A DNA stretch of 64,000 nt from positions 6,724 through 70,723 of the forward strand of contig JAOUNI010000005.1 in NCBI GenBank assembly GCA_029881035.1, written 5' to 3'. Positions 1 through 64,000 of the stretch are shown here, piece after piece. The notes under the pieces were generated by a model that did no database searches, was not told the DNA's origin, and saw only the letters and a program-made list of their open reading frames with translations. How positions within the stretch are numbered: position 1 is the first letter of the stretch; every line of letters begins with the position of its first letter. A program made the translations under genes and the position numbers. Origin of the DNA: Gammaproteobacteria bacterium. Lineage in GTDB: Bacteria; Pseudomonadota; Gammaproteobacteria; SZUA-229.

Positions 1-12
1 GGGCGTACTTAA

Positions 13-101
13 GTAACCCGCACCCTCATCAATAACCCTGTGCTGTTTTAAACGTGCAAGCATTTTGGCTTTATAACCATAACTAAAGCAAGTGTTTATT
101 C
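13..101. repeat. Copy A of a ~90-nt intergenic repeat (copy B at 6873..6966, same orientation)
   Basis: Hand alignment. Shared blocks are aataaccctgtgct, attttggc.ttataa and gcaagtg.ttatt in the same order and spacing. Roughly three quarters of positions look identical by eye. Confidence 0.6.
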
Positions 102-156
102 CTTATCAGGTTTTGATTTAGATTTGGTTTCTGTTTTTGACCTGTTACCCCCTCGT

Positions 157-289
157 ACAGCCTGCCTCAGCTTCCGGCTTTGGTAGGGTAACAATTCATG
201 GATGAATTGTTAGGTTCGTCGAGCAGGACGCGAGTTGAACCGACGCGTAGGCAAAGTCGGGAGTTGAGGTTCCACGCAGGGCAGGCTGT
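157..289. repeat. Nested inverted repeats in non-coding DNA
   Basis: Outer arms acagcctgcc (157..166) and ggcaggctgt (280..289). Inner perfect palindrome taacaattcat-gg-atgaattgtta at 189..212. A further hairpin ctttctttt-ttcgc-aaaagaaag lies near 313..335. Confidence 0.6.
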
Positions 290-416
290 TTAGGGCGAAT
301 TTCTTTGGTGCCTTTCTTTTTTCGCAAAAGAAAGACACACGCGCCAGCAAGCGCGGAAAGGTCAGTTATGGCTGGCGCAACAAAGCAGAAAACAGGAAAA
401 GATCACTCACATGTTT

Positions 417-1064
417 TCAGGGTCGAGACTTTAATAGCTCCCTAAGCTCAACAACTTCCGCTTCCAACCTCGCTACCCTCTCCTCCAGATCAGACTTACT
501 GGACCGCTCTGCCGTACTTGCCGCTGCTGCATGCATGGTGTGCGCTTCAACATCAACGGGGCCGGAGAACAAATGCATATACTCCGAGTCTTTGCGCCCC
601 GGTGTACGTGGCAGTTTTACAATGACCGGCTCGTCCAGCTCGAGCAGGCTGTTGAGTGCATCAACCACCGCCGCATTGTCGGCAAAGGTATGCAGGCGAT
701 CACTGCGCGCCCTGATCTCGCCAGGTGTTTGCGGGCCACGCAGTAGCAGCAAACAAACGATGGCGAACTGCGCGGAATTAAACTGGAACTCATTTAATAA
801 GGTATTACAGAATCGGTGGGTATATTTTTCCACACCATTCTTGAAGTTTTCATCAATCTTGAGCAGATGTTTGTCGCTTAAGCTGCGCGCCGTATGCTGC
901 ACCACACCCTTGTCCAGCGACATGACCGGGGTGCGTCCGGACTTCTGATTACAGGCGTTGGTCAGTGCATTCAGCGTGAGCGGATACTGATCGGGTGTGT
1001 AGATGGATTTTTCCATCAAGCAACCGATTACTCGGGCTTCGTGGGCAGTTAAGTTCGGCAGCAT
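417..1064 (-). CDS. yceH: YceH-like DUF480 family protein
   Basis: 215-aa ORF. The N-terminus LTAHEARVIGCLMEKSIYTPDQYPLTLNALTNACNQKS matches the conserved YceH/UPF0502 pattern as I remember it. The C-terminus is a coiled coil. Confidence 0.8.
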   Translation of the reverse strand: MLPNLTAHEARVIGCLMEKSIYTPDQYPLTLNALTNACNQKSGRTPVMSLDKGVVQHTARSLSDKHLLKIDENFKNGVEKYTHRFCNTLLNEFQFNSAQFAIVCLLLLRGPQTPGEIRARSDRLHTFADNAAVVDALNSLLELDEPVIVKLPRTPGRKDSEYMHLFSGPVDVEAHTMHAAAASTAERSSKSDLEERVARLEAEVVELRELLKSRP

Positions 1065-1225
1065 AGATGGACCTTAATAAATTTTGAATTGTCGATGCGG
1101 ATTAAAGCATGCTTTGATCATACATTTAAACAGTGCCTTGTCCGTGGGTGTAATGACCCACTACCACCAAAGTTATGAATTACTACAGAAGGTAAGTAAG
1201 CAGTACGCGTTATTACGCAACGTGG

Positions 1226-1245
1226 ATTCCCGCCTACGCGGGAAT
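1226..1245. repeat. REP-like GC hairpin (attcccgc-ctac-gcgggaat)
   Basis: Perfect 8-bp stem directly 3' of the ABC permease stop (1261). This motif class yields the spurious ..LRGNDG.. translation seen in ORF 1084..1578. Confidence 0.6.
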
Positions 1246-1260
1246 GACGGAGTATGGAAA

Positions 1261-2022
1261 CTACTGTTTCACCCGATATCCCGTCCTAAACATCCACCCC
1301 ACTATCCCAATACATACCACCAAAAACCCAACAATCATCGCCAGACTGACGCCGACACTGACATCGGAGACCTCAAAAAAACTCCAGCGGAATCCACTGA
1401 TGAGATAAACCACCGGGTTGAACAGCGTCACCGTCTGCCAGAACGGTGGCAACATACTCACCGAGTAGAAACTGCCGCCGAGGAACACCAGCGGGGTGAT
1501 TACCAGCAGCGGGATGACCTGCAGTTTTTCAAAATCATTCGCCCACAGGCCGATGATGAAACCGAACAGGCTGAATGAAATGCAGGTGAGGATTAAGAAA
1601 GTCACCATCAAGAATGGATGCGCGATTTTCAGCTCGACAAAAAAGCTGGCGGTGAACAGGATGATGATGCCGATGATCAGCGACTTGGTGGCGGCGGCGC
1701 CGACATAACCGATGAGGATCTCAAAATGGGAGATCGGCGCGGAATGGATTTCGTAAATGGTGCCGGTGAACTTGGGAAAGAAGATGCCAAACGAGGCATT
1801 GGCGATACTCTGGGTGAGCAGTGACAGCATGGTCAGTCCCGGCACGATGAACAGGCCGTAAGACACGCCTTCGATGTCCTCGATGCGTGAGCCGATGGCC
1901 GAGCCAAAGACGATGAAGTACAGGCAGGTGGAGATTACCGGTGAGGCCAGGCTCTGGAAAAGGGTTTCGTAGGCACGCAGCATTTCCTGGTGGAAGATGA
2001 CTCTTATCGCCTGAAAATTCAT
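1261..2022 (-). CDS. ABC-2 type transporter permease (YadH-like)
   Basis: 253-aa polytopic membrane ORF. Its start overlaps the stop of the upstream ABC ATPase gene by 4 nt. Confidence 0.85.
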
Positions 2023-2975
2023 GGCTGCGCCTCGCTTGTGTCGGCGGGCTGGTGGTCGTGCTTGACCAGGTCAACAAAAATATCTTCCAGCGAACTCTGT
2101 TTTATCTGCATATCCTTGAGCGACAGGCCGGCGCCCTGAATGGCTTTCAGCATGTCGGTGATGCCGGTGCTGTCACTCGCGGTGTCGTAGGTATAGGTGA
2201 GCTGGTTGCCGTCGTCGGATAATTCCAGATCGTAACCGGCCAGTGTCGGTGGCAGGTGCGAGGCGGACTGCTTTAACTCGACGATCAGCTGTTTTTTGCC
2301 CAGGTTGTGCATCAGGGTCTGTTTGTCTTCGACCAGCAATAACTCTCCCCTGTTGATGACGCCGATGCGGTCGGCAATGGCTTCGGCTTCTTCGATGTAG
2401 TGTGTGGTCAGGATGATGGTCACGCCCGAGTCGCGCAGGCGGCGCACGATGTTCCACATGTCCTTGCGCAGTTCGACATCGACCCCGGCGGTGGGCTCAT
2501 CGAGGAACAGGATTTTGGGCTCGTGCGACAGCGCCTTGGCAATCAGTACCCGGCGTTTCATGCCGCCGGACAGGGCGCGGAGCTCGCTGTCTCTTTTGTC
2601 GAACAGGGAGAGGTCTTTCAGCAGCTGTTCGAGATAGGCCGGGTTTTTTTTCCGGCCAAACAGGCCGCGGCTGAAAGACACGGTATTCCACACGGTATCG
2701 AACTGGCCGAGGGTGAGTTCCTGTGGCACCAGGCCGATCATGGCACGGGTTTGGCGGTAGTCGGTGATGTTGTCAAAACCATTGACGGTGACCGAGCCGG
2801 TGCTGGGCGTGACGATGCCGCAGATGATCGAGATCAGGGTGGTCTTGCCGGCGCCATTGGGGCCGAGCAGGGCCAGGATTTCGCCATCGGCAATGTCCAG
2901 GTTGACGTGTTTCAGTGCCCGAAAACCGGACTGGTAAGTTTTGGAAAGATCTTTGATGGTGACTATGTCAGGCAT
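2019..2975 (-). CDS. ABC transporter ATP-binding protein (YadG-like)
   Basis: Walker [10 protein letters not shown], signature LSGGMKRR and Walker B ILFLDEPT. There is a C-terminal extension typical of ABC-2 exporters. Confidence 0.93.
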
Positions 2976-3205
2976 GGGTTGATATTACGTTGTTTTATGT
3001 CCGTCGTATTCTGAAATAAAACCTGAATTAGAGCAAAATTGTTTTTGAGATAAGCGAAGGCTGCAATCTGAAAGTTATTTAATTTGTCTTATCAATTCAA
3101 CCGTGCTCAGTTTCTGGTTATTGTGTTCATACAGGCGAGGTACAATTGGTCTGTGCAATATCATTATTGGCAAACACTTCATGTCATCTGAACGGTGAGA
3201 TTAAT

Positions 3206-3742
3206 ATGAAATATTTTTTGATCAGTTTAATGCTAAGCAGTTTGTTGATTTTATCAGCCTGTTCATCGAACCCTGTAAAAGATCCTGACTCACATTTATA
3301 TTCTGTCACTGTGGGTTCAACACTGACCTTAAATAAAGAGATTACGATTCCAGCCAACCTGGCTCGAGGCTATTTTCAGAATGGTAAGGCCGTGCTAAAA
3401 AATGAAATAGATTTGTACCACCCTCATTGCAGCCTTTTGATGAATACACTGGTGGATTATGAGCGCATTATTAAACCCACCGTGTTTGAAATTTATAAGG
3501 TGGAGGATGATCATGATTATGTACAACTGCCGGTGTATGTTGCCTCCCGTTTACTCACCAATATTGATGGCCCTGCGGTGATCGCGTATGCGAGCATTTA
3601 TTATTTACGCGCGACGGATAATGTCGATGTGAGATCTCTGGAGTGTGCTCAATGGGATGATCCTGTCAATGTTGAATATCTGAGCATCAATGAGGTAAAA
3701 AAATCGCTGGGCGAATATTTTAGCCTGCAATTAAATGATTAA
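3206..3742 (+). CDS. Lipoprotein of unknown function
   Basis: The internal ATG at 3206 is preceded by ggtgag. Signal peptide with lipobox MKYFLISLMLSSLLILSAC. The region is AT-rich. Confidence 0.7.
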   Translation: MKYFLISLMLSSLLILSACSSNPVKDPDSHLYSVTVGSTLTLNKEITIPANLARGYFQNGKAVLKNEIDLYHPHCSLLMNTLVDYERIIKPTVFEIYKVEDDHDYVQLPVYVASRLLTNIDGPAVIAYASIYYLRATDNVDVRSLECAQWDDPVNVEYLSINEVKKSLGEYFSLQLND

Positions 3743-3769
3743 GGCCGTTATGTAATGAGAGGCAATCTA

Positions 3770-4573
3770 TTAATAACTGTATATGACAGTAAAGCCCACA
3801 CCGGTATCCGCTTCGGAGTCTGAGAATCCCTTCAGTAAATAAACATTCGCTGACCATTGCCGGCTCAGTGCTGTGTTGATATAGAGTCCGGCCATGCGAC
3901 CATCCTCTGAGCCCTCAGTGCTGGCCTGCTGGTAGCTGTAGACAAGGCTGAGCGATATTTGAGGTGCAAAATCGTAGACAAAACCGGCACTGGCAAAAAG
4001 TGTATTATCGTAATTAACTGTTTGTGTATCGCCGACAAAAAGATAACCAAGAGAAGCAAATGGCTTCAGGTTAAGTTTTTCATATTTACTAAAGAATTTT
4101 AGGGAAAAATCATTTTCTCCAGTGCCCAGATTGTCACTGGCTGTGCCCCATTTGACTGAGCCCGTCAACTCATAAAACATGTAATCATTTTTTGCGGGCA
4201 GAAAAGCATGTGACACGCTGGTTGTAATATCACCGAGTCCCGAATGTGTTTTTTTCACTAGTGTGGCTGGCTGCATTGGAACAGCCATGTTACCCATGCC
4301 GCTGCCTCGGGTTCCGCCATAAGAGCCCGGCACAATGCGGCCATCACCGGTGACGCTGATATAGGGAATTGTGACTGTGGCTCGCCAGGTGCCTTCGGTG
4401 TATTGCGCGATGAACGGGATGGTAGTGATATCGGTATCATTATTCAGGCCATAGTTACCGCTGGTTTTTTCATAACCTGTACTAAGGTTGAGCTGACCTT
4501 CTGCGGCGGCAGTAAATGATATAAACATCAGGGCCGGCAAGCTAAATGTCAGTAATATGAGCCTGTTTATCAT
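3770..4573 (-). CDS. Outer-membrane beta-barrel protein (possibly MetA-pathway/transporter-like OMP family)
   Basis: Signal peptide ending FTAAA-EGQ, alternating beta-strand pattern rich in aromatic residues and glycine, and a C-terminal aromatic ..VIYSY. Confidence 0.65.
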   Translation of the reverse strand: MINRLILLTFSLPALMFISFTAAAEGQLNLSTGYEKTSGNYGLNNDTDITTIPFIAQYTEGTWRATVTIPYISVTGDGRIVPGSYGGTRGSGMGNMAVPMQPATLVKKTHSGLGDITTSVSHAFLPAKNDYMFYELTGSVKWGTASDNLGTGENDFSLKFFSKYEKLNLKPFASLGYLFVGDTQTVNYDNTLFASAGFVYDFAPQISLSLVYSYQQASTEGSEDGRMAGLYINTALSRQWSANVYLLKGFSDSEADTGVGFTVIYSY

Positions 4574-4749
4574 TTTAGGACTCTATCAGTAATGGTTATT
4601 TACTTATTAGCGAACGCGATAATTTTGGCACACTCGAATGCAGATAGATTGATCTGGATAAGGCTTTATATTAATTCACGGTCAGAAGCTAAAATTAAGA
4701 GCGATTAATACGTGGGCACCCAATTTATATTTCTACCTGGCCAACCTTA

Positions 4750-6756
4750 CTAAATCTTATGTTCAAAAGTGATGAGTTCAGCCATTGCTTCGAAACCTTT
4801 TGAATTTGCCCAGTCTGATAAAGTTTGGCCATTGGCTAATCTTTTTGTTAAATCAGGTTTATGATTTAAAATGAGTTTTACCATGTCGGTATCATTAGTC
4901 ATTATGGCAAGCATGATAGGCGTTATGTTTAATTTTACGCTTGAATAATTTACATCGGCACCATGAGTGAGTAATCGAGAAGTTGAATCCTTGTCATTTT
5001 CATAAATTGAATAAAGCAGAGATGTGAGGCCTTTGCTGTCTTCAGCATTTATATCCCGGCCTTTGGTTAGCATATCTTTAATTAATGGTGACAAATAATC
5101 GGTTTTTGCCAGTTCTCTAAATAATGTTACGTCTGATAGCGCCAGTCCTTCTGCCTGGTTAAAAGCTGAAGTTGCCTCTTTGGTTGAATTAGCCTTGTTA
5201 TGCATATGCCACATAACATAATAGCTAATAGCTAAAGAAGGGTCTTGCTCTTTACAGCCCATTTTATCGGCCTGACCATGACTGATAATTGAGCCCTGAT
5301 AGTCATTCATTTTGTACAAACGAAGTCTTGCCTGCTCAAGAAGAGTGCAGTTGTAGTTGGGGAATTCAGTTGCGAATTTAGAATAAAGCGCATCAGCTTC
5401 TTCATAGCGACCAGCTTTAATTAACAGTGGAAACAGATGAAGTTTTGTCTGGATTATTGGGCGATCATTGCGATCAAACGCCCTTTTTTTATTGAACGTA
5501 ATTAAATATTTTTCTATGGCATCAGAGATTTTGTTTTGTGACGCGTAGTTTTGACCCCAATTTGTATATAACCACAAATTATCAGAACCAATCTTACTGG
5601 CGGCTTCATATTCAGCCTGTGCCTCTTCATAGCGACCCTGGTTAGTATATACATAACCTAACAGTATTCGGGTGTCGGCGAGGTCAGGGTCAATTTTCTT
5701 TGCAATCAAAATAGCTCGCTCTGCCTGTTTTAATCCCTCGTCTTTAAAATCACCGGATGTTTTCATATGAAATCTTGCCAATTCTAAATATGCTCTTGGA
5801 TAATTAGGATCTAAGACAATGATTTCATTGAGGAGAGATTTGGCTCGATATAAATTATTTTTACTATCGGTGTCGATTAATTTATAGGCAAGCTCATATT
5901 TATTTTTAATGATGCTGTCATTGTCTGGCTTGTTGTAGCCGACTAATTGATAAAACTCAGCATCAGATGTTTCAGGCGAAATTAGTTTATTTATAATTTC
6001 GCTATCAATGGTTTTTTTCATGCTGCCAAAAGAAATGTAGATATCGTTTTCGCTGAAGTCTGATATTTTATTATTTCCGAAACTGATTTCAGAAATATAG
6101 TTTATGTTTTTTGATTTGATGGTTTGTGAAATAACTAATTTGACCAGGTTAATGTCAACCTCAGAGCCAATGTATAATTTGGCATGATCAAAGCCAATCG
6201 GTTTGCCATTAGATGGGCCAAATTTTCTTACTTTATGGATTGGTGCGCCGTTTAACAAAAGGCTTTTATAAAGCTCGTCGCCAGGATCAACGTGCTTTTC
6301 AATACTGATAAGCCTCACTGAGTTAAAGTTGTTTTGCACAACTTCATGTCCAGATATAAATTCCTGAATATATTCAGGACCAGGCCATTCAATATTTAGG
6401 TCTACCTCCTTTTCCCATATTTTATTATTATCCCAAGTAGATAGAATTATATTGATACTAGTAGTGCTAACCGACTTATTTCTTTGTAAATCTCTAGTTA
6501 TCACTAGCTCGGTATTATTAATGCCGCCTCTTATGTTGTAAATAAAATTTCCTGGGCTAATGTCAGGAATGTGACCGTGTAGGTATGCTGAGCCATCGCC
6601 AGCATAAAAATAAGAAACATCAATGACCGCTTCATCGTATGTAACTTTATTTAATTTAATGTCAATAATGTGATTGGTTTTAAAATCTTCAGCCCGGGCG
6701 CTGCTAAGGCATAAAAGAATACTTAAAATGGTGATGAATATATTTCTTGTAAGCAT
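4750..6756 (-). CDS. Secreted protein with unknown N-terminal domain, central TPR repeats and C-terminal ankyrin repeats
   Basis: Signal peptide ..CLSSARA-EDF. TPR-like helices (..YPRAYLELARFHM.., ..LGYVYTNQGRYEEAQAEYE..). Ankyrin-like ..GRDINAEDSKGLTSLLYSI..LLTHGADVN..ITPIMLAIMTNDTDMVKLILNH. Confidence 0.75.
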   Translation of the reverse strand: MLTRNIFITILSILLCLSSARAEDFKTNHIIDIKLNKVTYDEAVIDVSYFYAGDGSAYLHGHIPDISPGNFIYNIRGGINNTELVITRDLQRNKSVSTTSINIILSTWDNNKIWEKEVDLNIEWPGPEYIQEFISGHEVVQNNFNSVRLISIEKHVDPGDELYKSLLLNGAPIHKVRKFGPSNGKPIGFDHAKLYIGSEVDINLVKLVISQTIKSKNINYISEISFGNNKISDFSENDIYISFGSMKKTIDSEIINKLISPETSDAEFYQLVGYNKPDNDSIIKNKYELAYKLIDTDSKNNLYRAKSLLNEIIVLDPNYPRAYLELARFHMKTSGDFKDEGLKQAERAILIAKKIDPDLADTRILLGYVYTNQGRYEEAQAEYEAASKIGSDNLWLYTNWGQNYASQNKISDAIEKYLITFNKKRAFDRNDRPIIQTKLHLFPLLIKAGRYEEADALYSKFATEFPNYNCTLLEQARLRLYKMNDYQGSIISHGQADKMGCKEQDPSLAISYYVMWHMHNKANSTKEATSAFNQAEGLALSDVTLFRELAKTDYLSPLIKDMLTKGRDINAEDSKGLTSLLYSIYENDKDSTSRLLTHGADVNYSSVKLNITPIMLAIMTNDTDMVKLILNHKPDLTKRLANGQTLSDWANSKGFEAMAELITFEHKI

Positions 6757-6872
6757 TTATTAGATCCCTCGTTGTTTTTATGGAGAAGCGCAAGACTAAA
6801 CCTTTAAGGCACAATATTTAAGAAAGGGAAAGGCAAGGAATCGGATTAACGCGATTCAGTAAATATATAGAT

Positions 6873-6966
6873 GTAACCAACTCCGCACTCTCCCCAATAA
6901 CCCTGTGCTATTTAATTTGCGAAGGTATTTTGGCGTTATAAGCACAGGTAATGCAAGTGGTTATTC
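6873..6966. repeat. Copy B of the ~90-nt intergenic repeat (copy A at 13..101)
   Basis: Same conserved blocks as copy A. This copy can fold as aataacc/ggttatt plus cctgtgct/agcacagg stems. Confidence 0.6.
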
Positions 6967-7112
6967 GTGTCTGATCTTTTGTGTTATGAATTACTTCAAT
7001 GTAATTCACTCTATGGGTTAGCGATAAAAGAGATGTTTGAATTTATTCCAGATAAATTTGTCGTGTCCGATGGATTTAGTGGCCAGGTTTTTGTGCGATA
7101 AAAGCTAATGGT

Positions 7113-7259
7113 TTAACACGGAGATTCCTGTACAGTCGCTGTCTCAACCGTTGGGCGCCATCCGCCCATACCAAGGAAACCGGTATCACTACTGGCCTGT
7201 ATTGAGGTGGAAGCCAGGGTAAGCCAGAGGCTGATGGCAATCATACTTAATTTAAACAT
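7113..7259 (-). CDS. Possible small exported peptide (48 aa)
   Basis: Hand translation: MFKLSMIAISLWLTLASTSIQASSDTGFLGMGGWRPTVETATVQESPC. The N-terminus looks like a Sec signal. It falls below the ORF-track cutoff and has a weak RBS. Confidence 0.3.
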   Translation of the reverse strand: MFKLSMIAISLWLTLASTSIQASSDTGFLGMGGWRPTVETATVQESPC

Positions 7260-7485
7260 TGGAACATTACCTTTTATCGTATTTAGTATGTGAATACTGC
7301 AAATAACAGGCCAATAATCGCATGCGCAATATGAATCAGTAAGTTGTGGTCATATGTTCAATTAATTTATGTCTTTTAAGTGTAAAGTTTTGGAATAGAA
7401 ATCGAGATATTTTACAGAGTAAAAAATATATTGAGATGAATGAGAATTATTCTTTTTTTGAAAAGGTTTTTGATTGAGCGTAAAA

Positions 7486-8088
7486 CTAAGTTTTTGTCGC
7501 AATAACAAGGAAGATTGGATAATTTTTTTCGTTTTTGACGACTGTATGCGCGGTGTAAAAATGAATATCTTTGAAAGCGTTCTTTTTAAGTAAGGTTTTT
7601 AATTCGTAACGTTCAAAGCCCGAATGAAAAACGCCCGTTACATCGGCGGGATGAAAACTGCCATCCTCTTTATCGAGATCAGCCAGTGCGATCATTGCGC
7701 CGGATTTTAGGTGATCAGAAAATACTTGAATAAGCTTGGCCGTGTCTTCTACATGGTGCATGGCCATCGCACTCATAATTAGATCGAACTGAGTGGCTAG
7801 AGGCTTCTCTAAAATATCCTGACAGATAGCTTCAACCTTACTCTGTAATTCGGGTTTGGCGACCAGTTTATTCAGCATGGCTTCGGAGATATCAATGGCA
7901 ACTATTTTATTTACATAAGGTGCGACGTGAGAACTGACCAGGCCGGTGCCGGCACCGAAATCCATCACTACCATCTGCTGGTTAAGAGGCGTGTGCTTCA
8001 ATATGGTCGCGCCCACTGCGGATGAAAGCTGCTTGATCATTTCATCCTTGTCCCAGGTTTTGGCTTTTTCGTTAAAGTGGTCTGACAT
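7486..8088 (-). CDS. Class I SAM-dependent methyltransferase
   Basis: SAM motif I VMDFGAGTGL and a 200-aa Rossmann-type layout. Confidence 0.85.
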   Translation of the reverse strand: MSDHFNEKAKTWDKDEMIKQLSSAVGATILKHTPLNQQMVVMDFGAGTGLVSSHVAPYVNKIVAIDISEAMLNKLVAKPELQSKVEAICQDILEKPLATQFDLIMSAMAMHHVEDTAKLIQVFSDHLKSGAMIALADLDKEDGSFHPADVTGVFHSGFERYELKTLLKKNAFKDIHFYTAHTVVKNEKNYPIFLVIATKT

Positions 8089-8120
8089 TAAAGGGTTCCG
8101 TGAATTAAGAGTTAGTCAGG

Positions 8121-8645
8121 TTAGAGCGCATTGCTTTTTTGTTGAAGGGCGGCTTCTTCTGCGTCGATTTCCTGCTGTTTTTTATATGCAGCGTCAAATT
8201 TCGAAACAGTAAAACCATTCATTCTATTTTTACCAAGAATAATAACGGGTACGCTTTTGCCACCGAGTGCTTTAAAGTCTCTTCTACCGGTGCTACTTTT
8301 TTCTACATCATAGGTGACATGAGGAATCCTGTTTTTAACGAAATAAGATTTGGCCTGCTTGCAGATGCCACACCAGCTGGCAGTATACATAACCACCTTA
8401 CCTGTTTTCCCCAGCCGATCTTTCAGGGGTGTTATCTGTACAGAGGTGTAAGTGTTTATTTTTAACTCGACTTCTTCCGTCTTCTGATTTTGAGGAGGTG
8501 AGTCGGTAAAGTGTGCATTGCCGCGTTCATCGACCCATTTGTATATTCCGCTGTGGGCAGCAACACTGTAAAACGTGAGTGCGATGATTATTGACAGACA
8601 TGAGAAAAATTTTTTCACCGATAAAAAATAGTTAATTATTTCCAT
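8121..8645 (-). CDS. DUF4124 domain plus glutaredoxin-fold protein (exported or membrane-anchored)
   Basis: Start moved to MEIINYF.. at 8645. Hydrophobic N-terminus, the DUF4124 hallmark IYKWVDERGNAHFTDSPP, and a thioredoxin-fold CGIC motif. Confidence 0.75.
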   Translation of the reverse strand: MEIINYFLSVKKFFSCLSIIIALTFYSVAAHSGIYKWVDERGNAHFTDSPPQNQKTEEVELKINTYTSVQITPLKDRLGKTGKVVMYTASWCGICKQAKSYFVKNRIPHVTYDVEKSSTGRRDFKALGGKSVPVIILGKNRMNGFTVSKFDAAYKKQQEIDAEEAALQQKSNAL

Positions 8646-8846
8646 AAATCGCCATCCCTCAGAAACGGACAAAAAGAACTGAATTGATTTGTAACACAGC
8701 GAGCTGTGGCATTCAAAGGTTTTGTTGACAGTGGTTTGCAAGCGCTGCAAGTTTGCTGTGGCAAGTGGTCTTGTCAGGGAAACCACGCTGGTCTCAAAAA
8801 ACGAGGTCAAAGAGCGTGCTGTCTAAGTATAAGCAGTCGCAGCAGG

Positions 8847-9941
8847 TTAATCTTTCGGACAGCATTGTTCATAAGGCACTATGCCACTGCGCTGTTCATA
8901 CCAGCCGCGTGTTCGATTGACCACATTGACCGCGATCAGCATCACCGGTACTTCAATTAAGACACCGACAACTGTCGCTAATGCTGCGCCCGATTCAAAT
9001 CCAAAAAGTGCAATTGCGGTGGCGACCGCCAGTTCAAAAAAATTACTGGCACCAATTAATGCCGAAGGCCCGGCTACACAATGTGGCGAGCGAACCTGCC
9101 GATTGAGCAGATAGGCCAGTGCGGAATTGAAAAATACCTGAATCAAAATGGGCACTGACAGCAGCAGAATAATCAAAGGCTCGGCGATAATCTGCTTGCC
9201 CTGAAAACCGAACAGTAAAATCAGCGTGGCGAGTAAGGCGATCAGCGAAAACGGGTGTAGTCGTTGAATGGTTTTCTGCAGGCGTACACTGCCCTGCTCA
9301 GCTTTGAGTAATGCTGAACGCCATGTGGTGGCGATGATCAGTGGCACGACGATGTAGAGTAGTACTGACAGTAACAGCGTATCCCAGGGAACGATGATGG
9401 CAGAGAGGCCGAGCAATAAGGCGACGATGGGTGCGAAAGCAAACACCATGATGACGTCATTGAGGGCGACCTGTGACAGGGTGAAGTGCGGCTCGCCTCG
9501 CATCAAATGGCTCCAGACGAACACCATCGCGGTACAGGGTGCGGCGGCAAGAATGATGAGTCCGGCGATATAGGAATCGATTTGATCGGCAGGCAGATAA
9601 TCACGAAACAGGTAGCCAATGAACAACCAGCCAAGCATAGCCATGGAAAAAGGTTTCACACCCCAGTTGACGAACAGGGTCACACCCACGCCGCGCCAGT
9701 GTTGGCCGACACCCTTGAGTGCTTTCAGGTCAATTTTGAGCAGCATTGGAATGATCATTAACCAGACCAGCACGGCGACTGGCAGGTTGATGTGGGCGAT
9801 TTCTATCCGGCCGATCAGCTGGAACAGGTTCGGTAGCAGATCACCGAGAGTTATACCGGCGATGATACAGAGCGCGACCCATAAGGTGAGGTAGCGTTCG
9901 AACAAACTCATTTCACTGCTTTGGGTTTTCTTGCGCACCAT
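8847..9941 (-). CDS. acr3: ACR3-family arsenite efflux transporter
   Basis: The ..SLFERYLTLWVALCI.. N-terminus is typical of ACR3. About 10 TM segments. Directly follows arsC. Confidence 0.9.
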   Translation of the reverse strand: MVRKKTQSSEMSLFERYLTLWVALCIIAGITLGDLLPNLFQLIGRIEIAHINLPVAVLVWLMIIPMLLKIDLKALKGVGQHWRGVGVTLFVNWGVKPFSMAMLGWLFIGYLFRDYLPADQIDSYIAGLIILAAAPCTAMVFVWSHLMRGEPHFTLSQVALNDVIMVFAFAPIVALLLGLSAIIVPWDTLLLSVLLYIVVPLIIATTWRSALLKAEQGSVRLQKTIQRLHPFSLIALLATLILLFGFQGKQIIAEPLIILLLSVPILIQVFFNSALAYLLNRQVRSPHCVAGPSALIGASNFFELAVATAIALFGFESGAALATVVGVLIEVPVMLIAVNVVNRTRGWYEQRSGIVPYEQCCPKD

Positions 9942-9942
9942 A

Positions 9943-10362
9943 TTATCGCTGCGTTTTTAAGCGTTCGAGTAGATTGGTCACGCGGAGTTTAATGTCGTCA
10001 CGGCTGGCTCTGAACACCGCCATGATTTCATCTTCTGTGCCGGTCGCTTTGGCGGGATCACTCAGCGGCCAGTGTTCTTTTTGTATGTGAGTTGGCAGCA
10101 CCGGGCAATGTTCATCGGCGTGGCCGCAAACGGTGACAAGATAATCGGCGGTAGCCAGCATCTCCTCAGTGAGTTTGGTGGATTCCTGATTGGAGATATC
10201 AACGCCTGCTTCCTGCATGACAGTAATGGCGCGCGGATTTTTGCCGTGGGCTTCGATTCCGGCAGATTGCACCTGAAGCCAGTCACCACCGAGTTGTCGC
10301 GCCCAGCCTTCGGCGATTTGTGAGCGGCAGGAATTACCGGTGCATAAAAATAGAAGATTCAT
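9943..10362 (-). CDS. arsC: Arsenate reductase, LMW-PTP / thioredoxin-coupled type
   Basis: P-loop CTGNSCRS and a downstream cysteine pair ..VCGHADEHCP... Confidence 0.92.
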   Translation of the reverse strand: MNLLFLCTGNSCRSQIAEGWARQLGGDWLQVQSAGIEAHGKNPRAITVMQEAGVDISNQESTKLTEEMLATADYLVTVCGHADEHCPVLPTHIQKEHWPLSDPAKATGTEDEIMAVFRASRDDIKLRVTNLLERLKTQR

Positions 10363-10386
10363 AAAATTATTTCCTGTCTGAGGTAA

Positions 10387-10740
10387 TCAGGCGCAGCAGG
10401 CCGAGCCAGGCCGGTTAGGCATTATGCTCAACACTGACAGATCGTGGCTAAAAGTTTTCTGGTTCGCCGCTTCAGTTGCCGTGGCTTCGATGATCGAATG
10501 TGCCCAGACTGGTAAATCGGGATGCAGCTGGTAATACACCCACTGGCCATGACGACGATCTATCACCAGACCTGCATCGCGCAACATGGCGAGGTGGCGG
10601 GAAACTTTGGGCTGGATGATGCCGAGTGCATACACCAGTTCGCAGACGCATAATTCGCCCTGATGTTTCATTAGCAGCAGGCTGCGCAGACGGGTGTCAT
10701 CGGATAAAAGCTGGAAGAACTGATTGAGCGGAATGTTCAT
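10387..10740 (-). CDS. arsR: ArsR-family arsenic-responsive repressor
   Basis: Metalloid-binding ELCVCEL motif ahead of the wHTH. First gene of the arsR-arsC-acr3 cluster. Confidence 0.9.
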   Translation of the reverse strand: MNIPLNQFFQLLSDDTRLRSLLLMKHQGELCVCELVYALGIIQPKVSRHLAMLRDAGLVIDRRHGQWVYYQLHPDLPVWAHSIIEATATEAANQKTFSHDLSVLSIMPNRPGSACCA

Positions 10741-10749
10741 GGGAGAGAA

Positions 10750-10769
10750 ATATACGTTTATTCGTATAT
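10750..10769. promoter_or_regulatory. Palindromic candidate ArsR operator
   Basis: atatacg-tttatt-cgtatat lies 10-30 nt upstream of the arsR start codon. Confidence 0.45.
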
Positions 10770-10921
10770 ATGGTCAAGCATATGTGGTTAAGGTTGATAG
10801 TAAAGAATGACAGGGAAATTGATGTTTAGAAATATCAGCAGTTTGTATAAGGCAGCAATAAAAATTAGCGTTTATGTGATTAAATAACCATTTTTCTGCC
10901 GCTGCCAATAAACTGAAAATA

Positions 10922-11791
10922 ATGACTGATTCAAGCAAAAATTCTGCTGTCCTGCTCATCCATTGCCCGGATAAATCCGGTATCGTGGTGGCGATTACCG
11001 AATTCATCTACAAGAATGGTGGCAACATCATTTATCTCGATCAGCACGTGGATACCGAGCGCGGGGTGTTCTTCATGCGCGTGGAATGGGATCTGGATAA
11101 CTTTGTCATTCAGCGCGACAAAATTGCCGAGTATTTTGAGACCCTGGTCGGTTCGCGTTACCAGATGACTTCGCAGCTGCATTTCGCCGACAGCAAGCCG
11201 CGCATGGCGCTGTTTGTTTCAAAAATGGCGCACTGTTTTTATGATCTGCTGGCGCGTTACGAATGCGGTGAGCTGAATGTTGAGATTCCACTGATCATCA
11301 GTAATCACACCGATTTGCAGGCAGCGTCCGAGCGACTGGGTATCGAGTACCACTGTATAGCGATTAATAAGGACAACAAGGAAGAACAGGAAGCCAGACA
11401 AAAGGCCCTGCTGGCGCAGCACGATATCGACTTTATTGTGCTGGCGCGTTACATGCAGGTGCTGAGCGACGACTTTGTCAAAGACTATCCGCAGCGGATT
11501 ATCAACATCCACCACTCCTTCCTGCCCGCCTTCCCCGGCGGCCGCCCCTACCACAGCGCTTACGAGCGCGGTGTGAAAATTATCGGTGCGACCAGCCATT
11601 ATGTCACCGCTGAACTGGATGCCGGTCCGATCATCGAACAGGATGTGGTGCACGTCAGTCACAAAGACACCGTCGAAGACATGGTGCGTATCGGCAGAGA
11701 TTTAGAAAAGATCGTGCTGGCGCGCGCGGTGCGCCATCATGTGCACCACGATTTGCTGGTGTATGAAAACCGTACAGTGGTTTTTGAATAA
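10922..11791 (+). CDS. purU: Formyltetrahydrofolate deformylase
   Basis: N-terminal ACT-like segment (LLIHCPDKSGIV) plus a formyltransferase core with HHSFLPAFPG. Confidence 0.93.
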   Translation: MTDSSKNSAVLLIHCPDKSGIVVAITEFIYKNGGNIIYLDQHVDTERGVFFMRVEWDLDNFVIQRDKIAEYFETLVGSRYQMTSQLHFADSKPRMALFVSKMAHCFYDLLARYECGELNVEIPLIISNHTDLQAASERLGIEYHCIAINKDNKEEQEARQKALLAQHDIDFIVLARYMQVLSDDFVKDYPQRIINIHHSFLPAFPGGRPYHSAYERGVKIIGATSHYVTAELDAGPIIEQDVVHVSHKDTVEDMVRIGRDLEKIVLARAVRHHVHHDLLVYENRTVVFE

Positions 11792-11856
11792 AAGGAGTTC
11801 TCTGCGGCTATTCCGGGCTTCCTGCCCTCCACCCTTCGGGCCGCACTGCGTGCGTT

Positions 11857-11879
11857 CAAATTTGATCCGGTCAAATTTG
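11857..11879. terminator. Hairpin between convergent purU and the oxidoreductase membrane subunit (possible bidirectional terminator or REP)
   Basis: caaatttga-tccgg-tcaaatttg gives a 9-bp AT-rich stem inside a GC-rich repeat-like stretch (11800..11890). Confidence 0.35.
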
Positions 11880-11895
11880 TCTGCGGTAAAGCTTT

Positions 11896-12873
11896 TTATA
11901 TCGTCTGGTAATAAAGATTCTGCGGGTGGTTCGCCTGCGCGAAGAAGAACCAGCGCTCTGCAATCAAACCGGCGTATTGAATAACAAAGGCCATGGCAAA
12001 GATGACAAAACTATTTGTGCTCATGCCGCTGCTTAAGATCAGAATCGGTAGTACAAAAACCAGCAGCGGGAAAATCCATTTAATGCTTTTAAACAGTGCT
12101 TCGGAAGCGTTGTGGAAGTATTCACGTGTATTGAATGAACCGGCCATGAAGCCGCGTGATTTCTGCTGAATTTTTGTGTGCCTGATGCCAATCGCGGAAG
12201 TCATGGTTGATTTCGGCTTGATGCGTGCGTTACGGATCAGTGAAGCAACACGGGTGATAAAAGCGATGGCGGTGAGAATGATGGCCCAGCCTGCATAAAA
12301 AGAAACCAGTTGTGTGCCTGCATAAGCAGCGAATACGGTTGCCAGGGTAAAACCGGAAGCTGAACCTAATAAAGTGTAATTCACCACGGTTAACGGTGTT
12401 GCCCACTCCTGCAAAAATTTGATGCAGGCGTAAATCATGGCGGTGCATAAAAATAAAAGGAACGCCAGGCCGGTCGCCAGAAAACCAACCAGTAAAGTTA
12501 AAGTCACAACGAAGACGTCGCTGATGGTGAATAACACAGGGTTAAAACCGATGAAATGAGTGAGCCCATAAATAAAAGTCATGGCCATAAATGAAGGCAG
12601 CACAATGACTTCACGCGAAAGCCAGGATGTTTTCCATTTTGCCGCAGAACGCCAGGCACGTTCCGGATGGCCGAGATGGAAGAACGAGGCCAGTAAACCC
12701 AGAGCCAGAAAGATTAAAGCTAACAAGCTGCCGTAGCCATAAAATGTGTGCGAGTCCTGCACCGGCACCAGGTTAAAAACAGAATATAACTGGCCGGTGT
12801 ACAAAGCCAGGAACAAGCCCTGACCGGCACCGATTAAGGTAGTGAGAAAAATAACTGAAAAAGCAGGATGCAT
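11896..12873 (-). CDS. soeC: NrfD/DmsC-type membrane anchor subunit of molybdopterin oxidoreductase; SoeC-like
   Basis: 325-aa polytopic membrane protein encoded downstream of the Fe-S and Mo subunits. Its size matches SoeC. Confidence 0.6.
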   Translation of the reverse strand: MHPAFSVIFLTTLIGAGQGLFLALYTGQLYSVFNLVPVQDSHTFYGYGSLLALIFLALGLLASFFHLGHPERAWRSAAKWKTSWLSREVIVLPSFMAMTFIYGLTHFIGFNPVLFTISDVFVVTLTLLVGFLATGLAFLLFLCTAMIYACIKFLQEWATPLTVVNYTLLGSASGFTLATVFAAYAGTQLVSFYAGWAIILTAIAFITRVASLIRNARIKPKSTMTSAIGIRHTKIQQKSRGFMAGSFNTREYFHNASEALFKSIKWIFPLLVFVLPILILSSGMSTNSFVIFAMAFVIQYAGLIAERWFFFAQANHPQNLYYQTI

Positions 12874-12914
12874 AATTATGTCCGAATATAAAAGTTTGTT
12901 ATCGCCTTTTTAAA

Positions 12915-13646
12915 CTACCAGCTCATGATGTCATCGAGTGTCTGTTCATCGCTGTCCGGCATCGGTAACTGACGTTCCTTGTTCAACGGATTATCGACGC
13001 GGGTTAATTCGTCTTTGTGAATCGTCATCTTGGTCTTACGACGTGGCAGATAATGATTCGCCGGTTTAGTGCCCCACTCCGGCATCAATTGATAACCACC
13101 ATTTTCACGGATGGTGATAGACACATTTGAATCAGGATCTTTCACGTCACCGAATAAACGTGCGCTGGTTGGGCAGGCTAAAACGCAGGCAGGTTTGCGC
13201 TCGGATTCCGGCAAGGTCTGATCGTAAATGCGATCAACACAGAGGGTGCATTTTTTCATCACCTTCTGGCTTTCATCGAGTTCGCGCGCACCGTAAGGAC
13301 AGGCCCATGAACAATATTTACAGCCGATACATTTGTCGTAATCAACCAAAACAATGCCGTCTTCTTCGCGTTTGTAACTGGCGCCGGTTGGGCAGACTGG
13401 AACACAGGGCGGTTCTTCACAGTGCAAACAGCTCTTGGGAAAATGAACTGTTTCAGTTTTCGGGTAAGTGCCAATCTCAAATGTTTGCACGCGATTGAAG
13501 AACGTGCCGGTTGGATCTTCTTCGTAAGGATTAAAATCCGACATTGAACCGGCGGTGCCGGAGGTATTCCACTCCTTGCAGCTGGTGACGCAGGCGTGAC
13601 AGCCAACACAAACGTTAAGATCGATGACGAGTGCGAGTTGTTTCAT
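12915..13646 (-). CDS. soeB: 4Fe-4S ferredoxin-type electron-transfer subunit; SoeB-like
   Basis: Four cysteine clusters (CVGCHACVTSC, CLHCEEPPCVPVC, CIGCKYCSWACP, CTLC..). Overlaps the catalytic subunit gene by 4 nt. Confidence 0.65.
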   Translation of the reverse strand: MKQLALVIDLNVCVGCHACVTSCKEWNTSGTAGSMSDFNPYEEDPTGTFFNRVQTFEIGTYPKTETVHFPKSCLHCEEPPCVPVCPTGASYKREEDGIVLVDYDKCIGCKYCSWACPYGARELDESQKVMKKCTLCVDRIYDQTLPESERKPACVLACPTSARLFGDVKDPDSNVSITIRENGGYQLMPEWGTKPANHYLPRRKTKMTIHKDELTRVDNPLNKERQLPMPDSDEQTLDDIMSW

Positions 13647-16552
13647 TTTTTCGTCCTCTTGCCGGCAAAATATCTCAACCAGTGTGAGCCGAATTTTTTC
13701 GAACCGGGTGCAGTCGGTATGGTGTCAAACTGCGGGCTGGTGATATGCGGTTCATCAGCGGCGGCGGGATAAATTCTTACGCGCACATCGTACCAGCCAG
13801 CCTGGCCGGTGACCGGGTCGGAGTTGGAAAGATGGTCACCGTCTTTATGCGCCGGCAGTTCTTCGCTGATTAAATGATTCAGCAAAAAGCCTTTTTTCGA
13901 TTCGTTGGCCTTGCCGCTGAGACCCCAGGCACCGGAGGCCTTGCCGATGGCATTCCAGGTCCAGACCGTGCCCGGTTCAACCGATTCGGAATAACGGCAC
14001 ATGCAACGCACCTTGCCGTGCATCGATTCGATCCACATCCAGGCGCCGTCTTCAATGTTGGCCGCGCGCGCGGTTTTTGAATTGACGTGCAGATAATTGT
14101 GCGCGTGAATCTGACGCAGCCATGCGTTTTGCGAATCCCATGAATGGTACATCGCCATCGGTCGCTGCGTGATCGCGTTCAACGGATATTTATGCAGATC
14201 GGTGAGCTGTGATTCCAGCGGATCGGAATAAAATGGCAGCGGATCAAAATGGGTTTCGATGCGCGCACGCAAATGATCGGGCGGCTGTTTGCCATCTGAC
14301 CTGCCCTGCGCTGCGGAACGAAATTTCTGCAGCACTTCAGAATAAATATGAATGTTGATCGGCTCGGCATAACGGGTCAGGCTGTGGCGCTTGGCCCACT
14401 CCAGATAACCCTGATTCCAGTTGCGCATGTACTGGTACGATTTTGGCAGCTCGTGGTGATAAACACAGTTGTTCTTTTCGTACATTTCCCACTGATTAGG
14501 ATTGGGCTCGCCCTTCATGAATTTTTCGCCGCCCTTGCCGCGCCAGCCTGAAAGGAAACCAATGCCGGAATCGGGCGCGGTTTCATAATTGACCACGAAG
14601 TCGGGATAGTCGCGGAACTTGCGTGTGCCGTTTTCATTAACAAAGGCGGGCAGTTTCAAACGCGAGCCGAGTTCGATCAGCACTTCCTGGAAAGGTTTGC
14701 ATTCGCCGGTCGGTGGCAATACCGGAATGCGCACCGAATCGACCGGGCCTTCGAATTCGGAAATTGGACGATCCAGCATCGACATCACATCGTGGCGTTC
14801 GAGGTAAGTGGTATCCGGCAACACCAGGTCGGCAAACGCGACGGTTTCTGACTGGAAGGCATCACAGACCACGAGGAATGGGATTTTGTATTCGCCATCG
14901 GCATCCTTGTCGTTGAGCATCTGGCGAACCTGCTCGGTATTCATGGTCGAGTTCCACGCCATGTTCGACATAAAAATCAGCAGCGTGTCGATTTTGTACG
15001 GGTCACCGCGCCAGGCATTGGTGATGGCGTTGTGCATCAGGCCGTGCACGGACAGAGGGTGTTCCCAGGAAAAAGCCTTGTCGATACGAATCGGGCCACC
15101 GTGTTCATCGACGAACAGATCGTCCGGGTCGGCGGGCCAGCCCAGCGGCATGCCATTCAAAGGCGTGTTCGGCTGTACGTCATCCCAGCTGGTGCCGGTT
15201 TTGGCACAAGGTGGAATCGGGCGCGGGAACGGCGCTTTGTGGCGGAAACCACCAGGACGGTCAATTGTACCCAGAATACTCATTAAGATCGACATGGCAC
15301 GAATGGTCTGGAAACCGTTCGAGTGTGCTGCCAGTCCGCGCATGGCGTGGAAAGCGACCGGATTGCCGGTGACGCGGTCGTGTTCCTTACCCCAGGCATC
15401 GGTCCAGGCAATCGGCAGTTCAATTTTTTCATCACGGGCGGTAATGCCCATTTCGTGGGCTAAACGCTTAATGGTTTCAGCAGGAATGCCGGTAATGCCT
15501 GCAGCCCAGTCGGCGGTGTAGTTTTTAACACGATCAACCAGCAGCTGGAATGCCGGTTTAACCGGGGTGCCATCGTCGAGTTTGAACTCACCCAGCAGAT
15601 AAGGATCGACACCTTCGGTGTGCATCGAAATGGGTTTGTTGAGATCACGATCCCACCATAATTTGTTTTGCGCGTCGAAACAGCCCTCTTCCTTGGGCAC
15701 TTCAAAGCGAACAAACATGCCGTATTCAGTGGATTTTTCATCCATATTGACCAGCTCGGCCGCATTGGTCTGGTTGATGACAAAATCACGGTCGTACAGG
15801 CCCTGCTTGATAATTTCGTTAGTCAGGGCCAGGAACAGAGCGCCGTCGGTGCCGGGCTTGATCGGAATCCACTCATCGGCAATCGCAGCGTAACCGCTAC
15901 GCACCGGGTTGATGGCGATAAAACGACCGCCGTTGCGCTTGAATTTTGACAGCGCAATTTTCATCGGGTTGGAATGGTGGTCTTCCGCAGTGCCGATCAT
16001 GACGAACAGTTTGGCGCGGTCGAGGTCGGGGCCGCCGAACTCCCAGAAAGAGCCGCCGATGGTGTAGATCATGCCGGCCGCCATGTTCACCGAGCATAAA
16101 CCGCCGTGCGCGGCATAGTTGGGGGTGCCGTACTGCTTGGAAAACAGGCCGGTCAGGGCCTGCATCTGGTCGCGGCCGGTAAACAGCGCGAATTTTTTGG
16201 GATCGGTAGCGCGGATGTGAGCTAGACGCTCTTCCAGGATGGCATAGGCCTGGTCCCAGCTGATTTCTTCGAATTCGTTGTCACCACGGTCTGAGCCAGC
16301 CTTGCGTAGCAGTGGTTTGGTCAGGCGGCCGGGTGAATACTGCTTCATGATGCCGGAAGCGCCCTTGGCGCAGATCACGCCCTTGTTCAGCGGGTGATCG
16401 GGGTTGCCCTGAATATAACGAACTTCACCGTCGCGCACCGTAACGCGGATGCCACAACGGCAGGCGCACATATAGCAGGTGGTATTTTTAACCTCGATCA
16501 GGCTGTTGTCGTCAACGGTGGTCGAAAGCGGGTCATGCAAGGGTGAAGACAT
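13643..16552 (-). CDS. soeA: Molybdopterin (bis-MGD) oxidoreductase catalytic subunit without Tat signal; SoeA-like sulfite dehydrogenase (quinone)
   Basis: 969 aa with an N-terminal CxxCxxxC..C Fe-S motif (CYMCACRC..VICAKG). The N-terminus has no twin-arginine leader. The 969/243/325-aa trio matches the SoeABC subunit sizes as I recall them. Confidence 0.6.
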   Translation of the reverse strand: MSSPLHDPLSTTVDDNSLIEVKNTTCYMCACRCGIRVTVRDGEVRYIQGNPDHPLNKGVICAKGASGIMKQYSPGRLTKPLLRKAGSDRGDNEFEEISWDQAYAILEERLAHIRATDPKKFALFTGRDQMQALTGLFSKQYGTPNYAAHGGLCSVNMAAGMIYTIGGSFWEFGGPDLDRAKLFVMIGTAEDHHSNPMKIALSKFKRNGGRFIAINPVRSGYAAIADEWIPIKPGTDGALFLALTNEIIKQGLYDRDFVINQTNAAELVNMDEKSTEYGMFVRFEVPKEEGCFDAQNKLWWDRDLNKPISMHTEGVDPYLLGEFKLDDGTPVKPAFQLLVDRVKNYTADWAAGITGIPAETIKRLAHEMGITARDEKIELPIAWTDAWGKEHDRVTGNPVAFHAMRGLAAHSNGFQTIRAMSILMSILGTIDRPGGFRHKAPFPRPIPPCAKTGTSWDDVQPNTPLNGMPLGWPADPDDLFVDEHGGPIRIDKAFSWEHPLSVHGLMHNAITNAWRGDPYKIDTLLIFMSNMAWNSTMNTEQVRQMLNDKDADGEYKIPFLVVCDAFQSETVAFADLVLPDTTYLERHDVMSMLDRPISEFEGPVDSVRIPVLPPTGECKPFQEVLIELGSRLKLPAFVNENGTRKFRDYPDFVVNYETAPDSGIGFLSGWRGKGGEKFMKGEPNPNQWEMYEKNNCVYHHELPKSYQYMRNWNQGYLEWAKRHSLTRYAEPINIHIYSEVLQKFRSAAQGRSDGKQPPDHLRARIETHFDPLPFYSDPLESQLTDLHKYPLNAITQRPMAMYHSWDSQNAWLRQIHAHNYLHVNSKTARAANIEDGAWMWIESMHGKVRCMCRYSESVEPGTVWTWNAIGKASGAWGLSGKANESKKGFLLNHLISEELPAHKDGDHLSNSDPVTGQAGWYDVRVRIYPAAADEPHITSPQFDTIPTAPGSKKFGSHWLRYFAGKRTKK

Positions 16553-16860
16553 AAAATTCCTGTTTATAAAGCCAAGCCGGCCAATTTAGCCGAAAAATCG
16601 ATGAAAAGGCCAATTAGTAATATTGTAGGCCATATAAATAAATTAATGATTGCTAATATTGTTAGCATTTAGCGTACGCTGGTAATGGATGATGAAAAGG
16701 CTTGAAATGAAAAAGTTTATGGAAACGCGCATCTGAAAAACAGCAACTTAATGTGTGTATAAGGCCACGATAGTTAGTCGTTGAAGCTGCAGATTTGCTT
16801 TATAATTCGCCGTTCTTGAGAATTGAACATTTTTTGACCAGTTGGTGACTAAGTAACACG

Positions 16861-18768
16861 ATGTTTTATACAGAATCCTTTGATGTGATTGTGATTGGTG
16901 GCGGCCATGCCGGTACCGAGGCTGCGCTGGCGGCTGCACGCATGGGGGTGAAAACATTATTGCTGACCCACAATGTTGAGACGCTGGGGCAGATGAGCTG
17001 CAATCCGGCGATCGGCGGCATCGGTAAAGGTCATCTGGTCAAAGAAATTGATGCTCTCGGCGGCATTATGGCGAAGGCAGCGGATAAAGGCGGCATTCAG
17101 TTCCGCGTGCTCAATAGCCGCAAAGGCCCGGCGGTGCGTGCTACCCGCGCACAGGCGGATCGCGTTTTGTATAAAGCGGCGGTACGTGAGGCACTGGAAA
17201 ATCAGCCCAATCTTTCGATTTTTCAGCAGGCGGTGGATGACTTAATCGTTGAAAACGTCGGTGGTGCTGAGCGTGTGACCGGCGTGGTCACCCAGATGGG
17301 CCTGAAATTTAGCACCAAAGCGGTGGTGTTGACGGCGGGTACATTCCTCGGTGGCAAGATCCATATTGGCGAGTCGAATTACTCGGGTGGTCGCGCCGGC
17401 GATCCGCCCTCGATTGCCCTGTCTGAGCGTTTGCGTGACCTGCCCTTTCGCGTTGGCCGTCTGAAAACCGGCACGCCGCCGCGCATTGATAGCCGTAGTA
17501 TCGATTATTCAGATCTGCTGGCGCAGCCGGGTGATGACCCGGTGCCGGTATTTTCGCTGACCGGCAGCGTTAATGATCATCCCCGGCAGGTGAGCTGCCA
17601 CATTACTCATACGAATGAGCAAACCCACGAGATTATTCGTGCCGGGCTGCACCGCTCACCCATGTACAGCGGCGTTATAGAAGGTATCGGCCCGCGCTAC
17701 TGCCCTTCTATCGAAGACAAGGTGGTGCGCTTTGCAGATAAGAATTCACACCAGATTTTTATCGAGCCGGAAGGCCTGACTACCAACGAAATCTATCCCA
17801 ACGGTATTTCTACCAGCCTGCCCTTCGATATGCAGCTGGCGCTGGTGCGGTCGATGAAAGGTTTTGAAAATGCGCATATCACCCGCCCCGGTTACGCCAT
17901 CGAATATGACTTTTTCGATCCACGAGACCTGAAAGCGACGCTGGAAACCAAATTTATCAACGGCCTGTTTTTCGCCGGACAGATTAACGGCACTACTGGC
18001 TATGAAGAAGCGGCCGCACAGGGTTTGCTTGCCGCCATTAATGCCGCGCGCCAGGTTCAGGGTAAAGATCCGTGGTCGCCGCGCCGCGATGAGGCTTATA
18101 TCGGTGTGCTGGTTGATGACCTGATTACCCGCGGCACGATGGAGCCGTACCGGATGTTTACCAGTCGTGCGGAATACCGCCTGATCTTGCGTGAAGACAA
18201 TGCCGATCTGCGTTTAACCCCGGTGGCGCATGAAATGGGGTTGATCGACGATAAGTATTGGAGCGTATTTTGCGGTAAACGTGAAGCTATTGAGCGCGAA
18301 CAGCAGCGATTGGCGTCAAGAGTGATTCAGCCTACGTCTGAGGAAGGCATTGAGCTGGCTAAATTGACCGGCAAGCCTTTTAGCCGTGACTATAAAGCCG
18401 CTGATTTACTGAGAAGGCCAGAAATTGACTACGCCAGTCTGGTGGCTGTGATAGGAAAAGCTGAGCTAAATGACGATATCATTCACGAACAAGCTGATAA
18501 AATTATCGAACAGGTAGAAATTCAAGCTAAATATGAGGGTTATCTGGTGCGCCAGCAATCCGAAATCAACAAAACCCTGAAGCATGAAGAAACACGTATT
18601 CCTGAAGTGATCAATTATAAGGATGTACGCGGCTTATCAACCGAAATTTGTCTGAAGTTGAGCGACCAGAGACCGGAAACTATCGGTCAGGCGGGGCGCA
18701 TACCGGGTATGACGCCCGCGGCGATTTCGTTATTGATGGTTCACCTTAAAAAGAATAAGGCGCAATGA
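16861..18768 (+). CDS. mnmG: tRNA uridine 5-carboxymethylaminomethyl modification enzyme
   Basis: FAD motif [16 protein letters not shown], 635 aa, followed by rsmG. Confidence 0.97.
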
Positions 18769-18781
18769 GCGCCCTGCCCCT

Positions 18782-19414
18782 GTGAATTCTTCTCTTTTAA
18801 GTCAACTTGAAGTCGGCATTAAAAAAATGGGGCTGGATTTGCCTGAGTCTGTACCCGTACGTCTGATTGAGTATCTGGAGCTGCTGGTTAAGTGGAATAA
18901 AGCTTATAATTTGACGGCGGTGCGCAACCCTGTCGAAATGATCAGCAAGCATCTGCTCGATAGTCTGGCTGTATTGCCTTATATCGGTGACGGCCTGATT
19001 GTAGATGTCGGTAGTGGCGCGGGTTTGCCGGGTATCCCGCTCGCTCTCGCCTGTCCACAGACACGTTTTGTGCTGCTCGACAGTAATGGCAAGAAAACCA
19101 GTTTTCTCATCCAGGCAAAAAGGCTTTTGAAGCTGGATAACGTTGAAGTGGTGAATCAGCGTGTCGAAGACTACCGGCCTGAGCTATACTTTGACGCTGT
19201 CATTGCTCGCGCTTATGCCGATACACGTCTTATTTTGAAATCAACGGCACATTTGCATCAGCCGGAGACGCGGATTTTGGTGATGCAGGGCAAGCTGGAT
19301 GAGGCAATTAACGATCCAGCTTATATTTTAAAGCAGGCTCATACATTAGATGTATATGGACTGGATGCTGAAAGGCATCTATTGGAAATAATAAAGGCGA
19401 AATCTCAATTATGA
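18782..19414 (+). CDS. rsmG: 16S rRNA (guanine527-N7)-methyltransferase
   Basis: SAM motif VDVGSGAGLPGIPLA. GTG start. Sits in gidA-gidB-parAB synteny. Confidence 0.93.
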   Translation: MNSSLLSQLEVGIKKMGLDLPESVPVRLIEYLELLVKWNKAYNLTAVRNPVEMISKHLLDSLAVLPYIGDGLIVDVGSGAGLPGIPLALACPQTRFVLLDSNGKKTSFLIQAKRLLKLDNVEVVNQRVEDYRPELYFDAVIARAYADTRLILKSTAHLHQPETRILVMQGKLDEAINDPAYILKQAHTLDVYGLDAERHLLEIIKAKSQL

Positions 19415-20202
19415 CGCGAGTATTATCACTGGCAAATCAGAAAGGCGGCGTAGGCAAAACTACGACCAGCGTTAATCTTGCGGCATCACTGGCGGCGACC
19501 AAGCGTAAGGTGCTGCTGATCGATCTCGATCCACAGGGCAATGCCACCATGGGTGTAGGCGTTGATAAACACGAGTTAAAAGAAACGTTTTGCGATGTGT
19601 TGCTGTCCGGCCTGGATGCGCGCAGTTGTGTGCATCATCTTGAAACTATTGGTATCGATTTGTTGCCGGCTAATGCTGATTTAACTGCTGCCGAAGTCGA
19701 GCTAATGCGCAGTGACAATGCGCAGAACCGCATGAAAGACGCGATTGATTTAATTAAAGAAGATTACGAATACGTGTTGATTGATTGTCCGCCGGCTTTG
19801 AATATGCTGACCCTGAATGCATTGGTCGCTTCGGATGGTGTAATTATTCCTATGCAGTGTGAGTATTATGCGCTGGAAGGTTTGAGTCAGCTGATGGATA
19901 CAATCAACCAGGTCAGGGCATCGGTGAACCCAAATTTAGAAGTTGAAGGTTTGTTGAGAACCATGTTTGATCCACGAAATATGCTGGCTAAAGATGTCTC
20001 AAATCAGCTTATCGAGCACTTTGGTGACAAGGTGTATCGCACCATAGTGCCCCGCAATGTGCGTTTGGCTGAGGCGCCCAGTTATGGTTTGCCTGCATTG
20101 CTGTATGAAAAAACCTCGAGTGGAGCATTGGCTTATCTGGCACTGGCAGGTGAGATGTTGCGTCGGAAAAGTCCAGGTATGATGGCTAGAGCTGCCTCAT
20201 AA
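19411..20202 (+). CDS. parA: Chromosome partitioning ATPase ParA
   Basis: Deviant Walker A NQKGGVGKTTT. Confidence 0.95.
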   Translation: MTRVLSLANQKGGVGKTTTSVNLAASLAATKRKVLLIDLDPQGNATMGVGVDKHELKETFCDVLLSGLDARSCVHHLETIGIDLLPANADLTAAEVELMRSDNAQNRMKDAIDLIKEDYEYVLIDCPPALNMLTLNALVASDGVIIPMQCEYYALEGLSQLMDTINQVRASVNPNLEVEGLLRTMFDPRNMLAKDVSNQLIEHFGDKVYRTIVPRNVRLAEAPSYGLPALLYEKTSSGALAYLALAGEMLRRKSPGMMARAAS

Positions 20203-20232
20203 TTTTTAAGACTACAAAATATTTAAGAGATT

Positions 20233-21096
20233 ATGGCAACAAAGAAAAGAGGATTAGGTCGAGGTCTGAATGCGCTACTCGGCGGTAGTGAAACCGTTGA
20301 AGCGATGGTGACGCCACAACGAGGTGATGAGCTAAAAGATGTTGATGTTGATTTAATACAGCGCGGCCCATGGCAGCCACGAACCCATTTTGATGAAGAG
20401 GCCTTACAGGAGCTGGCGGATTCAATCAGTACTCAGGGCGTGGTGCAGCCAATAGTATTGAGAGTTGCGGCAGGCGGTCGCTATGAAATCGTTGCCGGTG
20501 AGCGTCGCTGGCGTGCTTCACAGTTGGCAGGACTGGATAAAGTACCAGCCGTCATTAAGCATTTTGATGATCAAACAGCGGCTGCGGTATCGTTGATCGA
20601 GAATATTCAGCGTGAAAATTTGAATCCGCTGGAAGAGTCTACCGCCTTGTTGCGGCTGATGAATGATTTTGAAATGACGCATCAGGAAATCGCCGACAGT
20701 GTAGGACGTTCCAGGGCGTCGGTCAGTAATTTGCTGCGTCTGCAGGATTTAAATGCTGATGTAAAAGAGCTGTTGAGTTGCCGTGATATAGAAATGGGGC
20801 ATGCGCGTGCTTTATTAGGCATTACCGGTAATGCCCAGAGTACGCTGGCTCGTCAGGTGGCAAAAAAGGGCTTGTCGGTGCGTGAAACCGAACAGCTGGT
20901 GCGCCGGGCGTTGAATCCCGCGGTTAAGCCTAAGCCAGTGAGAAAAGATCCGGATATTAGCAAGCTGGAAACAGATCTTTCCGAATGTCTGGGTGCGTCC
21001 GTTCATATCAAGCAAAAAGCGAAGGGTAAGGGCGCTATTGAGATTAGTTATAACAGTCTTGATGAGCTGGAAGGTATATTGGCGAAAATACAGTAA
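20233..21096 (+). CDS. parB: Chromosome partitioning protein ParB
   Basis: ParB box GERRWRA and ..IENIQRENLNPLEE.., plus an HTH segment. Confidence 0.95.
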   Translation: MATKKRGLGRGLNALLGGSETVEAMVTPQRGDELKDVDVDLIQRGPWQPRTHFDEEALQELADSISTQGVVQPIVLRVAAGGRYEIVAGERRWRASQLAGLDKVPAVIKHFDDQTAAAVSLIENIQRENLNPLEESTALLRLMNDFEMTHQEIADSVGRSRASVSNLLRLQDLNADVKELLSCRDIEMGHARALLGITGNAQSTLARQVAKKGLSVRETEQLVRRALNPAVKPKPVRKDPDISKLETDLSECLGASVHIKQKAKGKGAIEISYNSLDELEGILAKIQ

Positions 21097-21097
21097 G

Positions 21098-21159
21098 ACC
21101 CATGGTAACAATGGTTTTGCTGCTGAGAAGAGGGCGAGAAACCATTATTAGTCATGGGT
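21098..21159 (+). other. Long imperfect hairpin directly after parB (possible terminator or attenuator)
   Basis: Arms acccatg..aatggttt / aaaccatt..catgggt around a ~21-nt loop, with no clear T-tract. Confidence 0.3.
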
Positions 21160-21178
21160 TTATTAGCAAATGGTTATC

Positions 21179-21207
21179 TTGACTTGGGTAGACACAGTCT
21201 ATAGAAT
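21179..21207 (+). promoter_or_regulatory. Sigma70-type promoter candidate for the atp operon
   Basis: TTGACT (21179..21184), a 17-nt spacer, then TAGAAT (21202..21207), about 100 nt upstream of atpI. Confidence 0.5.
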
Positions 21208-21304
21208 TTGCGCGCTCAGTTGTCTGCGCGTTTTGTATTTTGCATGCAGCCTATTTTAGTGATCAAGTAGATTATCGTGAATTGACGTATTTGGGACGCA
21301 TCAC

Positions 21305-22602
<1,298 letters not shown>

Positions 22603-22636
22603 CAGATTTTTTAATTAAAGAATTTAATTTTACTAG

Positions 22637-22888
<252 letters not shown>

Positions 22889-22915
22889 GTTCAAGCTAAC
22901 ACACGGTACTAGCGT

Positions 22916-23386
22916 ATGAATATTAATTTAACGCTGATTGGTCAGTCGATCACTTTTGCGATTTTCGTATGGTTTTGTTATGCCTACGTATGGCCGCCAT
23001 TGGTGAATGCGCTTGCTGAACGCAAAAAGCAAATTTCCGAAGGTCTAGCCGCTGCAGAGCGTGGCCAGCATGAGCAGGAATTGGCTGAAAAGAAAGCAGC
23101 AGAGCATTTGAAAGAAGCTAAAGGTCAGGCCTCAGAAATTATCGTGCAGGCACAGAAACGTGCTTCCGAGATAGTTGATGAGGCAAAAGATGATGCCAGA
23201 TCAGAAGCTGAACGAATTAAAGTCGGTGCAGAAGCGGAGATCAAGCAGGAAATAAATCGCGCTCGTGAGCATCTTCGTCAGCAAGTGGCTGTTCTGGCCA
23301 TTGCTGGTGCAGAAAAGATTCTCAAGAAGGAAGTGAATGCTGAGGCGCATGCGCAGACTTTGAACGCATTGGCTGAGCAGCTTTAG
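22916..23386 (+). CDS. atpF: F0F1 ATP synthase subunit b
   Basis: N-terminal TM helix followed by a long charged helix. Assigned by position in the operon. Confidence 0.94.
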
Positions 23387-23396
23387 GCGACAGATC

Positions 23397-23933
23397 ATGG
23401 CAGATTACACCACTTTAGCGCGTCCCTATGCACGAGCCGTTTATCATCAGGCTATTGAAACTTCAGCATTAAGTAGCTGGAGTGATGCGCTGGCGTTGTT
23501 GGCTGCTGTTGTTAATGACGCAGGAATGCTGAGCTTGTTGAGTAAGCCGCAAATCGGTGGCGAACAACAGGCTGAGCTGATGTTGAAAGTGACAGCGGAC
23601 AAACTCAACGTACAACAGCAAAATCTGGTAAAGCTGATGGCTGAAAATGGCCGTTTAAAAGTTTTACCAGAGGTAGCTGAGCAGTTCGAAATTTACCGTG
23701 CAAAAGCAGAAGGTAAAATTGAGGCTGAAGTTAAATCTGCTTTCCCGCTTTCAAAGGAGCAGGAAGAGAGCATTACCAATACGCTTAAAGCCAAATTGGG
23801 CTGTGAAGTGACTATCACTACCGTCATCGATGAGTCATTGATTGGTGGTGTGGTTATCAAGGCCGGAGATACTATTATCGATGGCTCAATGAAATCCCAG
23901 CTAGAGTCGCTGGCGCTAACATTGAGTCGTTAA
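23397..23933 (+). CDS. atpH: F0F1 ATP synthase subunit delta
   Basis: 178 aa. Assigned by operon position. The ..LIGGVVIKAGDTIIDGS.. C-terminus fits. Confidence 0.94.
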   Translation: MADYTTLARPYARAVYHQAIETSALSSWSDALALLAAVVNDAGMLSLLSKPQIGGEQQAELMLKVTADKLNVQQQNLVKLMAENGRLKVLPEVAEQFEIYRAKAEGKIEAEVKSAFPLSKEQEESITNTLKAKLGCEVTITTVIDESLIGGVVIKAGDTIIDGSMKSQLESLALTLSR

Positions 23934-23945
23934 GAGGAAAAAGAA

Positions 23946-25487
23946 ATGCAGCTGAATCCATCAGAAATCAGTGAACTGATTAAATCAAGAATCGAAAGTT
24001 TTGATTCTTCCGTAGAAGCTCGTACCGAAGGTACCGTGGTTAGTTTGAATGACGGTATTTTACGTATTCACGGCCTGGCTGATGCCATGCAGGGTGAAAT
24101 GATCGAGCTACCTGGCGATACCTATGCCATGGCTTTGAATCTGGAGCGCGATTCAGTTGGCGCCGTGGTGCTTGGTTCTTATGGCCATTTGTCAGAAGGC
24201 GATACCGCTAAATGTACAGGTCGTATTCTTGAAGTACCTATCGGTAATGGTCTTCTGGGTCGTGTGGTTGATGCGCTGGGTAATCCCATTGATGGTAAAG
24301 GCCCAATTGATTCAAATGAAACTGCTCCGATTGAAAAAATCGCACCCGGTGTAATTGAACGTAAATCAGTGGATCAACCGGTACAAACTGGTCTGAAATC
24401 AATCGACGCGATGGTGCCAGTTGGACGTGGTCAGCGTGAGCTGATTATTGGTGACCGCCAGACAGGTAAAACGGCAGTGGCGATTGATGCGATTATCAAT
24501 CAGGCGAACACCGGCGTTAAATGTATTTATGTGGCAGTTGGTCAGAAGGCATCGACTGTTGCAAACATCGTGCGCAAACTGGAAGAGCATGGCGCGATGG
24601 AGCACACCATTATTGTTGCCGCAAGTGCTGCTGAATCGGCTGCCATGCAGTACATTGCGCCTTACTCAGGCTGCACCATGGGTGAATACTTCCGTGACCG
24701 CGGTCAGGATGCATTGATCGTATTTGACGACTTGACCAAACAGGCGTGGGCGTATCGTCAGGTTTCATTGTTGCTGCGTCGTCCACCAGGACGTGAAGCT
24801 TATCCCGGTGACGTTTTCTATTTGCATTCACGTCTGCTTGAGCGTGCTTCACGCGTTAGTGCTGACTACGTAGAAAAATTTACCAATGGTGAAGTGAAAG
24901 GTCAGACTGGTTCATTAACAGCACTGCCTATTATTGAAACTCAGGATGGTGACGTTTCTGCATTCGTACCAACCAACGTAATTTCGATTACTGATGGCCA
25001 GATCTTCCTGGAATCAGACTTGTTTAACGCCGGTATTCGTCCAGCGATTAATGCAGGTTTATCTGTATCTCGCGTGGGTGGTTCAGCACAAACCAGTATC
25101 ATTAAAAAACTGGGCGGTGGTGTTCGTCTGGCATTGGCGCAGTACCGTGAATTGGCCGCTTTTGCGCAGTTTGCTTCAGACCTGGACGAAACAACACGTG
25201 CACAGTTGTCACGTGGTGAGCGCGTCACTGAGTTGATGAAACAGGCTCAGTACTCACCGATGTCAGTTGCAGAAATGGCGTTGTCATTGTTTATGGCTAA
25301 TGAAGGTTACATGGATGATGTGCCTGTTAAGAAAATTGTTGATTTCGAAGCCGCTATGATTGCGCACGTGAAGAGTAACAATGCAGACCTGCTGGCAAAG
25401 ATCAATGAAACCGGTGCATACAATGATGAGATTGTGGCCGGCATGCGCGCAGCGTTGGATGACTTTAAAGCGAAGAGCGCATTTTAG
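23946..25487 (+). CDS. atpA: F0F1 ATP synthase subunit alpha
   Basis: Walker A GDRQTGKT, 513 aa. Confidence 0.98.
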
Positions 25488-25521
25488 GATCTGCGGTTAA
25501 ACAGAGATAACAGGTAGATAA

Positions 25522-26385
25522 ATGGCAGGTGCAAAAGAAATTCGCAATAAGATCGGCAGCGTAAAAAATACGCAAAAGATCACAAAGGCGATGGAAATGG
25601 TTGCGGCAAGCAAGATGCGCAAGGCACAGGATCGCATGCGCGCAGCCAGGCCATATGCAGAAAAAATTAATAATGTTCTAGCGCATTTGGCGCAGGCGCA
25701 TCCAGAGTATAAGCACCCCTATCTGAGCGAACGTGAAGAAGTAAAACGCGTTGGTTATATTGTGGTAACCACTGATCGTGGTTTATGTGGCGGTTTAAAT
25801 ACTAATATATTCAAAACGGCTGTCAGTGAAATGGCGGCATGGGATGCGAAGGGCGTTGAAGTTGACGTCTGTGCGATTGGTAAAAAAGCCATTGGTTTTT
25901 TCAGTCGCTTCAAGGCCAAAGTGGTTGCCGAAGCGAGTAACCTGGGTGACACGCCAAGCATGGATACACTGATCGGTGCAGTTAAGGTGATGCTCGATGC
26001 GTATGATGAAGGCAAGATTGATCGCCTGTTCCTGGTTTCTAACGATTTTGTAAATACCATGACGCAAGCGCCAAACAACCATCAATTGATTCCTGTTAAA
26101 GGCATGATGGATAAAGAACTGACTCATCACTGGGATTACATCTATGAGCCAGAGTCAAAGCCAATTATTGATGGTCTGATGTTCCGCTTTATCGAGTCTC
26201 AGGTTTATCGTGCAGTAGTCGAAAATATTGCTTGTGAAATGTCTGCCAGAATGATGGCGATGAAGAGCGCGACCGATAATGCTGGCGATATTATTAAAGA
26301 GCTACAAACCATATACAACAAAGCAAGACAGGCTGCGATTACTCAGGAAATTTCCGAGATCGTCAGCGGCGCGGCCGCAGTTTAA
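25522..26385 (+). CDS. atpG: F0F1 ATP synthase subunit gamma
   Basis: N-terminus [31 protein letters not shown]. Confidence 0.97.
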
Positions 26386-26389
26386 TTAA

Positions 26390-27832
<1,443 letters not shown>

Positions 27833-27854
27833 CCGCGAGCCGGGGCCCTAGATT

Positions 27855-28274
27855 ATGGCAATGACCATGCATGTTGATATCGTAAGCGCCGAAGTTGAAA
27901 TATACTCCGGTACTATCACTGAGCTTTATGCGCCAGCAGAAATGGGTGAGGTGGGTATTATGCCCAGACATGCCCCGTTGCTGACCAAAATGAAGCCAGG
28001 TGAAGTACGGATAGTTGATCAACAAGGTGAAGTACAATCATTTTTCGTCAATGGTGGCATTCTTGAGGTTCAGCCTCACATCGTTACTATTCTTTCTGAT
28101 ACCGCGATGCGTGCTGCTGACCTTGATGAAGCAGCGGCGATGGAAGTTAAGGCGAAAGCTGAGGCTGCCATGGCAGATAAGAAAACAGATTATGATTATG
28201 CGCGTGCTAAAGCTGAGCTGATTGAAGCGGTTGCTCAGATTGAGACTATTAACAGGTTAAGGAAGAGAAAATAA
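27855..28274 (+). CDS. atpC: F0F1 ATP synthase subunit epsilon
   Basis: 139 aa, last gene of the atp operon. Confidence 0.95.
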
Positions 28275-28312
28275 GTAGTCTGGCAGAAACTAAGTGGTGA
28301 ATCAGCTAAACT

Positions 28313-28344
28313 AAAAAGGTCGGTTAATATACCGGCCTTTTTTT
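28313..28344 (+). terminator. Rho-independent terminator of the atp operon
   Basis: aaaaaggtcggt-taatat-accggccttttttt: an 8-bp stem (one G-U pair) followed by a T7 tract. Confidence 0.8.
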
Positions 28345-28384
28345 ATGCATAATGTAAAGCATTTATAAACATGGTAGATATAGT

Positions 28385-29746
28385 ATGAATTTGTCAGTCA
28401 TTATTCTTGCAGCAGGACAGGGCACAAGAATGAAATCATCATTACCCAAGGTGATGCATCGTATTGCGGGTATACCTATGTTGGAACACGTCTATCGACG
28501 AAGTCTGGAACTGGGTGCTGATGATATTCATGTGGTTTACGGTCATGGTGGTGAGCATTTGCGTGAAACTTGCTCGGATTTTGATGTTGATTGGGTATTG
28601 CAACAGGCTCAGCTGGGTACTGCGCATGCCGTGCAACAAGCTAGTCCAAAAATAAATTCAGAATCAACTGTACTGGTTTTGTACGGTGACGTGCCACTGA
28701 TTAAAACAGAAACATTGAGAGCACTGATCGAAAAAGTCAGTGATAATAATATCGCCCTGCTGACAGTGGATCTGGATGAGCCAGCAGGTTATGGTCGAAT
28801 AGTTAGAGATAATGGCAAAGTGATCAGCATCGTTGAGCATAAGGATGCTAGCGAAGATCAAAGACAGATAAAGGAAGTGAATACCGGCATTCTTGCAATG
28901 CGCGCAGGTTATTTAAATGAATGCCTGAGTAAAATTGATAATAATAATTCACAGGGTGAATATTATTTAACAGACATAATTGCACTGGCGGTGGCAGATG
29001 GAAATGCAGTTTTCACAGCACAACCTGAGAATAGCTATGAAGTGGAAGGTGTGAATGATAGAAAGCAACTGGCCAGGCTGGAAAGAATTCATCAGTGCGA
29101 GATGGTAGAAAAAATAATGTTGCAGGGTGTTACTGTGGCAGATCCTGCACGAGTAGATATTCGCGGTGAGATAAAAATAGGTAAAGATTCATTTATTGAT
29201 ATCAACACTATTTTTGAAGGCAATGTAGAGATTGGCTGCAATGTTGTGATTGGTGCAGGTTGTGTCATCAGTAACTGCAAGATTGGCGATGGCTGCAATA
29301 TCAAACCATATTCAGTAGTTGAAAGTGCGGTTATAGAAAAAAATGTGGATGTTGGACCGTTTGCGCGCTTGAGGCCCGGCACGCATTTATTGGATAACAG
29401 TAAAGTTGGTAATTTTGTAGAAATAAAAAATACTTTTCTTGGTGAGGGTAGCAAGGTCAGTCATTTGAGTTATCTGGGTGACAGCGAGATAGGTCGTGAT
29501 GTAAATATTGGTGCGGGTACCATTACCTGTAATTATGATGGCGCTAATAAACACAAAACTATCATCAAGGATGGTGCCTTTATCGGTTCAGATACTCAGT
29601 TGGTTGCACCTGTTACTATTGGTAAGGATGCAACAATCGGTGCAGGCTCCACCATCACCAAAGATACTGATGATGATAGTCTGACACTGAGTCGCACAGT
29701 ACAAAAGACTATTAAAGGTTGGCAGCGACCAACGAAGAAAAAATAA
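28385..29746 (+). CDS. glmU: Bifunctional UDP-N-acetylglucosamine pyrophosphorylase / GlcN-1-P acetyltransferase
   Basis: LAAGQGTRMKS motif and C-terminal left-handed beta-helix hexapeptide repeats. Confidence 0.97.
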   Translation: MNLSVIILAAGQGTRMKSSLPKVMHRIAGIPMLEHVYRRSLELGADDIHVVYGHGGEHLRETCSDFDVDWVLQQAQLGTAHAVQQASPKINSESTVLVLYGDVPLIKTETLRALIEKVSDNNIALLTVDLDEPAGYGRIVRDNGKVISIVEHKDASEDQRQIKEVNTGILAMRAGYLNECLSKIDNNNSQGEYYLTDIIALAVADGNAVFTAQPENSYEVEGVNDRKQLARLERIHQCEMVEKIMLQGVTVADPARVDIRGEIKIGKDSFIDINTIFEGNVEIGCNVVIGAGCVISNCKIGDGCNIKPYSVVESAVIEKNVDVGPFARLRPGTHLLDNSKVGNFVEIKNTFLGEGSKVSHLSYLGDSEIGRDVNIGAGTITCNYDGANKHKTIIKDGAFIGSDTQLVAPVTIGKDATIGAGSTITKDTDDDSLTLSRTVQKTIKGWQRPTKKK

Positions 29747-29764
29747 AAGTTGTTTAAGGTGTAA

Positions 29765-30943
29765 TTATTCAGGCAGCTTAAAGGAAGACATACCATTACC
29801 GTTTTCTTCGTTTTCTTCTTCTTCATCAGCCAGTAAGCTTAGGCCGCCATGGTCGTCTTTATCGTCAGAGCTGCCTTTCTCTCCTTTTTTAGCCAATTCA
29901 ATTTTGAGGCGTAGATTATTAGCGCCGTCTGCATTCTTGAGTGCCTCGTCGAGAGATATTTTACCGGCGTTATAAAGGCTATAAAGTGCCATATCAAAAG
30001 TCTGCATACCCATGGTGGCAGATTTTTCCATCACTTCTTTAATTTCAAGAATTTCCCCTTCTTTGATTAGGTCGGCGATACGGGGTGAATTCAATAAAAT
30101 CTCAATAGCAGCACAGCGTTTTTTATCAACCGTAGGAATAAGACGTTGTGAAACAAAACATTGCAGGTTAATAGAAAGGTCACTAAGAAGAGACTGGCGT
30201 TTTTCTTCGGGGAAGAAATTAATAATACGATCAAGAGCCTGGTTGGCATTATTGGCATGCAATGTTGAAATAGCCAGATGTCCTGTTTCGGCAAAGGCTA
30301 GCGCATGCTCCATGGTTTCACGGTCACGGATTTCGCCGATAAGGATCACGTCGGGTGCCTGACGCAGCGTATTTTTAAGGGCGTCTTCAAATGAATCGGT
30401 ATCCATGCCTACTTCACGTTGGTTGATTATGCAGCCGCGATGCTGGTGGACAAATTCGATGGGGTCTTCAATAGTAATGATGTGTCCCTTGGAGTTCCTG
30501 TTGCGATGGTCAATCAGTGCAGCCAGTGACGTAGATTTACCAGAGCCGGTACCACCAACAAACAGAATAAGACCGCGCTTAAACATAATAACTTTAGTTA
30601 ATACATCAGGCAGTCCGAGATCTTTAAGGTTAGGTATTTCAGTGACAATATTACGAATAACCATTGAAAATTCGTTACGTTGTTTGAAAATATTAACGCG
30701 AAAACGGCCGATATTAGGCAGTGAAAGTGCCAGATTCATTTCTGGTTTATTGCGAAATTGCTCACGCTGTTTATCACTCATGATTTCATTAGCAAGACCT
30801 TCGACCCATCCAGGTGGCGCTGGGTCCTTACCCAGGGGGGTCAGTACGCCGCTGAATTTTGCACTGGGCGGGGCTCCTGTCGATAAATAGAGATCAGAGC
30901 CGCCTTTTTCGGCGAGAATTTTTAAAAGAGGTGTAACTTTCAT
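29765..30943 (-). CDS. pilU: PilU-type type IV pilus ATPase (PilT family) with acidic C-terminal tail
   Basis: Walker A GGTGSGKST. PilU-like ..GMQTFDMAL.. and ..NNLRLKIEL... The tail is ..SSDDKDDHGGLSLLADEEEENEENG... Confidence 0.8.
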   Translation of the reverse strand: MKVTPLLKILAEKGGSDLYLSTGAPPSAKFSGVLTPLGKDPAPPGWVEGLANEIMSDKQREQFRNKPEMNLALSLPNIGRFRVNIFKQRNEFSMVIRNIVTEIPNLKDLGLPDVLTKVIMFKRGLILFVGGTGSGKSTSLAALIDHRNRNSKGHIITIEDPIEFVHQHRGCIINQREVGMDTDSFEDALKNTLRQAPDVILIGEIRDRETMEHALAFAETGHLAISTLHANNANQALDRIINFFPEEKRQSLLSDLSINLQCFVSQRLIPTVDKKRCAAIEILLNSPRIADLIKEGEILEIKEVMEKSATMGMQTFDMALYSLYNAGKISLDEALKNADGANNLRLKIELAKKGEKGSSDDKDDHGGLSLLADEEEENEENGNGMSSFKLPE

Positions 30944-31218
30944 GAAAATGTAATCTGCTTATAACGTTGGGCGTGTAAGTATAGCGATTGTTAGACAATT
31001 TGGAACACCCAAATAAGTATGGTTAATGATATATCTACAATAAACGCACCATATAGGTGCGAAAAAAAGATTTATGCATCAGGTAATTATTTAAGTTATT
31101 GTTATTAAAGTAAAACCTGGTAAATATATAAATGAAGGTGGTAATTCATGTGGATATCTAGTCAGTAGATACATAAAATGTCTATCCACGAAGTTAATGT
31201 CACAAAGAGAGGCTAATT

Positions 31219-34200
31219 TTGGCGACAGTAATGAAAGAAGAAGATATGTATGTATGTCCGGATAGGCGAGTAAAGGATAAGCGTCAGATCAGGTTGCAGA
31301 ATATTTGCCTGCAACTTGCGGCTATGGGACATAAATGCCAGTTGGGCACAGAAGGCAGCTATTTATCAGTTGCAGATAGTCTGATTAAAAATTATTCGGA
31401 GTTTCGTCGTTTATTTGCAGAATATCGTTGTCCTGCCGACCAGCGTATACAAGATTATCTAAATAATTATCTGGAGCGCAATGGAGTAGATATAAAGATA
31501 AAACTGCCCTCTGAGGTCTTTTCCTTAAATGAACCAGGTCTGGCGAGAGAATTATCACTACCATTAGGTGGCAATAAATATAAATCAGACTTGCTGGAAT
31601 CCTATCGGGTTAAGCAGGGTGTGTTACACAACCCAAAAAATGATCGACGCACTACCTCGGGTGTGTTCCATATTGTTGAAGGTGGTCTGCCAATACCTGC
31701 TGATAAGAAATCAGTTCCTGTTGATGTTTATGCAAATCTATTACAAATAGCACTGGATCCACCCAGTGACCTTATGGAATTGCCTATTTCTGGGGGCTTG
31801 TCAAAACCAATAAATATTTGGGTATCATTATTATTGAGGCCGATTGTACGTCCGGAAGTTGAAGGTGTGTTACCTGAGAAAACACTGGAAACGCGGTTTT
31901 TTGCTCCCGGTGGTTTAGTGGCTAATCTAGACTTTGTGGAGTCAATTTTTGGCAATGGCGGTGATCCATTTTTATCAGAAAATGATGCGGCTCTTGATAT
32001 TGACCACTGGACCGGTCATAGCGGCTGCGTGATTTTGGCGCCACACCTGACAAAACTCAGCAAAAAAGCACTGGGGTTACCGCATTATGATGATGCCAGT
32101 GAAAGCCAGCGTGAAGATGGTATGTGCTGGAAAAATGACGATGATTTATACAATGAAGGCAATGCTTTTAAAATAGTGTGCCGTGATATGAAAGGCGTCA
32201 TTGTCACAATTATTGCCGATAATTATTTTGGATATAGTAAAAAGGAAGTTAAATCTCAGATTAGTTATTCAGCTAATTTATTTGGTGGTGTAGAGGAAGA
32301 GCATGCTGGTGGTGCTGTTGCATTCCCGCGTTTTAATTTGGGCGAAAGTTATTTGCCAAAGATAGAAAAGGAAATGCTTAATCACACCTTTTCGTGGATG
32401 TGTAATCAGCACAAGAATCGAATAGAAGTTAAAGAAGAAGGTTATGGAGTTGATAAAAACTGGTCAAATATTTTATATATACCAGAAGATGCGCAGATGG
32501 ATTTACAGGGTCAGTGTATTAGCTGGAAGAAAAATGGCGAGAAAAAACAAATTAAACTGGTCGCAAAATATACATATATTTATCCCAGTGGTTTCCGTGT
32601 CCATTTACAAAAACACCCGCAGGCCCCTAGCTGGCGTTTGATAGGAACGTTGGGTGAAGGCACATTCTGTCATAAGCCAAGTACAGTGTCAGGTGGTGGG
32701 AAATCAGAAATTTCTAAGTCAATACAGGATTCAATGATTTCAGGCCCAGTCTATGTGGGTAATATTGAAGAGGATCTCAATCAAGTTGAAGTTATTTTTA
32801 ACCATGATTACTCAGCAAGGTTTATTAATAAAGAAATAAAAGATGGTAGAAAATTATTAAATAAAGATAGAAGTCTCGGTTCAGTGATTCGTTTGCTGAC
32901 GCCGTCGAAAACAGATTACACTGATGAATATAATGAGTGGTTGGAGAGTATTCCTCAACACATTATAGCGTTGGTGTATTTGATCAAGAGATTTTACAAA
33001 CATGAGTGGAATGGTGATTGGAGAAGACATTTTACAGTTGATGAAGTAAATGGTAATCCAGGTCATGAATTAAAGTTTGATGGCCGTAAACTGGTCACCA
33101 GTTATTTGCGTGTTGGCACACATAGTGACGGAACCTGGCGTATTTATAAGTTGAGACAGGATTTTGTTGCGTCAACAAAAATACAAACTGAGGATGATAT
33201 TAGTGCAACCACGGTCGTGCCAGTTACACAACTGGAAGGACTGAATAATCGCTATAAAGTATCGAGTGTTAAGCTGGTTAAAAATTGTGAGCGCCGATTA
33301 TTCCAACGTCCGGATGATGCCATTATTCGTGGTCATGACAAACAGACAGAGTCTGATCTGGCGGAAGAAGGGAATTTCATATCGAATTTTGAACCATTAA
33401 ACAGCAGTGATGCGCAGGAACTGGTTGATGATGCGGTTAGATTTCAGGAATACTCAGCGCCGATGCAAAAGCTAATTAGTGAAGCGGCAGAAGCAGAGGA
33501 GGATGAGTATTTTGTTTCATCAGCGCATCCAAGACTGGTGGATGGTAAGCCAAGTCAAAATGTCCGTTATTTGCAGATAAGGCCAGACCTGGCCGATGCA
33601 CGTAATTTGTATCTGGCCACAGTGGGCACGAGTTTGTCACGTGGTTTGTCTGCCGATCAACCAGTGTATTTCCCGGTGAATGCCGTCTTGCAAGGGCGTA
33701 GAAATAATCCGCAGGATTTAAAAGCTGGTATCAGGCCGCTGGCTGTCTACAATCCAATTCATTATCAGGAATTGCCAGAATTGTTCATGGAGCTTATCTG
33801 CAGCCTGACTGGTAAGTCACCTTCGACTACTGGTGCTGGTTCAGAGGGCGCTTTGACCAAAGGTCCTTTCAATGCACTGTCGACAACAGCAGATTTAAAT
33901 AATGCTTTAGTGTCGTATGTACTCTGTGGTCATGATGGCTTTAGTAGTGCTGCCGGTTATATTGGTGCACGCCGACGAGTTGATCATGATATTAGTATGC
34001 TGATGCCGGAAATTTGGTGTCGCCTGCCGGTAGTGCAGCGCCAACCTGAATATTTAATAGAAAATGGTTATCTTGAAAAATTAAAAGACTTCACATATGA
34101 AGGAAAAATTGTGAATGCCAGCCGTTTGGGTTATCGCATCACGGAAAAATTTGTACATAGTTTCTTTGGTAAGGTTTTCGATAACCCGATTATTGTTTTT

Positions 34201-34680
34201 GATGAGGCAATGCTAAAGCCAGAAACTCAGGATATGTCGGCCTATGTTGATGGCATAAATAATATCAGTGAGGCTCAGCAGAAAGTGGCGGAAGCCTATT
34301 TTAAAGATGGATCAATTAATAATGCTTGTCCACCGTTGCAAGCTTTGTTACATATCATGGCTTATGGTGAATATGAAGGTAAAAAAATTGATGATCCCTC
34401 AATACGTAATATGTTTACGCGTGAATATTTAATTCAAAGTGACTGGTATCAGGAGCGTTTACGGATTAAACAGAAAAGGGATGCTGCATTATGGAAAATG
34501 AATCGGGAATATGTCGAACAAAAAATGGATGAAATGCCAGAGAATGAGACCGAAGACTGGGCTAGATTACAGGGCCGAATAGAAAAGGCAGATGAAATGT
34601 TTGAATGGGTATGCAGCCAAAGTTATTTGGAAAGTTTACAGGGTTCACTGGGTGCAGACTGGATTCATAAGGAAAACTGA
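31219..34680 (+). CDS. Large (1153 aa) soluble protein of uncertain function; tentatively PPi-type phosphoenolpyruvate carboxykinase-like
   Basis: Long uninterrupted ORF with RBS aagagagg 8 nt before the TTG start. Glycine/lysine loop VSGGGKSEISKS and a YFGYSKKEVK segment. Its size equals that of the ~130-kDa PPi-PEPCK family. The functional call is from memory only. Confidence 0.45.
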   Translation: MATVMKEEDMYVCPDRRVKDKRQIRLQNICLQLAAMGHKCQLGTEGSYLSVADSLIKNYSEFRRLFAEYRCPADQRIQDYLNNYLERNGVDIKIKLPSEVFSLNEPGLARELSLPLGGNKYKSDLLESYRVKQGVLHNPKNDRRTTSGVFHIVEGGLPIPADKKSVPVDVYANLLQIALDPPSDLMELPISGGLSKPINIWVSLLLRPIVRPEVEGVLPEKTLETRFFAPGGLVANLDFVESIFGNGGDPFLSENDAALDIDHWTGHSGCVILAPHLTKLSKKALGLPHYDDASESQREDGMCWKNDDDLYNEGNAFKIVCRDMKGVIVTIIADNYFGYSKKEVKSQISYSANLFGGVEEEHAGGAVAFPRFNLGESYLPKIEKEMLNHTFSWMCNQHKNRIEVKEEGYGVDKNWSNILYIPEDAQMDLQGQCISWKKNGEKKQIKLVAKYTYIYPSGFRVHLQKHPQAPSWRLIGTLGEGTFCHKPSTVSGGGKSEISKSIQDSMISGPVYVGNIEEDLNQVEVIFNHDYSARFINKEIKDGRKLLNKDRSLGSVIRLLTPSKTDYTDEYNEWLESIPQHIIALVYLIKRFYKHEWNGDWRRHFTVDEVNGNPGHELKFDGRKLVTSYLRVGTHSDGTWRIYKLRQDFVASTKIQTEDDISATTVVPVTQLEGLNNRYKVSSVKLVKNCERRLFQRPDDAIIRGHDKQTESDLAEEGNFISNFEPLNSSDAQELVDDAVRFQEYSAPMQKLISEAAEAEEDEYFVSSAHPRLVDGKPSQNVRYLQIRPDLADARNLYLATVGTSLSRGLSADQPVYFPVNAVLQGRRNNPQDLKAGIRPLAVYNPIHYQELPELFMELICSLTGKSPSTTGAGSEGALTKGPFNALSTTADLNNALVSYVLCGHDGFSSAAGYIGARRRVDHDISMLMPEIWCRLPVVQRQPEYLIENGYLEKLKDFTYEGKIVNASRLGYRITEKFVHSFFGKVFDNPIIVFDEAMLKPETQDMSAYVDGINNISEAQQKVAEAYFKDGSINNACPPLQALLHIMAYGEYEGKKIDDPSIRNMFTREYLIQSDWYQERLRIKQKRDAALWKMNREYVEQKMDEMPENETEDWARLQGRIEKADEMFEWVCSQSYLESLQGSLGADWIHKEN

Positions 34681-34784
34681 TTAGTTTTCAGAATATGATG
34701 ATTAGTGGTGGTGTACTTTAATTATTTGTATTAATGAATATGAGTTCACCATTAAATTTAAAGACAGTGTTGAGCTTAGGACTG

Positions 34785-35519
34785 TTAACTTGATGCTTTC
34801 CAAGCACTCAGTTTATTGTTACGAATAAGAGCTTGAATTTCTCTAACGTAGTCATGACCTCTCTCGGAATAAAGTTGTAAGCCTTTAGCGAGTTGATAAC
34901 CGGTAAGCAACTGGCCGGATTTTCTCAACTGCTCTCGTATTGCACGAAATTCTTTGTAGGCACGATTGGTATTGAGGTTGTGAATATAAGTTACGATGGA
35001 TTCTTTTATCGATTTATATTTGGCCACTTCATGGATTGCATTTTCATTTCTATCATTGGGTATTAAGCCACATCCTTTTGTGTAGCACCATTGACCAAAA
35101 TAGTTGTTAGCCTCCTGGGCAAATCGAGAACTGCCCCAGCCACTCTCTTGAGCTGCTTGAGCTATTGCCAGAGACGTAGGAACTATGTCAACTTTTTCGA
35201 GTAGAGCAGACCATTGAGTATCATCACTTGTATCAAAAGTGTCATTACCATAATATTGGCTAATGTGATTAAGCCAGCGTTGTTCACGGATGTTTAGTTT
35301 TAGTTTTTGACTTAAGTGAATTAGCTTTTGACGATCATCGAATAAAGATCGATTTTTTTCTTCAATAATAGGGCTGAGATAAGCAATAAAAGCCTGTTTT
35401 CTTTCAGCTCCAGCAGGGTAATCAAGAAAATTGATGTGCTCATCTTTAGACTTGAAAGGAAAGGCAAAAGTCAGGCTTATAGCGCTGATACATAAGGTGA
35501 AAAATATTAGAAACCGCAT
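34785..35519 (-). CDS. Glucosaminidase-domain protein (Bax-like, exported)
   Basis: Signal peptide plus the ..AIAQAAQESGWGSSRFAQEANNYFG.. motif of the mannosyl-glycoprotein endo-beta-N-acetylglucosaminidase family. Confidence 0.8.
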   Translation of the reverse strand: MRFLIFFTLCISAISLTFAFPFKSKDEHINFLDYPAGAERKQAFIAYLSPIIEEKNRSLFDDRQKLIHLSQKLKLNIREQRWLNHISQYYGNDTFDTSDDTQWSALLEKVDIVPTSLAIAQAAQESGWGSSRFAQEANNYFGQWCYTKGCGLIPNDRNENAIHEVAKYKSIKESIVTYIHNLNTNRAYKEFRAIREQLRKSGQLLTGYQLAKGLQLYSERGHDYVREIQALIRNNKLSAWKASS

Positions 35520-35557
35520 TGTCTTAGATAAGGACCTCCCTGTCCATAATATGTCTT

Positions 35558-35893
35558 TTAGCTGCAGCCTTTTGGACGTGGCAGACCAGCAATTTTATTA
35601 GCGCATTTGATTAAACCTGTAGGAAACAGTGAGTAGATGTATTTTTGATCACTGCGATCCTTGCCAAATTTATTTTTCATGATTTTAGAAAAATTACGCG
35701 GTTCACAGACAGCACCATTTTCAATAAAGTATTCACGGGCTGTATTGATGATGTCCCAGTGTTCAGGGGTTAATTCTTCAATTTTTTCATTTTTTGATAT
35801 TTCAACGGCGAGTTCTTCGCTCCATTCATCAAGATTTTCCAACCAGCCTGCCTCACTTAGCTGGATGATCTTGCCATTAACTTCTGCTTGCAT
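35558..35893 (-). CDS. TusE/DsrC/DsvC-family sulfur-relay protein
   Basis: 111 aa. The C-terminal arm ..LFPTGLIKCANKIAGLPRPKGCS has the penultimate-position cysteine typical of the family. Confidence 0.85.
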   Translation of the reverse strand: MQAEVNGKIIQLSEAGWLENLDEWSEELAVEISKNEKIEELTPEHWDIINTAREYFIENGAVCEPRNFSKIMKNKFGKDRSDQKYIYSLFPTGLIKCANKIAGLPRPKGCS

Positions 35894-36027
35894 AACGTGG
35901 TACCTTTTAAATAACCTAGTAATTTGATCAAGTATTATATACGCATTCTAAATATAATAAAACAGTAATTTAATTATGGTTATATGAGCCCGATTAAACT
36001 AAGTAGTTCCATAACATTAAGTTGATG

Positions 36028-36570
36028 TTATCTGGCGAGTTGTTGTTCGATTTTGTCGCGTTTTGTTCTTCCTTCTAGTTGCTCAATGAGTAATAGTGCA
36101 AAGTCCATGGCGGTGCCTGGCCCACGAGAGGTGATAATTTGGCCATCAATTTCAATGGCGCTTGTCCGAACATCGAGTTGTGGGTATTCATCAAGGGCAC
36201 CAGGATAACAGGTAACACGTTTACCCTCGAGTAATCCTGCTGCCGCCAGTACTTTGGGGGCGGCACAAATGGCTGCTATTAGTTTTTTATTGGTAACATG
36301 TTGTTTTAAAAGCGCCTGTAGAGTGGGGTCATCACGCAAATAATTGGCGCCTGGCAGGCCTCCCGGCAAAACGATCAAGTCGAATAATTCGTTTTTTATA
36401 GCATTGATATTGGTATCAGGAATGATGTGAGTACCGCGAGAGGCAACTACAACCTGATCATCTAGTCCGGCTGTGGTGACATTAACGTCAGCTCTGACGA
36501 GTAAGTCGGTAATAGTAATGGCTTCAAGTTCTTCACAGCCCTGAGCAAGTGGTACCAGTGCACGTGACAT
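36028..36570 (-). CDS. yajL: DJ-1/PfpI family protein (YajL-like)
   Basis: Start set at MSRALVPLAQGCEELEA... Nucleophile elbow ..AAICAAP... Confidence 0.88.
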   Translation of the reverse strand: MSRALVPLAQGCEELEAITITDLLVRADVNVTTAGLDDQVVVASRGTHIIPDTNINAIKNELFDLIVLPGGLPGANYLRDDPTLQALLKQHVTNKKLIAAICAAPKVLAAAGLLEGKRVTCYPGALDEYPQLDVRTSAIEIDGQIITSRGPGTAMDFALLLIEQLEGRTKRDKIEQQLAR

Positions 36571-37339
36571 GGTTTTCATTACCTCGTAGTTCAAGTAGTT
36601 TAGAGACGGGAACTAATTCAATGCCATTTTCGGCTAGTTTGTCCAGATTTTGTTTTAGGAATGCCAGTGTTGACGGATGAGGATGTGCAATAGCGATAGC
36701 ATAGCCCTGCTTTTTAGTGATGGCGATAAAATGATCGAATTGTATGCGAATGGTTTCAGGTTTGAAATCAGGATCAAGAAAAACATCACGTTCAAGATTT
36801 GGAATTTGATAATTAGTGGCAGCTTCAGTGACGACAGACTTATTACTGGTGCGGCTGTCGATAAAATATAGGTTATCAAGATGGGATATTTCAGCCATCA
36901 GCCAGTCCATATGGCCAGGATGTTGGGTTAACAGGCTACCCATGTGGGTGTTTATGCCGCTGATATAGGGTACAGAGGCAATATTTTCTTTTAGCTGCCG
37001 TGTGAACTGCTGTCGCGTCATATGTAGTTTGAGTGTGCCGGGGGAGGACTTGTGGTGCTCAACTGATTGCAATGGCAGATGCAACATGACTTCTTTGTGG
37101 TTGTAATGGGCTTGAGTTGCTAATTGGTTGGCAAATTTGGTTTGCGGAAGAATGGCAAGTGTAATAGGTGCTGGGAAATTAATAATAGTCTGGCCGTGCT
37201 CATAGCTGTTACCAAGATCATCAATGATGATGCTGGCAACTTTAGCGGCTTGAGTGGTAGAAAAAATACCAAATAAAGTAAAGAAAAGTAAAAAATGCCC
37301 AGCGTATATTCGATAGCGCTCTCGATTATAGCCGAGCAT
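36533..37339 (-). CDS. yibQ: Divergent polysaccharide deacetylase family protein (YibQ-like)
   Basis: Signal peptide and ..IIIDDLGN.. / ..NTHMGS.. motifs. Sits in envC-ctpA-yibQ synteny. Confidence 0.85.
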   Translation of the reverse strand: MLGYNRERYRIYAGHFLLFFTLFGIFSTTQAAKVASIIIDDLGNSYEHGQTIINFPAPITLAILPQTKFANQLATQAHYNHKEVMLHLPLQSVEHHKSSPGTLKLHMTRQQFTRQLKENIASVPYISGINTHMGSLLTQHPGHMDWLMAEISHLDNLYFIDSRTSNKSVVTEAATNYQIPNLERDVFLDPDFKPETIRIQFDHFIAITKKQGYAIAIAHPHPSTLAFLKQNLDKLAENGIELVPVSKLLELRGNENHVTCTGTTCSGL

Positions 37340-37353
37340 TTAAATGTAGCTTA

Positions 37354-38679
37354 TTACGATTTGTGGCCTAGGATAGTGAGGCCTTTTAATAAGACCAGTG
37401 CTTCGTGTAGTTGATAATCGTCGGCGGCCAGGACTTTTTTGTTTTTATCCGATTCTTTCTTCGCCTCAATGTCCTTTTTAATTTCTTCATCAGTTTTATC
37501 TGGATTGGTGATGTGATTGCCGAGGTCAGCTTCTTTCAGGCGCGCGAGATTATCAGTTTCGGTTTCAGTCACTTTGAAATCACCTAGTGCGATATCAGGT
37601 GTGATACCTTCACCCTGGATGGAGCGTCCTGATGGCGTGAAGTAACGTGCAGTGGTAATTTTAACGGCACCACCGCTACGTAATTCTTGAATAGTTTGAA
37701 CGGAGCCTTTGCCGAAAGATTTGCTACCCATGATCACGGCACGGTGGTGATCCTGCAGAGCGCCAGCAACAATTTCGGAAGCTGAAGCTGAGCCGCCATT
37801 GATCAAGATAACGATAGGCGAATTATTCATCACATCACCAGGTTTGGCATTAAATTCAAACTTGGAGTTTTCAATACGACCTTCAGTATAAACTAGCTTG
37901 CCTTTGTTAATGAACATATCAGAGACATCGGCAGCAGCATTGAGTACACCGCCGGGGTTATTACGTAGATCTAGCACTAGCCCCTTGAGTTCATCACCGA
38001 ATTCTTTTTTCAGTGAATTGATGGCTTTGAGTAAATCATTAGGTGTTTTAGATTGGAAGTTAGTAATGCGGACATAGCCAAAACCGGGTTCAAGCATACG
38101 GCTTTTGACGCTGTCAACTTTGATAATGTCACGGGTGACGACAATGACCAGTGGTTTGTCCTGACCTTTGCGGACGATGGTAAGGGAGATATTGCTACCG
38201 GGTTTGCCACGCATCAGATTGACCGCATCATTCAGACTCATGCCTTTAACCGATTTGTCATCCAGTCGAACAATTAAATCACCAGCTTCGATACCAGCTC
38301 TAAATGCTGGCGTATCATCGATAGGCGATATAACCTTAACAAAGCCATCTTCCATGCCAACCTGGATGCCTAGTCCACCAAATTGTCCGGTGGTGCCAAT
38401 TTGTAATTCTTTATATTCATCAGGATTGAGGTAGGTTGAATGAGGGTCAAGACCTGATAGCATGCCTTTGATAGCATTTTCAAGTAGAGTTTTATCCTCT
38501 ACATCTTCAACGTAATCAGATTTGATGCGTGAAAAAATATCTGAAAGATTACGTAACTCATTAAGTGGTAATCCGTTAGTTGGTTCTTTAATAGCGAACA
38601 CGCTGCCAGTAATTGATGCCGAAACTCCAATGAAAATTCCTAGAGTTAATAGCAGTGCGGTCTTGAATTGTTTACTCAT
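37354..38679 (-). CDS. ctpA: S41 carboxy-terminal processing peptidase
   Basis: PDZ segment plus ..GGSASASEIVAGALQD.. and ..SFGKGSVQ.. catalytic motifs. Confidence 0.93.
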   Translation of the reverse strand: MSKQFKTALLLTLGIFIGVSASITGSVFAIKEPTNGLPLNELRNLSDIFSRIKSDYVEDVEDKTLLENAIKGMLSGLDPHSTYLNPDEYKELQIGTTGQFGGLGIQVGMEDGFVKVISPIDDTPAFRAGIEAGDLIVRLDDKSVKGMSLNDAVNLMRGKPGSNISLTIVRKGQDKPLVIVVTRDIIKVDSVKSRMLEPGFGYVRITNFQSKTPNDLLKAINSLKKEFGDELKGLVLDLRNNPGGVLNAAADVSDMFINKGKLVYTEGRIENSKFEFNAKPGDVMNNSPIVILINGGSASASEIVAGALQDHHRAVIMGSKSFGKGSVQTIQELRSGGAVKITTARYFTPSGRSIQGEGITPDIALGDFKVTETETDNLARLKEADLGNHITNPDKTDEEIKKDIEAKKESDKNKKVLAADDYQLHEALVLLKGLTILGHKS

Positions 38680-38851
38680 TAAAAACTCCGTACTTGAGAA
38701 AGCCGGTTATAAATTAAAATATAAATCCAGTATATCTGGATCGTAGTTACAGTGGTTCGAACTATAGCACCATTAGAGCATGTGCCGACCATAGGGTTCC
38801 CTATTTTGTGGGCCATATTGTAGCAATGTGCCGACTAACGGGATACGCCAG

Positions 38852-40030
38852 TTATGTTTTATGTGAACACCATTGATAAGGATCAATAGGCTTGCCACGT
38901 GAGCGTATTTCAAAATAAAGTCCTGGATCTGGTTGTCCGCCGCTATCGCCGGTGGTGGCGATAACGTCACCCGCATTGACCCAGTCTCCAGCTTGTTTGA
39001 ACAGGGTTTCATTGTGGCCATACAGGCTCATGTAACCGTCACCATGATCAATGATGATAATAAAGCCATAGCCTTGAAGCCAGTCTGAGAAGGCAATACG
39101 GCCATGGCTAATTGAATGAACCGGGTTTCCATAAGAAGAGCCGATGAGTACCCCATTCCATTTTAAATCACCCTGATTGCGGCTTTGCCCGTAACGAGCG
39201 AGAAATGGGCCTTGAACAGGCCAGGGAAGATGGCCTTTCTGCTGCTTGAAAGGTTTTTTTTCATCGGGGGCAGTGGGAATATCAGCCAGTAATTGACCTA
39301 GAGAGCGCAGCAAGTCTTCAATTTTATTTCTGCTAGATTCAAGCCCGGTCAATGTTTGTTCCTGATTGGCAATTTTTTCATTGAGTTGAGTAAGGAGTTG
39401 ATTGCGCTTAAGTCTTTGTTTTTGGAGAGAACGTGTTTGTTTTTTGCGAGATTCGAGGGCTTCTTTTTGGGTGTTGAGGCTTTGTGCTAATTCTTGTTCC
39501 TGTTGTTGTTTGCTTTCGATTGATTGTATAAATAACTTAATTTCAGTTTCTCTTGCTTTGTTAAAGTAATCAAAGTAAGCCTGTATACGGCCTAATTCAG
39601 CAGGATCTTGTTGATTTAACAGCATTTTTATATTTTGTTGAGCGCCAAGGGCGTAAGCCGCTCGTAGCTGTTCACTAAGAATGAATTTCTGTTTCTGTAA
39701 TTGGCGATTGAGTAGGCTGAGATTATTTCTAAGTTGAGAAATAAGAGTATTTGTAGATTTTATTGTAGTTTCGGTTTGTTTTAGTGCAACAGCATTGCGG
39801 CTAATTTCGCTTTCAAGTTGCTGTAATTCGGTCAGAGTGTGTCCGCGATGGCTTCGGGTATCTTTTAAATGTTCCTGAATTTTGAGGATGCTTTTTTGTA
39901 ATCGATCGAGTTTTTGTTGATAAACAGGAATACCAGATTCATTGGCTGCATTTGCGGTAACTGGTTGATTAATAAGTATAATTAATAAAGTAAAGGCTGT
40001 ATAGATGGACTTTTTCTTTAGTGTGATCAT
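38852..40030 (-). CDS. envC: Murein hydrolase activator EnvC (coiled coil plus degenerate M23/LytM domain)
   Basis: Start set at MITLKKKS.. (signal peptide). Long Q/L/E-rich coiled coil. C-terminal LytM fold ..GLYFEIRSRGKPIDP. Confidence 0.9.
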   Translation of the reverse strand: MITLKKKSIYTAFTLLIILINQPVTANAANESGIPVYQQKLDRLQKSILKIQEHLKDTRSHRGHTLTELQQLESEISRNAVALKQTETTIKSTNTLISQLRNNLSLLNRQLQKQKFILSEQLRAAYALGAQQNIKMLLNQQDPAELGRIQAYFDYFNKARETEIKLFIQSIESKQQQEQELAQSLNTQKEALESRKKQTRSLQKQRLKRNQLLTQLNEKIANQEQTLTGLESSRNKIEDLLRSLGQLLADIPTAPDEKKPFKQQKGHLPWPVQGPFLARYGQSRNQGDLKWNGVLIGSSYGNPVHSISHGRIAFSDWLQGYGFIIIIDHGDGYMSLYGHNETLFKQAGDWVNAGDVIATTGDSGGQPDPGLYFEIRSRGKPIDPYQWCSHKT

Positions 40031-40193
40031 GGATATAAATGTATTTATAGTCAGCAAAAACGAGGCCTTTGTAGGGATTAAAGGTTATTTTTTTATATTG
40101 TATATGTTCGGTGCATTTTTTATAAATAATGTGTATTATTGTATTGGTTTTTAATTATATAGTTATAGATCAACGCAGAGGTCGAGATAGCTC

Positions 40194-40529
40194 ATGGTAG
40201 AAAATTCAGAAGATCCATTATTGATGACTCGTGAAGAGGATATTAACCGCGCGTCACGTTCGTTGAAAGCGATGTCACATCCGCTTCGTTTAAAAATACT
40301 TTGCACACTGGTTGATAAAGAAGTGAGTGTACAGGATATCGTAGATGCGGTGGGCACTTCACAGAGTAACATCTCCCAGCATCTGGCCATTTTACGGGAT
40401 AAAGGTATTCTGGCTTCGCGTAAGGATGCTAATAAAGTATTTTATCGTGTAGGTGATACACGTACATTGCGCTTGATAGGCATGATGCAGGAAGTATTTT
40501 GTTCTGCGGGCATAAAATTGGGCGAATAA
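40194..40529 (+). CDS. ArsR/SmtB-family regulator with BigR/SqrR-like two-cysteine pattern
   Basis: wHTH ..SQSNISQHLAILR... The only two cysteines are at residues 37 (KILCTL) and 103 (VFCSAG), 66 residues apart. Followed by a rhodanese gene after a 13-nt gap. Confidence 0.7.
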   Translation: MVENSEDPLLMTREEDINRASRSLKAMSHPLRLKILCTLVDKEVSVQDIVDAVGTSQSNISQHLAILRDKGILASRKDANKVFYRVGDTRTLRLIGMMQEVFCSAGIKLGE

Positions 40530-40542
40530 GAAAGTATATTAT

Positions 40543-40971
40543 ATGGAACAGATGTTTGAGTTTGTAGGTAACCATCCATATCTGTGGATAGGTTTAGCGG
40601 TAGTGTCAATGATGTTGATAAAAACCGAGTATGAGACACGGACGAGTCAATCGGTACAGATTATCCCCATGAACGCGATTCGACTAATCAATAACAATGA
40701 TGATGCTTTGATTATTGATGTGCGCGAGAGCTCCGAATTTGCCAAAGGGCATATTAAAGGCGCAATCAATCTGCCTTTATCCTCATTTAAAGACAAACTA
40801 TCCAGCATTTCGAAATCTAAGGACACGGCAGTACTAACTTACTGCAACAGTGGGGCTACATCAGGTAAGGCCTGTCGATTGTTAACGCAGGCGGGGTTTA
40901 GCAATGTACATAATATTGCTGGAGGCATAAATAACTGGCTGGAAGCCAAGCTGCCTATAACAACAAAATAG
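40543..40971 (+). CDS. yibN: Membrane-anchored rhodanese-domain sulfurtransferase (YibN-like)
   Basis: N-terminal TM helix and active-site loop YCNSGATS. Sits in yibN-secB-gpsA synteny as in enterobacteria. Confidence 0.85.
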   Translation: MEQMFEFVGNHPYLWIGLAVVSMMLIKTEYETRTSQSVQIIPMNAIRLINNNDDALIIDVRESSEFAKGHIKGAINLPLSSFKDKLSSISKSKDTAVLTYCNSGATSGKACRLLTQAGFSNVHNIAGGINNWLEAKLPITTK

Positions 40972-41025
40972 TTTTTATTTAATTGGGTGCTGAGATTTGA
41001 CGCACCATTCTAGAGTGGAATTTTT

Positions 41026-41502
41026 ATGACAGAAGAAAATCAACAGGCTACTGAGCAGCAGTTTGCAATCCAGAAGATTTATTTAAAAGATGTTTCATTT
41101 GAGTCGCCAAATGCGCCAGATGTTTTTGCTGATGGTGAATGGAAGCCAGAGATTAATGTTCAACTAAATAGTTCTCATAAAGCGATTGCTAAGGATGTTT
41201 ATGAGGTGATTTTAAATATTACAGTGACGGCCAAACAAAAGGAAAAAACAGCATTTCTTGTTGAAGTTAAACAAGCGGGCTTGTTCACCATGTCAGGTTT
41301 CCCTGAAGAAAACATTGCTGGGATGCTGGGCGCGTACTGTCCGGAGGCTTTATTTCCATTTGCTAGAGAAGCCGTGGCAGATTTTGTCAATAAAGGCGGA
41401 TTCCCGCCATTATTGTTGGCCCCGATCAATTTTAATGCAGTATACATGCAGCAGGTGCAACAGCAGCAAGCGGCCGCAGGTGTGCAGGAAACGGCACACT
41501 AA
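41026..41502 (+). CDS. secB: Protein-export chaperone SecB
   Basis: ..FAIQKIYLKDVSFESPNAP.. N-terminus and an acidic/Q-rich tail. Confidence 0.95.
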   Translation: MTEENQQATEQQFAIQKIYLKDVSFESPNAPDVFADGEWKPEINVQLNSSHKAIAKDVYEVILNITVTAKQKEKTAFLVEVKQAGLFTMSGFPEENIAGMLGAYCPEALFPFAREAVADFVNKGGFPPLLLAPINFNAVYMQQVQQQQAAAGVQETAH

Positions 41503-41505
41503 TTA

Positions 41506-42528
41506 ATGACAGTTGATAATCAACAAGATCCCGGGCCGGTTACTGTCTTAGGAGCGGGTTCTTGGGGCACTGCATTGGCTATACATATGGCCAATGCAGG
41601 TTCAGAAGTTACCCTGTGGGGTAATGAGCCTGATCACATGGAGCGCTTGCAGCAGCAACGTTGTAACCAGCAGTTTCTGTCTGGGATTGCTTTTCCCGAT
41701 ACATTAAAAATTCAGGCCGACCTTGAGCAGGCACTGAAATCAGCCAGCTGGATTTTGTTAGCGATTCCCAGTTATGCATTCCGCCCCTTTTTAGCTAGAG
41801 CTTCTGCGTTAATTGATAAAGACACCGCTGTGACCTGGGCCAGTAAAGGGCTTGAGGAAGGCACGGGCAAATTATTACATCAAGTAGTTAAGGAAGAGTT
41901 GCCGCAATGTTCAAAATTTGCTGTTATTTCCGGCCCTACATTTGCTCGAGAAGTGGCACAGGGCATGCCTACGGCTATTACAGTGGCTTCGGAATCAGAG
42001 TCACTGGCAAATAAAATTAGCCATTGCTTGCATCATGGTAATTTTCGAGCTTATACCAGTGATGATGTTATTGGTGTTGAATTGGGCGGTGCACTAAAAA
42101 ATGCTTTAGCGATTGCTTCGGGAATAGCTGACGGTTTGGGTTTTGGTGCCAATGCAAGGGCTGCATTGATTACTCGTGGTCTGGCTGAGTTAATGAGACT
42201 GGGTGTGACTATGGGTGGCCGTCAGGAAACATTTATGGGCCTGGCAGGTATGGGTGATCTGGTTTTAACCTGCACAGACAATCAATCTAGAAATCGCAGA
42301 ATGGGGCTCAAGTTGGCAGAAGGTTTATCAAAGGAGCAGATAAAAAAAGATATTGGCCAAGAAATAGAAGGTGTGAGAACGGCACGTGAAGCCATGCAAC
42401 TAGCTAAAAAGTATCAGGTAGAGCTGCCAATTATTGAGCAGGTGTACAGGGTTTTATATGAAGGGCTTTCACCGCAGGAAGCGGTTAAATATTTACTCGA
42501 AAGAAAACCTACTTCAGAAATACACTAG
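41506..42528 (+). CDS. gpsA: NAD(P)H-dependent glycerol-3-phosphate dehydrogenase
   Basis: VLGAGSWGTALA dinucleotide fold and ..GALKN..AIA.G.. motif. Confidence 0.96.
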   Translation: MTVDNQQDPGPVTVLGAGSWGTALAIHMANAGSEVTLWGNEPDHMERLQQQRCNQQFLSGIAFPDTLKIQADLEQALKSASWILLAIPSYAFRPFLARASALIDKDTAVTWASKGLEEGTGKLLHQVVKEELPQCSKFAVISGPTFAREVAQGMPTAITVASESESLANKISHCLHHGNFRAYTSDDVIGVELGGALKNALAIASGIADGLGFGANARAALITRGLAELMRLGVTMGGRQETFMGLAGMGDLVLTCTDNQSRNRRMGLKLAEGLSKEQIKKDIGQEIEGVRTAREAMQLAKKYQVELPIIEQVYRVLYEGLSPQEAVKYLLERKPTSEIH

Positions 42529-42541
42529 TCAGTTTCAGGTG

Positions 42542-43015
42542 TTATTTCAATCCCCTAAAATTGTTTTGGCGTAAAGCTTCATATACAACAATAGCAGCAG
42601 TATTTGATAAGTTCAGGCTGCGACTATTTTCAAGCATCGGAAGTCGAAGAATATTCTCCTGAGCCAGGCTAGCGAGATACTCCTGAGGCAGTCCGCGCGT
42701 TTCAGGGCCAAATACCAGAGAGTCTCCCGGTAAAAAATTAATATCACTGTAATTTTGTGTGCCCCGCGTTGATATGGCGTAGATTGAGCCGGGGCTGGTA
42801 TCAGCCAGTTTTGAAATGAGCTCTGGCAATGAAGGGTGTATCTGTACATCGGCCCATTCATGATAATCAAGGCCGGCGCGGCGCAGTTTTTTATCATTAA
42901 GATCGAAACCTAGCGGTTCGATAAGGTGCAAATGACAGCCCGTGTTGGCGCATAATCGAATAATGTTGCCGGTATTGGGTGGGATTTCTGGCTGGTATAA
43001 AACAATATTGAACAT
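42542..43015 (-). CDS. trmL: tRNA (cytidine/uridine-2'-O-)-methyltransferase TrmL (SpoU family)
   Basis: Start set at MFNIVLYQPEIPPNTGNIIRLCANTG. SPOUT knot motifs at the C-terminus. Confidence 0.9.
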   Translation of the reverse strand: MFNIVLYQPEIPPNTGNIIRLCANTGCHLHLIEPLGFDLNDKKLRRAGLDYHEWADVQIHPSLPELISKLADTSPGSIYAISTRGTQNYSDINFLPGDSLVFGPETRGLPQEYLASLAQENILRLPMLENSRSLNLSNTAAIVVYEALRQNNFRGLK

Positions 43016-43136
43016 AAGCGTTAGTTTATAGAGGCATGGATCTAATAACATCTAGTTTGATGTAACTTGACCTTTTAGTTGGGTTTTTTGCTATATAGTA
43101 TTGATGAAGGTGATTTAGAAAATCAAATGCGCATAT

Positions 43137-44579
43137 ATGAGTGAACAGAAATTGAATTCAAAAATAGAAGCCGGGCTTGAGCAAAAACAGAAAACAGCGA
43201 TATTACTCGTTGATGATGATCCGTTAATTGTTGAAAGTTTAGGTTATTTATTACGCAAACATTATCAGGTAATGGTTGCTGATTCGAGAGCAAAGGCGAC
43301 TAAATTACTGGTTGAGATGGGAGAGCGACCTGCGATTGCGCTGATAGACCTAGGTTTGCCACCTTATCCACATAAGCCTGACGAGGGCTTTGCTTTAATC
43401 AAGGAACTATTAGCTCAGCCGGGTGATATGAAAATTCTGGTGCTATCTGGCCAGGATAACAATGTTAATATCCAGCATGCACTAGCACTGGGTGCTGTAG
43501 ATTTTGTAGCTAAACCTGCTGACCCTCAATTATTACTGGCACGTTTAGATCATCATTTACGTTTACGTGAAATTGAGCGGCAAAGAGCTGTCCAGAAAGA
43601 TAGTTCCATTATTGGTCAAAGTGCCTGCATGGAAGTGATCAGGCAGCAAATCAAACAATTTGCGGATTCACCATTTCCGTTATTAATACAGGGTGAATCA
43701 GGTACTGGTAAGGAAATGATCGCAAAGGCGGTGCATGAGCAGAGTCAGCGCCGATCCGAACCCTTTATGGCCATTAATTGTGCTGCGATAGCGCCTGATT
43801 TACTCGAAGCGCAATTATTTGGGCATCGTAAGGGCGCATTTACTGGGGCCAGTCAGGAGCATAAGGGCTTTTTTATCGAAGCGGGCCAGGGAACATTGTT
43901 GCTGGATGAAATCGGCGAACTACCGCTTGCCCTGCAGGGTAAGCTGCTGCGAGTCATTGAGAGTGGCGAGTTTTACCGTGTGGGCGAAACTCAGCAATTG
44001 AGCTCGCGTGCACGCATTGTTGCAGCGACAAACAAAGTACTGCGAGATGAAGTAGCAGAGGGTAGTTTCAGAGCTGATCTATACCATCGTTTAAGTATTC
44101 TTAATGTCCATATGCCTGCATTGCGAGAGCGAGAGGGTGATTGTTTTCTTCTACTAGATCATTTTTTATCGACATATTCAGACTCTGTGCTGCCATTTGT
44201 ACTGGATGATGAGGCTAGACTTCTTTGGAGTAGCTATGCTTTTCCTGGCAATGTCCGTGAATTACGAAATATTGTTATTCGTTTGGGTACAAAATATCCA
44301 GGAGGGCGGATTGATCGCGCGTTATTAGAAAATGAATTAGAAACGCAGCTGTCAGCCAGTGAATTGTCAGAGGCGAGCCATGTCTTGAGTGATGAATTTA
44401 TCAAACAACAATTAGTATCAGGTGAATTCTCGCTGGATGATTTATTGGCTGAAGTAGAGAGCCGTTGTATCAGGTTGGCATTGGAAATAAACAATAACAA
44501 AGTAAGTAAGGCGGCGGATGCGTTACAGGTTAATCGAACCACGCTCTATAGCCGGGTTCAGAAGCTTGGGAAGCTTTAG
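43137..44579 (+). CDS. Sigma54-dependent response regulator (NtrC family; PrsR/PilR-like)
   Basis: Receiver with ..IALIDLGLPPYPHKPDEGF... AAA+ GESGTGKE, GAFTGA loop and C-terminal HTH. Confidence 0.9.
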   Translation: MSEQKLNSKIEAGLEQKQKTAILLVDDDPLIVESLGYLLRKHYQVMVADSRAKATKLLVEMGERPAIALIDLGLPPYPHKPDEGFALIKELLAQPGDMKILVLSGQDNNVNIQHALALGAVDFVAKPADPQLLLARLDHHLRLREIERQRAVQKDSSIIGQSACMEVIRQQIKQFADSPFPLLIQGESGTGKEMIAKAVHEQSQRRSEPFMAINCAAIAPDLLEAQLFGHRKGAFTGASQEHKGFFIEAGQGTLLLDEIGELPLALQGKLLRVIESGEFYRVGETQQLSSRARIVAATNKVLRDEVAEGSFRADLYHRLSILNVHMPALREREGDCFLLLDHFLSTYSDSVLPFVLDDEARLLWSSYAFPGNVRELRNIVIRLGTKYPGGRIDRALLENELETQLSASELSEASHVLSDEFIKQQLVSGEFSLDDLLAEVESRCIRLALEINNNKVSKAADALQVNRTTLYSRVQKLGKL

Positions 44580-44581
44580 AC

Positions 44582-45919
44582 ATGTATCAGGCACACTTTG
44601 GTCTAGAACGACCACCCTTCAAAATTACTCCAGACACCAGTCTGTTTTTCGAGGGTAGTCAGCGTGGTGCCGCATTAGATGCTTTAATATACGCTGTTAC
44701 CAGTGGTGAAGGTATTATTAAAGTTGTTGGTGAAGTCGGTAGTGGCAAAACCATGCTGTGCAGAATGCTGGAAGTACGTTTGGCAGGTAAGGTTGATATT
44801 GTTTATATTGCTAACCCGAGTTTATCGCCCGATAATATTTTGCATGTTATTGCTCATGAGCTAGGTCTGGAGGTTAATAGCAGTAGTAGTAAGTTGGATG
44901 CAATGCAGCTGGTGCAGACCTATCTACTAAAGAAGCACGCCGATGATAGACAAGTAGTTCTCTTTGTTGAAGAAGCTCAGAGTATGCCTATTGAAACGCT
45001 GGAAGAAATTCGTTTGCTGAGTAATCTGGAAACTGAGCACAGCAAATTATTGCAAATGGTTTTATTCGGTCAGCCAGAACTGGATGAAAAGCTTTCTCAG
45101 GCGCATATCCGTCAGTTAAAAGAACGGATTACTCATAGTTTCTACCTTGACCCCTTCCCACCCAAAGATACGCTGGAATACCTTAATTTTCGTTTGCGCA
45201 GTGTCGGATATCGTGGGCCGGACGTATTTAATCAGAAAACAGCCAATGCAATCGAAAAATATTCGGGTGGACTAACGCGACGAATTAATATTCTTGCAGA
45301 TAAGGCGTTGATGGCTTCCTTTTCTGAGGGTGGTCATGAAGTCACGATAAAACACGTACGTGCGGGTGCTATTGATAGTGATTTTAAAAAGAAGATAAAT
45401 CTACGTATGTGGTTGATAGTAGCTGTAGTATTAACAGGTCTGGCGTTTGCTATGTGGTTGGGTACGATGATTGGCAAATCTGAAGTACATGATGTGGTAA
45501 CTGAGGCGCCAGTAAATACAGCTATTGAGATGGCTGCCAGCCCACAGGTTGGTGTCGTTAAAGCGTCAGATGCGCTAATGAGAAGTCCATTGGAAACACG
45601 ATTATCTGCAACAGAAAACTGGTTTGCTATGGTGCCGGATAATCACTACAGCATACAATTGTTTATGACCCGGATTGTGGATGCTGAAGGTGTTGATAAC
45701 TTCCTGCGTGAGCATCCCGAAATGCTTGATTTTGAACAAATATACATCTATGAAACAATGATTGGTAACATAGAAAGATATAGTGTGCTTTACGGTGATT
45801 TTGCCACCCGTCGGTCTGCGCAGGCAATGCTTGATGGTTTGCCTGCCGAGCTGAAAGAGAGCCAGCCATTTTTACGACGAGTCAGTGCGGTACGTAAGGA
45901 TTTGTCACATAAAGAATAA
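44582..45919 (+). CDS. ExeA/GspA/MshM-like AAA+ ATPase with TM segment and C-terminal SPOR-like domain
   Basis: Walker A GEVGSGKT, DE box LFVEEAQ, TM at about aa 275-297, and a SPOR-like ..YSIQLF...YSVLYGDFATRRSAQAMLDGLP.. region. Confidence 0.8.
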   Translation: MYQAHFGLERPPFKITPDTSLFFEGSQRGAALDALIYAVTSGEGIIKVVGEVGSGKTMLCRMLEVRLAGKVDIVYIANPSLSPDNILHVIAHELGLEVNSSSSKLDAMQLVQTYLLKKHADDRQVVLFVEEAQSMPIETLEEIRLLSNLETEHSKLLQMVLFGQPELDEKLSQAHIRQLKERITHSFYLDPFPPKDTLEYLNFRLRSVGYRGPDVFNQKTANAIEKYSGGLTRRINILADKALMASFSEGGHEVTIKHVRAGAIDSDFKKKINLRMWLIVAVVLTGLAFAMWLGTMIGKSEVHDVVTEAPVNTAIEMAASPQVGVVKASDALMRSPLETRLSATENWFAMVPDNHYSIQLFMTRIVDAEGVDNFLREHPEMLDFEQIYIYETMIGNIERYSVLYGDFATRRSAQAMLDGLPAELKESQPFLRRVSAVRKDLSHKE

Positions 45920-45965
45920 TTGTTAAGCAAGGTAAATTTAAGGAAAAAGGTCTTAACGAATAAAC

Positions 45966-47588
45966 ATGGGTGAACGAATGATAAAAATAATTAAAAATGG
46001 TTTGGTAGCAGGGCTCCTGTTGCTAATAGCGGCGTGCGGAGCTAGCAATCCTCCTGCACCGTCGCAGGGGCATTTAGGTAATGATATTGCATCGTCCGAT
46101 GTTATTCCGGAGCCAGTGATTGAAGCTCCAATACTGCCGGAACCTGAACAGAGACCAAATCTTGAAACCTATACTGTGGTCGTTAACCAGGTTCCGGTGC
46201 GTGAATTACTATTTTCCATGGCTAGAGATGCTAAATTAAACCTTGATATCGACAGCGATATTCAGGGCAAGGTGACGATGAACGCCATTGACCAGACCTT
46301 GCCACAAATTCTGGAGCGTCTGTCGCAGCAGGCTGCAATTAACTATGTACTGGAAGATGAAACCCTGCACATTCGTGCGGATAAACCGTATTTGCATTTG
46401 TACAGTGTCAATTATCTAAATATGGCACGTTTGAGCAAAGGCAGTGTAGAAGTCTCGACAGAAATTAGTTCAACAGGAACTACAGAAGGTGGCTCTGGTG
46501 GAGGAAACAATTCAAGTTCAACGGTGGAGAATACATCCAATAATGAGTTCTGGAAAACGCTGATAGTAAATTTTGGTGCAATTATTGGCGAACAGATGAA
46601 AGTCGGAGCTACAGAAAACAGTCAGAATATTATTGTTAATCGTGAAACCGGTGTCATCGGTGTGCGAGCCACGTTCAGACAGCATAAACAAATCCAGGAA
46701 TTTCTGGATCGAGTGGTTGGCGGTGCACAGCGTCAGGTAATGATCGAAGCAACGATTGCAGAAGTTAAACTGAGTGATCATTATCAGGCTGGCATCGACT
46801 GGTCAATGATTAGCACAGATGCGCTGGGTAATATTACGGATAGTGTTAGTCAAAATTTGCTGGGTGGTAATTTGGGGGCTGCGCCTTTCTTTCAAATAAC
46901 ATCAAGTGGCAGCACTAGTTCGGGTGATCAGATGAATGCAACATTAAAAGCATTGGAAACATTTGGTGATGTAAAAGTTTTATCCAGCCCCAAAGTAATG
47001 GCACTGAATAATCAAACTGCCATGCTGAAGGTAGTCGATAACGCGGTGTATTTTTCTGTTGAGGTGACACCCGCGATAACTAATGCAACCACTGGAGCAG
47101 TTACTAGTCCTGCCACCATCAGTACCGATATCAATACTGTGCCAATTGGATTCGTTATGACGGTGTTGCCATTTATTGATAGCAATGACGTCGTGACCTT
47201 GAATATACGGCCGACTATTTCAAGAATTGTTGATACGGTAAATGATCCGAACCCAGAGTTAGCAAATGCGGGAGTAACCAGTCCGGTGCCTGTAATACAG
47301 GTACGTGAAATTGAATCAGTACTTAAAGTAAATAATGGTGATACGGCAGTGATTGGTGGTTTGATGCAGGACCAGGTAAACAAAAAACAAAGCGGAATAC
47401 CAATTCTGTCTAGCATACCCTGGCTGGGGGCATTGTTTTCTTATCAGGATGATGAATATGTGAAATCTGAACTGGTGATTTTTATTCGTCCTGTGGTTGT
47501 GCATGATGCAAGTTTAACGGGTGACTTAAAAGAATATCGAAAATACCTAATGGAAGATTTCGATGCCAGTACAGCTAAGTCAAAGTAA
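45966..47588 (+). CDS. Secretin, lipoprotein type (MshL-like)
   Basis: Lipobox LLLIAACG. Secretin core ..VLSSPKVMALNNQTA.. and ..IPILSSIPWLGALF... Confidence 0.9.
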   Translation: MGERMIKIIKNGLVAGLLLLIAACGASNPPAPSQGHLGNDIASSDVIPEPVIEAPILPEPEQRPNLETYTVVVNQVPVRELLFSMARDAKLNLDIDSDIQGKVTMNAIDQTLPQILERLSQQAAINYVLEDETLHIRADKPYLHLYSVNYLNMARLSKGSVEVSTEISSTGTTEGGSGGGNNSSSTVENTSNNEFWKTLIVNFGAIIGEQMKVGATENSQNIIVNRETGVIGVRATFRQHKQIQEFLDRVVGGAQRQVMIEATIAEVKLSDHYQAGIDWSMISTDALGNITDSVSQNLLGGNLGAAPFFQITSSGSTSSGDQMNATLKALETFGDVKVLSSPKVMALNNQTAMLKVVDNAVYFSVEVTPAITNATTGAVTSPATISTDINTVPIGFVMTVLPFIDSNDVVTLNIRPTISRIVDTVNDPNPELANAGVTSPVPVIQVREIESVLKVNNGDTAVIGGLMQDQVNKKQSGIPILSSIPWLGALFSYQDDEYVKSELVIFIRPVVVHDASLTGDLKEYRKYLMEDFDASTAKSK

Positions 47589-47600
47589 TTTGAGGTTGTT

Positions 47601-48878
47601 ATGAGCCTGTTACTGGATGCATTAAAAAAGGCAGAGCGAGATAAGCAGAAAGCACGCGAGGCTGAAGAGAGCGCCGTAGAAAGCGACGCTAACCAGTTGA
47701 AAGAACAGGAAGTGATTTTAGATAATCAAGAACAACCTGAGCCTGCTCAGGTTGAGGATATAGGTGAGGAGTTAGAGCTGGTTCTGGATGAGCCTTCTGT
47801 AGAACAGATTGCTATCGAAGAACCTGTACAGGAAGAAGTAAATATTGAAGTTGCTGCACCGCCATCGTCTCCACCGTTGGAACTAGAGAAGAGTGCAGCA
47901 ACCACCACCACAGTTTCCGATGAAGCATTGCAGCTCCTGGTTTATAAAACAAATAAAAGATACCGCCAAAGACAAAAAATAATTTGGGGCAGTTTGTTAT
48001 CTGCCGCTATTGTTATTTTGTTAGTGGCGGGCACTTTTTATTATTATGGAGTACTCGAAGAAATAGAATCGCTGGAAAGAAAACATAAATTATCAATGCA
48101 AGCTGTTCACGCAGAGCCGATAAAGCAACATCAAATAACTGCGCCTGCCGAAGCGGTAGTTAGTGTAAAGGAAATTCAATCAACACAAAATAAATCACCG
48201 TCAAAGCAACTAATAGCAGAAAAACGCCACGTAAATAAAGAAAGACCTTCTGTAGGAGCGGGCAAAAATAAAAGTGATTTTTCAGTCAGGCAAACGACAA
48301 CGAAAGATCCAATAAACGCATTATTAAAAGAAGCATGGCTGGCGTATAACAAAAAAAATTATATTCTGGCTAACGAGCGTTATGAAAGTGTGCTTAGTCG
48401 GGAGCCCAGAAATCGTGATGCTCTTCTGGGTATGGCAGCGATCGCAATTAAAACGGCTAATTATAAAAAGGCGAAAGCTAGTTATAGACTATTGCTTAAG
48501 CTTGATCCACGCGATCAGGTAGCTATGGCAGCGATGTCAAATATTGATGAGCTATCATCGAGTGCTGAGGATGAAAGTAAACTTAAATTTATGTTGCAAC
48601 AGCAACCCACTGCTACTCACCTGAATTTTGCCCTGGGAAATTATTATGCAAAACAAGGTAAGTGGCCAGAAGCGCAGGCAGAGTATTTTAAAGCATGGCA
48701 GGGAAATAGTGAAAATGCAGATTATGTCTACAATCTTGCAGTGAGTTTGGATCAGTTGGGCAAGAAAAATGAGGCGCTACGGTTTTACAAGGAAAGTTTG
48801 TTATTTAGTAGCGAACAAAATGTTGGTTTTTCAGTATCAGACGTTGAAAAACGTATTGAAACAATTTCAGTTAAGTAG
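47601..48878 (+). CDS. GspB/ExeB-like N-terminus, TM and C-terminal TPR protein (MshN-like)
   Basis: MSLLLDALKKAERDKQ N-terminus, acidic linker, TM at about aa 130-150, and TPR repeats at the C-terminus. Confidence 0.7.
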   Translation: MSLLLDALKKAERDKQKAREAEESAVESDANQLKEQEVILDNQEQPEPAQVEDIGEELELVLDEPSVEQIAIEEPVQEEVNIEVAAPPSSPPLELEKSAATTTTVSDEALQLLVYKTNKRYRQRQKIIWGSLLSAAIVILLVAGTFYYYGVLEEIESLERKHKLSMQAVHAEPIKQHQITAPAEAVVSVKEIQSTQNKSPSKQLIAEKRHVNKERPSVGAGKNKSDFSVRQTTTKDPINALLKEAWLAYNKKNYILANERYESVLSREPRNRDALLGMAAIAIKTANYKKAKASYRLLLKLDPRDQVAMAAMSNIDELSSSAEDESKLKFMLQQQPTATHLNFALGNYYAKQGKWPEAQAEYFKAWQGNSENADYVYNLAVSLDQLGKKNEALRFYKESLLFSSEQNVGFSVSDVEKRIETISVK

Positions 48879-48884
48879 ATATTT

Positions 48885-50594
48885 ATGGATTCGCTAGATA
48901 ATAATCAAAAACCAAAAAAACTTTTTGGCGAGCGACTGGTTGAAAAAGGCCTTGCTACCGTCGACCAGATAGAGATTGCATTAACAGAGCAAAAGAAAAA
49001 CGGTCGTCTGATAGGCGAAATCCTGGTTTCACTAGGTTTTGTCTCAGAATCTGTCATGAGGGATGTGCTAGGACAGGTTTTAGGTATAAGTAGTATCGAT
49101 CTCAAAACTGTAGTGCCTGATTCATTAGCACTTGAGCTAGTGCCAAAAGAAATTGCCGAGAGGCATGTAGTTGTCCCTATTAGTTATAACCCGGAGACAT
49201 ACCACCTAAGATTGGCGATGAAAAATGCATCTGATCTTCAGGTGCTTGATAGAGTGCATGCTTTAGTTGGTCGCAAGATTGAAATTACACCTTTTGTATC
49301 GGGTGAAGGTGAAATTAAGAAAGCAATTGATCAATTTTACGGTTATGAGCTTTCGGTAGACGGCATTCTGCATGAAATAGAGACAGGTGAAATTGATTAT
49401 AAAAGTCTTGATGCAGTTGAAGATGAATATAGTCAGCCACTGATCAGATTGGTAGATGCGATTCTGGCAGACGCTGTGAAACGTGATTCTTCGGATATAC
49501 ATTTTGAACCTGAAGAAGGCTTTTTGAGATTGCGATATCGTATAGACGGTGTATTAAGGCAGATTCGAAGCCTCCACAAAGATTATTGGTCGGCTATTGT
49601 TGTACGACTTAAAGTTATGTCCGGAATGAATATTGCGGAAACACGGATTCCACAGGATGGACGTTTGAGTTTGCAGGTACAAGGGCATCGTGTTGACTTT
49701 CGCGTTTCGGCACAGCCAACAACACATGGTGAGAATATTGTTCTTCGTGTTCTGGATCGCGCAAAAGGTATTGTGCCACTTGAAAATTTAGGCTTGCATG
49801 AAGATACATTGAATACATTAAAGATGATGATGGCACGGCCAGAAGGAATTATTCTGGTAACCGGTCCAACAGGTAGTGGCAAGACTACAACACTTTATTC
49901 GATGTTAAATTATGTCAAATCCGAAGAGGTCAATATCATGACACTGGAAGATCCAGTGGAATATCCGGTTGATATGATTCGTCAGACATCAATAAACGAA
50001 GTAGCTAGAATGGATTTTGCAAACGGTATTCGATCAATGATGCGTCAGGATCCCGATATTATTCTGGTGGGCGAGGTACGAGATGAAGACACAGCAGAAA
50101 TGGCGTTCAGAGCAGCTATGACCGGTCATCAGGTGTTGACTACGTTACATACTAATTCAGCGATTGGTGCCATACCAAGATTGCTCGATATAGGCGTACT
50201 GCCCGATATTATGACAGGAAATATCATCGGCATAATCAGTCAGCGTTTAATCCGTCTGCTGTGCAAGCATTGCAAAAAAGAAACATGGTCCGATGTCATA
50301 GATAGCAAGTTATTGAAAGTGAATGAGCCAGTAAAGATATACGAGCCTGCTGGATGTGAGCATTGTGAAAATACTGGCTACAAGGGACGTATTTCAGTTA
50401 TGGAAGCATTAACAATTGAAGCTGAGCTGGATGAGTTGATTGCAAAAAGAGCAACACTGGGTGAATTGAAGGAATGTGCGCGCCAATCGGGCTATAAAAC
50501 ACTAGCTGATGATGCCATAAGAGTAGTTAGAGCAGGGTTGACTTCGTTGCCAGAAGTAGCGCGTGTGATCGATATGACACAGCGACTTAAATAA
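48885..50594 (+). CDS. GspE/PilB-family assembly ATPase with MshEN-type N-terminal domain
   Basis: Walker A GPTGSGKTT, Asp/His boxes and a tetracysteine CKHC..CEHC. The N-terminus carries tandem 24-residue MshEN-like motifs. Confidence 0.92.
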   Translation: MDSLDNNQKPKKLFGERLVEKGLATVDQIEIALTEQKKNGRLIGEILVSLGFVSESVMRDVLGQVLGISSIDLKTVVPDSLALELVPKEIAERHVVVPISYNPETYHLRLAMKNASDLQVLDRVHALVGRKIEITPFVSGEGEIKKAIDQFYGYELSVDGILHEIETGEIDYKSLDAVEDEYSQPLIRLVDAILADAVKRDSSDIHFEPEEGFLRLRYRIDGVLRQIRSLHKDYWSAIVVRLKVMSGMNIAETRIPQDGRLSLQVQGHRVDFRVSAQPTTHGENIVLRVLDRAKGIVPLENLGLHEDTLNTLKMMMARPEGIILVTGPTGSGKTTTLYSMLNYVKSEEVNIMTLEDPVEYPVDMIRQTSINEVARMDFANGIRSMMRQDPDIILVGEVRDEDTAEMAFRAAMTGHQVLTTLHTNSAIGAIPRLLDIGVLPDIMTGNIIGIISQRLIRLLCKHCKKETWSDVIDSKLLKVNEPVKIYEPAGCEHCENTGYKGRISVMEALTIEAELDELIAKRATLGELKECARQSGYKTLADDAIRVVRAGLTSLPEVARVIDMTQRLK

Positions 50595-50595
50595 A

Positions 50596-51804
50596 ATGCC
50601 AGATTATAAATTCAAAACAATCGATGAGATGGGAAAAGTGCGAGGCGACACCATGGTTGCCAGTAATCCCATGGAATTGGAAAAGCGGTTGAAGAGTATG
50701 GGCTTCGATTTGCTGAGTTTTGATGAACAGGCTAAAGCATCTGGATCGCTATTTAGCAGAAAGAGTATTACGAGAAGAGAGTTAATTAATTTTACCTTTC
50801 ATATTGAACAGTTATTAAAAGCAGGTGTGCCACTGCTTGATTGTTTGCGGGATATACGAGATAGCTTAGATTATAGTCATTTTACTGATGTGCTACAGAC
50901 GATTATTGACGACATCGAAGGTGGCAAAACTATGTCGCTGGCGCTGGCTGAACATAAACATATTTTTGATGATGTTTATGTCACGCTGGTCCGTGTTGGT
51001 GAGGAAACAGGACTATTAGCAAAAGTACTAAGAGAAATGGCGGAGACGTTGCGCTGGCAGGATGAGCTGGCAGCGCATAGTAGAAAAATTATGATATACC
51101 CTGGTATTGTTACTGTGGTTGTGTTGAGTGTTGTGAGCTTTTTGATGATTTATTTGATGCCACAACTATTGCCTTTTATAAAGAATATGGGCACAGAAAT
51201 ACCAACGCATACAAAAGTATTAATCGCGGTGTCGTCAGCATTTGTAAATTACTGGTACATTATGCTGTTAACTCCATTTGCATTATATGGTGCAATTAAA
51301 TTACTGGTAATCAGTAACCCGAACATTCAGTATCATATTGATCGGATAAAGTTGAAGTTATGGTTGTTTGGGCCGCTGATGATGAAAATTAAACTGGCAC
51401 GGTTCGCTAATTATTTTGCAATGATGTATAGCTCGGGAATTACTGTGTTGAATGCTCTAAAGATTTCAGAAGGTATAATGAATAATATGATGCTCGAAGA
51501 TTCGATTAGAACAGCAAGGACACGCATTTCTGAAGGAATGCAGATTAGTGAAAGTTTTGAAGCGACAGGTGTGTTCCCATCAATGATCGTTCGTATGATA
51601 AAAATAGGTGAAGACACAGGCGCGATGGATGATGCTTTGCTTAACGTGAGTTATTTTTATAACCGTGAAGTTAGAGAATCAATTGATAAAATTGAACCGG
51701 CAATGATGCCTGTGCTCACGGTATTGCTAGGCGGAATAATGATGTGGATTATGTTGTCCGTATTGGGGCCAGTTTACGATGCGGTTGCCAACATAAAAAT
51801 TTAA
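50596..51804 (+). CDS. GspF/PilC-family inner-membrane platform protein
   Basis: 402 aa with duplicated GspF domain architecture and 3 TM segments. Translationally adjacent to the ATPase gene. Confidence 0.9.
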   Translation: MPDYKFKTIDEMGKVRGDTMVASNPMELEKRLKSMGFDLLSFDEQAKASGSLFSRKSITRRELINFTFHIEQLLKAGVPLLDCLRDIRDSLDYSHFTDVLQTIIDDIEGGKTMSLALAEHKHIFDDVYVTLVRVGEETGLLAKVLREMAETLRWQDELAAHSRKIMIYPGIVTVVVLSVVSFLMIYLMPQLLPFIKNMGTEIPTHTKVLIAVSSAFVNYWYIMLLTPFALYGAIKLLVISNPNIQYHIDRIKLKLWLFGPLMMKIKLARFANYFAMMYSSGITVLNALKISEGIMNNMMLEDSIRTARTRISEGMQISESFEATGVFPSMIVRMIKIGEDTGAMDDALLNVSYFYNREVRESIDKIEPAMMPVLTVLLGGIMMWIMLSVLGPVYDAVANIKI

Positions 51805-51824
51805 GCTGAGGATGATTAAAAACA

Positions 51825-53405
51825 GTGAATAGAGTTTTTTATTTTTCAGGGCATCGTCTAACGGTTTTTCACTGGGACCTTAAGAAGTTTCATGGTGCAT
51901 GCTCCTTTGAGCCGGATTTGGAAGGATTAAACAAGTTCAAACAATATTTGAATACTTCCGCAAAATTGCCAGCTAGATTATTAGTTGATGTCATTGAAGA
52001 AGACTTCAGAATAGAAATGGCTCCCCATGTTTATGGCAAGGATAAGAAGGCAGTCATAGATCGATTACTTGATCGCTATTATAGGCCCAGCGGGCTATAT
52101 GTGTATGCGGAAGTAATAGGGCGAGATAAAACAGGACGTCGAGATGACAAAGTATTGATAGGTGGGATTACAAATCCACGCATGATTGATGTCTGGAAGG
52201 ATGCAATTGAAGAATGTCAAATACCTTTAATTGGCATATGGACCTTACCATTAATTAGTAAAGGTTTGCTTCCGCTAATTAGTGAGAAGCGTAGTGCAGT
52301 ATTACTGGTTAGTCAGCAGGTGAATAGTAATTTACGACAAACATTTTTCCGAGATGGGAAGATGTTATCCAGTAGACAATCTGTTATTAATCAGGATGAA
52401 AAAGATATTAGCAATGTAGGTAAGTATGCTGCACCTGAAGTTGAAAGGACAGTTGCTTTTTTACGTAATCAGAGGTTGATTAATGCTAACGAAGTTGTAC
52501 ATATACATATACTTGGTTCTGAAGAACAGATTAGATCGTTAGAAAGTGAATTCAAGACAGATGCATTAAATGATATAAACATACATAAAATATCTGATGT
52601 GCAATCTAGAGCTGGAATAGAAGGATTATCAGGTAAATTTTCAGATGGTTTAATTACCTGGTTATGTACAAAGCAGATTGCATTACAGTCGCATTATGGC
52701 GAGGCAAAAGAATACGGCCAGTATTATTACATGCTGGCATCAAAGGGGTTAAAAGCAGCCAGTATTCTTCTTGCCTTATCATCACTATTAATAACAGAAT
52801 CTAATGTATCAAGTATGATAGAACATGAACGTTCAATGGAATTGTTGGGCGAACAAGCTTCAGAGTATCAGCAGACATATAAAAAACGATTTGAAGAATA
52901 CGAGCCCGTTTTCGCGAATGCGCGATCAATGAATGCAGCAGTAGACTTGGCAGATCGAGTAGCTAAACATAGTAAGACATCACCGCTCGATTTTATGATT
53001 GAGTTGAGTGGTGTGTTGTCCCAGCAGGGGTTAGCAGTTGATCACATAGATAAGATTGAATGGAAGGCGGAACAATATACAGGCATGGATGGTGTTCCAG
53101 ATGTTATTAAAGAAAGCATTGATGTGACAATCGAAGACCCAATACGACATGTTGGTATTGTTCACGGACGTATTGCTATTTCAGATAAGAATTATCGAGG
53201 TTCCGTTTCTCAGGTCAATAGAATTATTGCTGCCCTACTTCAGCATGAGAGAGTGGAGAATGTGGAAGCGATTGAAATGCCAGTTGAAGTCCGATCAGAG
53301 AAAGTTTTCAATGATGAAAGCGGGTTAAGTACAAAAGTGCTGACAAGGGAAGAAGAGGGTAAATTTGCTCTGAAAGTGACAATGAAGGAGGTGGAAAATG
53401 AATAA
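51825..53405 (+). CDS. Bitopic assembly protein, GspL/MshI(PilM-PilN)-like by architecture only
   Basis: 526 aa: ~300-aa cytoplasmic part, a single TM (..AASILLALSSLLI..) and a ~200-aa periplasmic part. Assigned by position after the platform gene. No motif recognised. Confidence 0.5.
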   Translation: MNRVFYFSGHRLTVFHWDLKKFHGACSFEPDLEGLNKFKQYLNTSAKLPARLLVDVIEEDFRIEMAPHVYGKDKKAVIDRLLDRYYRPSGLYVYAEVIGRDKTGRRDDKVLIGGITNPRMIDVWKDAIEECQIPLIGIWTLPLISKGLLPLISEKRSAVLLVSQQVNSNLRQTFFRDGKMLSSRQSVINQDEKDISNVGKYAAPEVERTVAFLRNQRLINANEVVHIHILGSEEQIRSLESEFKTDALNDINIHKISDVQSRAGIEGLSGKFSDGLITWLCTKQIALQSHYGEAKEYGQYYYMLASKGLKAASILLALSSLLITESNVSSMIEHERSMELLGEQASEYQQTYKKRFEEYEPVFANARSMNAAVDLADRVAKHSKTSPLDFMIELSGVLSQQGLAVDHIDKIEWKAEQYTGMDGVPDVIKESIDVTIEDPIRHVGIVHGRIAISDKNYRGSVSQVNRIIAALLQHERVENVEAIEMPVEVRSEKVFNDESGLSTKVLTREEEGKFALKVTMKEVENE

Positions 53406-54012
53406 GAAGTTATATATTCATCCTCAAATAAGAAAGCCACTAATTCTTTTTGTGTTAGTAACCATTTTTTCAACTATTATCATTGCAGTTTCAGATTTCT
53501 ATTTGAACAATGCATTTGATAGCCGTGAATCAGCAAATAGAGCCATGAGACTATGGAAGAATAAAATAGATGGCTCAAGAGAGAGCAATAGGATTATCAA
53601 TGAGTATGAAAAACGATATCTTGATCTAGTTAAAAATAATATTGTCGGTGAGGAAAATAGGCTTAATTGGCTGGAAACAATACAGGCCACGGCAAACATA
53701 AAGGGCATGTCATCAGTGAAATATAATGTTAGCAGCCAACGCCTGGTTGAGGACAAAACAGGTCAGCACGCAGCACAAGGATTAAAAGTGTATCGTAGCG
53801 ATATGACATTGGACATGAAAATGGCTCATGAAGGTGATTTGTTTGAAATGTTAAACACACTGGAAAACAAAGCGCAGGGCCTTTTTATTGTGGATAAATG
53901 TAATATTGAAAATTATGGTGCGCCATCTAAAAGTGGTAGTGAAAATATGCATGCATATTGTGAGTTAGCCTGGTATACCTTTAAGTCGGCTGATAATCAT
54001 GGGCAAAAATAA
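53398..54012 (+). CDS. Bitopic assembly protein, GspM/PilO/MshJ-like by architecture only
   Basis: 204 aa with an N-terminal TM, a coiled segment and a small alpha/beta domain. Overlaps the upstream gene by 8 nt. Confidence 0.5.
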   Translation: MNKKLYIHPQIRKPLILFVLVTIFSTIIIAVSDFYLNNAFDSRESANRAMRLWKNKIDGSRESNRIINEYEKRYLDLVKNNIVGEENRLNWLETIQATANIKGMSSVKYNVSSQRLVEDKTGQHAAQGLKVYRSDMTLDMKMAHEGDLFEMLNTLENKAQGLFIVDKCNIENYGAPSKSGSENMHAYCELAWYTFKSADNHGQK

Positions 54013-54013
54013 T

Positions 54014-54418
54014 ATGACAAATCAGATAAAAACGCTGTTGTCTTTGAGTTTTGTTCTGTCACTACAGGTCTCGGCGCAGGAATACAGTGAGCAGTCACTA
54101 AAAACTCTATTTACCAATCCTCAGGAGAGACAGATGATTGATGGTAATAGAAGTAATCATTCATCAAGTGATCAAGTTCTGGCTACGCCATCTAGTGTAC
54201 AAATTAATGGCATAGTAAAACGTAGTAATGGGAAAAGCGTAGTCTGGGTTAATGGAAAAAACACCATGGATACTACAATGACAGACGGTATCAAGGTGTA
54301 TTCAGGTTCAATTAAATCAAATAACAAAGTACCAGTGCTAATTGATGGTAAAAAAATCTATATCAAACCCGGTGAAACCTGGTCAGAAGACACTGGCGTT
54401 TCTGATGTTGGAAAATAG
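54014..54418 (+). CDS. Small exported protein, PilP/MshK/GspC-HR-like by position
   Basis: Start set at MTNQIKTLLSLSFVLSLQVSA-QE (signal peptide), one nt after the upstream stop. Confidence 0.45.
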   Translation: MTNQIKTLLSLSFVLSLQVSAQEYSEQSLKTLFTNPQERQMIDGNRSNHSSSDQVLATPSSVQINGIVKRSNGKSVVWVNGKNTMDTTMTDGIKVYSGSIKSNNKVPVLIDGKKIYIKPGETWSEDTGVSDVGK

Positions 54419-54447
54419 TCTCTAACGGCGAGTTAAATCACGTTGTC

Positions 54448-55734
54448 ATGTCCTCCAGAACGTCAGTTAAAACATTAAAGAATCAGCAGGGCATGGCATT
54501 GCTGGTTCTAGTAATTACTATTGTTTTAGCGTTCGCTGCCTATTCGTTGTCGGGTCTTTCTGTTAACAAGGTAAAAACCGATAATAAGAAACAAACAAGG
54601 ATGGCATTAAAAAAAGCCAAAGATGCGTTATTAGCTTATGCCATAAGTTATCCAGAGATTACAGGATCTATTAGAGGCCCGGGGTATTTGCCTTGTCCGG
54701 ATTTAAATAATAATGGGAAGACAGGGGCAAATGATTGTGAGACTGGCGGTGTTCCTAATGTAGGTCGATTACCATGGAATACTCTGGGTGTTGATGATTT
54801 AAGGGATGGTACGGGCGAAAGGTTGTGGTATGCCGTTTCGAGAAATTTTGATTATAGTAATAGCCCAACAGTAAACAAAATAAATTCAGCGACAATAGGA
54901 ACGATTACATTTAAAGATAATAACAATGTTGTGATATATGATGGAACATCATTAGATGCAGTTGTCGCAGTTGTTATCGCGCCAGGCGAAGCACTAAAAA
55001 GAGATAATGGAGTTGTGCAAAACAGGTCAGCAGTTACAGAAAATGATCCGGTTAATTATCTAGATATGGTCACTAGTGTAGAAGATAATGCGAGCTTTCA
55101 GCATGGCACTTTGGATGGTTTTATTGAAGGTGAAATAAAAAATGGCGGTGGTAATGTTATTGTTAATGATCAATTTATTGTGATTACTTATGGTGAAATT
55201 ATGGAGGTAGTTCACAAACGCGTATCAAGAGAAATTAGCAATGTAATTAATACGTATCTTGCAACTTGTGACGCTTATCCTGAGGCCTCCGCATTCGACC
55301 CTACTAAAGCATCATATGATAGTGCGGGTTTTGCGCCTCCCGCTGAGTTGAGGCAGGGGCATTTGCCATTGGATACAGCATTTCCAACAAATTGGGGCGA
55401 TATGTGTGGTCTGAATACGGCGCCTGTTCCCCCTGCATGGTTGAAGGCAGAGAATTGGGATAGAGTATCATATTATGCATTTGCATATCAGAATGCCCCG
55501 CCAGCAAATGGTCTTTCATGTGGTAATGGGACAAACCCACCCTGTATGACTGTAAATAATACAAATCCGTTAGTTAATAATGCGCAGGCTCTGATAGTGT
55601 TTGCTGGTCGAGATATAACAGGCAACAGGCCAAGCATTGTCATGAGCGATTATTTTGAAGGTGACAACAATGATCTTGACGATGTATATGATGCAGGTGA
55701 AGCAGAGGATCACGTTACTGTGGTGACGCCATGA
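54448..55734 (+). CDS. Large GspK-like minor pseudopilin lacking Glu5
   Basis: N-terminus ..NQQG-MALLVLVITIVLAF.. resembles the GspK/PilX class (no Glu at +5). 428 aa. Confidence 0.6.
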   Translation: MSSRTSVKTLKNQQGMALLVLVITIVLAFAAYSLSGLSVNKVKTDNKKQTRMALKKAKDALLAYAISYPEITGSIRGPGYLPCPDLNNNGKTGANDCETGGVPNVGRLPWNTLGVDDLRDGTGERLWYAVSRNFDYSNSPTVNKINSATIGTITFKDNNNVVIYDGTSLDAVVAVVIAPGEALKRDNGVVQNRSAVTENDPVNYLDMVTSVEDNASFQHGTLDGFIEGEIKNGGGNVIVNDQFIVITYGEIMEVVHKRVSREISNVINTYLATCDAYPEASAFDPTKASYDSAGFAPPAELRQGHLPLDTAFPTNWGDMCGLNTAPVPPAWLKAENWDRVSYYAFAYQNAPPANGLSCGNGTNPPCMTVNNTNPLVNNAQALIVFAGRDITGNRPSIVMSDYFEGDNNDLDDVYDAGEAEDHVTVVTP

Positions 55735-56528
55735 AGAATAATATGAATACGAGAGGCTTTACTCTCGTCGAGTTAGCAATCGTATTGGTAATTATTGGTG
55801 TATTGCTGAGTGGTTTTATCGGTACATTGGCATCCCGGATTGAAATTACACAACGTGATAATACAAAAGAACAACTCGAAGATATAAAAACTGCGATTTT
55901 GGGTTTTGCTGGTGCACATGGCCGGTTACCCTGTCCTACCACAACAACGGGTGCAGGACAGGAACAGCCAGTTGGTGGCGGTGTTTGTGCATTACAACAT
56001 GGTTTTGTACCAGGTAAAACATTGGGGCTTAACGGTGCCTACAATAAAGATGGATTATTGATCGATACCTGGTCTAATCCGATTAGGTATAGCGTAACAA
56101 CTGATAGTGTATTTACTACAGATTCAACGCCAGGAGCTGGTGGTATGAAGGATATGGGAATGGCGGCTTTAACCCCAGATTTAGTTGTATGTGATGGTAA
56201 TAGCGCTTCTAATGTTGATTGTTCAGCAGGAATAAATAAATTAACAGACAATGCGCCATTTATTGTACTTTCATTAGGCAAAGATGGTAGTGATTTTGTA
56301 ACGAATATAGCGCCGAATTCAGATCAGGGAGAAAACGCAGGTGAGGCGGCTGTTGTAGCTAATGCAGCAGGAGAAAATCTAGCCTACACAGTGGGTAATA
56401 ACAGGGTGTTTGTTAGTAAGAGTTTTAGTGGTGTTGGTGCAACTGCCGGACAGTTTGATGATTTAATAGTATGGGAGTCACCTTATATTCTGTATAGCCA
56501 GATGATAGAAGCTGGTCAGCTTCCTTAG
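55731..56528 (+). CDS. Type IV prepilin-like protein (265 aa)
   Basis: Canonical N-methylation site ..TRG-FTLVELAIVLVIIGVL.. with Glu5. Confidence 0.85.
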   Translation: MKNNMNTRGFTLVELAIVLVIIGVLLSGFIGTLASRIEITQRDNTKEQLEDIKTAILGFAGAHGRLPCPTTTTGAGQEQPVGGGVCALQHGFVPGKTLGLNGAYNKDGLLIDTWSNPIRYSVTTDSVFTTDSTPGAGGMKDMGMAALTPDLVVCDGNSASNVDCSAGINKLTDNAPFIVLSLGKDGSDFVTNIAPNSDQGENAGEAAVVANAAGENLAYTVGNNRVFVSKSFSGVGATAGQFDDLIVWESPYILYSQMIEAGQLP

Positions 56529-58204
56529 TTCGTTACCTGCTGCTCCAGTTTAAAACAAACGCGCCCATCAGCATTTTCGTACAATTCCAGTTCAATATTG
56601 TGGTTCCTGGCCTGTTGCTGACATTGATATAAGCCAATTCCAAAACCATCTTCTGATTCAAGTGGTGCGGTAAATATAGTCGCAGCTAATTGTTCGGGTA
56701 TGGCTTTGCCGGTATCGCGTACGGTAAGCCTAACGTGATTACTTCGACATTCCAGAGTTACAGTAATTTCTATATTTTGTTGGAGAATGCGTTTGTTTCG
56801 GGCATTTTCGAGCAAGTTTTCAATGATGCTGTCATAAACATCAATGGGTATCTTGAAGTCACATTCAACATTTTCAATGAAGTCAATATTGCGACGGTTA
56901 TAACGTACCTTAAGTTGATTCCACCAGTGTGAGATAGGCGAAGTTTTAGATGGCTCCGGTTTTGGTGTAGAAAGTTTATCCAGAGTTGTTTTTAATCGTT
57001 GTGTCAAAAGAGGTAGTTGCTGTTGCAAAATAATTTGTACATCTTCAAGTCGAGTGTCTTTGTCGAGCGCGATCTGTGTCATGGTTTGCGTTGATTGTAA
57101 AATGTTTTTAACATCATGGGTTAGTTTGGATCCCGTTTCATAAATCGCACGTAGATGCGCCTGTTTGATAAGTTGCTGTTCCTGTAATTTTGCTTTGTAA
57201 TAAAAATTTAAAACACCGAGTAATAATTTTGTATGTAGTAATAGAGCCGGTCCGATAGGGCTATATGCGTATAACGTAATATTTAGTTTATCGTCAGAAT
57301 AAGTCGTCGAGTGCGCGCTTTTTTTTCCGTATGATTGTTCCTGGTTATGTTCATGCCAGAATATACCGCACACCCAGGGCCGGGTAATCAGGTGTTGAAT
57401 GCTGGTTTGAAGAAAATGCTCAGGTTTGATCGAAGTATTAGCTTCAATAGCTGCAAGCCTTGAAAGCCACTCTTCAAATGGACCACCAATATTGAGTAAA
57501 TATTTTTCCCAGAGCTGAGCTAACCCGGAAAAACCAGCACGAGGTGTCCACAGTACCGCAGTGGCCAGAAGAAATAATGCGGCAATTAAAATGGTAATAA
57601 CTAGTGAATGTAAATAGGGCGTTTTAGATGAAAATGTAGTGAGGACGCTGCCCATGCATAAAAATAGTGTAAGGATGACCACAAAGAAACCGCGGATAAA
57701 ATCGATGTGAGAGATTTGTGTTTTTCTCGAAGGTATAAAAAGAAGTATCAGTGATAGTGCAAGCAAGGCGAATTCGGTGACTGTTTTTAATTGTTTTGAT
57801 AGCCCTGATAATCCGAAGAGAGTGGGATTAATAATAAGTGTTAGTTCAAGAAATAGAATAATAACGGCCAGGCCATACGCGGCTCGACCTATGCCTCGAG
57901 CAAATATACGTCCAGTGAGCAGGCTAAGCAATAACAGCATCCAGAATGTGCTGATCCATAGATTGAACCATGATATAAAGATAAGAATAAAACCAGTTAG
58001 AAGTGTTAGATTAATCCAGCTGAAACTTTGCTCCTGTTTCAAAACAGGCTGCCATAGCAGGAACAGACCAAAATGAGTAATTAAGAAGCTATATGAAAGA
58101 TAGTTATCTGGACCTATATAAATAGCCATCAATAAACTGAATAGCATCAACCCGAGTAATTGATGCTCAAAATTTGAAAAACGACTGGCTGATAGCAAAG
58201 GCAT
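56525..58204 (-). CDS. Polytopic sensor histidine kinase (PrsK/PilS-like)
   Basis: About 235-aa multi-TM N-terminus. H-box ..KLTHDVKNILQS... HATPase G-boxes ..RDTGKAIP.. and ..GFGIGLY... Confidence 0.88.
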   Translation of the reverse strand: MPLLSASRFSNFEHQLLGLMLFSLLMAIYIGPDNYLSYSFLITHFGLFLLWQPVLKQEQSFSWINLTLLTGFILIFISWFNLWISTFWMLLLLSLLTGRIFARGIGRAAYGLAVIILFLELTLIINPTLFGLSGLSKQLKTVTEFALLALSLILLFIPSRKTQISHIDFIRGFFVVILTLFLCMGSVLTTFSSKTPYLHSLVITILIAALFLLATAVLWTPRAGFSGLAQLWEKYLLNIGGPFEEWLSRLAAIEANTSIKPEHFLQTSIQHLITRPWVCGIFWHEHNQEQSYGKKSAHSTTYSDDKLNITLYAYSPIGPALLLHTKLLLGVLNFYYKAKLQEQQLIKQAHLRAIYETGSKLTHDVKNILQSTQTMTQIALDKDTRLEDVQIILQQQLPLLTQRLKTTLDKLSTPKPEPSKTSPISHWWNQLKVRYNRRNIDFIENVECDFKIPIDVYDSIIENLLENARNKRILQQNIEITVTLECRSNHVRLTVRDTGKAIPEQLAATIFTAPLESEDGFGIGLYQCQQQARNHNIELELYENADGRVCFKLEQQVTN

Positions 58205-58267
58205 CGTTATTTGCCTACAATTGCCCTTGGTAATATTTGTTTAAATTCCATAAGGTATAGCGATTTC

Positions 58268-59038
58268 ATGTTTTCTAAAGTACTGACGATATCGAAATTT
58301 ACCATAATTGAGTCGTTGCGTAATCGATTGTTGTGGCTATCACTATTAATGATGGTGATTGGTTTCGTGCTGGTTGAATTTGTTGGTGATCTTGCCATTA
58401 CTGAACATAAAGCAACTCAGTTAGCAATATTAGCGGTGTTTCTTAGATTAAGTGCCGTTTTGTTAATGTCATTATTTGTGGTATCGAGTAGTTTGCGTGA
58501 GCTTCAGGATAAAACGCTAGAAATGATATTGGCTATGTCGATCAGGCGAAGTAGTTATTATTTAGGTAAGTTACTTGGTTATATTCAGCTCGCTGCATTA
58601 ATGGGTCTGGCTTTTGGCTTGATATTGATAATTTACGCGCCATTTGAGCAAGTTCTGATCTGGTCTGTATCATTGATTTTTGAATTAGTATTGGTAGTGG
58701 CGTTGGCTTTGGTGATGTTATTTACCTTTAAACAAACACCAGCAGCATTGACTGGAGTGTTTATAATTTACCTGGCATCACGCATTGTCGCTTCTCTGTA
58801 CCTGATGTCACAGCATCCTATTATTTCTTATGACAATATTGGGCAGAAGTTTATGGATGGATTTGTTGGCATGATGACCTGGGTTTTGCCTGATTTGAGC
58901 CAATTTACCCAAACTGAGTGGCTGGTATATGAAACAGCAGACTGGTCTCAGTTATTGCCTGTATTGGCTCAGACGGTAATATATCTGGGTCTTTTATCAA
59001 TGATTGCGCTGTTTGATTTTTACCGGAAAAACTTTTAA
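58268..59038 (+). CDS. ABC-2 family permease (NosY/PilI-like)
   Basis: Start set at MFSKVLTISKFTIIESLRNR... Six predicted TM segments. Confidence 0.75.
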   Translation: MFSKVLTISKFTIIESLRNRLLWLSLLMMVIGFVLVEFVGDLAITEHKATQLAILAVFLRLSAVLLMSLFVVSSSLRELQDKTLEMILAMSIRRSSYYLGKLLGYIQLAALMGLAFGLILIIYAPFEQVLIWSVSLIFELVLVVALALVMLFTFKQTPAALTGVFIIYLASRIVASLYLMSQHPIISYDNIGQKFMDGFVGMMTWVLPDLSQFTQTEWLVYETADWSQLLPVLAQTVIYLGLLSMIALFDFYRKNF

Positions 59039-59763
59039 TGCTAAATGCCTTGTTCAATAAAGACAGGCCATTGCGGGATGTGCCGATATCTATAAGTCTA
59101 TTTTTAGTTGTGGCTCTGGCATTGCAACTGTTATGGCATAACCAGCAAGGTGTAAAAGTAGCTCAGGCTGAAGATCTCCCCGCTCCGCTGTCGGCGGATG
59201 CTTACAGTATGGCTTCATTAAAAGAACCCATTGCCATGTCAAAGTTGCTAAATTTGTGGTTACAGGCTTTTGATAATCAGCCCGGTTTGAGTCTTTCATT
59301 CCACCAGCTTGATTATGTACGGATTACGCAGTGGTTAGATGTCATTATGGAGTTAGATCCAAGAGGGTCTTATCCTATGCTGGTTGCAGCGAGAGTTTAT
59401 GGTCGTGTTACAGATAAAACACGGCAGCGTATTATGCTGGATTACATCTACCAGAAGTTTAATGAAAATCCAAACAGGCATTGGCGATGGTTGGCACATG
59501 CGGCAACTGTGGCAAAGCATAGTTTGAAAGATATGCATTTAGCACTGGAATATGCACGTGCATTATCAGAAAAAGCTACAGATAAACATGTGCCCTATTG
59601 GGCGCGTGATATGCATTTTATTTTATTGGAGGATATGGGTGAAATTGAAACTGCCAAGGTTCTGGTAGGTGCTTTAATTGAAAGTGGTGACATTAATGAT
59701 CCATATGAGCTGCGTTTTTTGACTGAGAAAATCCGTGAATTGGAGGAAAAATCGACAAACTAA
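59038..59763 (+). CDS. Membrane-anchored protein of unknown function
   Basis: 241 aa with an N-terminal TM. Its start shares a base with the permease stop (TAATG). Confidence 0.6.
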   Translation: MLNALFNKDRPLRDVPISISLFLVVALALQLLWHNQQGVKVAQAEDLPAPLSADAYSMASLKEPIAMSKLLNLWLQAFDNQPGLSLSFHQLDYVRITQWLDVIMELDPRGSYPMLVAARVYGRVTDKTRQRIMLDYIYQKFNENPNRHWRWLAHAATVAKHSLKDMHLALEYARALSEKATDKHVPYWARDMHFILLEDMGEIETAKVLVGALIESGDINDPYELRFLTEKIRELEEKSTN

Positions 59764-59838
59764 GTCTAAACTGTTGATATTTCGACAGATAAGACGGATT
59801 TTTTATAAATAACAGGATTGTATCGCTGGTTTTGTATG

Positions 59839-59854
59839 TGGCATGATAATTGCT
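59839..59854 (+). promoter_or_regulatory. Sigma54 (RpoN) -24/-12 promoter
   Basis: TGGCATgataaTTGCT has GG-N10-GC spacing matching the TGGCAC-N5-TTGCW consensus. It lies 62 nt upstream of the prepilin ATG. Confidence 0.7.
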
Positions 59855-59915
59855 TTGAAAGAAAGTAAGTAAATAAGATTAGTCAAATAATAAAAATTAT
59901 TAAGGTGTCACTATT

Positions 59916-60644
59916 ATGAGTACGCATACACGAATGAGAAAACAGTTGAACAGGCAAAAGGGTTTTACCCTGATCGAAATTGCAATTGTATTAGTTATTA
60001 TCGGCCTGTTACTGGGTGGCGTGCTAAAAGGACAGGAGTTAATTAATACTGCACGCGTACGTGCTTTGAATAACAGTGTGGATGGGATTACAGCGGCCTG
60101 GTTTAGTTTTCAGGATCGTTACCGCTCGTTCCCTGGTGATTACCTTACAGCCAGGGCAGTTGTTAATTTACCAAAAGTGACCGCCGGTGGTAATGGTGAT
60201 GGCCAGGTTCTAACGCCAGCAGAGCGTGGTCTTGCCTGGGTGCATCTGCAGGCTGCGGGTTATATTACCGGTGGTTATACTAATAATGCAGCGTCTATTG
60301 CTGATGCTGACTTATATGTTTGTAGTACTGTCTTATGTCCAGATAATGGTTTTGGTTCGGGCATGGTTATCGCTCACGGTAAGGTTCAATATGATTCAGT
60401 AGCCGCTACAGTTTCTGCACATGAATTAATTACCGGGCAAGGTGTCCCCGTAGATGTATTAGCTGAGTTGGATCGAAAAGTGGATGATGGTGTTGCTGGT
60501 GCTGGTTTGATGCAAATAGGCCTGGGTGGTACTACCTGGACAACCGCGATGGCAGCTGCTTGTGTTAGCCTTGTAGGTACTGTTAATGAATACCAGTTGC
60601 AGACGCCGAGTGATAATTGTGCAGCGGTATTTAGAAACTTCTAA
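59916..60644 (+). CDS. Type IV prepilin (242 aa), candidate major subunit
   Basis: ..RQKG-FTLIEIAIVLVIIGLLLGGVLKGQELI.. with Glu5. It has its own RBS aaggtg, a sigma54 promoter and a strong terminator. Confidence 0.85.
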   Translation: MSTHTRMRKQLNRQKGFTLIEIAIVLVIIGLLLGGVLKGQELINTARVRALNNSVDGITAAWFSFQDRYRSFPGDYLTARAVVNLPKVTAGGNGDGQVLTPAERGLAWVHLQAAGYITGGYTNNAASIADADLYVCSTVLCPDNGFGSGMVIAHGKVQYDSVAATVSAHELITGQGVPVDVLAELDRKVDDGVAGAGLMQIGLGGTTWTTAMAAACVSLVGTVNEYQLQTPSDNCAAVFRNF

Positions 60645-60666
60645 TTGCATTGTATTGGTGTGATAT

Positions 60667-60699
60667 AAAAAGAGCCCTATTAATTGGGCTCTTTTTTTG
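60667..60699 (+). terminator. Rho-independent terminator after the prepilin gene
   Basis: aaaaagagccc-tattaatt-gggctcttttttt: a 7-bp GC-rich stem followed by a T7 tract. Confidence 0.8.
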
Positions 60700-60729
60700 T
60701 GCTGATGCCTAAAGAAATATTATAAGTTT

Positions 60730-61440
60730 ATGAAAGTTATCCAATGTAAAAATTTAATAAAATTCTACGGCTCAAAAAAAGTACTCGATAATATTAGTCT
60801 ATCAGTCGAACAGGGCGACTTTTTTGGTTTGGTGGGTATGAATGGCAGTGGCAAATCCACTATGATCAAAGCCATGTTAGATCTTGTATCGATTGATGGC
60901 GGTGAGATTGAACTATTTGGTGAATCACACCGTCAAGTCTCATCAAGAAAGGACATAGCATATCTGCCAGACCGTTTCTCCCCGCCGCCGCACTTAAAAG
61001 GCAAAGATTTTGTACGTTACATGATAGAGCTACAAGGCCATTCATTTGATGAAGAAAGAATTAATTCTGTATTTGATGCACTGGAGTTAGATAAAGCAAC
61101 AATACAGGCATCAGTGAGTAGTCTTTCTAAAGGAATGACACAAAAATTGGGTTTGGCTGCTTGTCTGTTGAGCGATAAAAAGTTGCTCATGTTGGACGAA
61201 CCAATGAGCGGTCTGGACCCGAAGGCTAGAGTATTATTTAAAAAAGAATTGCAGAATAAAAAACAAAAGGGTTTATCAGTATTTTTTAGCTCGCACGTAC
61301 TAGCCGATGTCGATGAAATGGCAGATAACATTGCAGTATTACATGCCGGCAGATTTATGTATGTCGGGAGTGCAAATGGCTTAAAAGAAAAATATAAAAC
61401 GAATGTGCTTGAAGATGCATATATGCAATGTATTAGTTAA
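60730..61440 (+). CDS. ABC transporter ATP-binding protein (PilH-like context)
   Basis: Walker A GMNGSGKST, signature LSKGMTQK and Walker B LLMLDEP. Confidence 0.9.
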   Translation: MKVIQCKNLIKFYGSKKVLDNISLSVEQGDFFGLVGMNGSGKSTMIKAMLDLVSIDGGEIELFGESHRQVSSRKDIAYLPDRFSPPPHLKGKDFVRYMIELQGHSFDEERINSVFDALELDKATIQASVSSLSKGMTQKLGLAACLLSDKKLLMLDEPMSGLDPKARVLFKKELQNKKQKGLSVFFSSHVLADVDEMADNIAVLHAGRFMYVGSANGLKEKYKTNVLEDAYMQCIS

Positions 61441-62827
61441 TATCAAGCTCTTTTATTTTTCGTGTTAAAGTATTCCTGCCCCAGCCTAGTAATATAGCTG
61501 CTTCCTGTTTTCTTCCGCGGGTTTGTTTTAGTGCGGTCTCAATCAACAGACGTTCAACATCTGGAATGATTTCGCTGGCTATCTGATCTTTGCCAGACTG
61601 CATAGCATTTTCAGCATAAGCTATCATGCCCTGTTGCCAGCCATTGTTAGTTAATGATATTTGTTTATCTGATTGCAGTTCATCGGGTAGATCAGAAAGA
61701 TGAATTGTTTTTCCAGATGTCATCACAGCTAACCAGTGGCAGGTATTTTCCAGTTGACGAACATTTCCAGTCCAGTCAAGAGTGGATAAATATTTTTCGA
61801 CTTCGGGTAGCAATTGTTTTGACTCAATATCAAGTTCCCTGGTGGCTCTATCTAAAAATAAGTTGAGTAATGCGGGAATATCTTCGCGGCGCTCGCGTAA
61901 AGCAGGTAGATGTATGCGAATAACATTAAGACGGTGATAAAGGTCTTCTCGAAATAAGCCTTCTTTAACACGTTGTTCAAGGTTTTGATGAGTCGCTGCG
62001 ATAATGCGCACATTAACTTTTATTGGCGTATGACCGCCAACACGATAAAACATGCCATCAGCAAGTACGCGCAATAAACGCGTTTGCAATTCGGGGGGCA
62101 TATCACCAATTTCATCGAGAAATAAAGTGCCACCATCGGCCTGTTCAAAACGTCCTTTACGTTGCGCTTGTGCGCCGGTAAAAGCGCCGCGTTCATGGCC
62201 AAAAAGTTCTGATTCAAGTAAGTCTTTTGGGATAGCAGCAGTGTTTAATGCAATAAAAGTACGTTCTGATCTCGGGCTATGTTTATGTAGTGAAAGTGCA
62301 ACTAGTTCTTTACCTGTACCAGATTCACCGGTGATTAATACATTGACGTTGGATTTTGATAGCCGTCCTATGGCACGAAATACTTCCTGCATAGCTGGTG
62401 CTTCACCGATAATTTCAGGTAGATTTTTTGGGGCCGGAATTTCGTTGTGAGTTTCATGACGACGAGCGCAGGCACGTTGTGCTAGTGAAATGGCGTCGTC
62501 AATATCAAAAGGCTTGGGCAGGTATTCAAATGCACCACCTTTAAAAGCTGAGACAGCGCTGTCCAGATCAGAATGTGCGGTCATAATGATGACCGGTATT
62601 TCCGGGTAAGATTCTGACAGGGCTGAGAGCAGCGTCAGGCCATCCATGCCCGGCATGCGTACATCAGTGATGATGATATCGGGTTCAGAGTGTTTAAGTT
62701 GATCAAGAATGCCATCGGCTTTATTAAAACTGGTGACTTCCATGCCTGACTGCTCAAGTGCCTTTTGAAGTACCCAGCGAATTGAGTCATCGTCGTCAAT
62801 AATCCAAACTTTTTGTGTATCAGTCAT
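61433..62827 (-). CDS. glnG: Nitrogen regulation response regulator NtrC
   Basis: Start set at MTDTQKVWIIDDDDSIRWVL (ATGA overlap with glnL). GESGTGKE, GAFTGA and a C-terminal Fis-type HTH. Confidence 0.92.
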   Translation of the reverse strand: MTDTQKVWIIDDDDSIRWVLQKALEQSGMEVTSFNKADGILDQLKHSEPDIIITDVRMPGMDGLTLLSALSESYPEIPVIIMTAHSDLDSAVSAFKGGAFEYLPKPFDIDDAISLAQRACARRHETHNEIPAPKNLPEIIGEAPAMQEVFRAIGRLSKSNVNVLITGESGTGKELVALSLHKHSPRSERTFIALNTAAIPKDLLESELFGHERGAFTGAQAQRKGRFEQADGGTLFLDEIGDMPPELQTRLLRVLADGMFYRVGGHTPIKVNVRIIAATHQNLEQRVKEGLFREDLYHRLNVIRIHLPALRERREDIPALLNLFLDRATRELDIESKQLLPEVEKYLSTLDWTGNVRQLENTCHWLAVMTSGKTIHLSDLPDELQSDKQISLTNNGWQQGMIAYAENAMQSGKDQIASEIIPDVERLLIETALKQTRGRKQEAAILLGWGRNTLTRKIKELDIN

Positions 62828-63900
62828 AGTGTTTGCTCGAAGCATGTATAAAGAGGCAATAACAAAGTGAAAACGGTGTGACCCGGTGTACTGGTAAATT
62901 CAATTAGGCCGTTGTGTTGATTAATCAGTGTTTGTGCAATGGATAAACCGAGGCCAGTGCCTTCGGCGTGACCGGTGACCATTGGCAGGAAAAGTTTTTC
63001 TTTCAGGTCTTCGGGGATGCCGGGTCCGTTATCGATGACATCAATTTTTGCAACTAGAGGATAAAATTTTTCACCAATGGTGTAATTTCTTAATGGCCGT
63101 GTTCGAAAAGTAATCTGGCCATCGTCTGATACCTCTTTGATGGCATTGCGTGTAATGTTGAGAATCGCCTGAATGATCATCGATTCATCGCCATAAATAT
63201 CAGGTAAGCTGGGATCATAGTCAGCAAGAAAATTGACATTACTGCTTTCAACGCGAACCAGGCTGCGTACGTGTTCCAGTATTTTATGAATGTTAAGTTG
63301 GCTCTTATTGGGGATATCTCTCGGTCCAAGCATTCTGTCGACCAGTTTTTTTAATCTATCTGCTTCGCGAATAATGACATGGGTGAATTCACGGTCCTGG
63401 TCATTATTAAATTGCCGATCTAATAACTGAGCTGCTCCACGGATGCCGCCTAGAGGATTTTTGATTTCATGGGCAAGCCCCCTTAACAGACTGCGACTAG
63501 CCTCACTTTGTTTAAGCAGGTGTTTTTCCTGTTCAATTTTTCGATGACGGCCACGACTAACGAATTCGAGTAGAAGGCACTGGTCACTATTACCAAATTC
63601 AATAGGTGAGGCCATATAATCTACGGCCAGCGATTGGCCGGTACGTACAGCAAGATCTTCTTCATACGCAGAAAAGGGATGTTGTGTTTTCAATGAGCTG
63701 GTGATACGAGAAAAAAATCCAGCCTCATCAATAATCAGTTCCTGTAAGGGACGCAGTTTTGATCGGGCACGACTTATCTGGAACATCATTTCTGCAGATG
63801 GATTCATGTACTCAATACATAACTGTTGATTGATAACAATCACAGCTGAATGCATGTTTTCAAGGATTGTCTGGACAGATTGTTGGGTAGGTTGGGTCAT
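62824..63900 (-). CDS. glnL: Nitrogen regulation sensor kinase NtrB
   Basis: N-terminal PAS, H-box ..LAHEIKNPLGGIRGAAQLL.., and an HATPase domain. Confidence 0.92.
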   Translation of the reverse strand: MTQPTQQSVQTILENMHSAVIVINQQLCIEYMNPSAEMMFQISRARSKLRPLQELIIDEAGFFSRITSSLKTQHPFSAYEEDLAVRTGQSLAVDYMASPIEFGNSDQCLLLEFVSRGRHRKIEQEKHLLKQSEASRSLLRGLAHEIKNPLGGIRGAAQLLDRQFNNDQDREFTHVIIREADRLKKLVDRMLGPRDIPNKSQLNIHKILEHVRSLVRVESSNVNFLADYDPSLPDIYGDESMIIQAILNITRNAIKEVSDDGQITFRTRPLRNYTIGEKFYPLVAKIDVIDNGPGIPEDLKEKLFLPMVTGHAEGTGLGLSIAQTLINQHNGLIEFTSTPGHTVFTLLLPLYTCFEQTL

Positions 63901-64000
63901 TGCCTATTTCTACTGCAAGTATTGAACCAAAAATGACGAACAGCAAAAAAATATTTAAAATAATATAAAGCCTTAATTATCAATATGTTGGGGTAAATGT

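Follow-up and report, generated by a model that had tools for sequence, protein, structure and literature searches.

What kind of machine do the 16 genes at 43137..61440 of the window (the whole 64-kb stretch of DNA analysed) encode? The initial annotation read them as a locus for a type IV filament, equipped with a dedicated sigma-54 two-component circuit and with an ABC transporter embedded in it, and family scans bear out all three parts: the filament by a secretin, an MshEN ATPase, a T2SSF platform and N_methyl pilins, the circuit by a Sigma54_activat regulator and a histidine kinase, and the transporter by an ABC_tran ATPase and a six-TM ABC-2-like permease. All 16 genes (16/16) are present in the ORF listing of the window, although the plus-strand genes between 43137 and 56528 number eleven by their ORF coordinates, not twelve as first counted. 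The locus is a real and intact type IV pilus cluster, probably of the MSH (mannose-sensitive haemagglutinin) class in a rearranged form; we regard it as a variant, apparently unstudied so far, of known machinery rather than as a machine of a new type. The eleven-gene operon comprises the following features.

43137..44579, plus strand: sigma-54 enhancer-binding response regulator, first gene of the 11-gene operon (Response_reg, Sigma54_activat 218 bits, HTH_8)
44582..45919, plus strand: MshM/ExeA-like AAA+ protein, bitopic (Pfam AAA_22, 98 bits)
45966..47588, plus strand: MshL-type outer-membrane secretin, a lipoprotein (TIGR02519 MshL, 263 bits, cutoff 250)
47601..48878, plus strand: bitopic TPR protein in the MshN position (several TPR Pfam families, residues 230-400)
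48885..50594, plus strand: extension ATPase with an N-terminal MshEN c-di-GMP-binding domain (T2SSE 433 bits, MshEN 54 bits)
50596..51804, plus strand: inner-membrane platform of the MshG/PilC/GspF family (Pfam T2SSF in two stretches, 161 bits)
51825..53405, plus strand: PilM/GspL-like 526-aa assembly protein (AlphaFold2 model and Foldseek; no Pfam or NCBIfam match)
53398..54012, plus strand: bitopic 204-aa protein, putatively in a PilO/MshJ/GspM-like position (one TM at 14-32)
53999..54418, plus strand: small secreted periplasmic 139-aa protein, putatively in the PilP/MshK position (signal-peptide-like N-terminus MTNQIKTLLSLSFVLSLQVSA, then QE)
54448..55734, plus strand: 428-aa large pilin-like protein without Glu5 (N-terminus QQG, then MALLV)
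55731..56528, plus strand: 265-aa prepilin (N_methyl 29.8 bits; G, then FTLVE at residue 9)

The secretin passed the curated MshL model and fell below the cutoffs for GspD (160 versus 351 bits) and PilQ (105 versus 284 bits); it also carries the Pfam Secretin domain (137 bits) and a lipobox, IAAC, at residues 21-24. The AAA+ protein scored 211 bits against TIGR03015 (cutoff 324) and has a Walker A motif at 50 and one TM at 279-297; its periplasmic C-terminal domain may bind peptidoglycan, a SPOR match there being weak (E 0.006) and below cutoff. For the TPR protein (one TM at 127-145), family scans returned no T2SSB/GspB match, and its earlier description as GspB-like is unsupported, TPR repeats alone being found. 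Together, the AAA+ and TPR proteins probably help the secretin through the cell wall. The extension ATPase, with Walker A at 327 and two CxxC motifs (460 and 491), scored 59 bits for the NF053729 c-di-GMP motif (cutoff 38), and its N-terminal domain matches MshE 5HTL (56 bits) and PilF/PilB MshEN domains. The platform protein reached 295 bits against GspF (cutoff 424). Catalytic or signalling motifs are intact in the regulator, the kinase, both ATPases and the AAA+ protein.

The three proteins that follow the platform had been called motif-less. None has a Pfam or NCBIfam match, but the 526-aa protein yielded an AlphaFold2 model (pLDDT 74) that is PilM/GspL-like, with Foldseek matches in the PDB to PilM (5eox, E 9e-12), FtsA and the EpsL/GspL cytoplasmic domain (1yf5, E 5e-7). 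In the model an actin-like domain lies in the cytoplasm and is joined by a membrane helix to an alpha/beta domain in the periplasm, and we propose that it may be a functional analogue of MshI or of a PilM-PilN fusion; its family spans 1303 50%-identity clusters at E<=1e-10. The 204-aa gene adjoins the 526-aa gene in nearly all loci, and hhalign of the 204-aa protein with the 526-aa C-terminus aligned the TM alone. The 139-aa gene, the true start of which is likely the ATG at 54014, is conserved across related loci. Family profiles of both small proteins found no PDB or Pfam match, and profile and structure searches detected no homologue of known function for the 204-aa, 139-aa, 428-aa or 241-aa proteins. 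From position and topology only, we infer that the 204-aa protein acts as a PilO/MshJ/GspM-like partner and that the 139-aa protein occupies the PilP/MshK position; the two would then complete the inner-membrane alignment complex.

The experimental archetype of the MSH class is the Vibrio cholerae cluster mshHIJKLMNEGF-BACDOPQ. Common to both are an MshL-type secretin, an MshM/ExeA-like AAA+ protein, a TPR MshN-like protein, an MshG platform and an MshE-type ATPase with MshEN, in a single locus with neither peptidase nor PilT inside. The gene order is, as first described, unlike the V. cholerae mshIJKLMNEGF plus seven pilin-like genes: here it runs M-L-N-E-G and then the assembly proteins, whereas there it runs I-J-K-L-M-N-E-G-F. 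The assembly proteins here are unrecognisable by sequence and no MshF-like gene was identified; the pilin-like genes are only three (those for the 428-aa, 265-aa and 242-aa proteins), in agreement with the earlier count, against seven in V. cholerae. In addition, a sigma-54 regulator opens the operon here, a polytopic kinase follows it, the proposed major pilin gene is predicted to be sigma-54-dependent and an ABC-2 transporter is attached. Denise et al. 2019 (PMC6668835) define the MSH class by mshA, E, G, L and M, all at one locus that lacks a peptidase. The marker set of the locus (M, L, E, G and a pilin, no peptidase) appears to fit this class, with membership resting on one curated equivalog (MshL) together with gene content. 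No prepilin peptidase or PilT was found inside the locus or among the ten other size-matched ORFs of the 64-kb window. This absence from the locus, pointed out in the initial annotation, is confirmed; it is canonical for MSH and no anomaly, because the class definition includes no peptidase.

Clusters homologous to MSH with 'significant gene rearrangement' have been described in Sideroxydans lithotrophicus ES-1 and Gallionella ES-2 (Emerson et al. 2013, PMC3770913). The ES-1 operon shares the 11-gene core (regulator, M, L, N, E, G, and PilM-like onward), its PilM-like protein of 493 aa (only about 25-30% identical) being followed by proteins of 198 aa and 122 aa, a large pilin-like protein of 595 aa and a pilin of 225 aa; it has no kinase, permease, 241-aa protein, 242-aa pilin or ABC ATPase after the operon. 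The proposal of an undescribed variant would therefore hold for the attachment of the ABC, kinase and pilin genes, but the rearranged core operon, which already occurs in ES-1, is not wholly new. We found no description, in the literature examined, of the conserved attachment of a kinase, an ABC-2 transporter, the 241-aa protein and a sigma-54-driven pilin, and, as suspected at the outset, no member of the rearranged variant appears to have been studied experimentally. A check of relatives established conservation of the whole block: about 20 MAG loci have all 16 genes in this order, with 526-aa protein identities of 46-73%. Chance is far from accounting for the block, the same gene order being met with on dozens of independent MAG contigs. 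The genes beyond the core operon are as follows.

56525..58204, minus strand: polytopic histidine kinase (HATPase_c 49 bits; H-box HDVKN at 363, G-box at 520)
58211..59038, plus strand: ABC-2-type permease, six TM (ABC2_membrane_3 23 bits, below the 31.6 cutoff)
59038..59763, plus strand: 241-aa membrane-anchored helical-repeat (TPR-like) protein (one TM at 15-33)
59772..59787, no strand: palindromic upstream activator site, putatively regulator-binding (TGTTGATATTTCGACA)
59839..59854, plus strand: sigma-54 (-24/-12) promoter of the 242-aa pilin gene (TGGCATGATAATTGCT)
59916..60644, plus strand: 242-aa prepilin, proposed major pilin, monocistronic (N_methyl 34 bits)
60667..60699, plus strand: intrinsic terminator 3' of the 242-aa pilin gene (11-bp stem AAAAAGAGCCC/GGGCTCTTTTT, then a T-run)
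60730..61440, plus strand: ABC transporter ATPase (ABC_tran 89 bits)

The earlier view that the 242-aa prepilin is separately transcribed proved sound on both sequence and conservation, the gene having its own palindrome, sigma-54 promoter and strong terminator. The promoter has one mismatch to TGGCAC-N5-TTGCW and ends 61 nt before the pilin ATG; when relatives were scanned with TGGYAY-N5-TTGCW (<=1 mismatch, comparable position), a promoter lay upstream of the 242-aa pilin homologue in 25 of 29 kinase-bearing loci. The palindrome is the sole exact match within the 64-kb window. The 631 kb of related loci contain 29 matches, distributed over 25 of 33 loci, and all 29 are apparently upstream of the pilin homologue, since per-locus hits equal the whole-locus total. 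In the window 67 nt separate the palindrome from the -24 element; in related loci the distance is mostly 78-79 or 88-89 nt, and it shifts in steps of about 10-11 nt. The terminator RNA has a fold of -19.8 kcal/mol (z = -3.64 versus shuffles). Neither promoter nor palindrome was found in loci L050 and L065, both without regulator and kinase. The same is true of L071 and L072, in which a kinase was likewise not found and the available sequence does not reach the regulator region. Despite the presence of regulator and kinase, a clear promoter is missing from L013, L035, L061 and L068, and a clear palindrome from L042, L054, L061 and L068.

The regulator carries GAFTGA at 233 and its receiver Asp in IDLGLP at 70, and the kinase has at least six TM segments between residues 60 and 218. 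Both are jointly absent from L050 and L065. We propose that the two are partners and that the regulator may activate the 242-aa pilin gene via the palindrome; their co-occurrence and co-loss suggest that they would switch on this gene in the style of PilS/PilR on pilA.

The permease start is likely the ATG at 58268, giving 256 aa, and the source-contig gene call also begins there. The last base of the permease gene is also the first of the 241-aa gene (59038), and the product of the latter, which has 1264 homologues, all unnamed, gave an all-helical AlphaFold2 model (pLDDT 71.5) for which Foldseek returned weak TPR-like matches alone (E>=0.15). The ABC ATPase, the presumed partner of the permease, has Walker A at 36, the signature LSKGM at 132 and Walker B at 152; it starts 30 nt past the pilin terminator and so probably relies on transcription that reads through from the sigma-54 promoter. 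Among the 27 loci with enough DNA to judge the ABC module, the permease is kept in 24 and the ABC ATPase lies 3' of the pilin gene in 25; the pilin gene sits between the transporter genes in all module-bearing loci. The module is still 3' of the machine in L050, L065, L068 and L069, at 526-aa identities of 27-37%. The core operon also occurs without ABC module, kinase and 242-aa pilin in Sideroxydans and other betaproteobacteria, so the module is not essential to the machine as such.

A parallel may be found in the Myxococcus xanthus T4aP cluster, in which a polytopic kinase and a sigma-54 activator (PilS-PilR) control a separately transcribed pilA. Beside the pilin gene that cluster encodes PilGHI: an ABC ATPase with an ABC-2-type permease, and a third protein the fold of which is unknown. 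The kinase and activator, the separate pilin gene and the adjoining ABC trio would be common to both by analogy, but the host machine here is of the MSH class instead of T4aP, the regulator and kinase have PrsR/PrsK-like sequences as their nearest matches, and the gene order differs, with the pilin here between the transporter genes. In M. xanthus, PilGHI has been reported as essential for pilin translocation and piliation (PMC3724824; also cited via PMC6060248). The permease, its translationally coupled TPR-like partner and the ABC ATPase, which bracket the pilin gene and stay with it across distant relatives, would by this analogy most likely be an accessory required for pilin handling or assembly.

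Alternatively, an ordinary MSH-type machine may have the ABC-2 transporter and 241-aa protein as a functionally separate neighbour, which might serve the export of a toxic compound, a lipid or a polysaccharide and would owe its proximity to shared regulation or inheritance, not to pilus assembly. Core operons without the module in Sideroxydans ES-1, L080, L064 and L072 are in keeping with such independence, as are ABC proteins that match generic ABC-2 families only and the description of xapD, an ABC gene of the Geobacter pilus region, as a sugar ABC transporter (PMC5585712). We nevertheless consider it unlikely, given that the module lies directly 3' of the machine in 24-25 of 27 loci, that the linkage holds with different flanks at a 526-aa protein identity of only 27-28%, that the pilin gene is nested between the transporter genes in every module-bearing locus, and that expression of the ABC ATPase is probably read-through dependent.

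The N-terminus of the 242-aa pilin (GFTLIEIAIVLVIIGLLLGGVLKGQELINTARVRALNN) is nearly invariant across loci and alone matches known pilins (geopilin, MshA 9lab, PilA); four Cys lie at 136, 141, 216 and 235. The fibre would be built mainly from this protein. Its median identity across loci is 64%, about the level of the core machinery. An exposed major pilin would not usually be so conserved; this level is closer to that of a T2SS pseudopilin, and it counts against a pilus.

The 428-aa protein has a median identity of 33% across loci, versus 81% for the ATPase. Its N-terminal pattern, Q[KQ]G then [ILMV]ALLV, is conserved and favours the GspK-like label given initially, but nothing else does, the family profile having no PDB or Pfam match. 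In L081 the homologue includes a domain of the legume-lectin family (PF00139, 32.8 bits, cutoff 26.3). When compared with the window copy, the 265-aa prepilins show a bimodal distribution of identity (31-36% in 20 loci, 55-73% in 16), and the two allelic classes are independent of backbone relatedness; we propose that the protein is either a minor pilin or the pilin that the core operon had ancestrally. The 428-aa and 265-aa genes are a hypervariable cassette. The 428-aa protein is proposed to be a tip or initiator subunit and adhesin, and the sequence pattern and variability of the pair suggest that they would form an exposed, fast-evolving tip or priming complex and adhesin.

Could the 242-aa protein instead form the short, periplasmic pseudopilus of a type II secretion-like system, with the 428-aa protein as its cap and substrates pushed through the secretin? 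The locus shares with T2SS (Gsp) an ExeA-like AAA+ protein, a 526-aa protein whose fold is similar to the cytoplasmic domain of GspL, and a large pilin-like protein that lacks Glu5 and recalls GspK in its N-terminal pattern; the major subunit is conserved like GspG, the pilin-like genes are three only, and GspE and GspF are the top NCBIfam matches for the ATPase and platform. However, the T2SS models GspD, E, F and G, as well as the T4aP models PilQ and PilB, all scored below their NCBIfam cutoffs. MshL is the sole curated equivalog passed, and the initial picture of mixed MSHA-like and T2SS-like parts was overstated. GspC, GspM and GspH/I/J were not identified in the locus, no GspC-like protein or candidate exoprotein lies in or beside it, and the MshEN domain of the ATPase is a typical feature of pilus ATPases. 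At 242 aa the major pilin far exceeds the 134 positions of the GspG model, and its Cys residues form two pairs in the sequence; the hypervariability of the 428-aa family, with a lectin domain once, fits an exposed adhesin. Together, these points make a secretion system improbable. Membership of a PEP-CTERM/exosortase exopolysaccharide system, suggested by best or listed NCBIfam matches of four proteins (PrsR, the best match of the response regulator, 341 bits; XrtA-associated ATPase, 211; PrsK, 34; PrsT, 36), is scarcely credible, as all four scores fall far short of the curated cutoffs (502, 324, 300 and 312 bits), the locus encodes neither an exosortase nor a glycosyltransferase nor a PEP-CTERM protein, and the remaining genes are unambiguous type IV filament parts.

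We favour, with a probability of roughly 0.65, a complete MSH-class machine with PilS/PilR-like control and a PilGHI-like ABC accessory, serving an adhesive role. Pilin processing and any retraction would rely on a peptidase and an ATPase encoded elsewhere, as in other MSH systems. What is new here is the recurrence of the block, the linkage of the ABC module to the pilin, the promoter, palindrome and terminator of the pilin gene, and the hypervariable 428-aa/265-aa cassette, in a rearranged MSH form that is common among uncultured sediment bacteria.

The locus at 43137-61440 contains every gene of the initial annotation at the coordinates first assigned to it. The ORF list gives eleven rather than twelve plus-strand genes in the core operon at 43137-56528, and the distances between them range from a 14-nt overlap up to 46 nt. 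A convergent gene follows, and then four further plus-strand genes, the last ending at 61440; the locus is flanked by gpsA/trmL on one side and ntrC/ntrB on the other. The window as a whole matches an ENA metagenome contig exactly. Gene content and one equivalog match indicate that the locus is a genuine, intact, widespread and unstudied subtype of the MSH-class pilus. Its distinguishing features are a conserved ABC-2 module and, at the proposed major pilin gene, a sigma-54 unit of PilSR-like type.

Features of the locus
43137-56528, plus strand: core operon (sigma-54 regulator; M, L, N, E and G components; three assembly proteins; two pilins)
51825-53405, plus strand: 526-aa putative PilM-like protein
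53398-54012, plus strand: 204-aa bitopic protein
53999-54418, plus strand: 139-aa protein with a signal peptide
54448-55734, plus strand: 428-aa pilin-like protein
54448-56528, plus strand: 428-aa and 265-aa genes
56525-58204, minus strand: convergent kinase gene, followed by the plus-strand ABC-2 permease gene
59038-59763, plus strand: 241-aa protein, its start overlapping the permease stop by one base
59772-59854: palindrome-to-promoter interval
59916-60644, plus strand: 242-aa prepilin, the proposed major pilin, followed by the ABC ATPase gene

The 526-aa protein has 363 close homologues, and a profile of its distant members adds 582, nearly all of them without a name; a cluster look-up of ten distant relatives likewise returned no informative names. 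An exhaustive profile search recovered 1,865 clusters at 50% identity, 1,303 of them with E<=1e-10. Scanning one genome per GTDB species (185,579 species representatives) identified 174 loci, and the 80 that were listed are MAGs throughout. Labels among the matches listed include Gammaproteobacteria, Thiotrichaceae, Arenicellales, Cellvibrionaceae, Pseudomonadales, Sulfuricellaceae and Gallionellaceae. Conservation of the whole block, proposed earlier as a check, was borne out by tblastn and blastp, with the full 16-gene order in about 20 loci. One related locus, L043, from the ‘chromosome’ of a MAG (CP070838.1), contains two runs of 100 Ns (5011-5110 and 9655-9754), one just upstream of the PilM-like gene, and the upstream half of its pilus operon is missing; the gap is probably a scaffolding join or masking rather than biology.

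Among the 27 loci in which the DNA extends 5.5 kb or more downstream, mapped by tblastn and blastp, the module of ABC permease, 241-aa protein, pilin and ABC ATPase directly follows the machine in 24-25. It is absent from two related loci (L064 and L080), and a third, L072, retains the pilin alone. The 241-aa protein has 1,264 homologues, and a Foldseek search with its model returned generic TPR-like matches alone (E>=0.15). The module may be an independent neighbour of the pilus machine, as the betaproteobacterial core operates without it; in the cultured bacterium Sideroxydans lithotrophicus ES-1, unrelated genes come after the same 11-gene core operon. Against such independence stands a linkage that is tight and holds irrespective of context: L065 keeps the module in different flanks and without the regulator, kinase and 428-aa genes. 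The nearest precedent, compared in architecture alone, is PilGHI of Myxococcus xanthus, in which genes for an ATPase, an ABC-2 permease and a third protein also neighbour the major pilin gene; this transporter is reported to be essential for pilin translocation and piliation (PMC3724824, PMC6060248). In Geobacter, the ABC transporter gene xapD (GSU1501) is numbered a few genes past pilC and pilS (GSU1493-1494) and has been ascribed to sugar export (PMC5585712). A second ABC-2 transporter pair (1261-2975, minus strand; ABC2_membrane, 114 bits, and ABC_tran) lies in the window at a distance from the pilus locus.

The 242-aa prepilin had been described as separately transcribed, in agreement with the sigma-54 promoter and terminator that we predict for it. 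The 152-bp spacer 5′ of its gene contains TGGCATGATAATTGCT, a sigma-54 consensus with one mismatch ending 61 nt from the ATG, and a palindrome, TGTTGATATTTCGACA, which starts 67 nt upstream of the promoter and has no other exact match in the window. Past the stop codon, inspection of the sequence revealed a GC-containing hairpin of 11 bp and a T-run, which folding confirmed (-19.8 kcal/mol, z -3.64); 30 nt further on, the ABC ATPase gene begins. A consensus promoter and terminator scanner missed this terminator and showed no enrichment of sigma-70 sites, and Rfam had no matches in the window. Window-wide, the sigma-54 consensus is not enriched either (46 matches, with 44 expected from shuffles). 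The one supported site is that upstream of the pilin gene, and its support is conservation: of the 29 loci that bear the kinase, 25 have TGGYAY-N5-TTGCW, with at most one mismatch, at a comparable position 5′ of the pilin homologue.

Among 33 loci, 25 contain the palindrome TGTYRA-N4-TMRACA. A search of 631 kb of locus DNA yields 29 matches to it; the same 29 turn up upstream of pilin homologues, so all appear to sit at that one site. The distance from the palindrome to the -24 element is mostly 78-79 or 88-89 nt, with 67 nt in the window and 109 nt in one locus; steps of about one helical turn would be expected if an activator must occupy one face of the helix. Promoter and palindrome are both absent from the two related loci without regulator and kinase (L050 and L065). 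Two others (L071 and L072) have neither element; no kinase was found in them, and their regulator region was not covered. The case for the two-component pair driving the pilin gene by way of sigma-54 is based chiefly on this covariation of the cis-elements with regulator and kinase. In regulatory logic, the arrangement resembles PilS/PilR on pilA: a polytopic kinase, a GAFTGA-bearing sigma-54 activator, a -24/-12 promoter and an upstream site.

The regulator, encoded by the first gene of the operon, combines a receiver, a sigma-54 activator domain with GAFTGA and an HTH. The second product is ExeA-like (AAA_22, 98 bits; nearest NCBIfam model TIGR03015, 211 bits against a cutoff of 324), with one TM helix and a periplasmic tail in which a SPOR match is weak and sub-threshold. 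The secretin carries a lipobox and is the only locus protein above a curated equivalog cutoff, matching the MshL model TIGR02519 at 263 bits (cutoff 250); the GspD, PilQ and SctC models all fail their cutoffs on it. The fourth protein, previously called GspB-like, gave no support for that name and is bitopic with C-terminal TPR repeats. In the ATPase we found a T2SSE core, two CxxC motifs, an MshEN domain and an MshE-related c-di-GMP motif domain above cutoff. Its N-terminus aligns to MshE (5HTL) and to the c-di-GMP-binding domains of PilF and PilB, and its scores against PDB sequences (PilF 435, PilB 393 and GspE 363 bits) do not separate the clades. The platform matches T2SSF in two stretches, and the matches of both proteins are to families, not to MSH-specific profiles.

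Five conserved proteins of the locus (526, 204, 139, 428 and 241 aa) have no Pfam or NCBIfam model. The first three had been called motif-less, which holds for the family databases but not for the fold of the 526-aa protein. This protein has no match in Pfam, NCBIfam or PDB sequences, and its AlphaFold2 model (15 homologues, pLDDT 74) comprises an N-terminal actin-like domain, a long helix with a membrane segment and a C-terminal alpha/beta domain. Foldseek matched the model to PilM (E 9e-12), FtsA and the cytoplasmic domain of EpsL/GspL, which indicates that it is a PilM/GspL-type machine anchor fused to a periplasmic domain. The same architecture is expected of MshI. Family profiles of the 526-, 428-, 204- and 139-aa proteins found nothing significant among PDB sequences, nor did those of the last three in Pfam, and an hhalign comparison, meant to reveal a PilN/PilO-like pair, aligned the 204-aa family with the C-terminal half of the 526-aa one over the TM helix alone. 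The labels PilO-like, PilP-like and GspK-like therefore stay positional guesses: by position and topology, the 204-aa protein could be PilO/MshJ-like and the 139-aa protein PilP/MshK-like, and the GspK likeness first proposed for the 428-aa protein is of the same kind.

Both the 242-aa and 265-aa proteins carry the prepilin motif G/FTL[IV]E. The 428-aa protein begins Q-Q-G/MALLV, a pattern kept in all relatives, and this confirms the lack of Glu5 noted at the outset. Over loci with a 526-aa protein sharing 45% identity or more with the window copy, median identity is 81% for the ATPase, 74% for the platform, 67% for the regulator, 66% for the ABC permease, 65% for the 241-aa protein and 64% for the 242-aa pilin, and falls to 36% for the 265-aa pilin and 33% for the 428-aa protein. 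Across the related loci (L003-L082), the latter two genes form a hypervariable cassette within a conserved backbone. Identity of the 265-aa pilin to the window copy is bimodal (31-36% in 20 loci, 55-73% in 16), and its two classes do not track the backbone: loci L005 and L006 both have 526-aa proteins at 72%, with 265-aa pilins at 73% and 34%. This suggests recombinational exchange. In L081, a legume-lectin domain (PF00139, 32.8 bits, above the Pfam cutoff) is inserted in the 428-aa homologue (7060-8820), which hints at carbohydrate binding at the pilus tip. In our reading, the 428-aa and 265-aa proteins together make up an exposed tip cassette that can be exchanged, and the fibre subunit is the 242-aa protein.

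The MSH class is defined by mshA, E, G, L and M, almost always in a single locus and never with a prepilin peptidase, and its clade already takes in beta- and gammaproteobacterial and Chrysiogenetes systems (Denise et al. 2019, PMC6668835). Here the secretin supplies MshL, the ExeA-like AAA_22 protein is a candidate MshM, the T2SSE/MshEN/c-di-GMP and T2SSF matches supply ATPase and platform at family level, and the 242-aa N_methyl unit supplies the proposed major pilin (mshA may be a loner), all in one locus. As first noted, the locus has neither a prepilin peptidase nor PilT, and no peptidase was found among the tested ORFs of the window; since the gene content fits the MSH definition, missing pilD and pilT are normal. 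A type IVa pilus is not indicated, as PilQ (105 bits, cutoff 284) and PilB (504, cutoff 676) were missed. In V. cholerae the canonical order is mshIJKLMNEGF, then seven pilin-like genes, mshBACDOPQ. The order here differs, as reported initially, and runs regulator-M-L-N-E-G, three assembly proteins and two pilins, with the third pilin apart. The combination had been put forward as undescribed. For the core this does not hold: Emerson et al. 2013 refer to ‘significant gene rearrangement’ in the MSH-homologous clusters of ES-1 and ES-2 (data not shown, no experiments; PMC3770913), so the rearranged core was already known to exist. The PilSR-like unit and the ABC-2 module are undescribed as far as the searchable literature shows, and Sideroxydans is not listed in the text supplements of Denise et al. 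2019 (PMC6668835).

A T2SS-like secretion role is possible and disfavoured. The conserved major subunit and a GspK-like cap would suit it, whereas the T2SS equivalogs failed (GspD 160 bits against a cutoff of 351, GspE 514 against 630, GspF 295 against 424, GspG 35 and 25 against 89), the ATPase carries an MshEN domain, GspC and substrates are absent, and the large pilin is variable and lectin-bearing. A PEP-CTERM/XrtA system was rejected because curated cutoffs were missed (PrsR 341 against 502 bits and PrsK 34 against 300, far below although these are the best NCBIfam matches of regulator and kinase; PrsT 36 against 312; associated ATPase 211 against 324) and no exosortase lies among the locus genes.

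Elsewhere in the window, ORF sizes and order at 16861-29746 (plus strand), judged by ORF length alone, suggest mnmG, rsmG, parA, parB, the atp operon and glmU, in which case the window would be close to the replication origin; GC skew is positive over the entire window. A DmsC-like membrane anchor, the one protein scanned there, is followed by 243-aa and 969-aa ORFs (11896-16552, minus strand) in what looks like a DMSO-reductase-family molybdoenzyme operon. The stretch at 4750-6756 (minus strand) encodes a 668-aa protein with TPR and ankyrin repeats and, at a GC content of 0.38-0.39 compared with 0.48-0.54 on either side, may have been horizontally acquired. A 1153-aa ORF with a TTG start (31219-34680, plus strand) has no Pfam match at E<=1e-5.

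From the observed parts, their order and conservation, and the covarying cis-elements, we infer how each step of an MSH-class pilus might run. Binding of c-di-GMP to the MshEN domain would license the ATPase, which the platform and the PilM/GspL-like protein would keep in place. Priming of the fibre would fall to the 265-aa pilin and the 428-aa protein that lacks Glu5, both of which would finish at the tip; the polymerised 242-aa pilin would exit through the MshL secretin, whose insertion through the wall the ExeA-like and TPR proteins could aid. Kinase and regulator, acting through the palindrome and sigma-54 promoter, would set pilin supply, and terminator read-through could tie low-level production of the ABC ATPase to that of the pilin. 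Support for pilin handling, or the export of a co-factor, might be the task of the ABC-2 transporter with its periplasmic helical-repeat partner. We think it unlikely that the filament machine includes this transporter and the TPR-like partner as indispensable components acting directly on the major pilin. In that case they might insert, extract or quality-control pilin at the inner membrane, with the pool of pilin in the membrane sensed by the polytopic kinase. The locus would then encode an ABC-assisted type IV filament, and the set of kinase, sigma-54 regulator, pilin and ABC transporter, recurring in MSH-class and deltaproteobacterial T4aP clusters, would point to a transferable ‘pilin supply module’.

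To our knowledge, work on MSH-type pili has been almost confined to Vibrio, Shewanella, Aeromonas and Pseudoalteromonas. The rearranged subtype is common, and frequent in uncultured gammaproteobacteria of marine sediments and vents and in iron- and sulfur-oxidising betaproteobacteria, for which particle and mineral attachment matters. Its proteins without a family model could extend annotation resources and TFF detection models, and palindrome, sigma-54 promoter, pilin gene and terminator form a cleanly delimited unit, a regulon open to direct testing. Why some type IV pili depend on an ABC transporter has, as far as we know, been a standing question since PilGHI was described in Myxococcus, and the conserved ABC module provides a second and independent system in which to pursue it.
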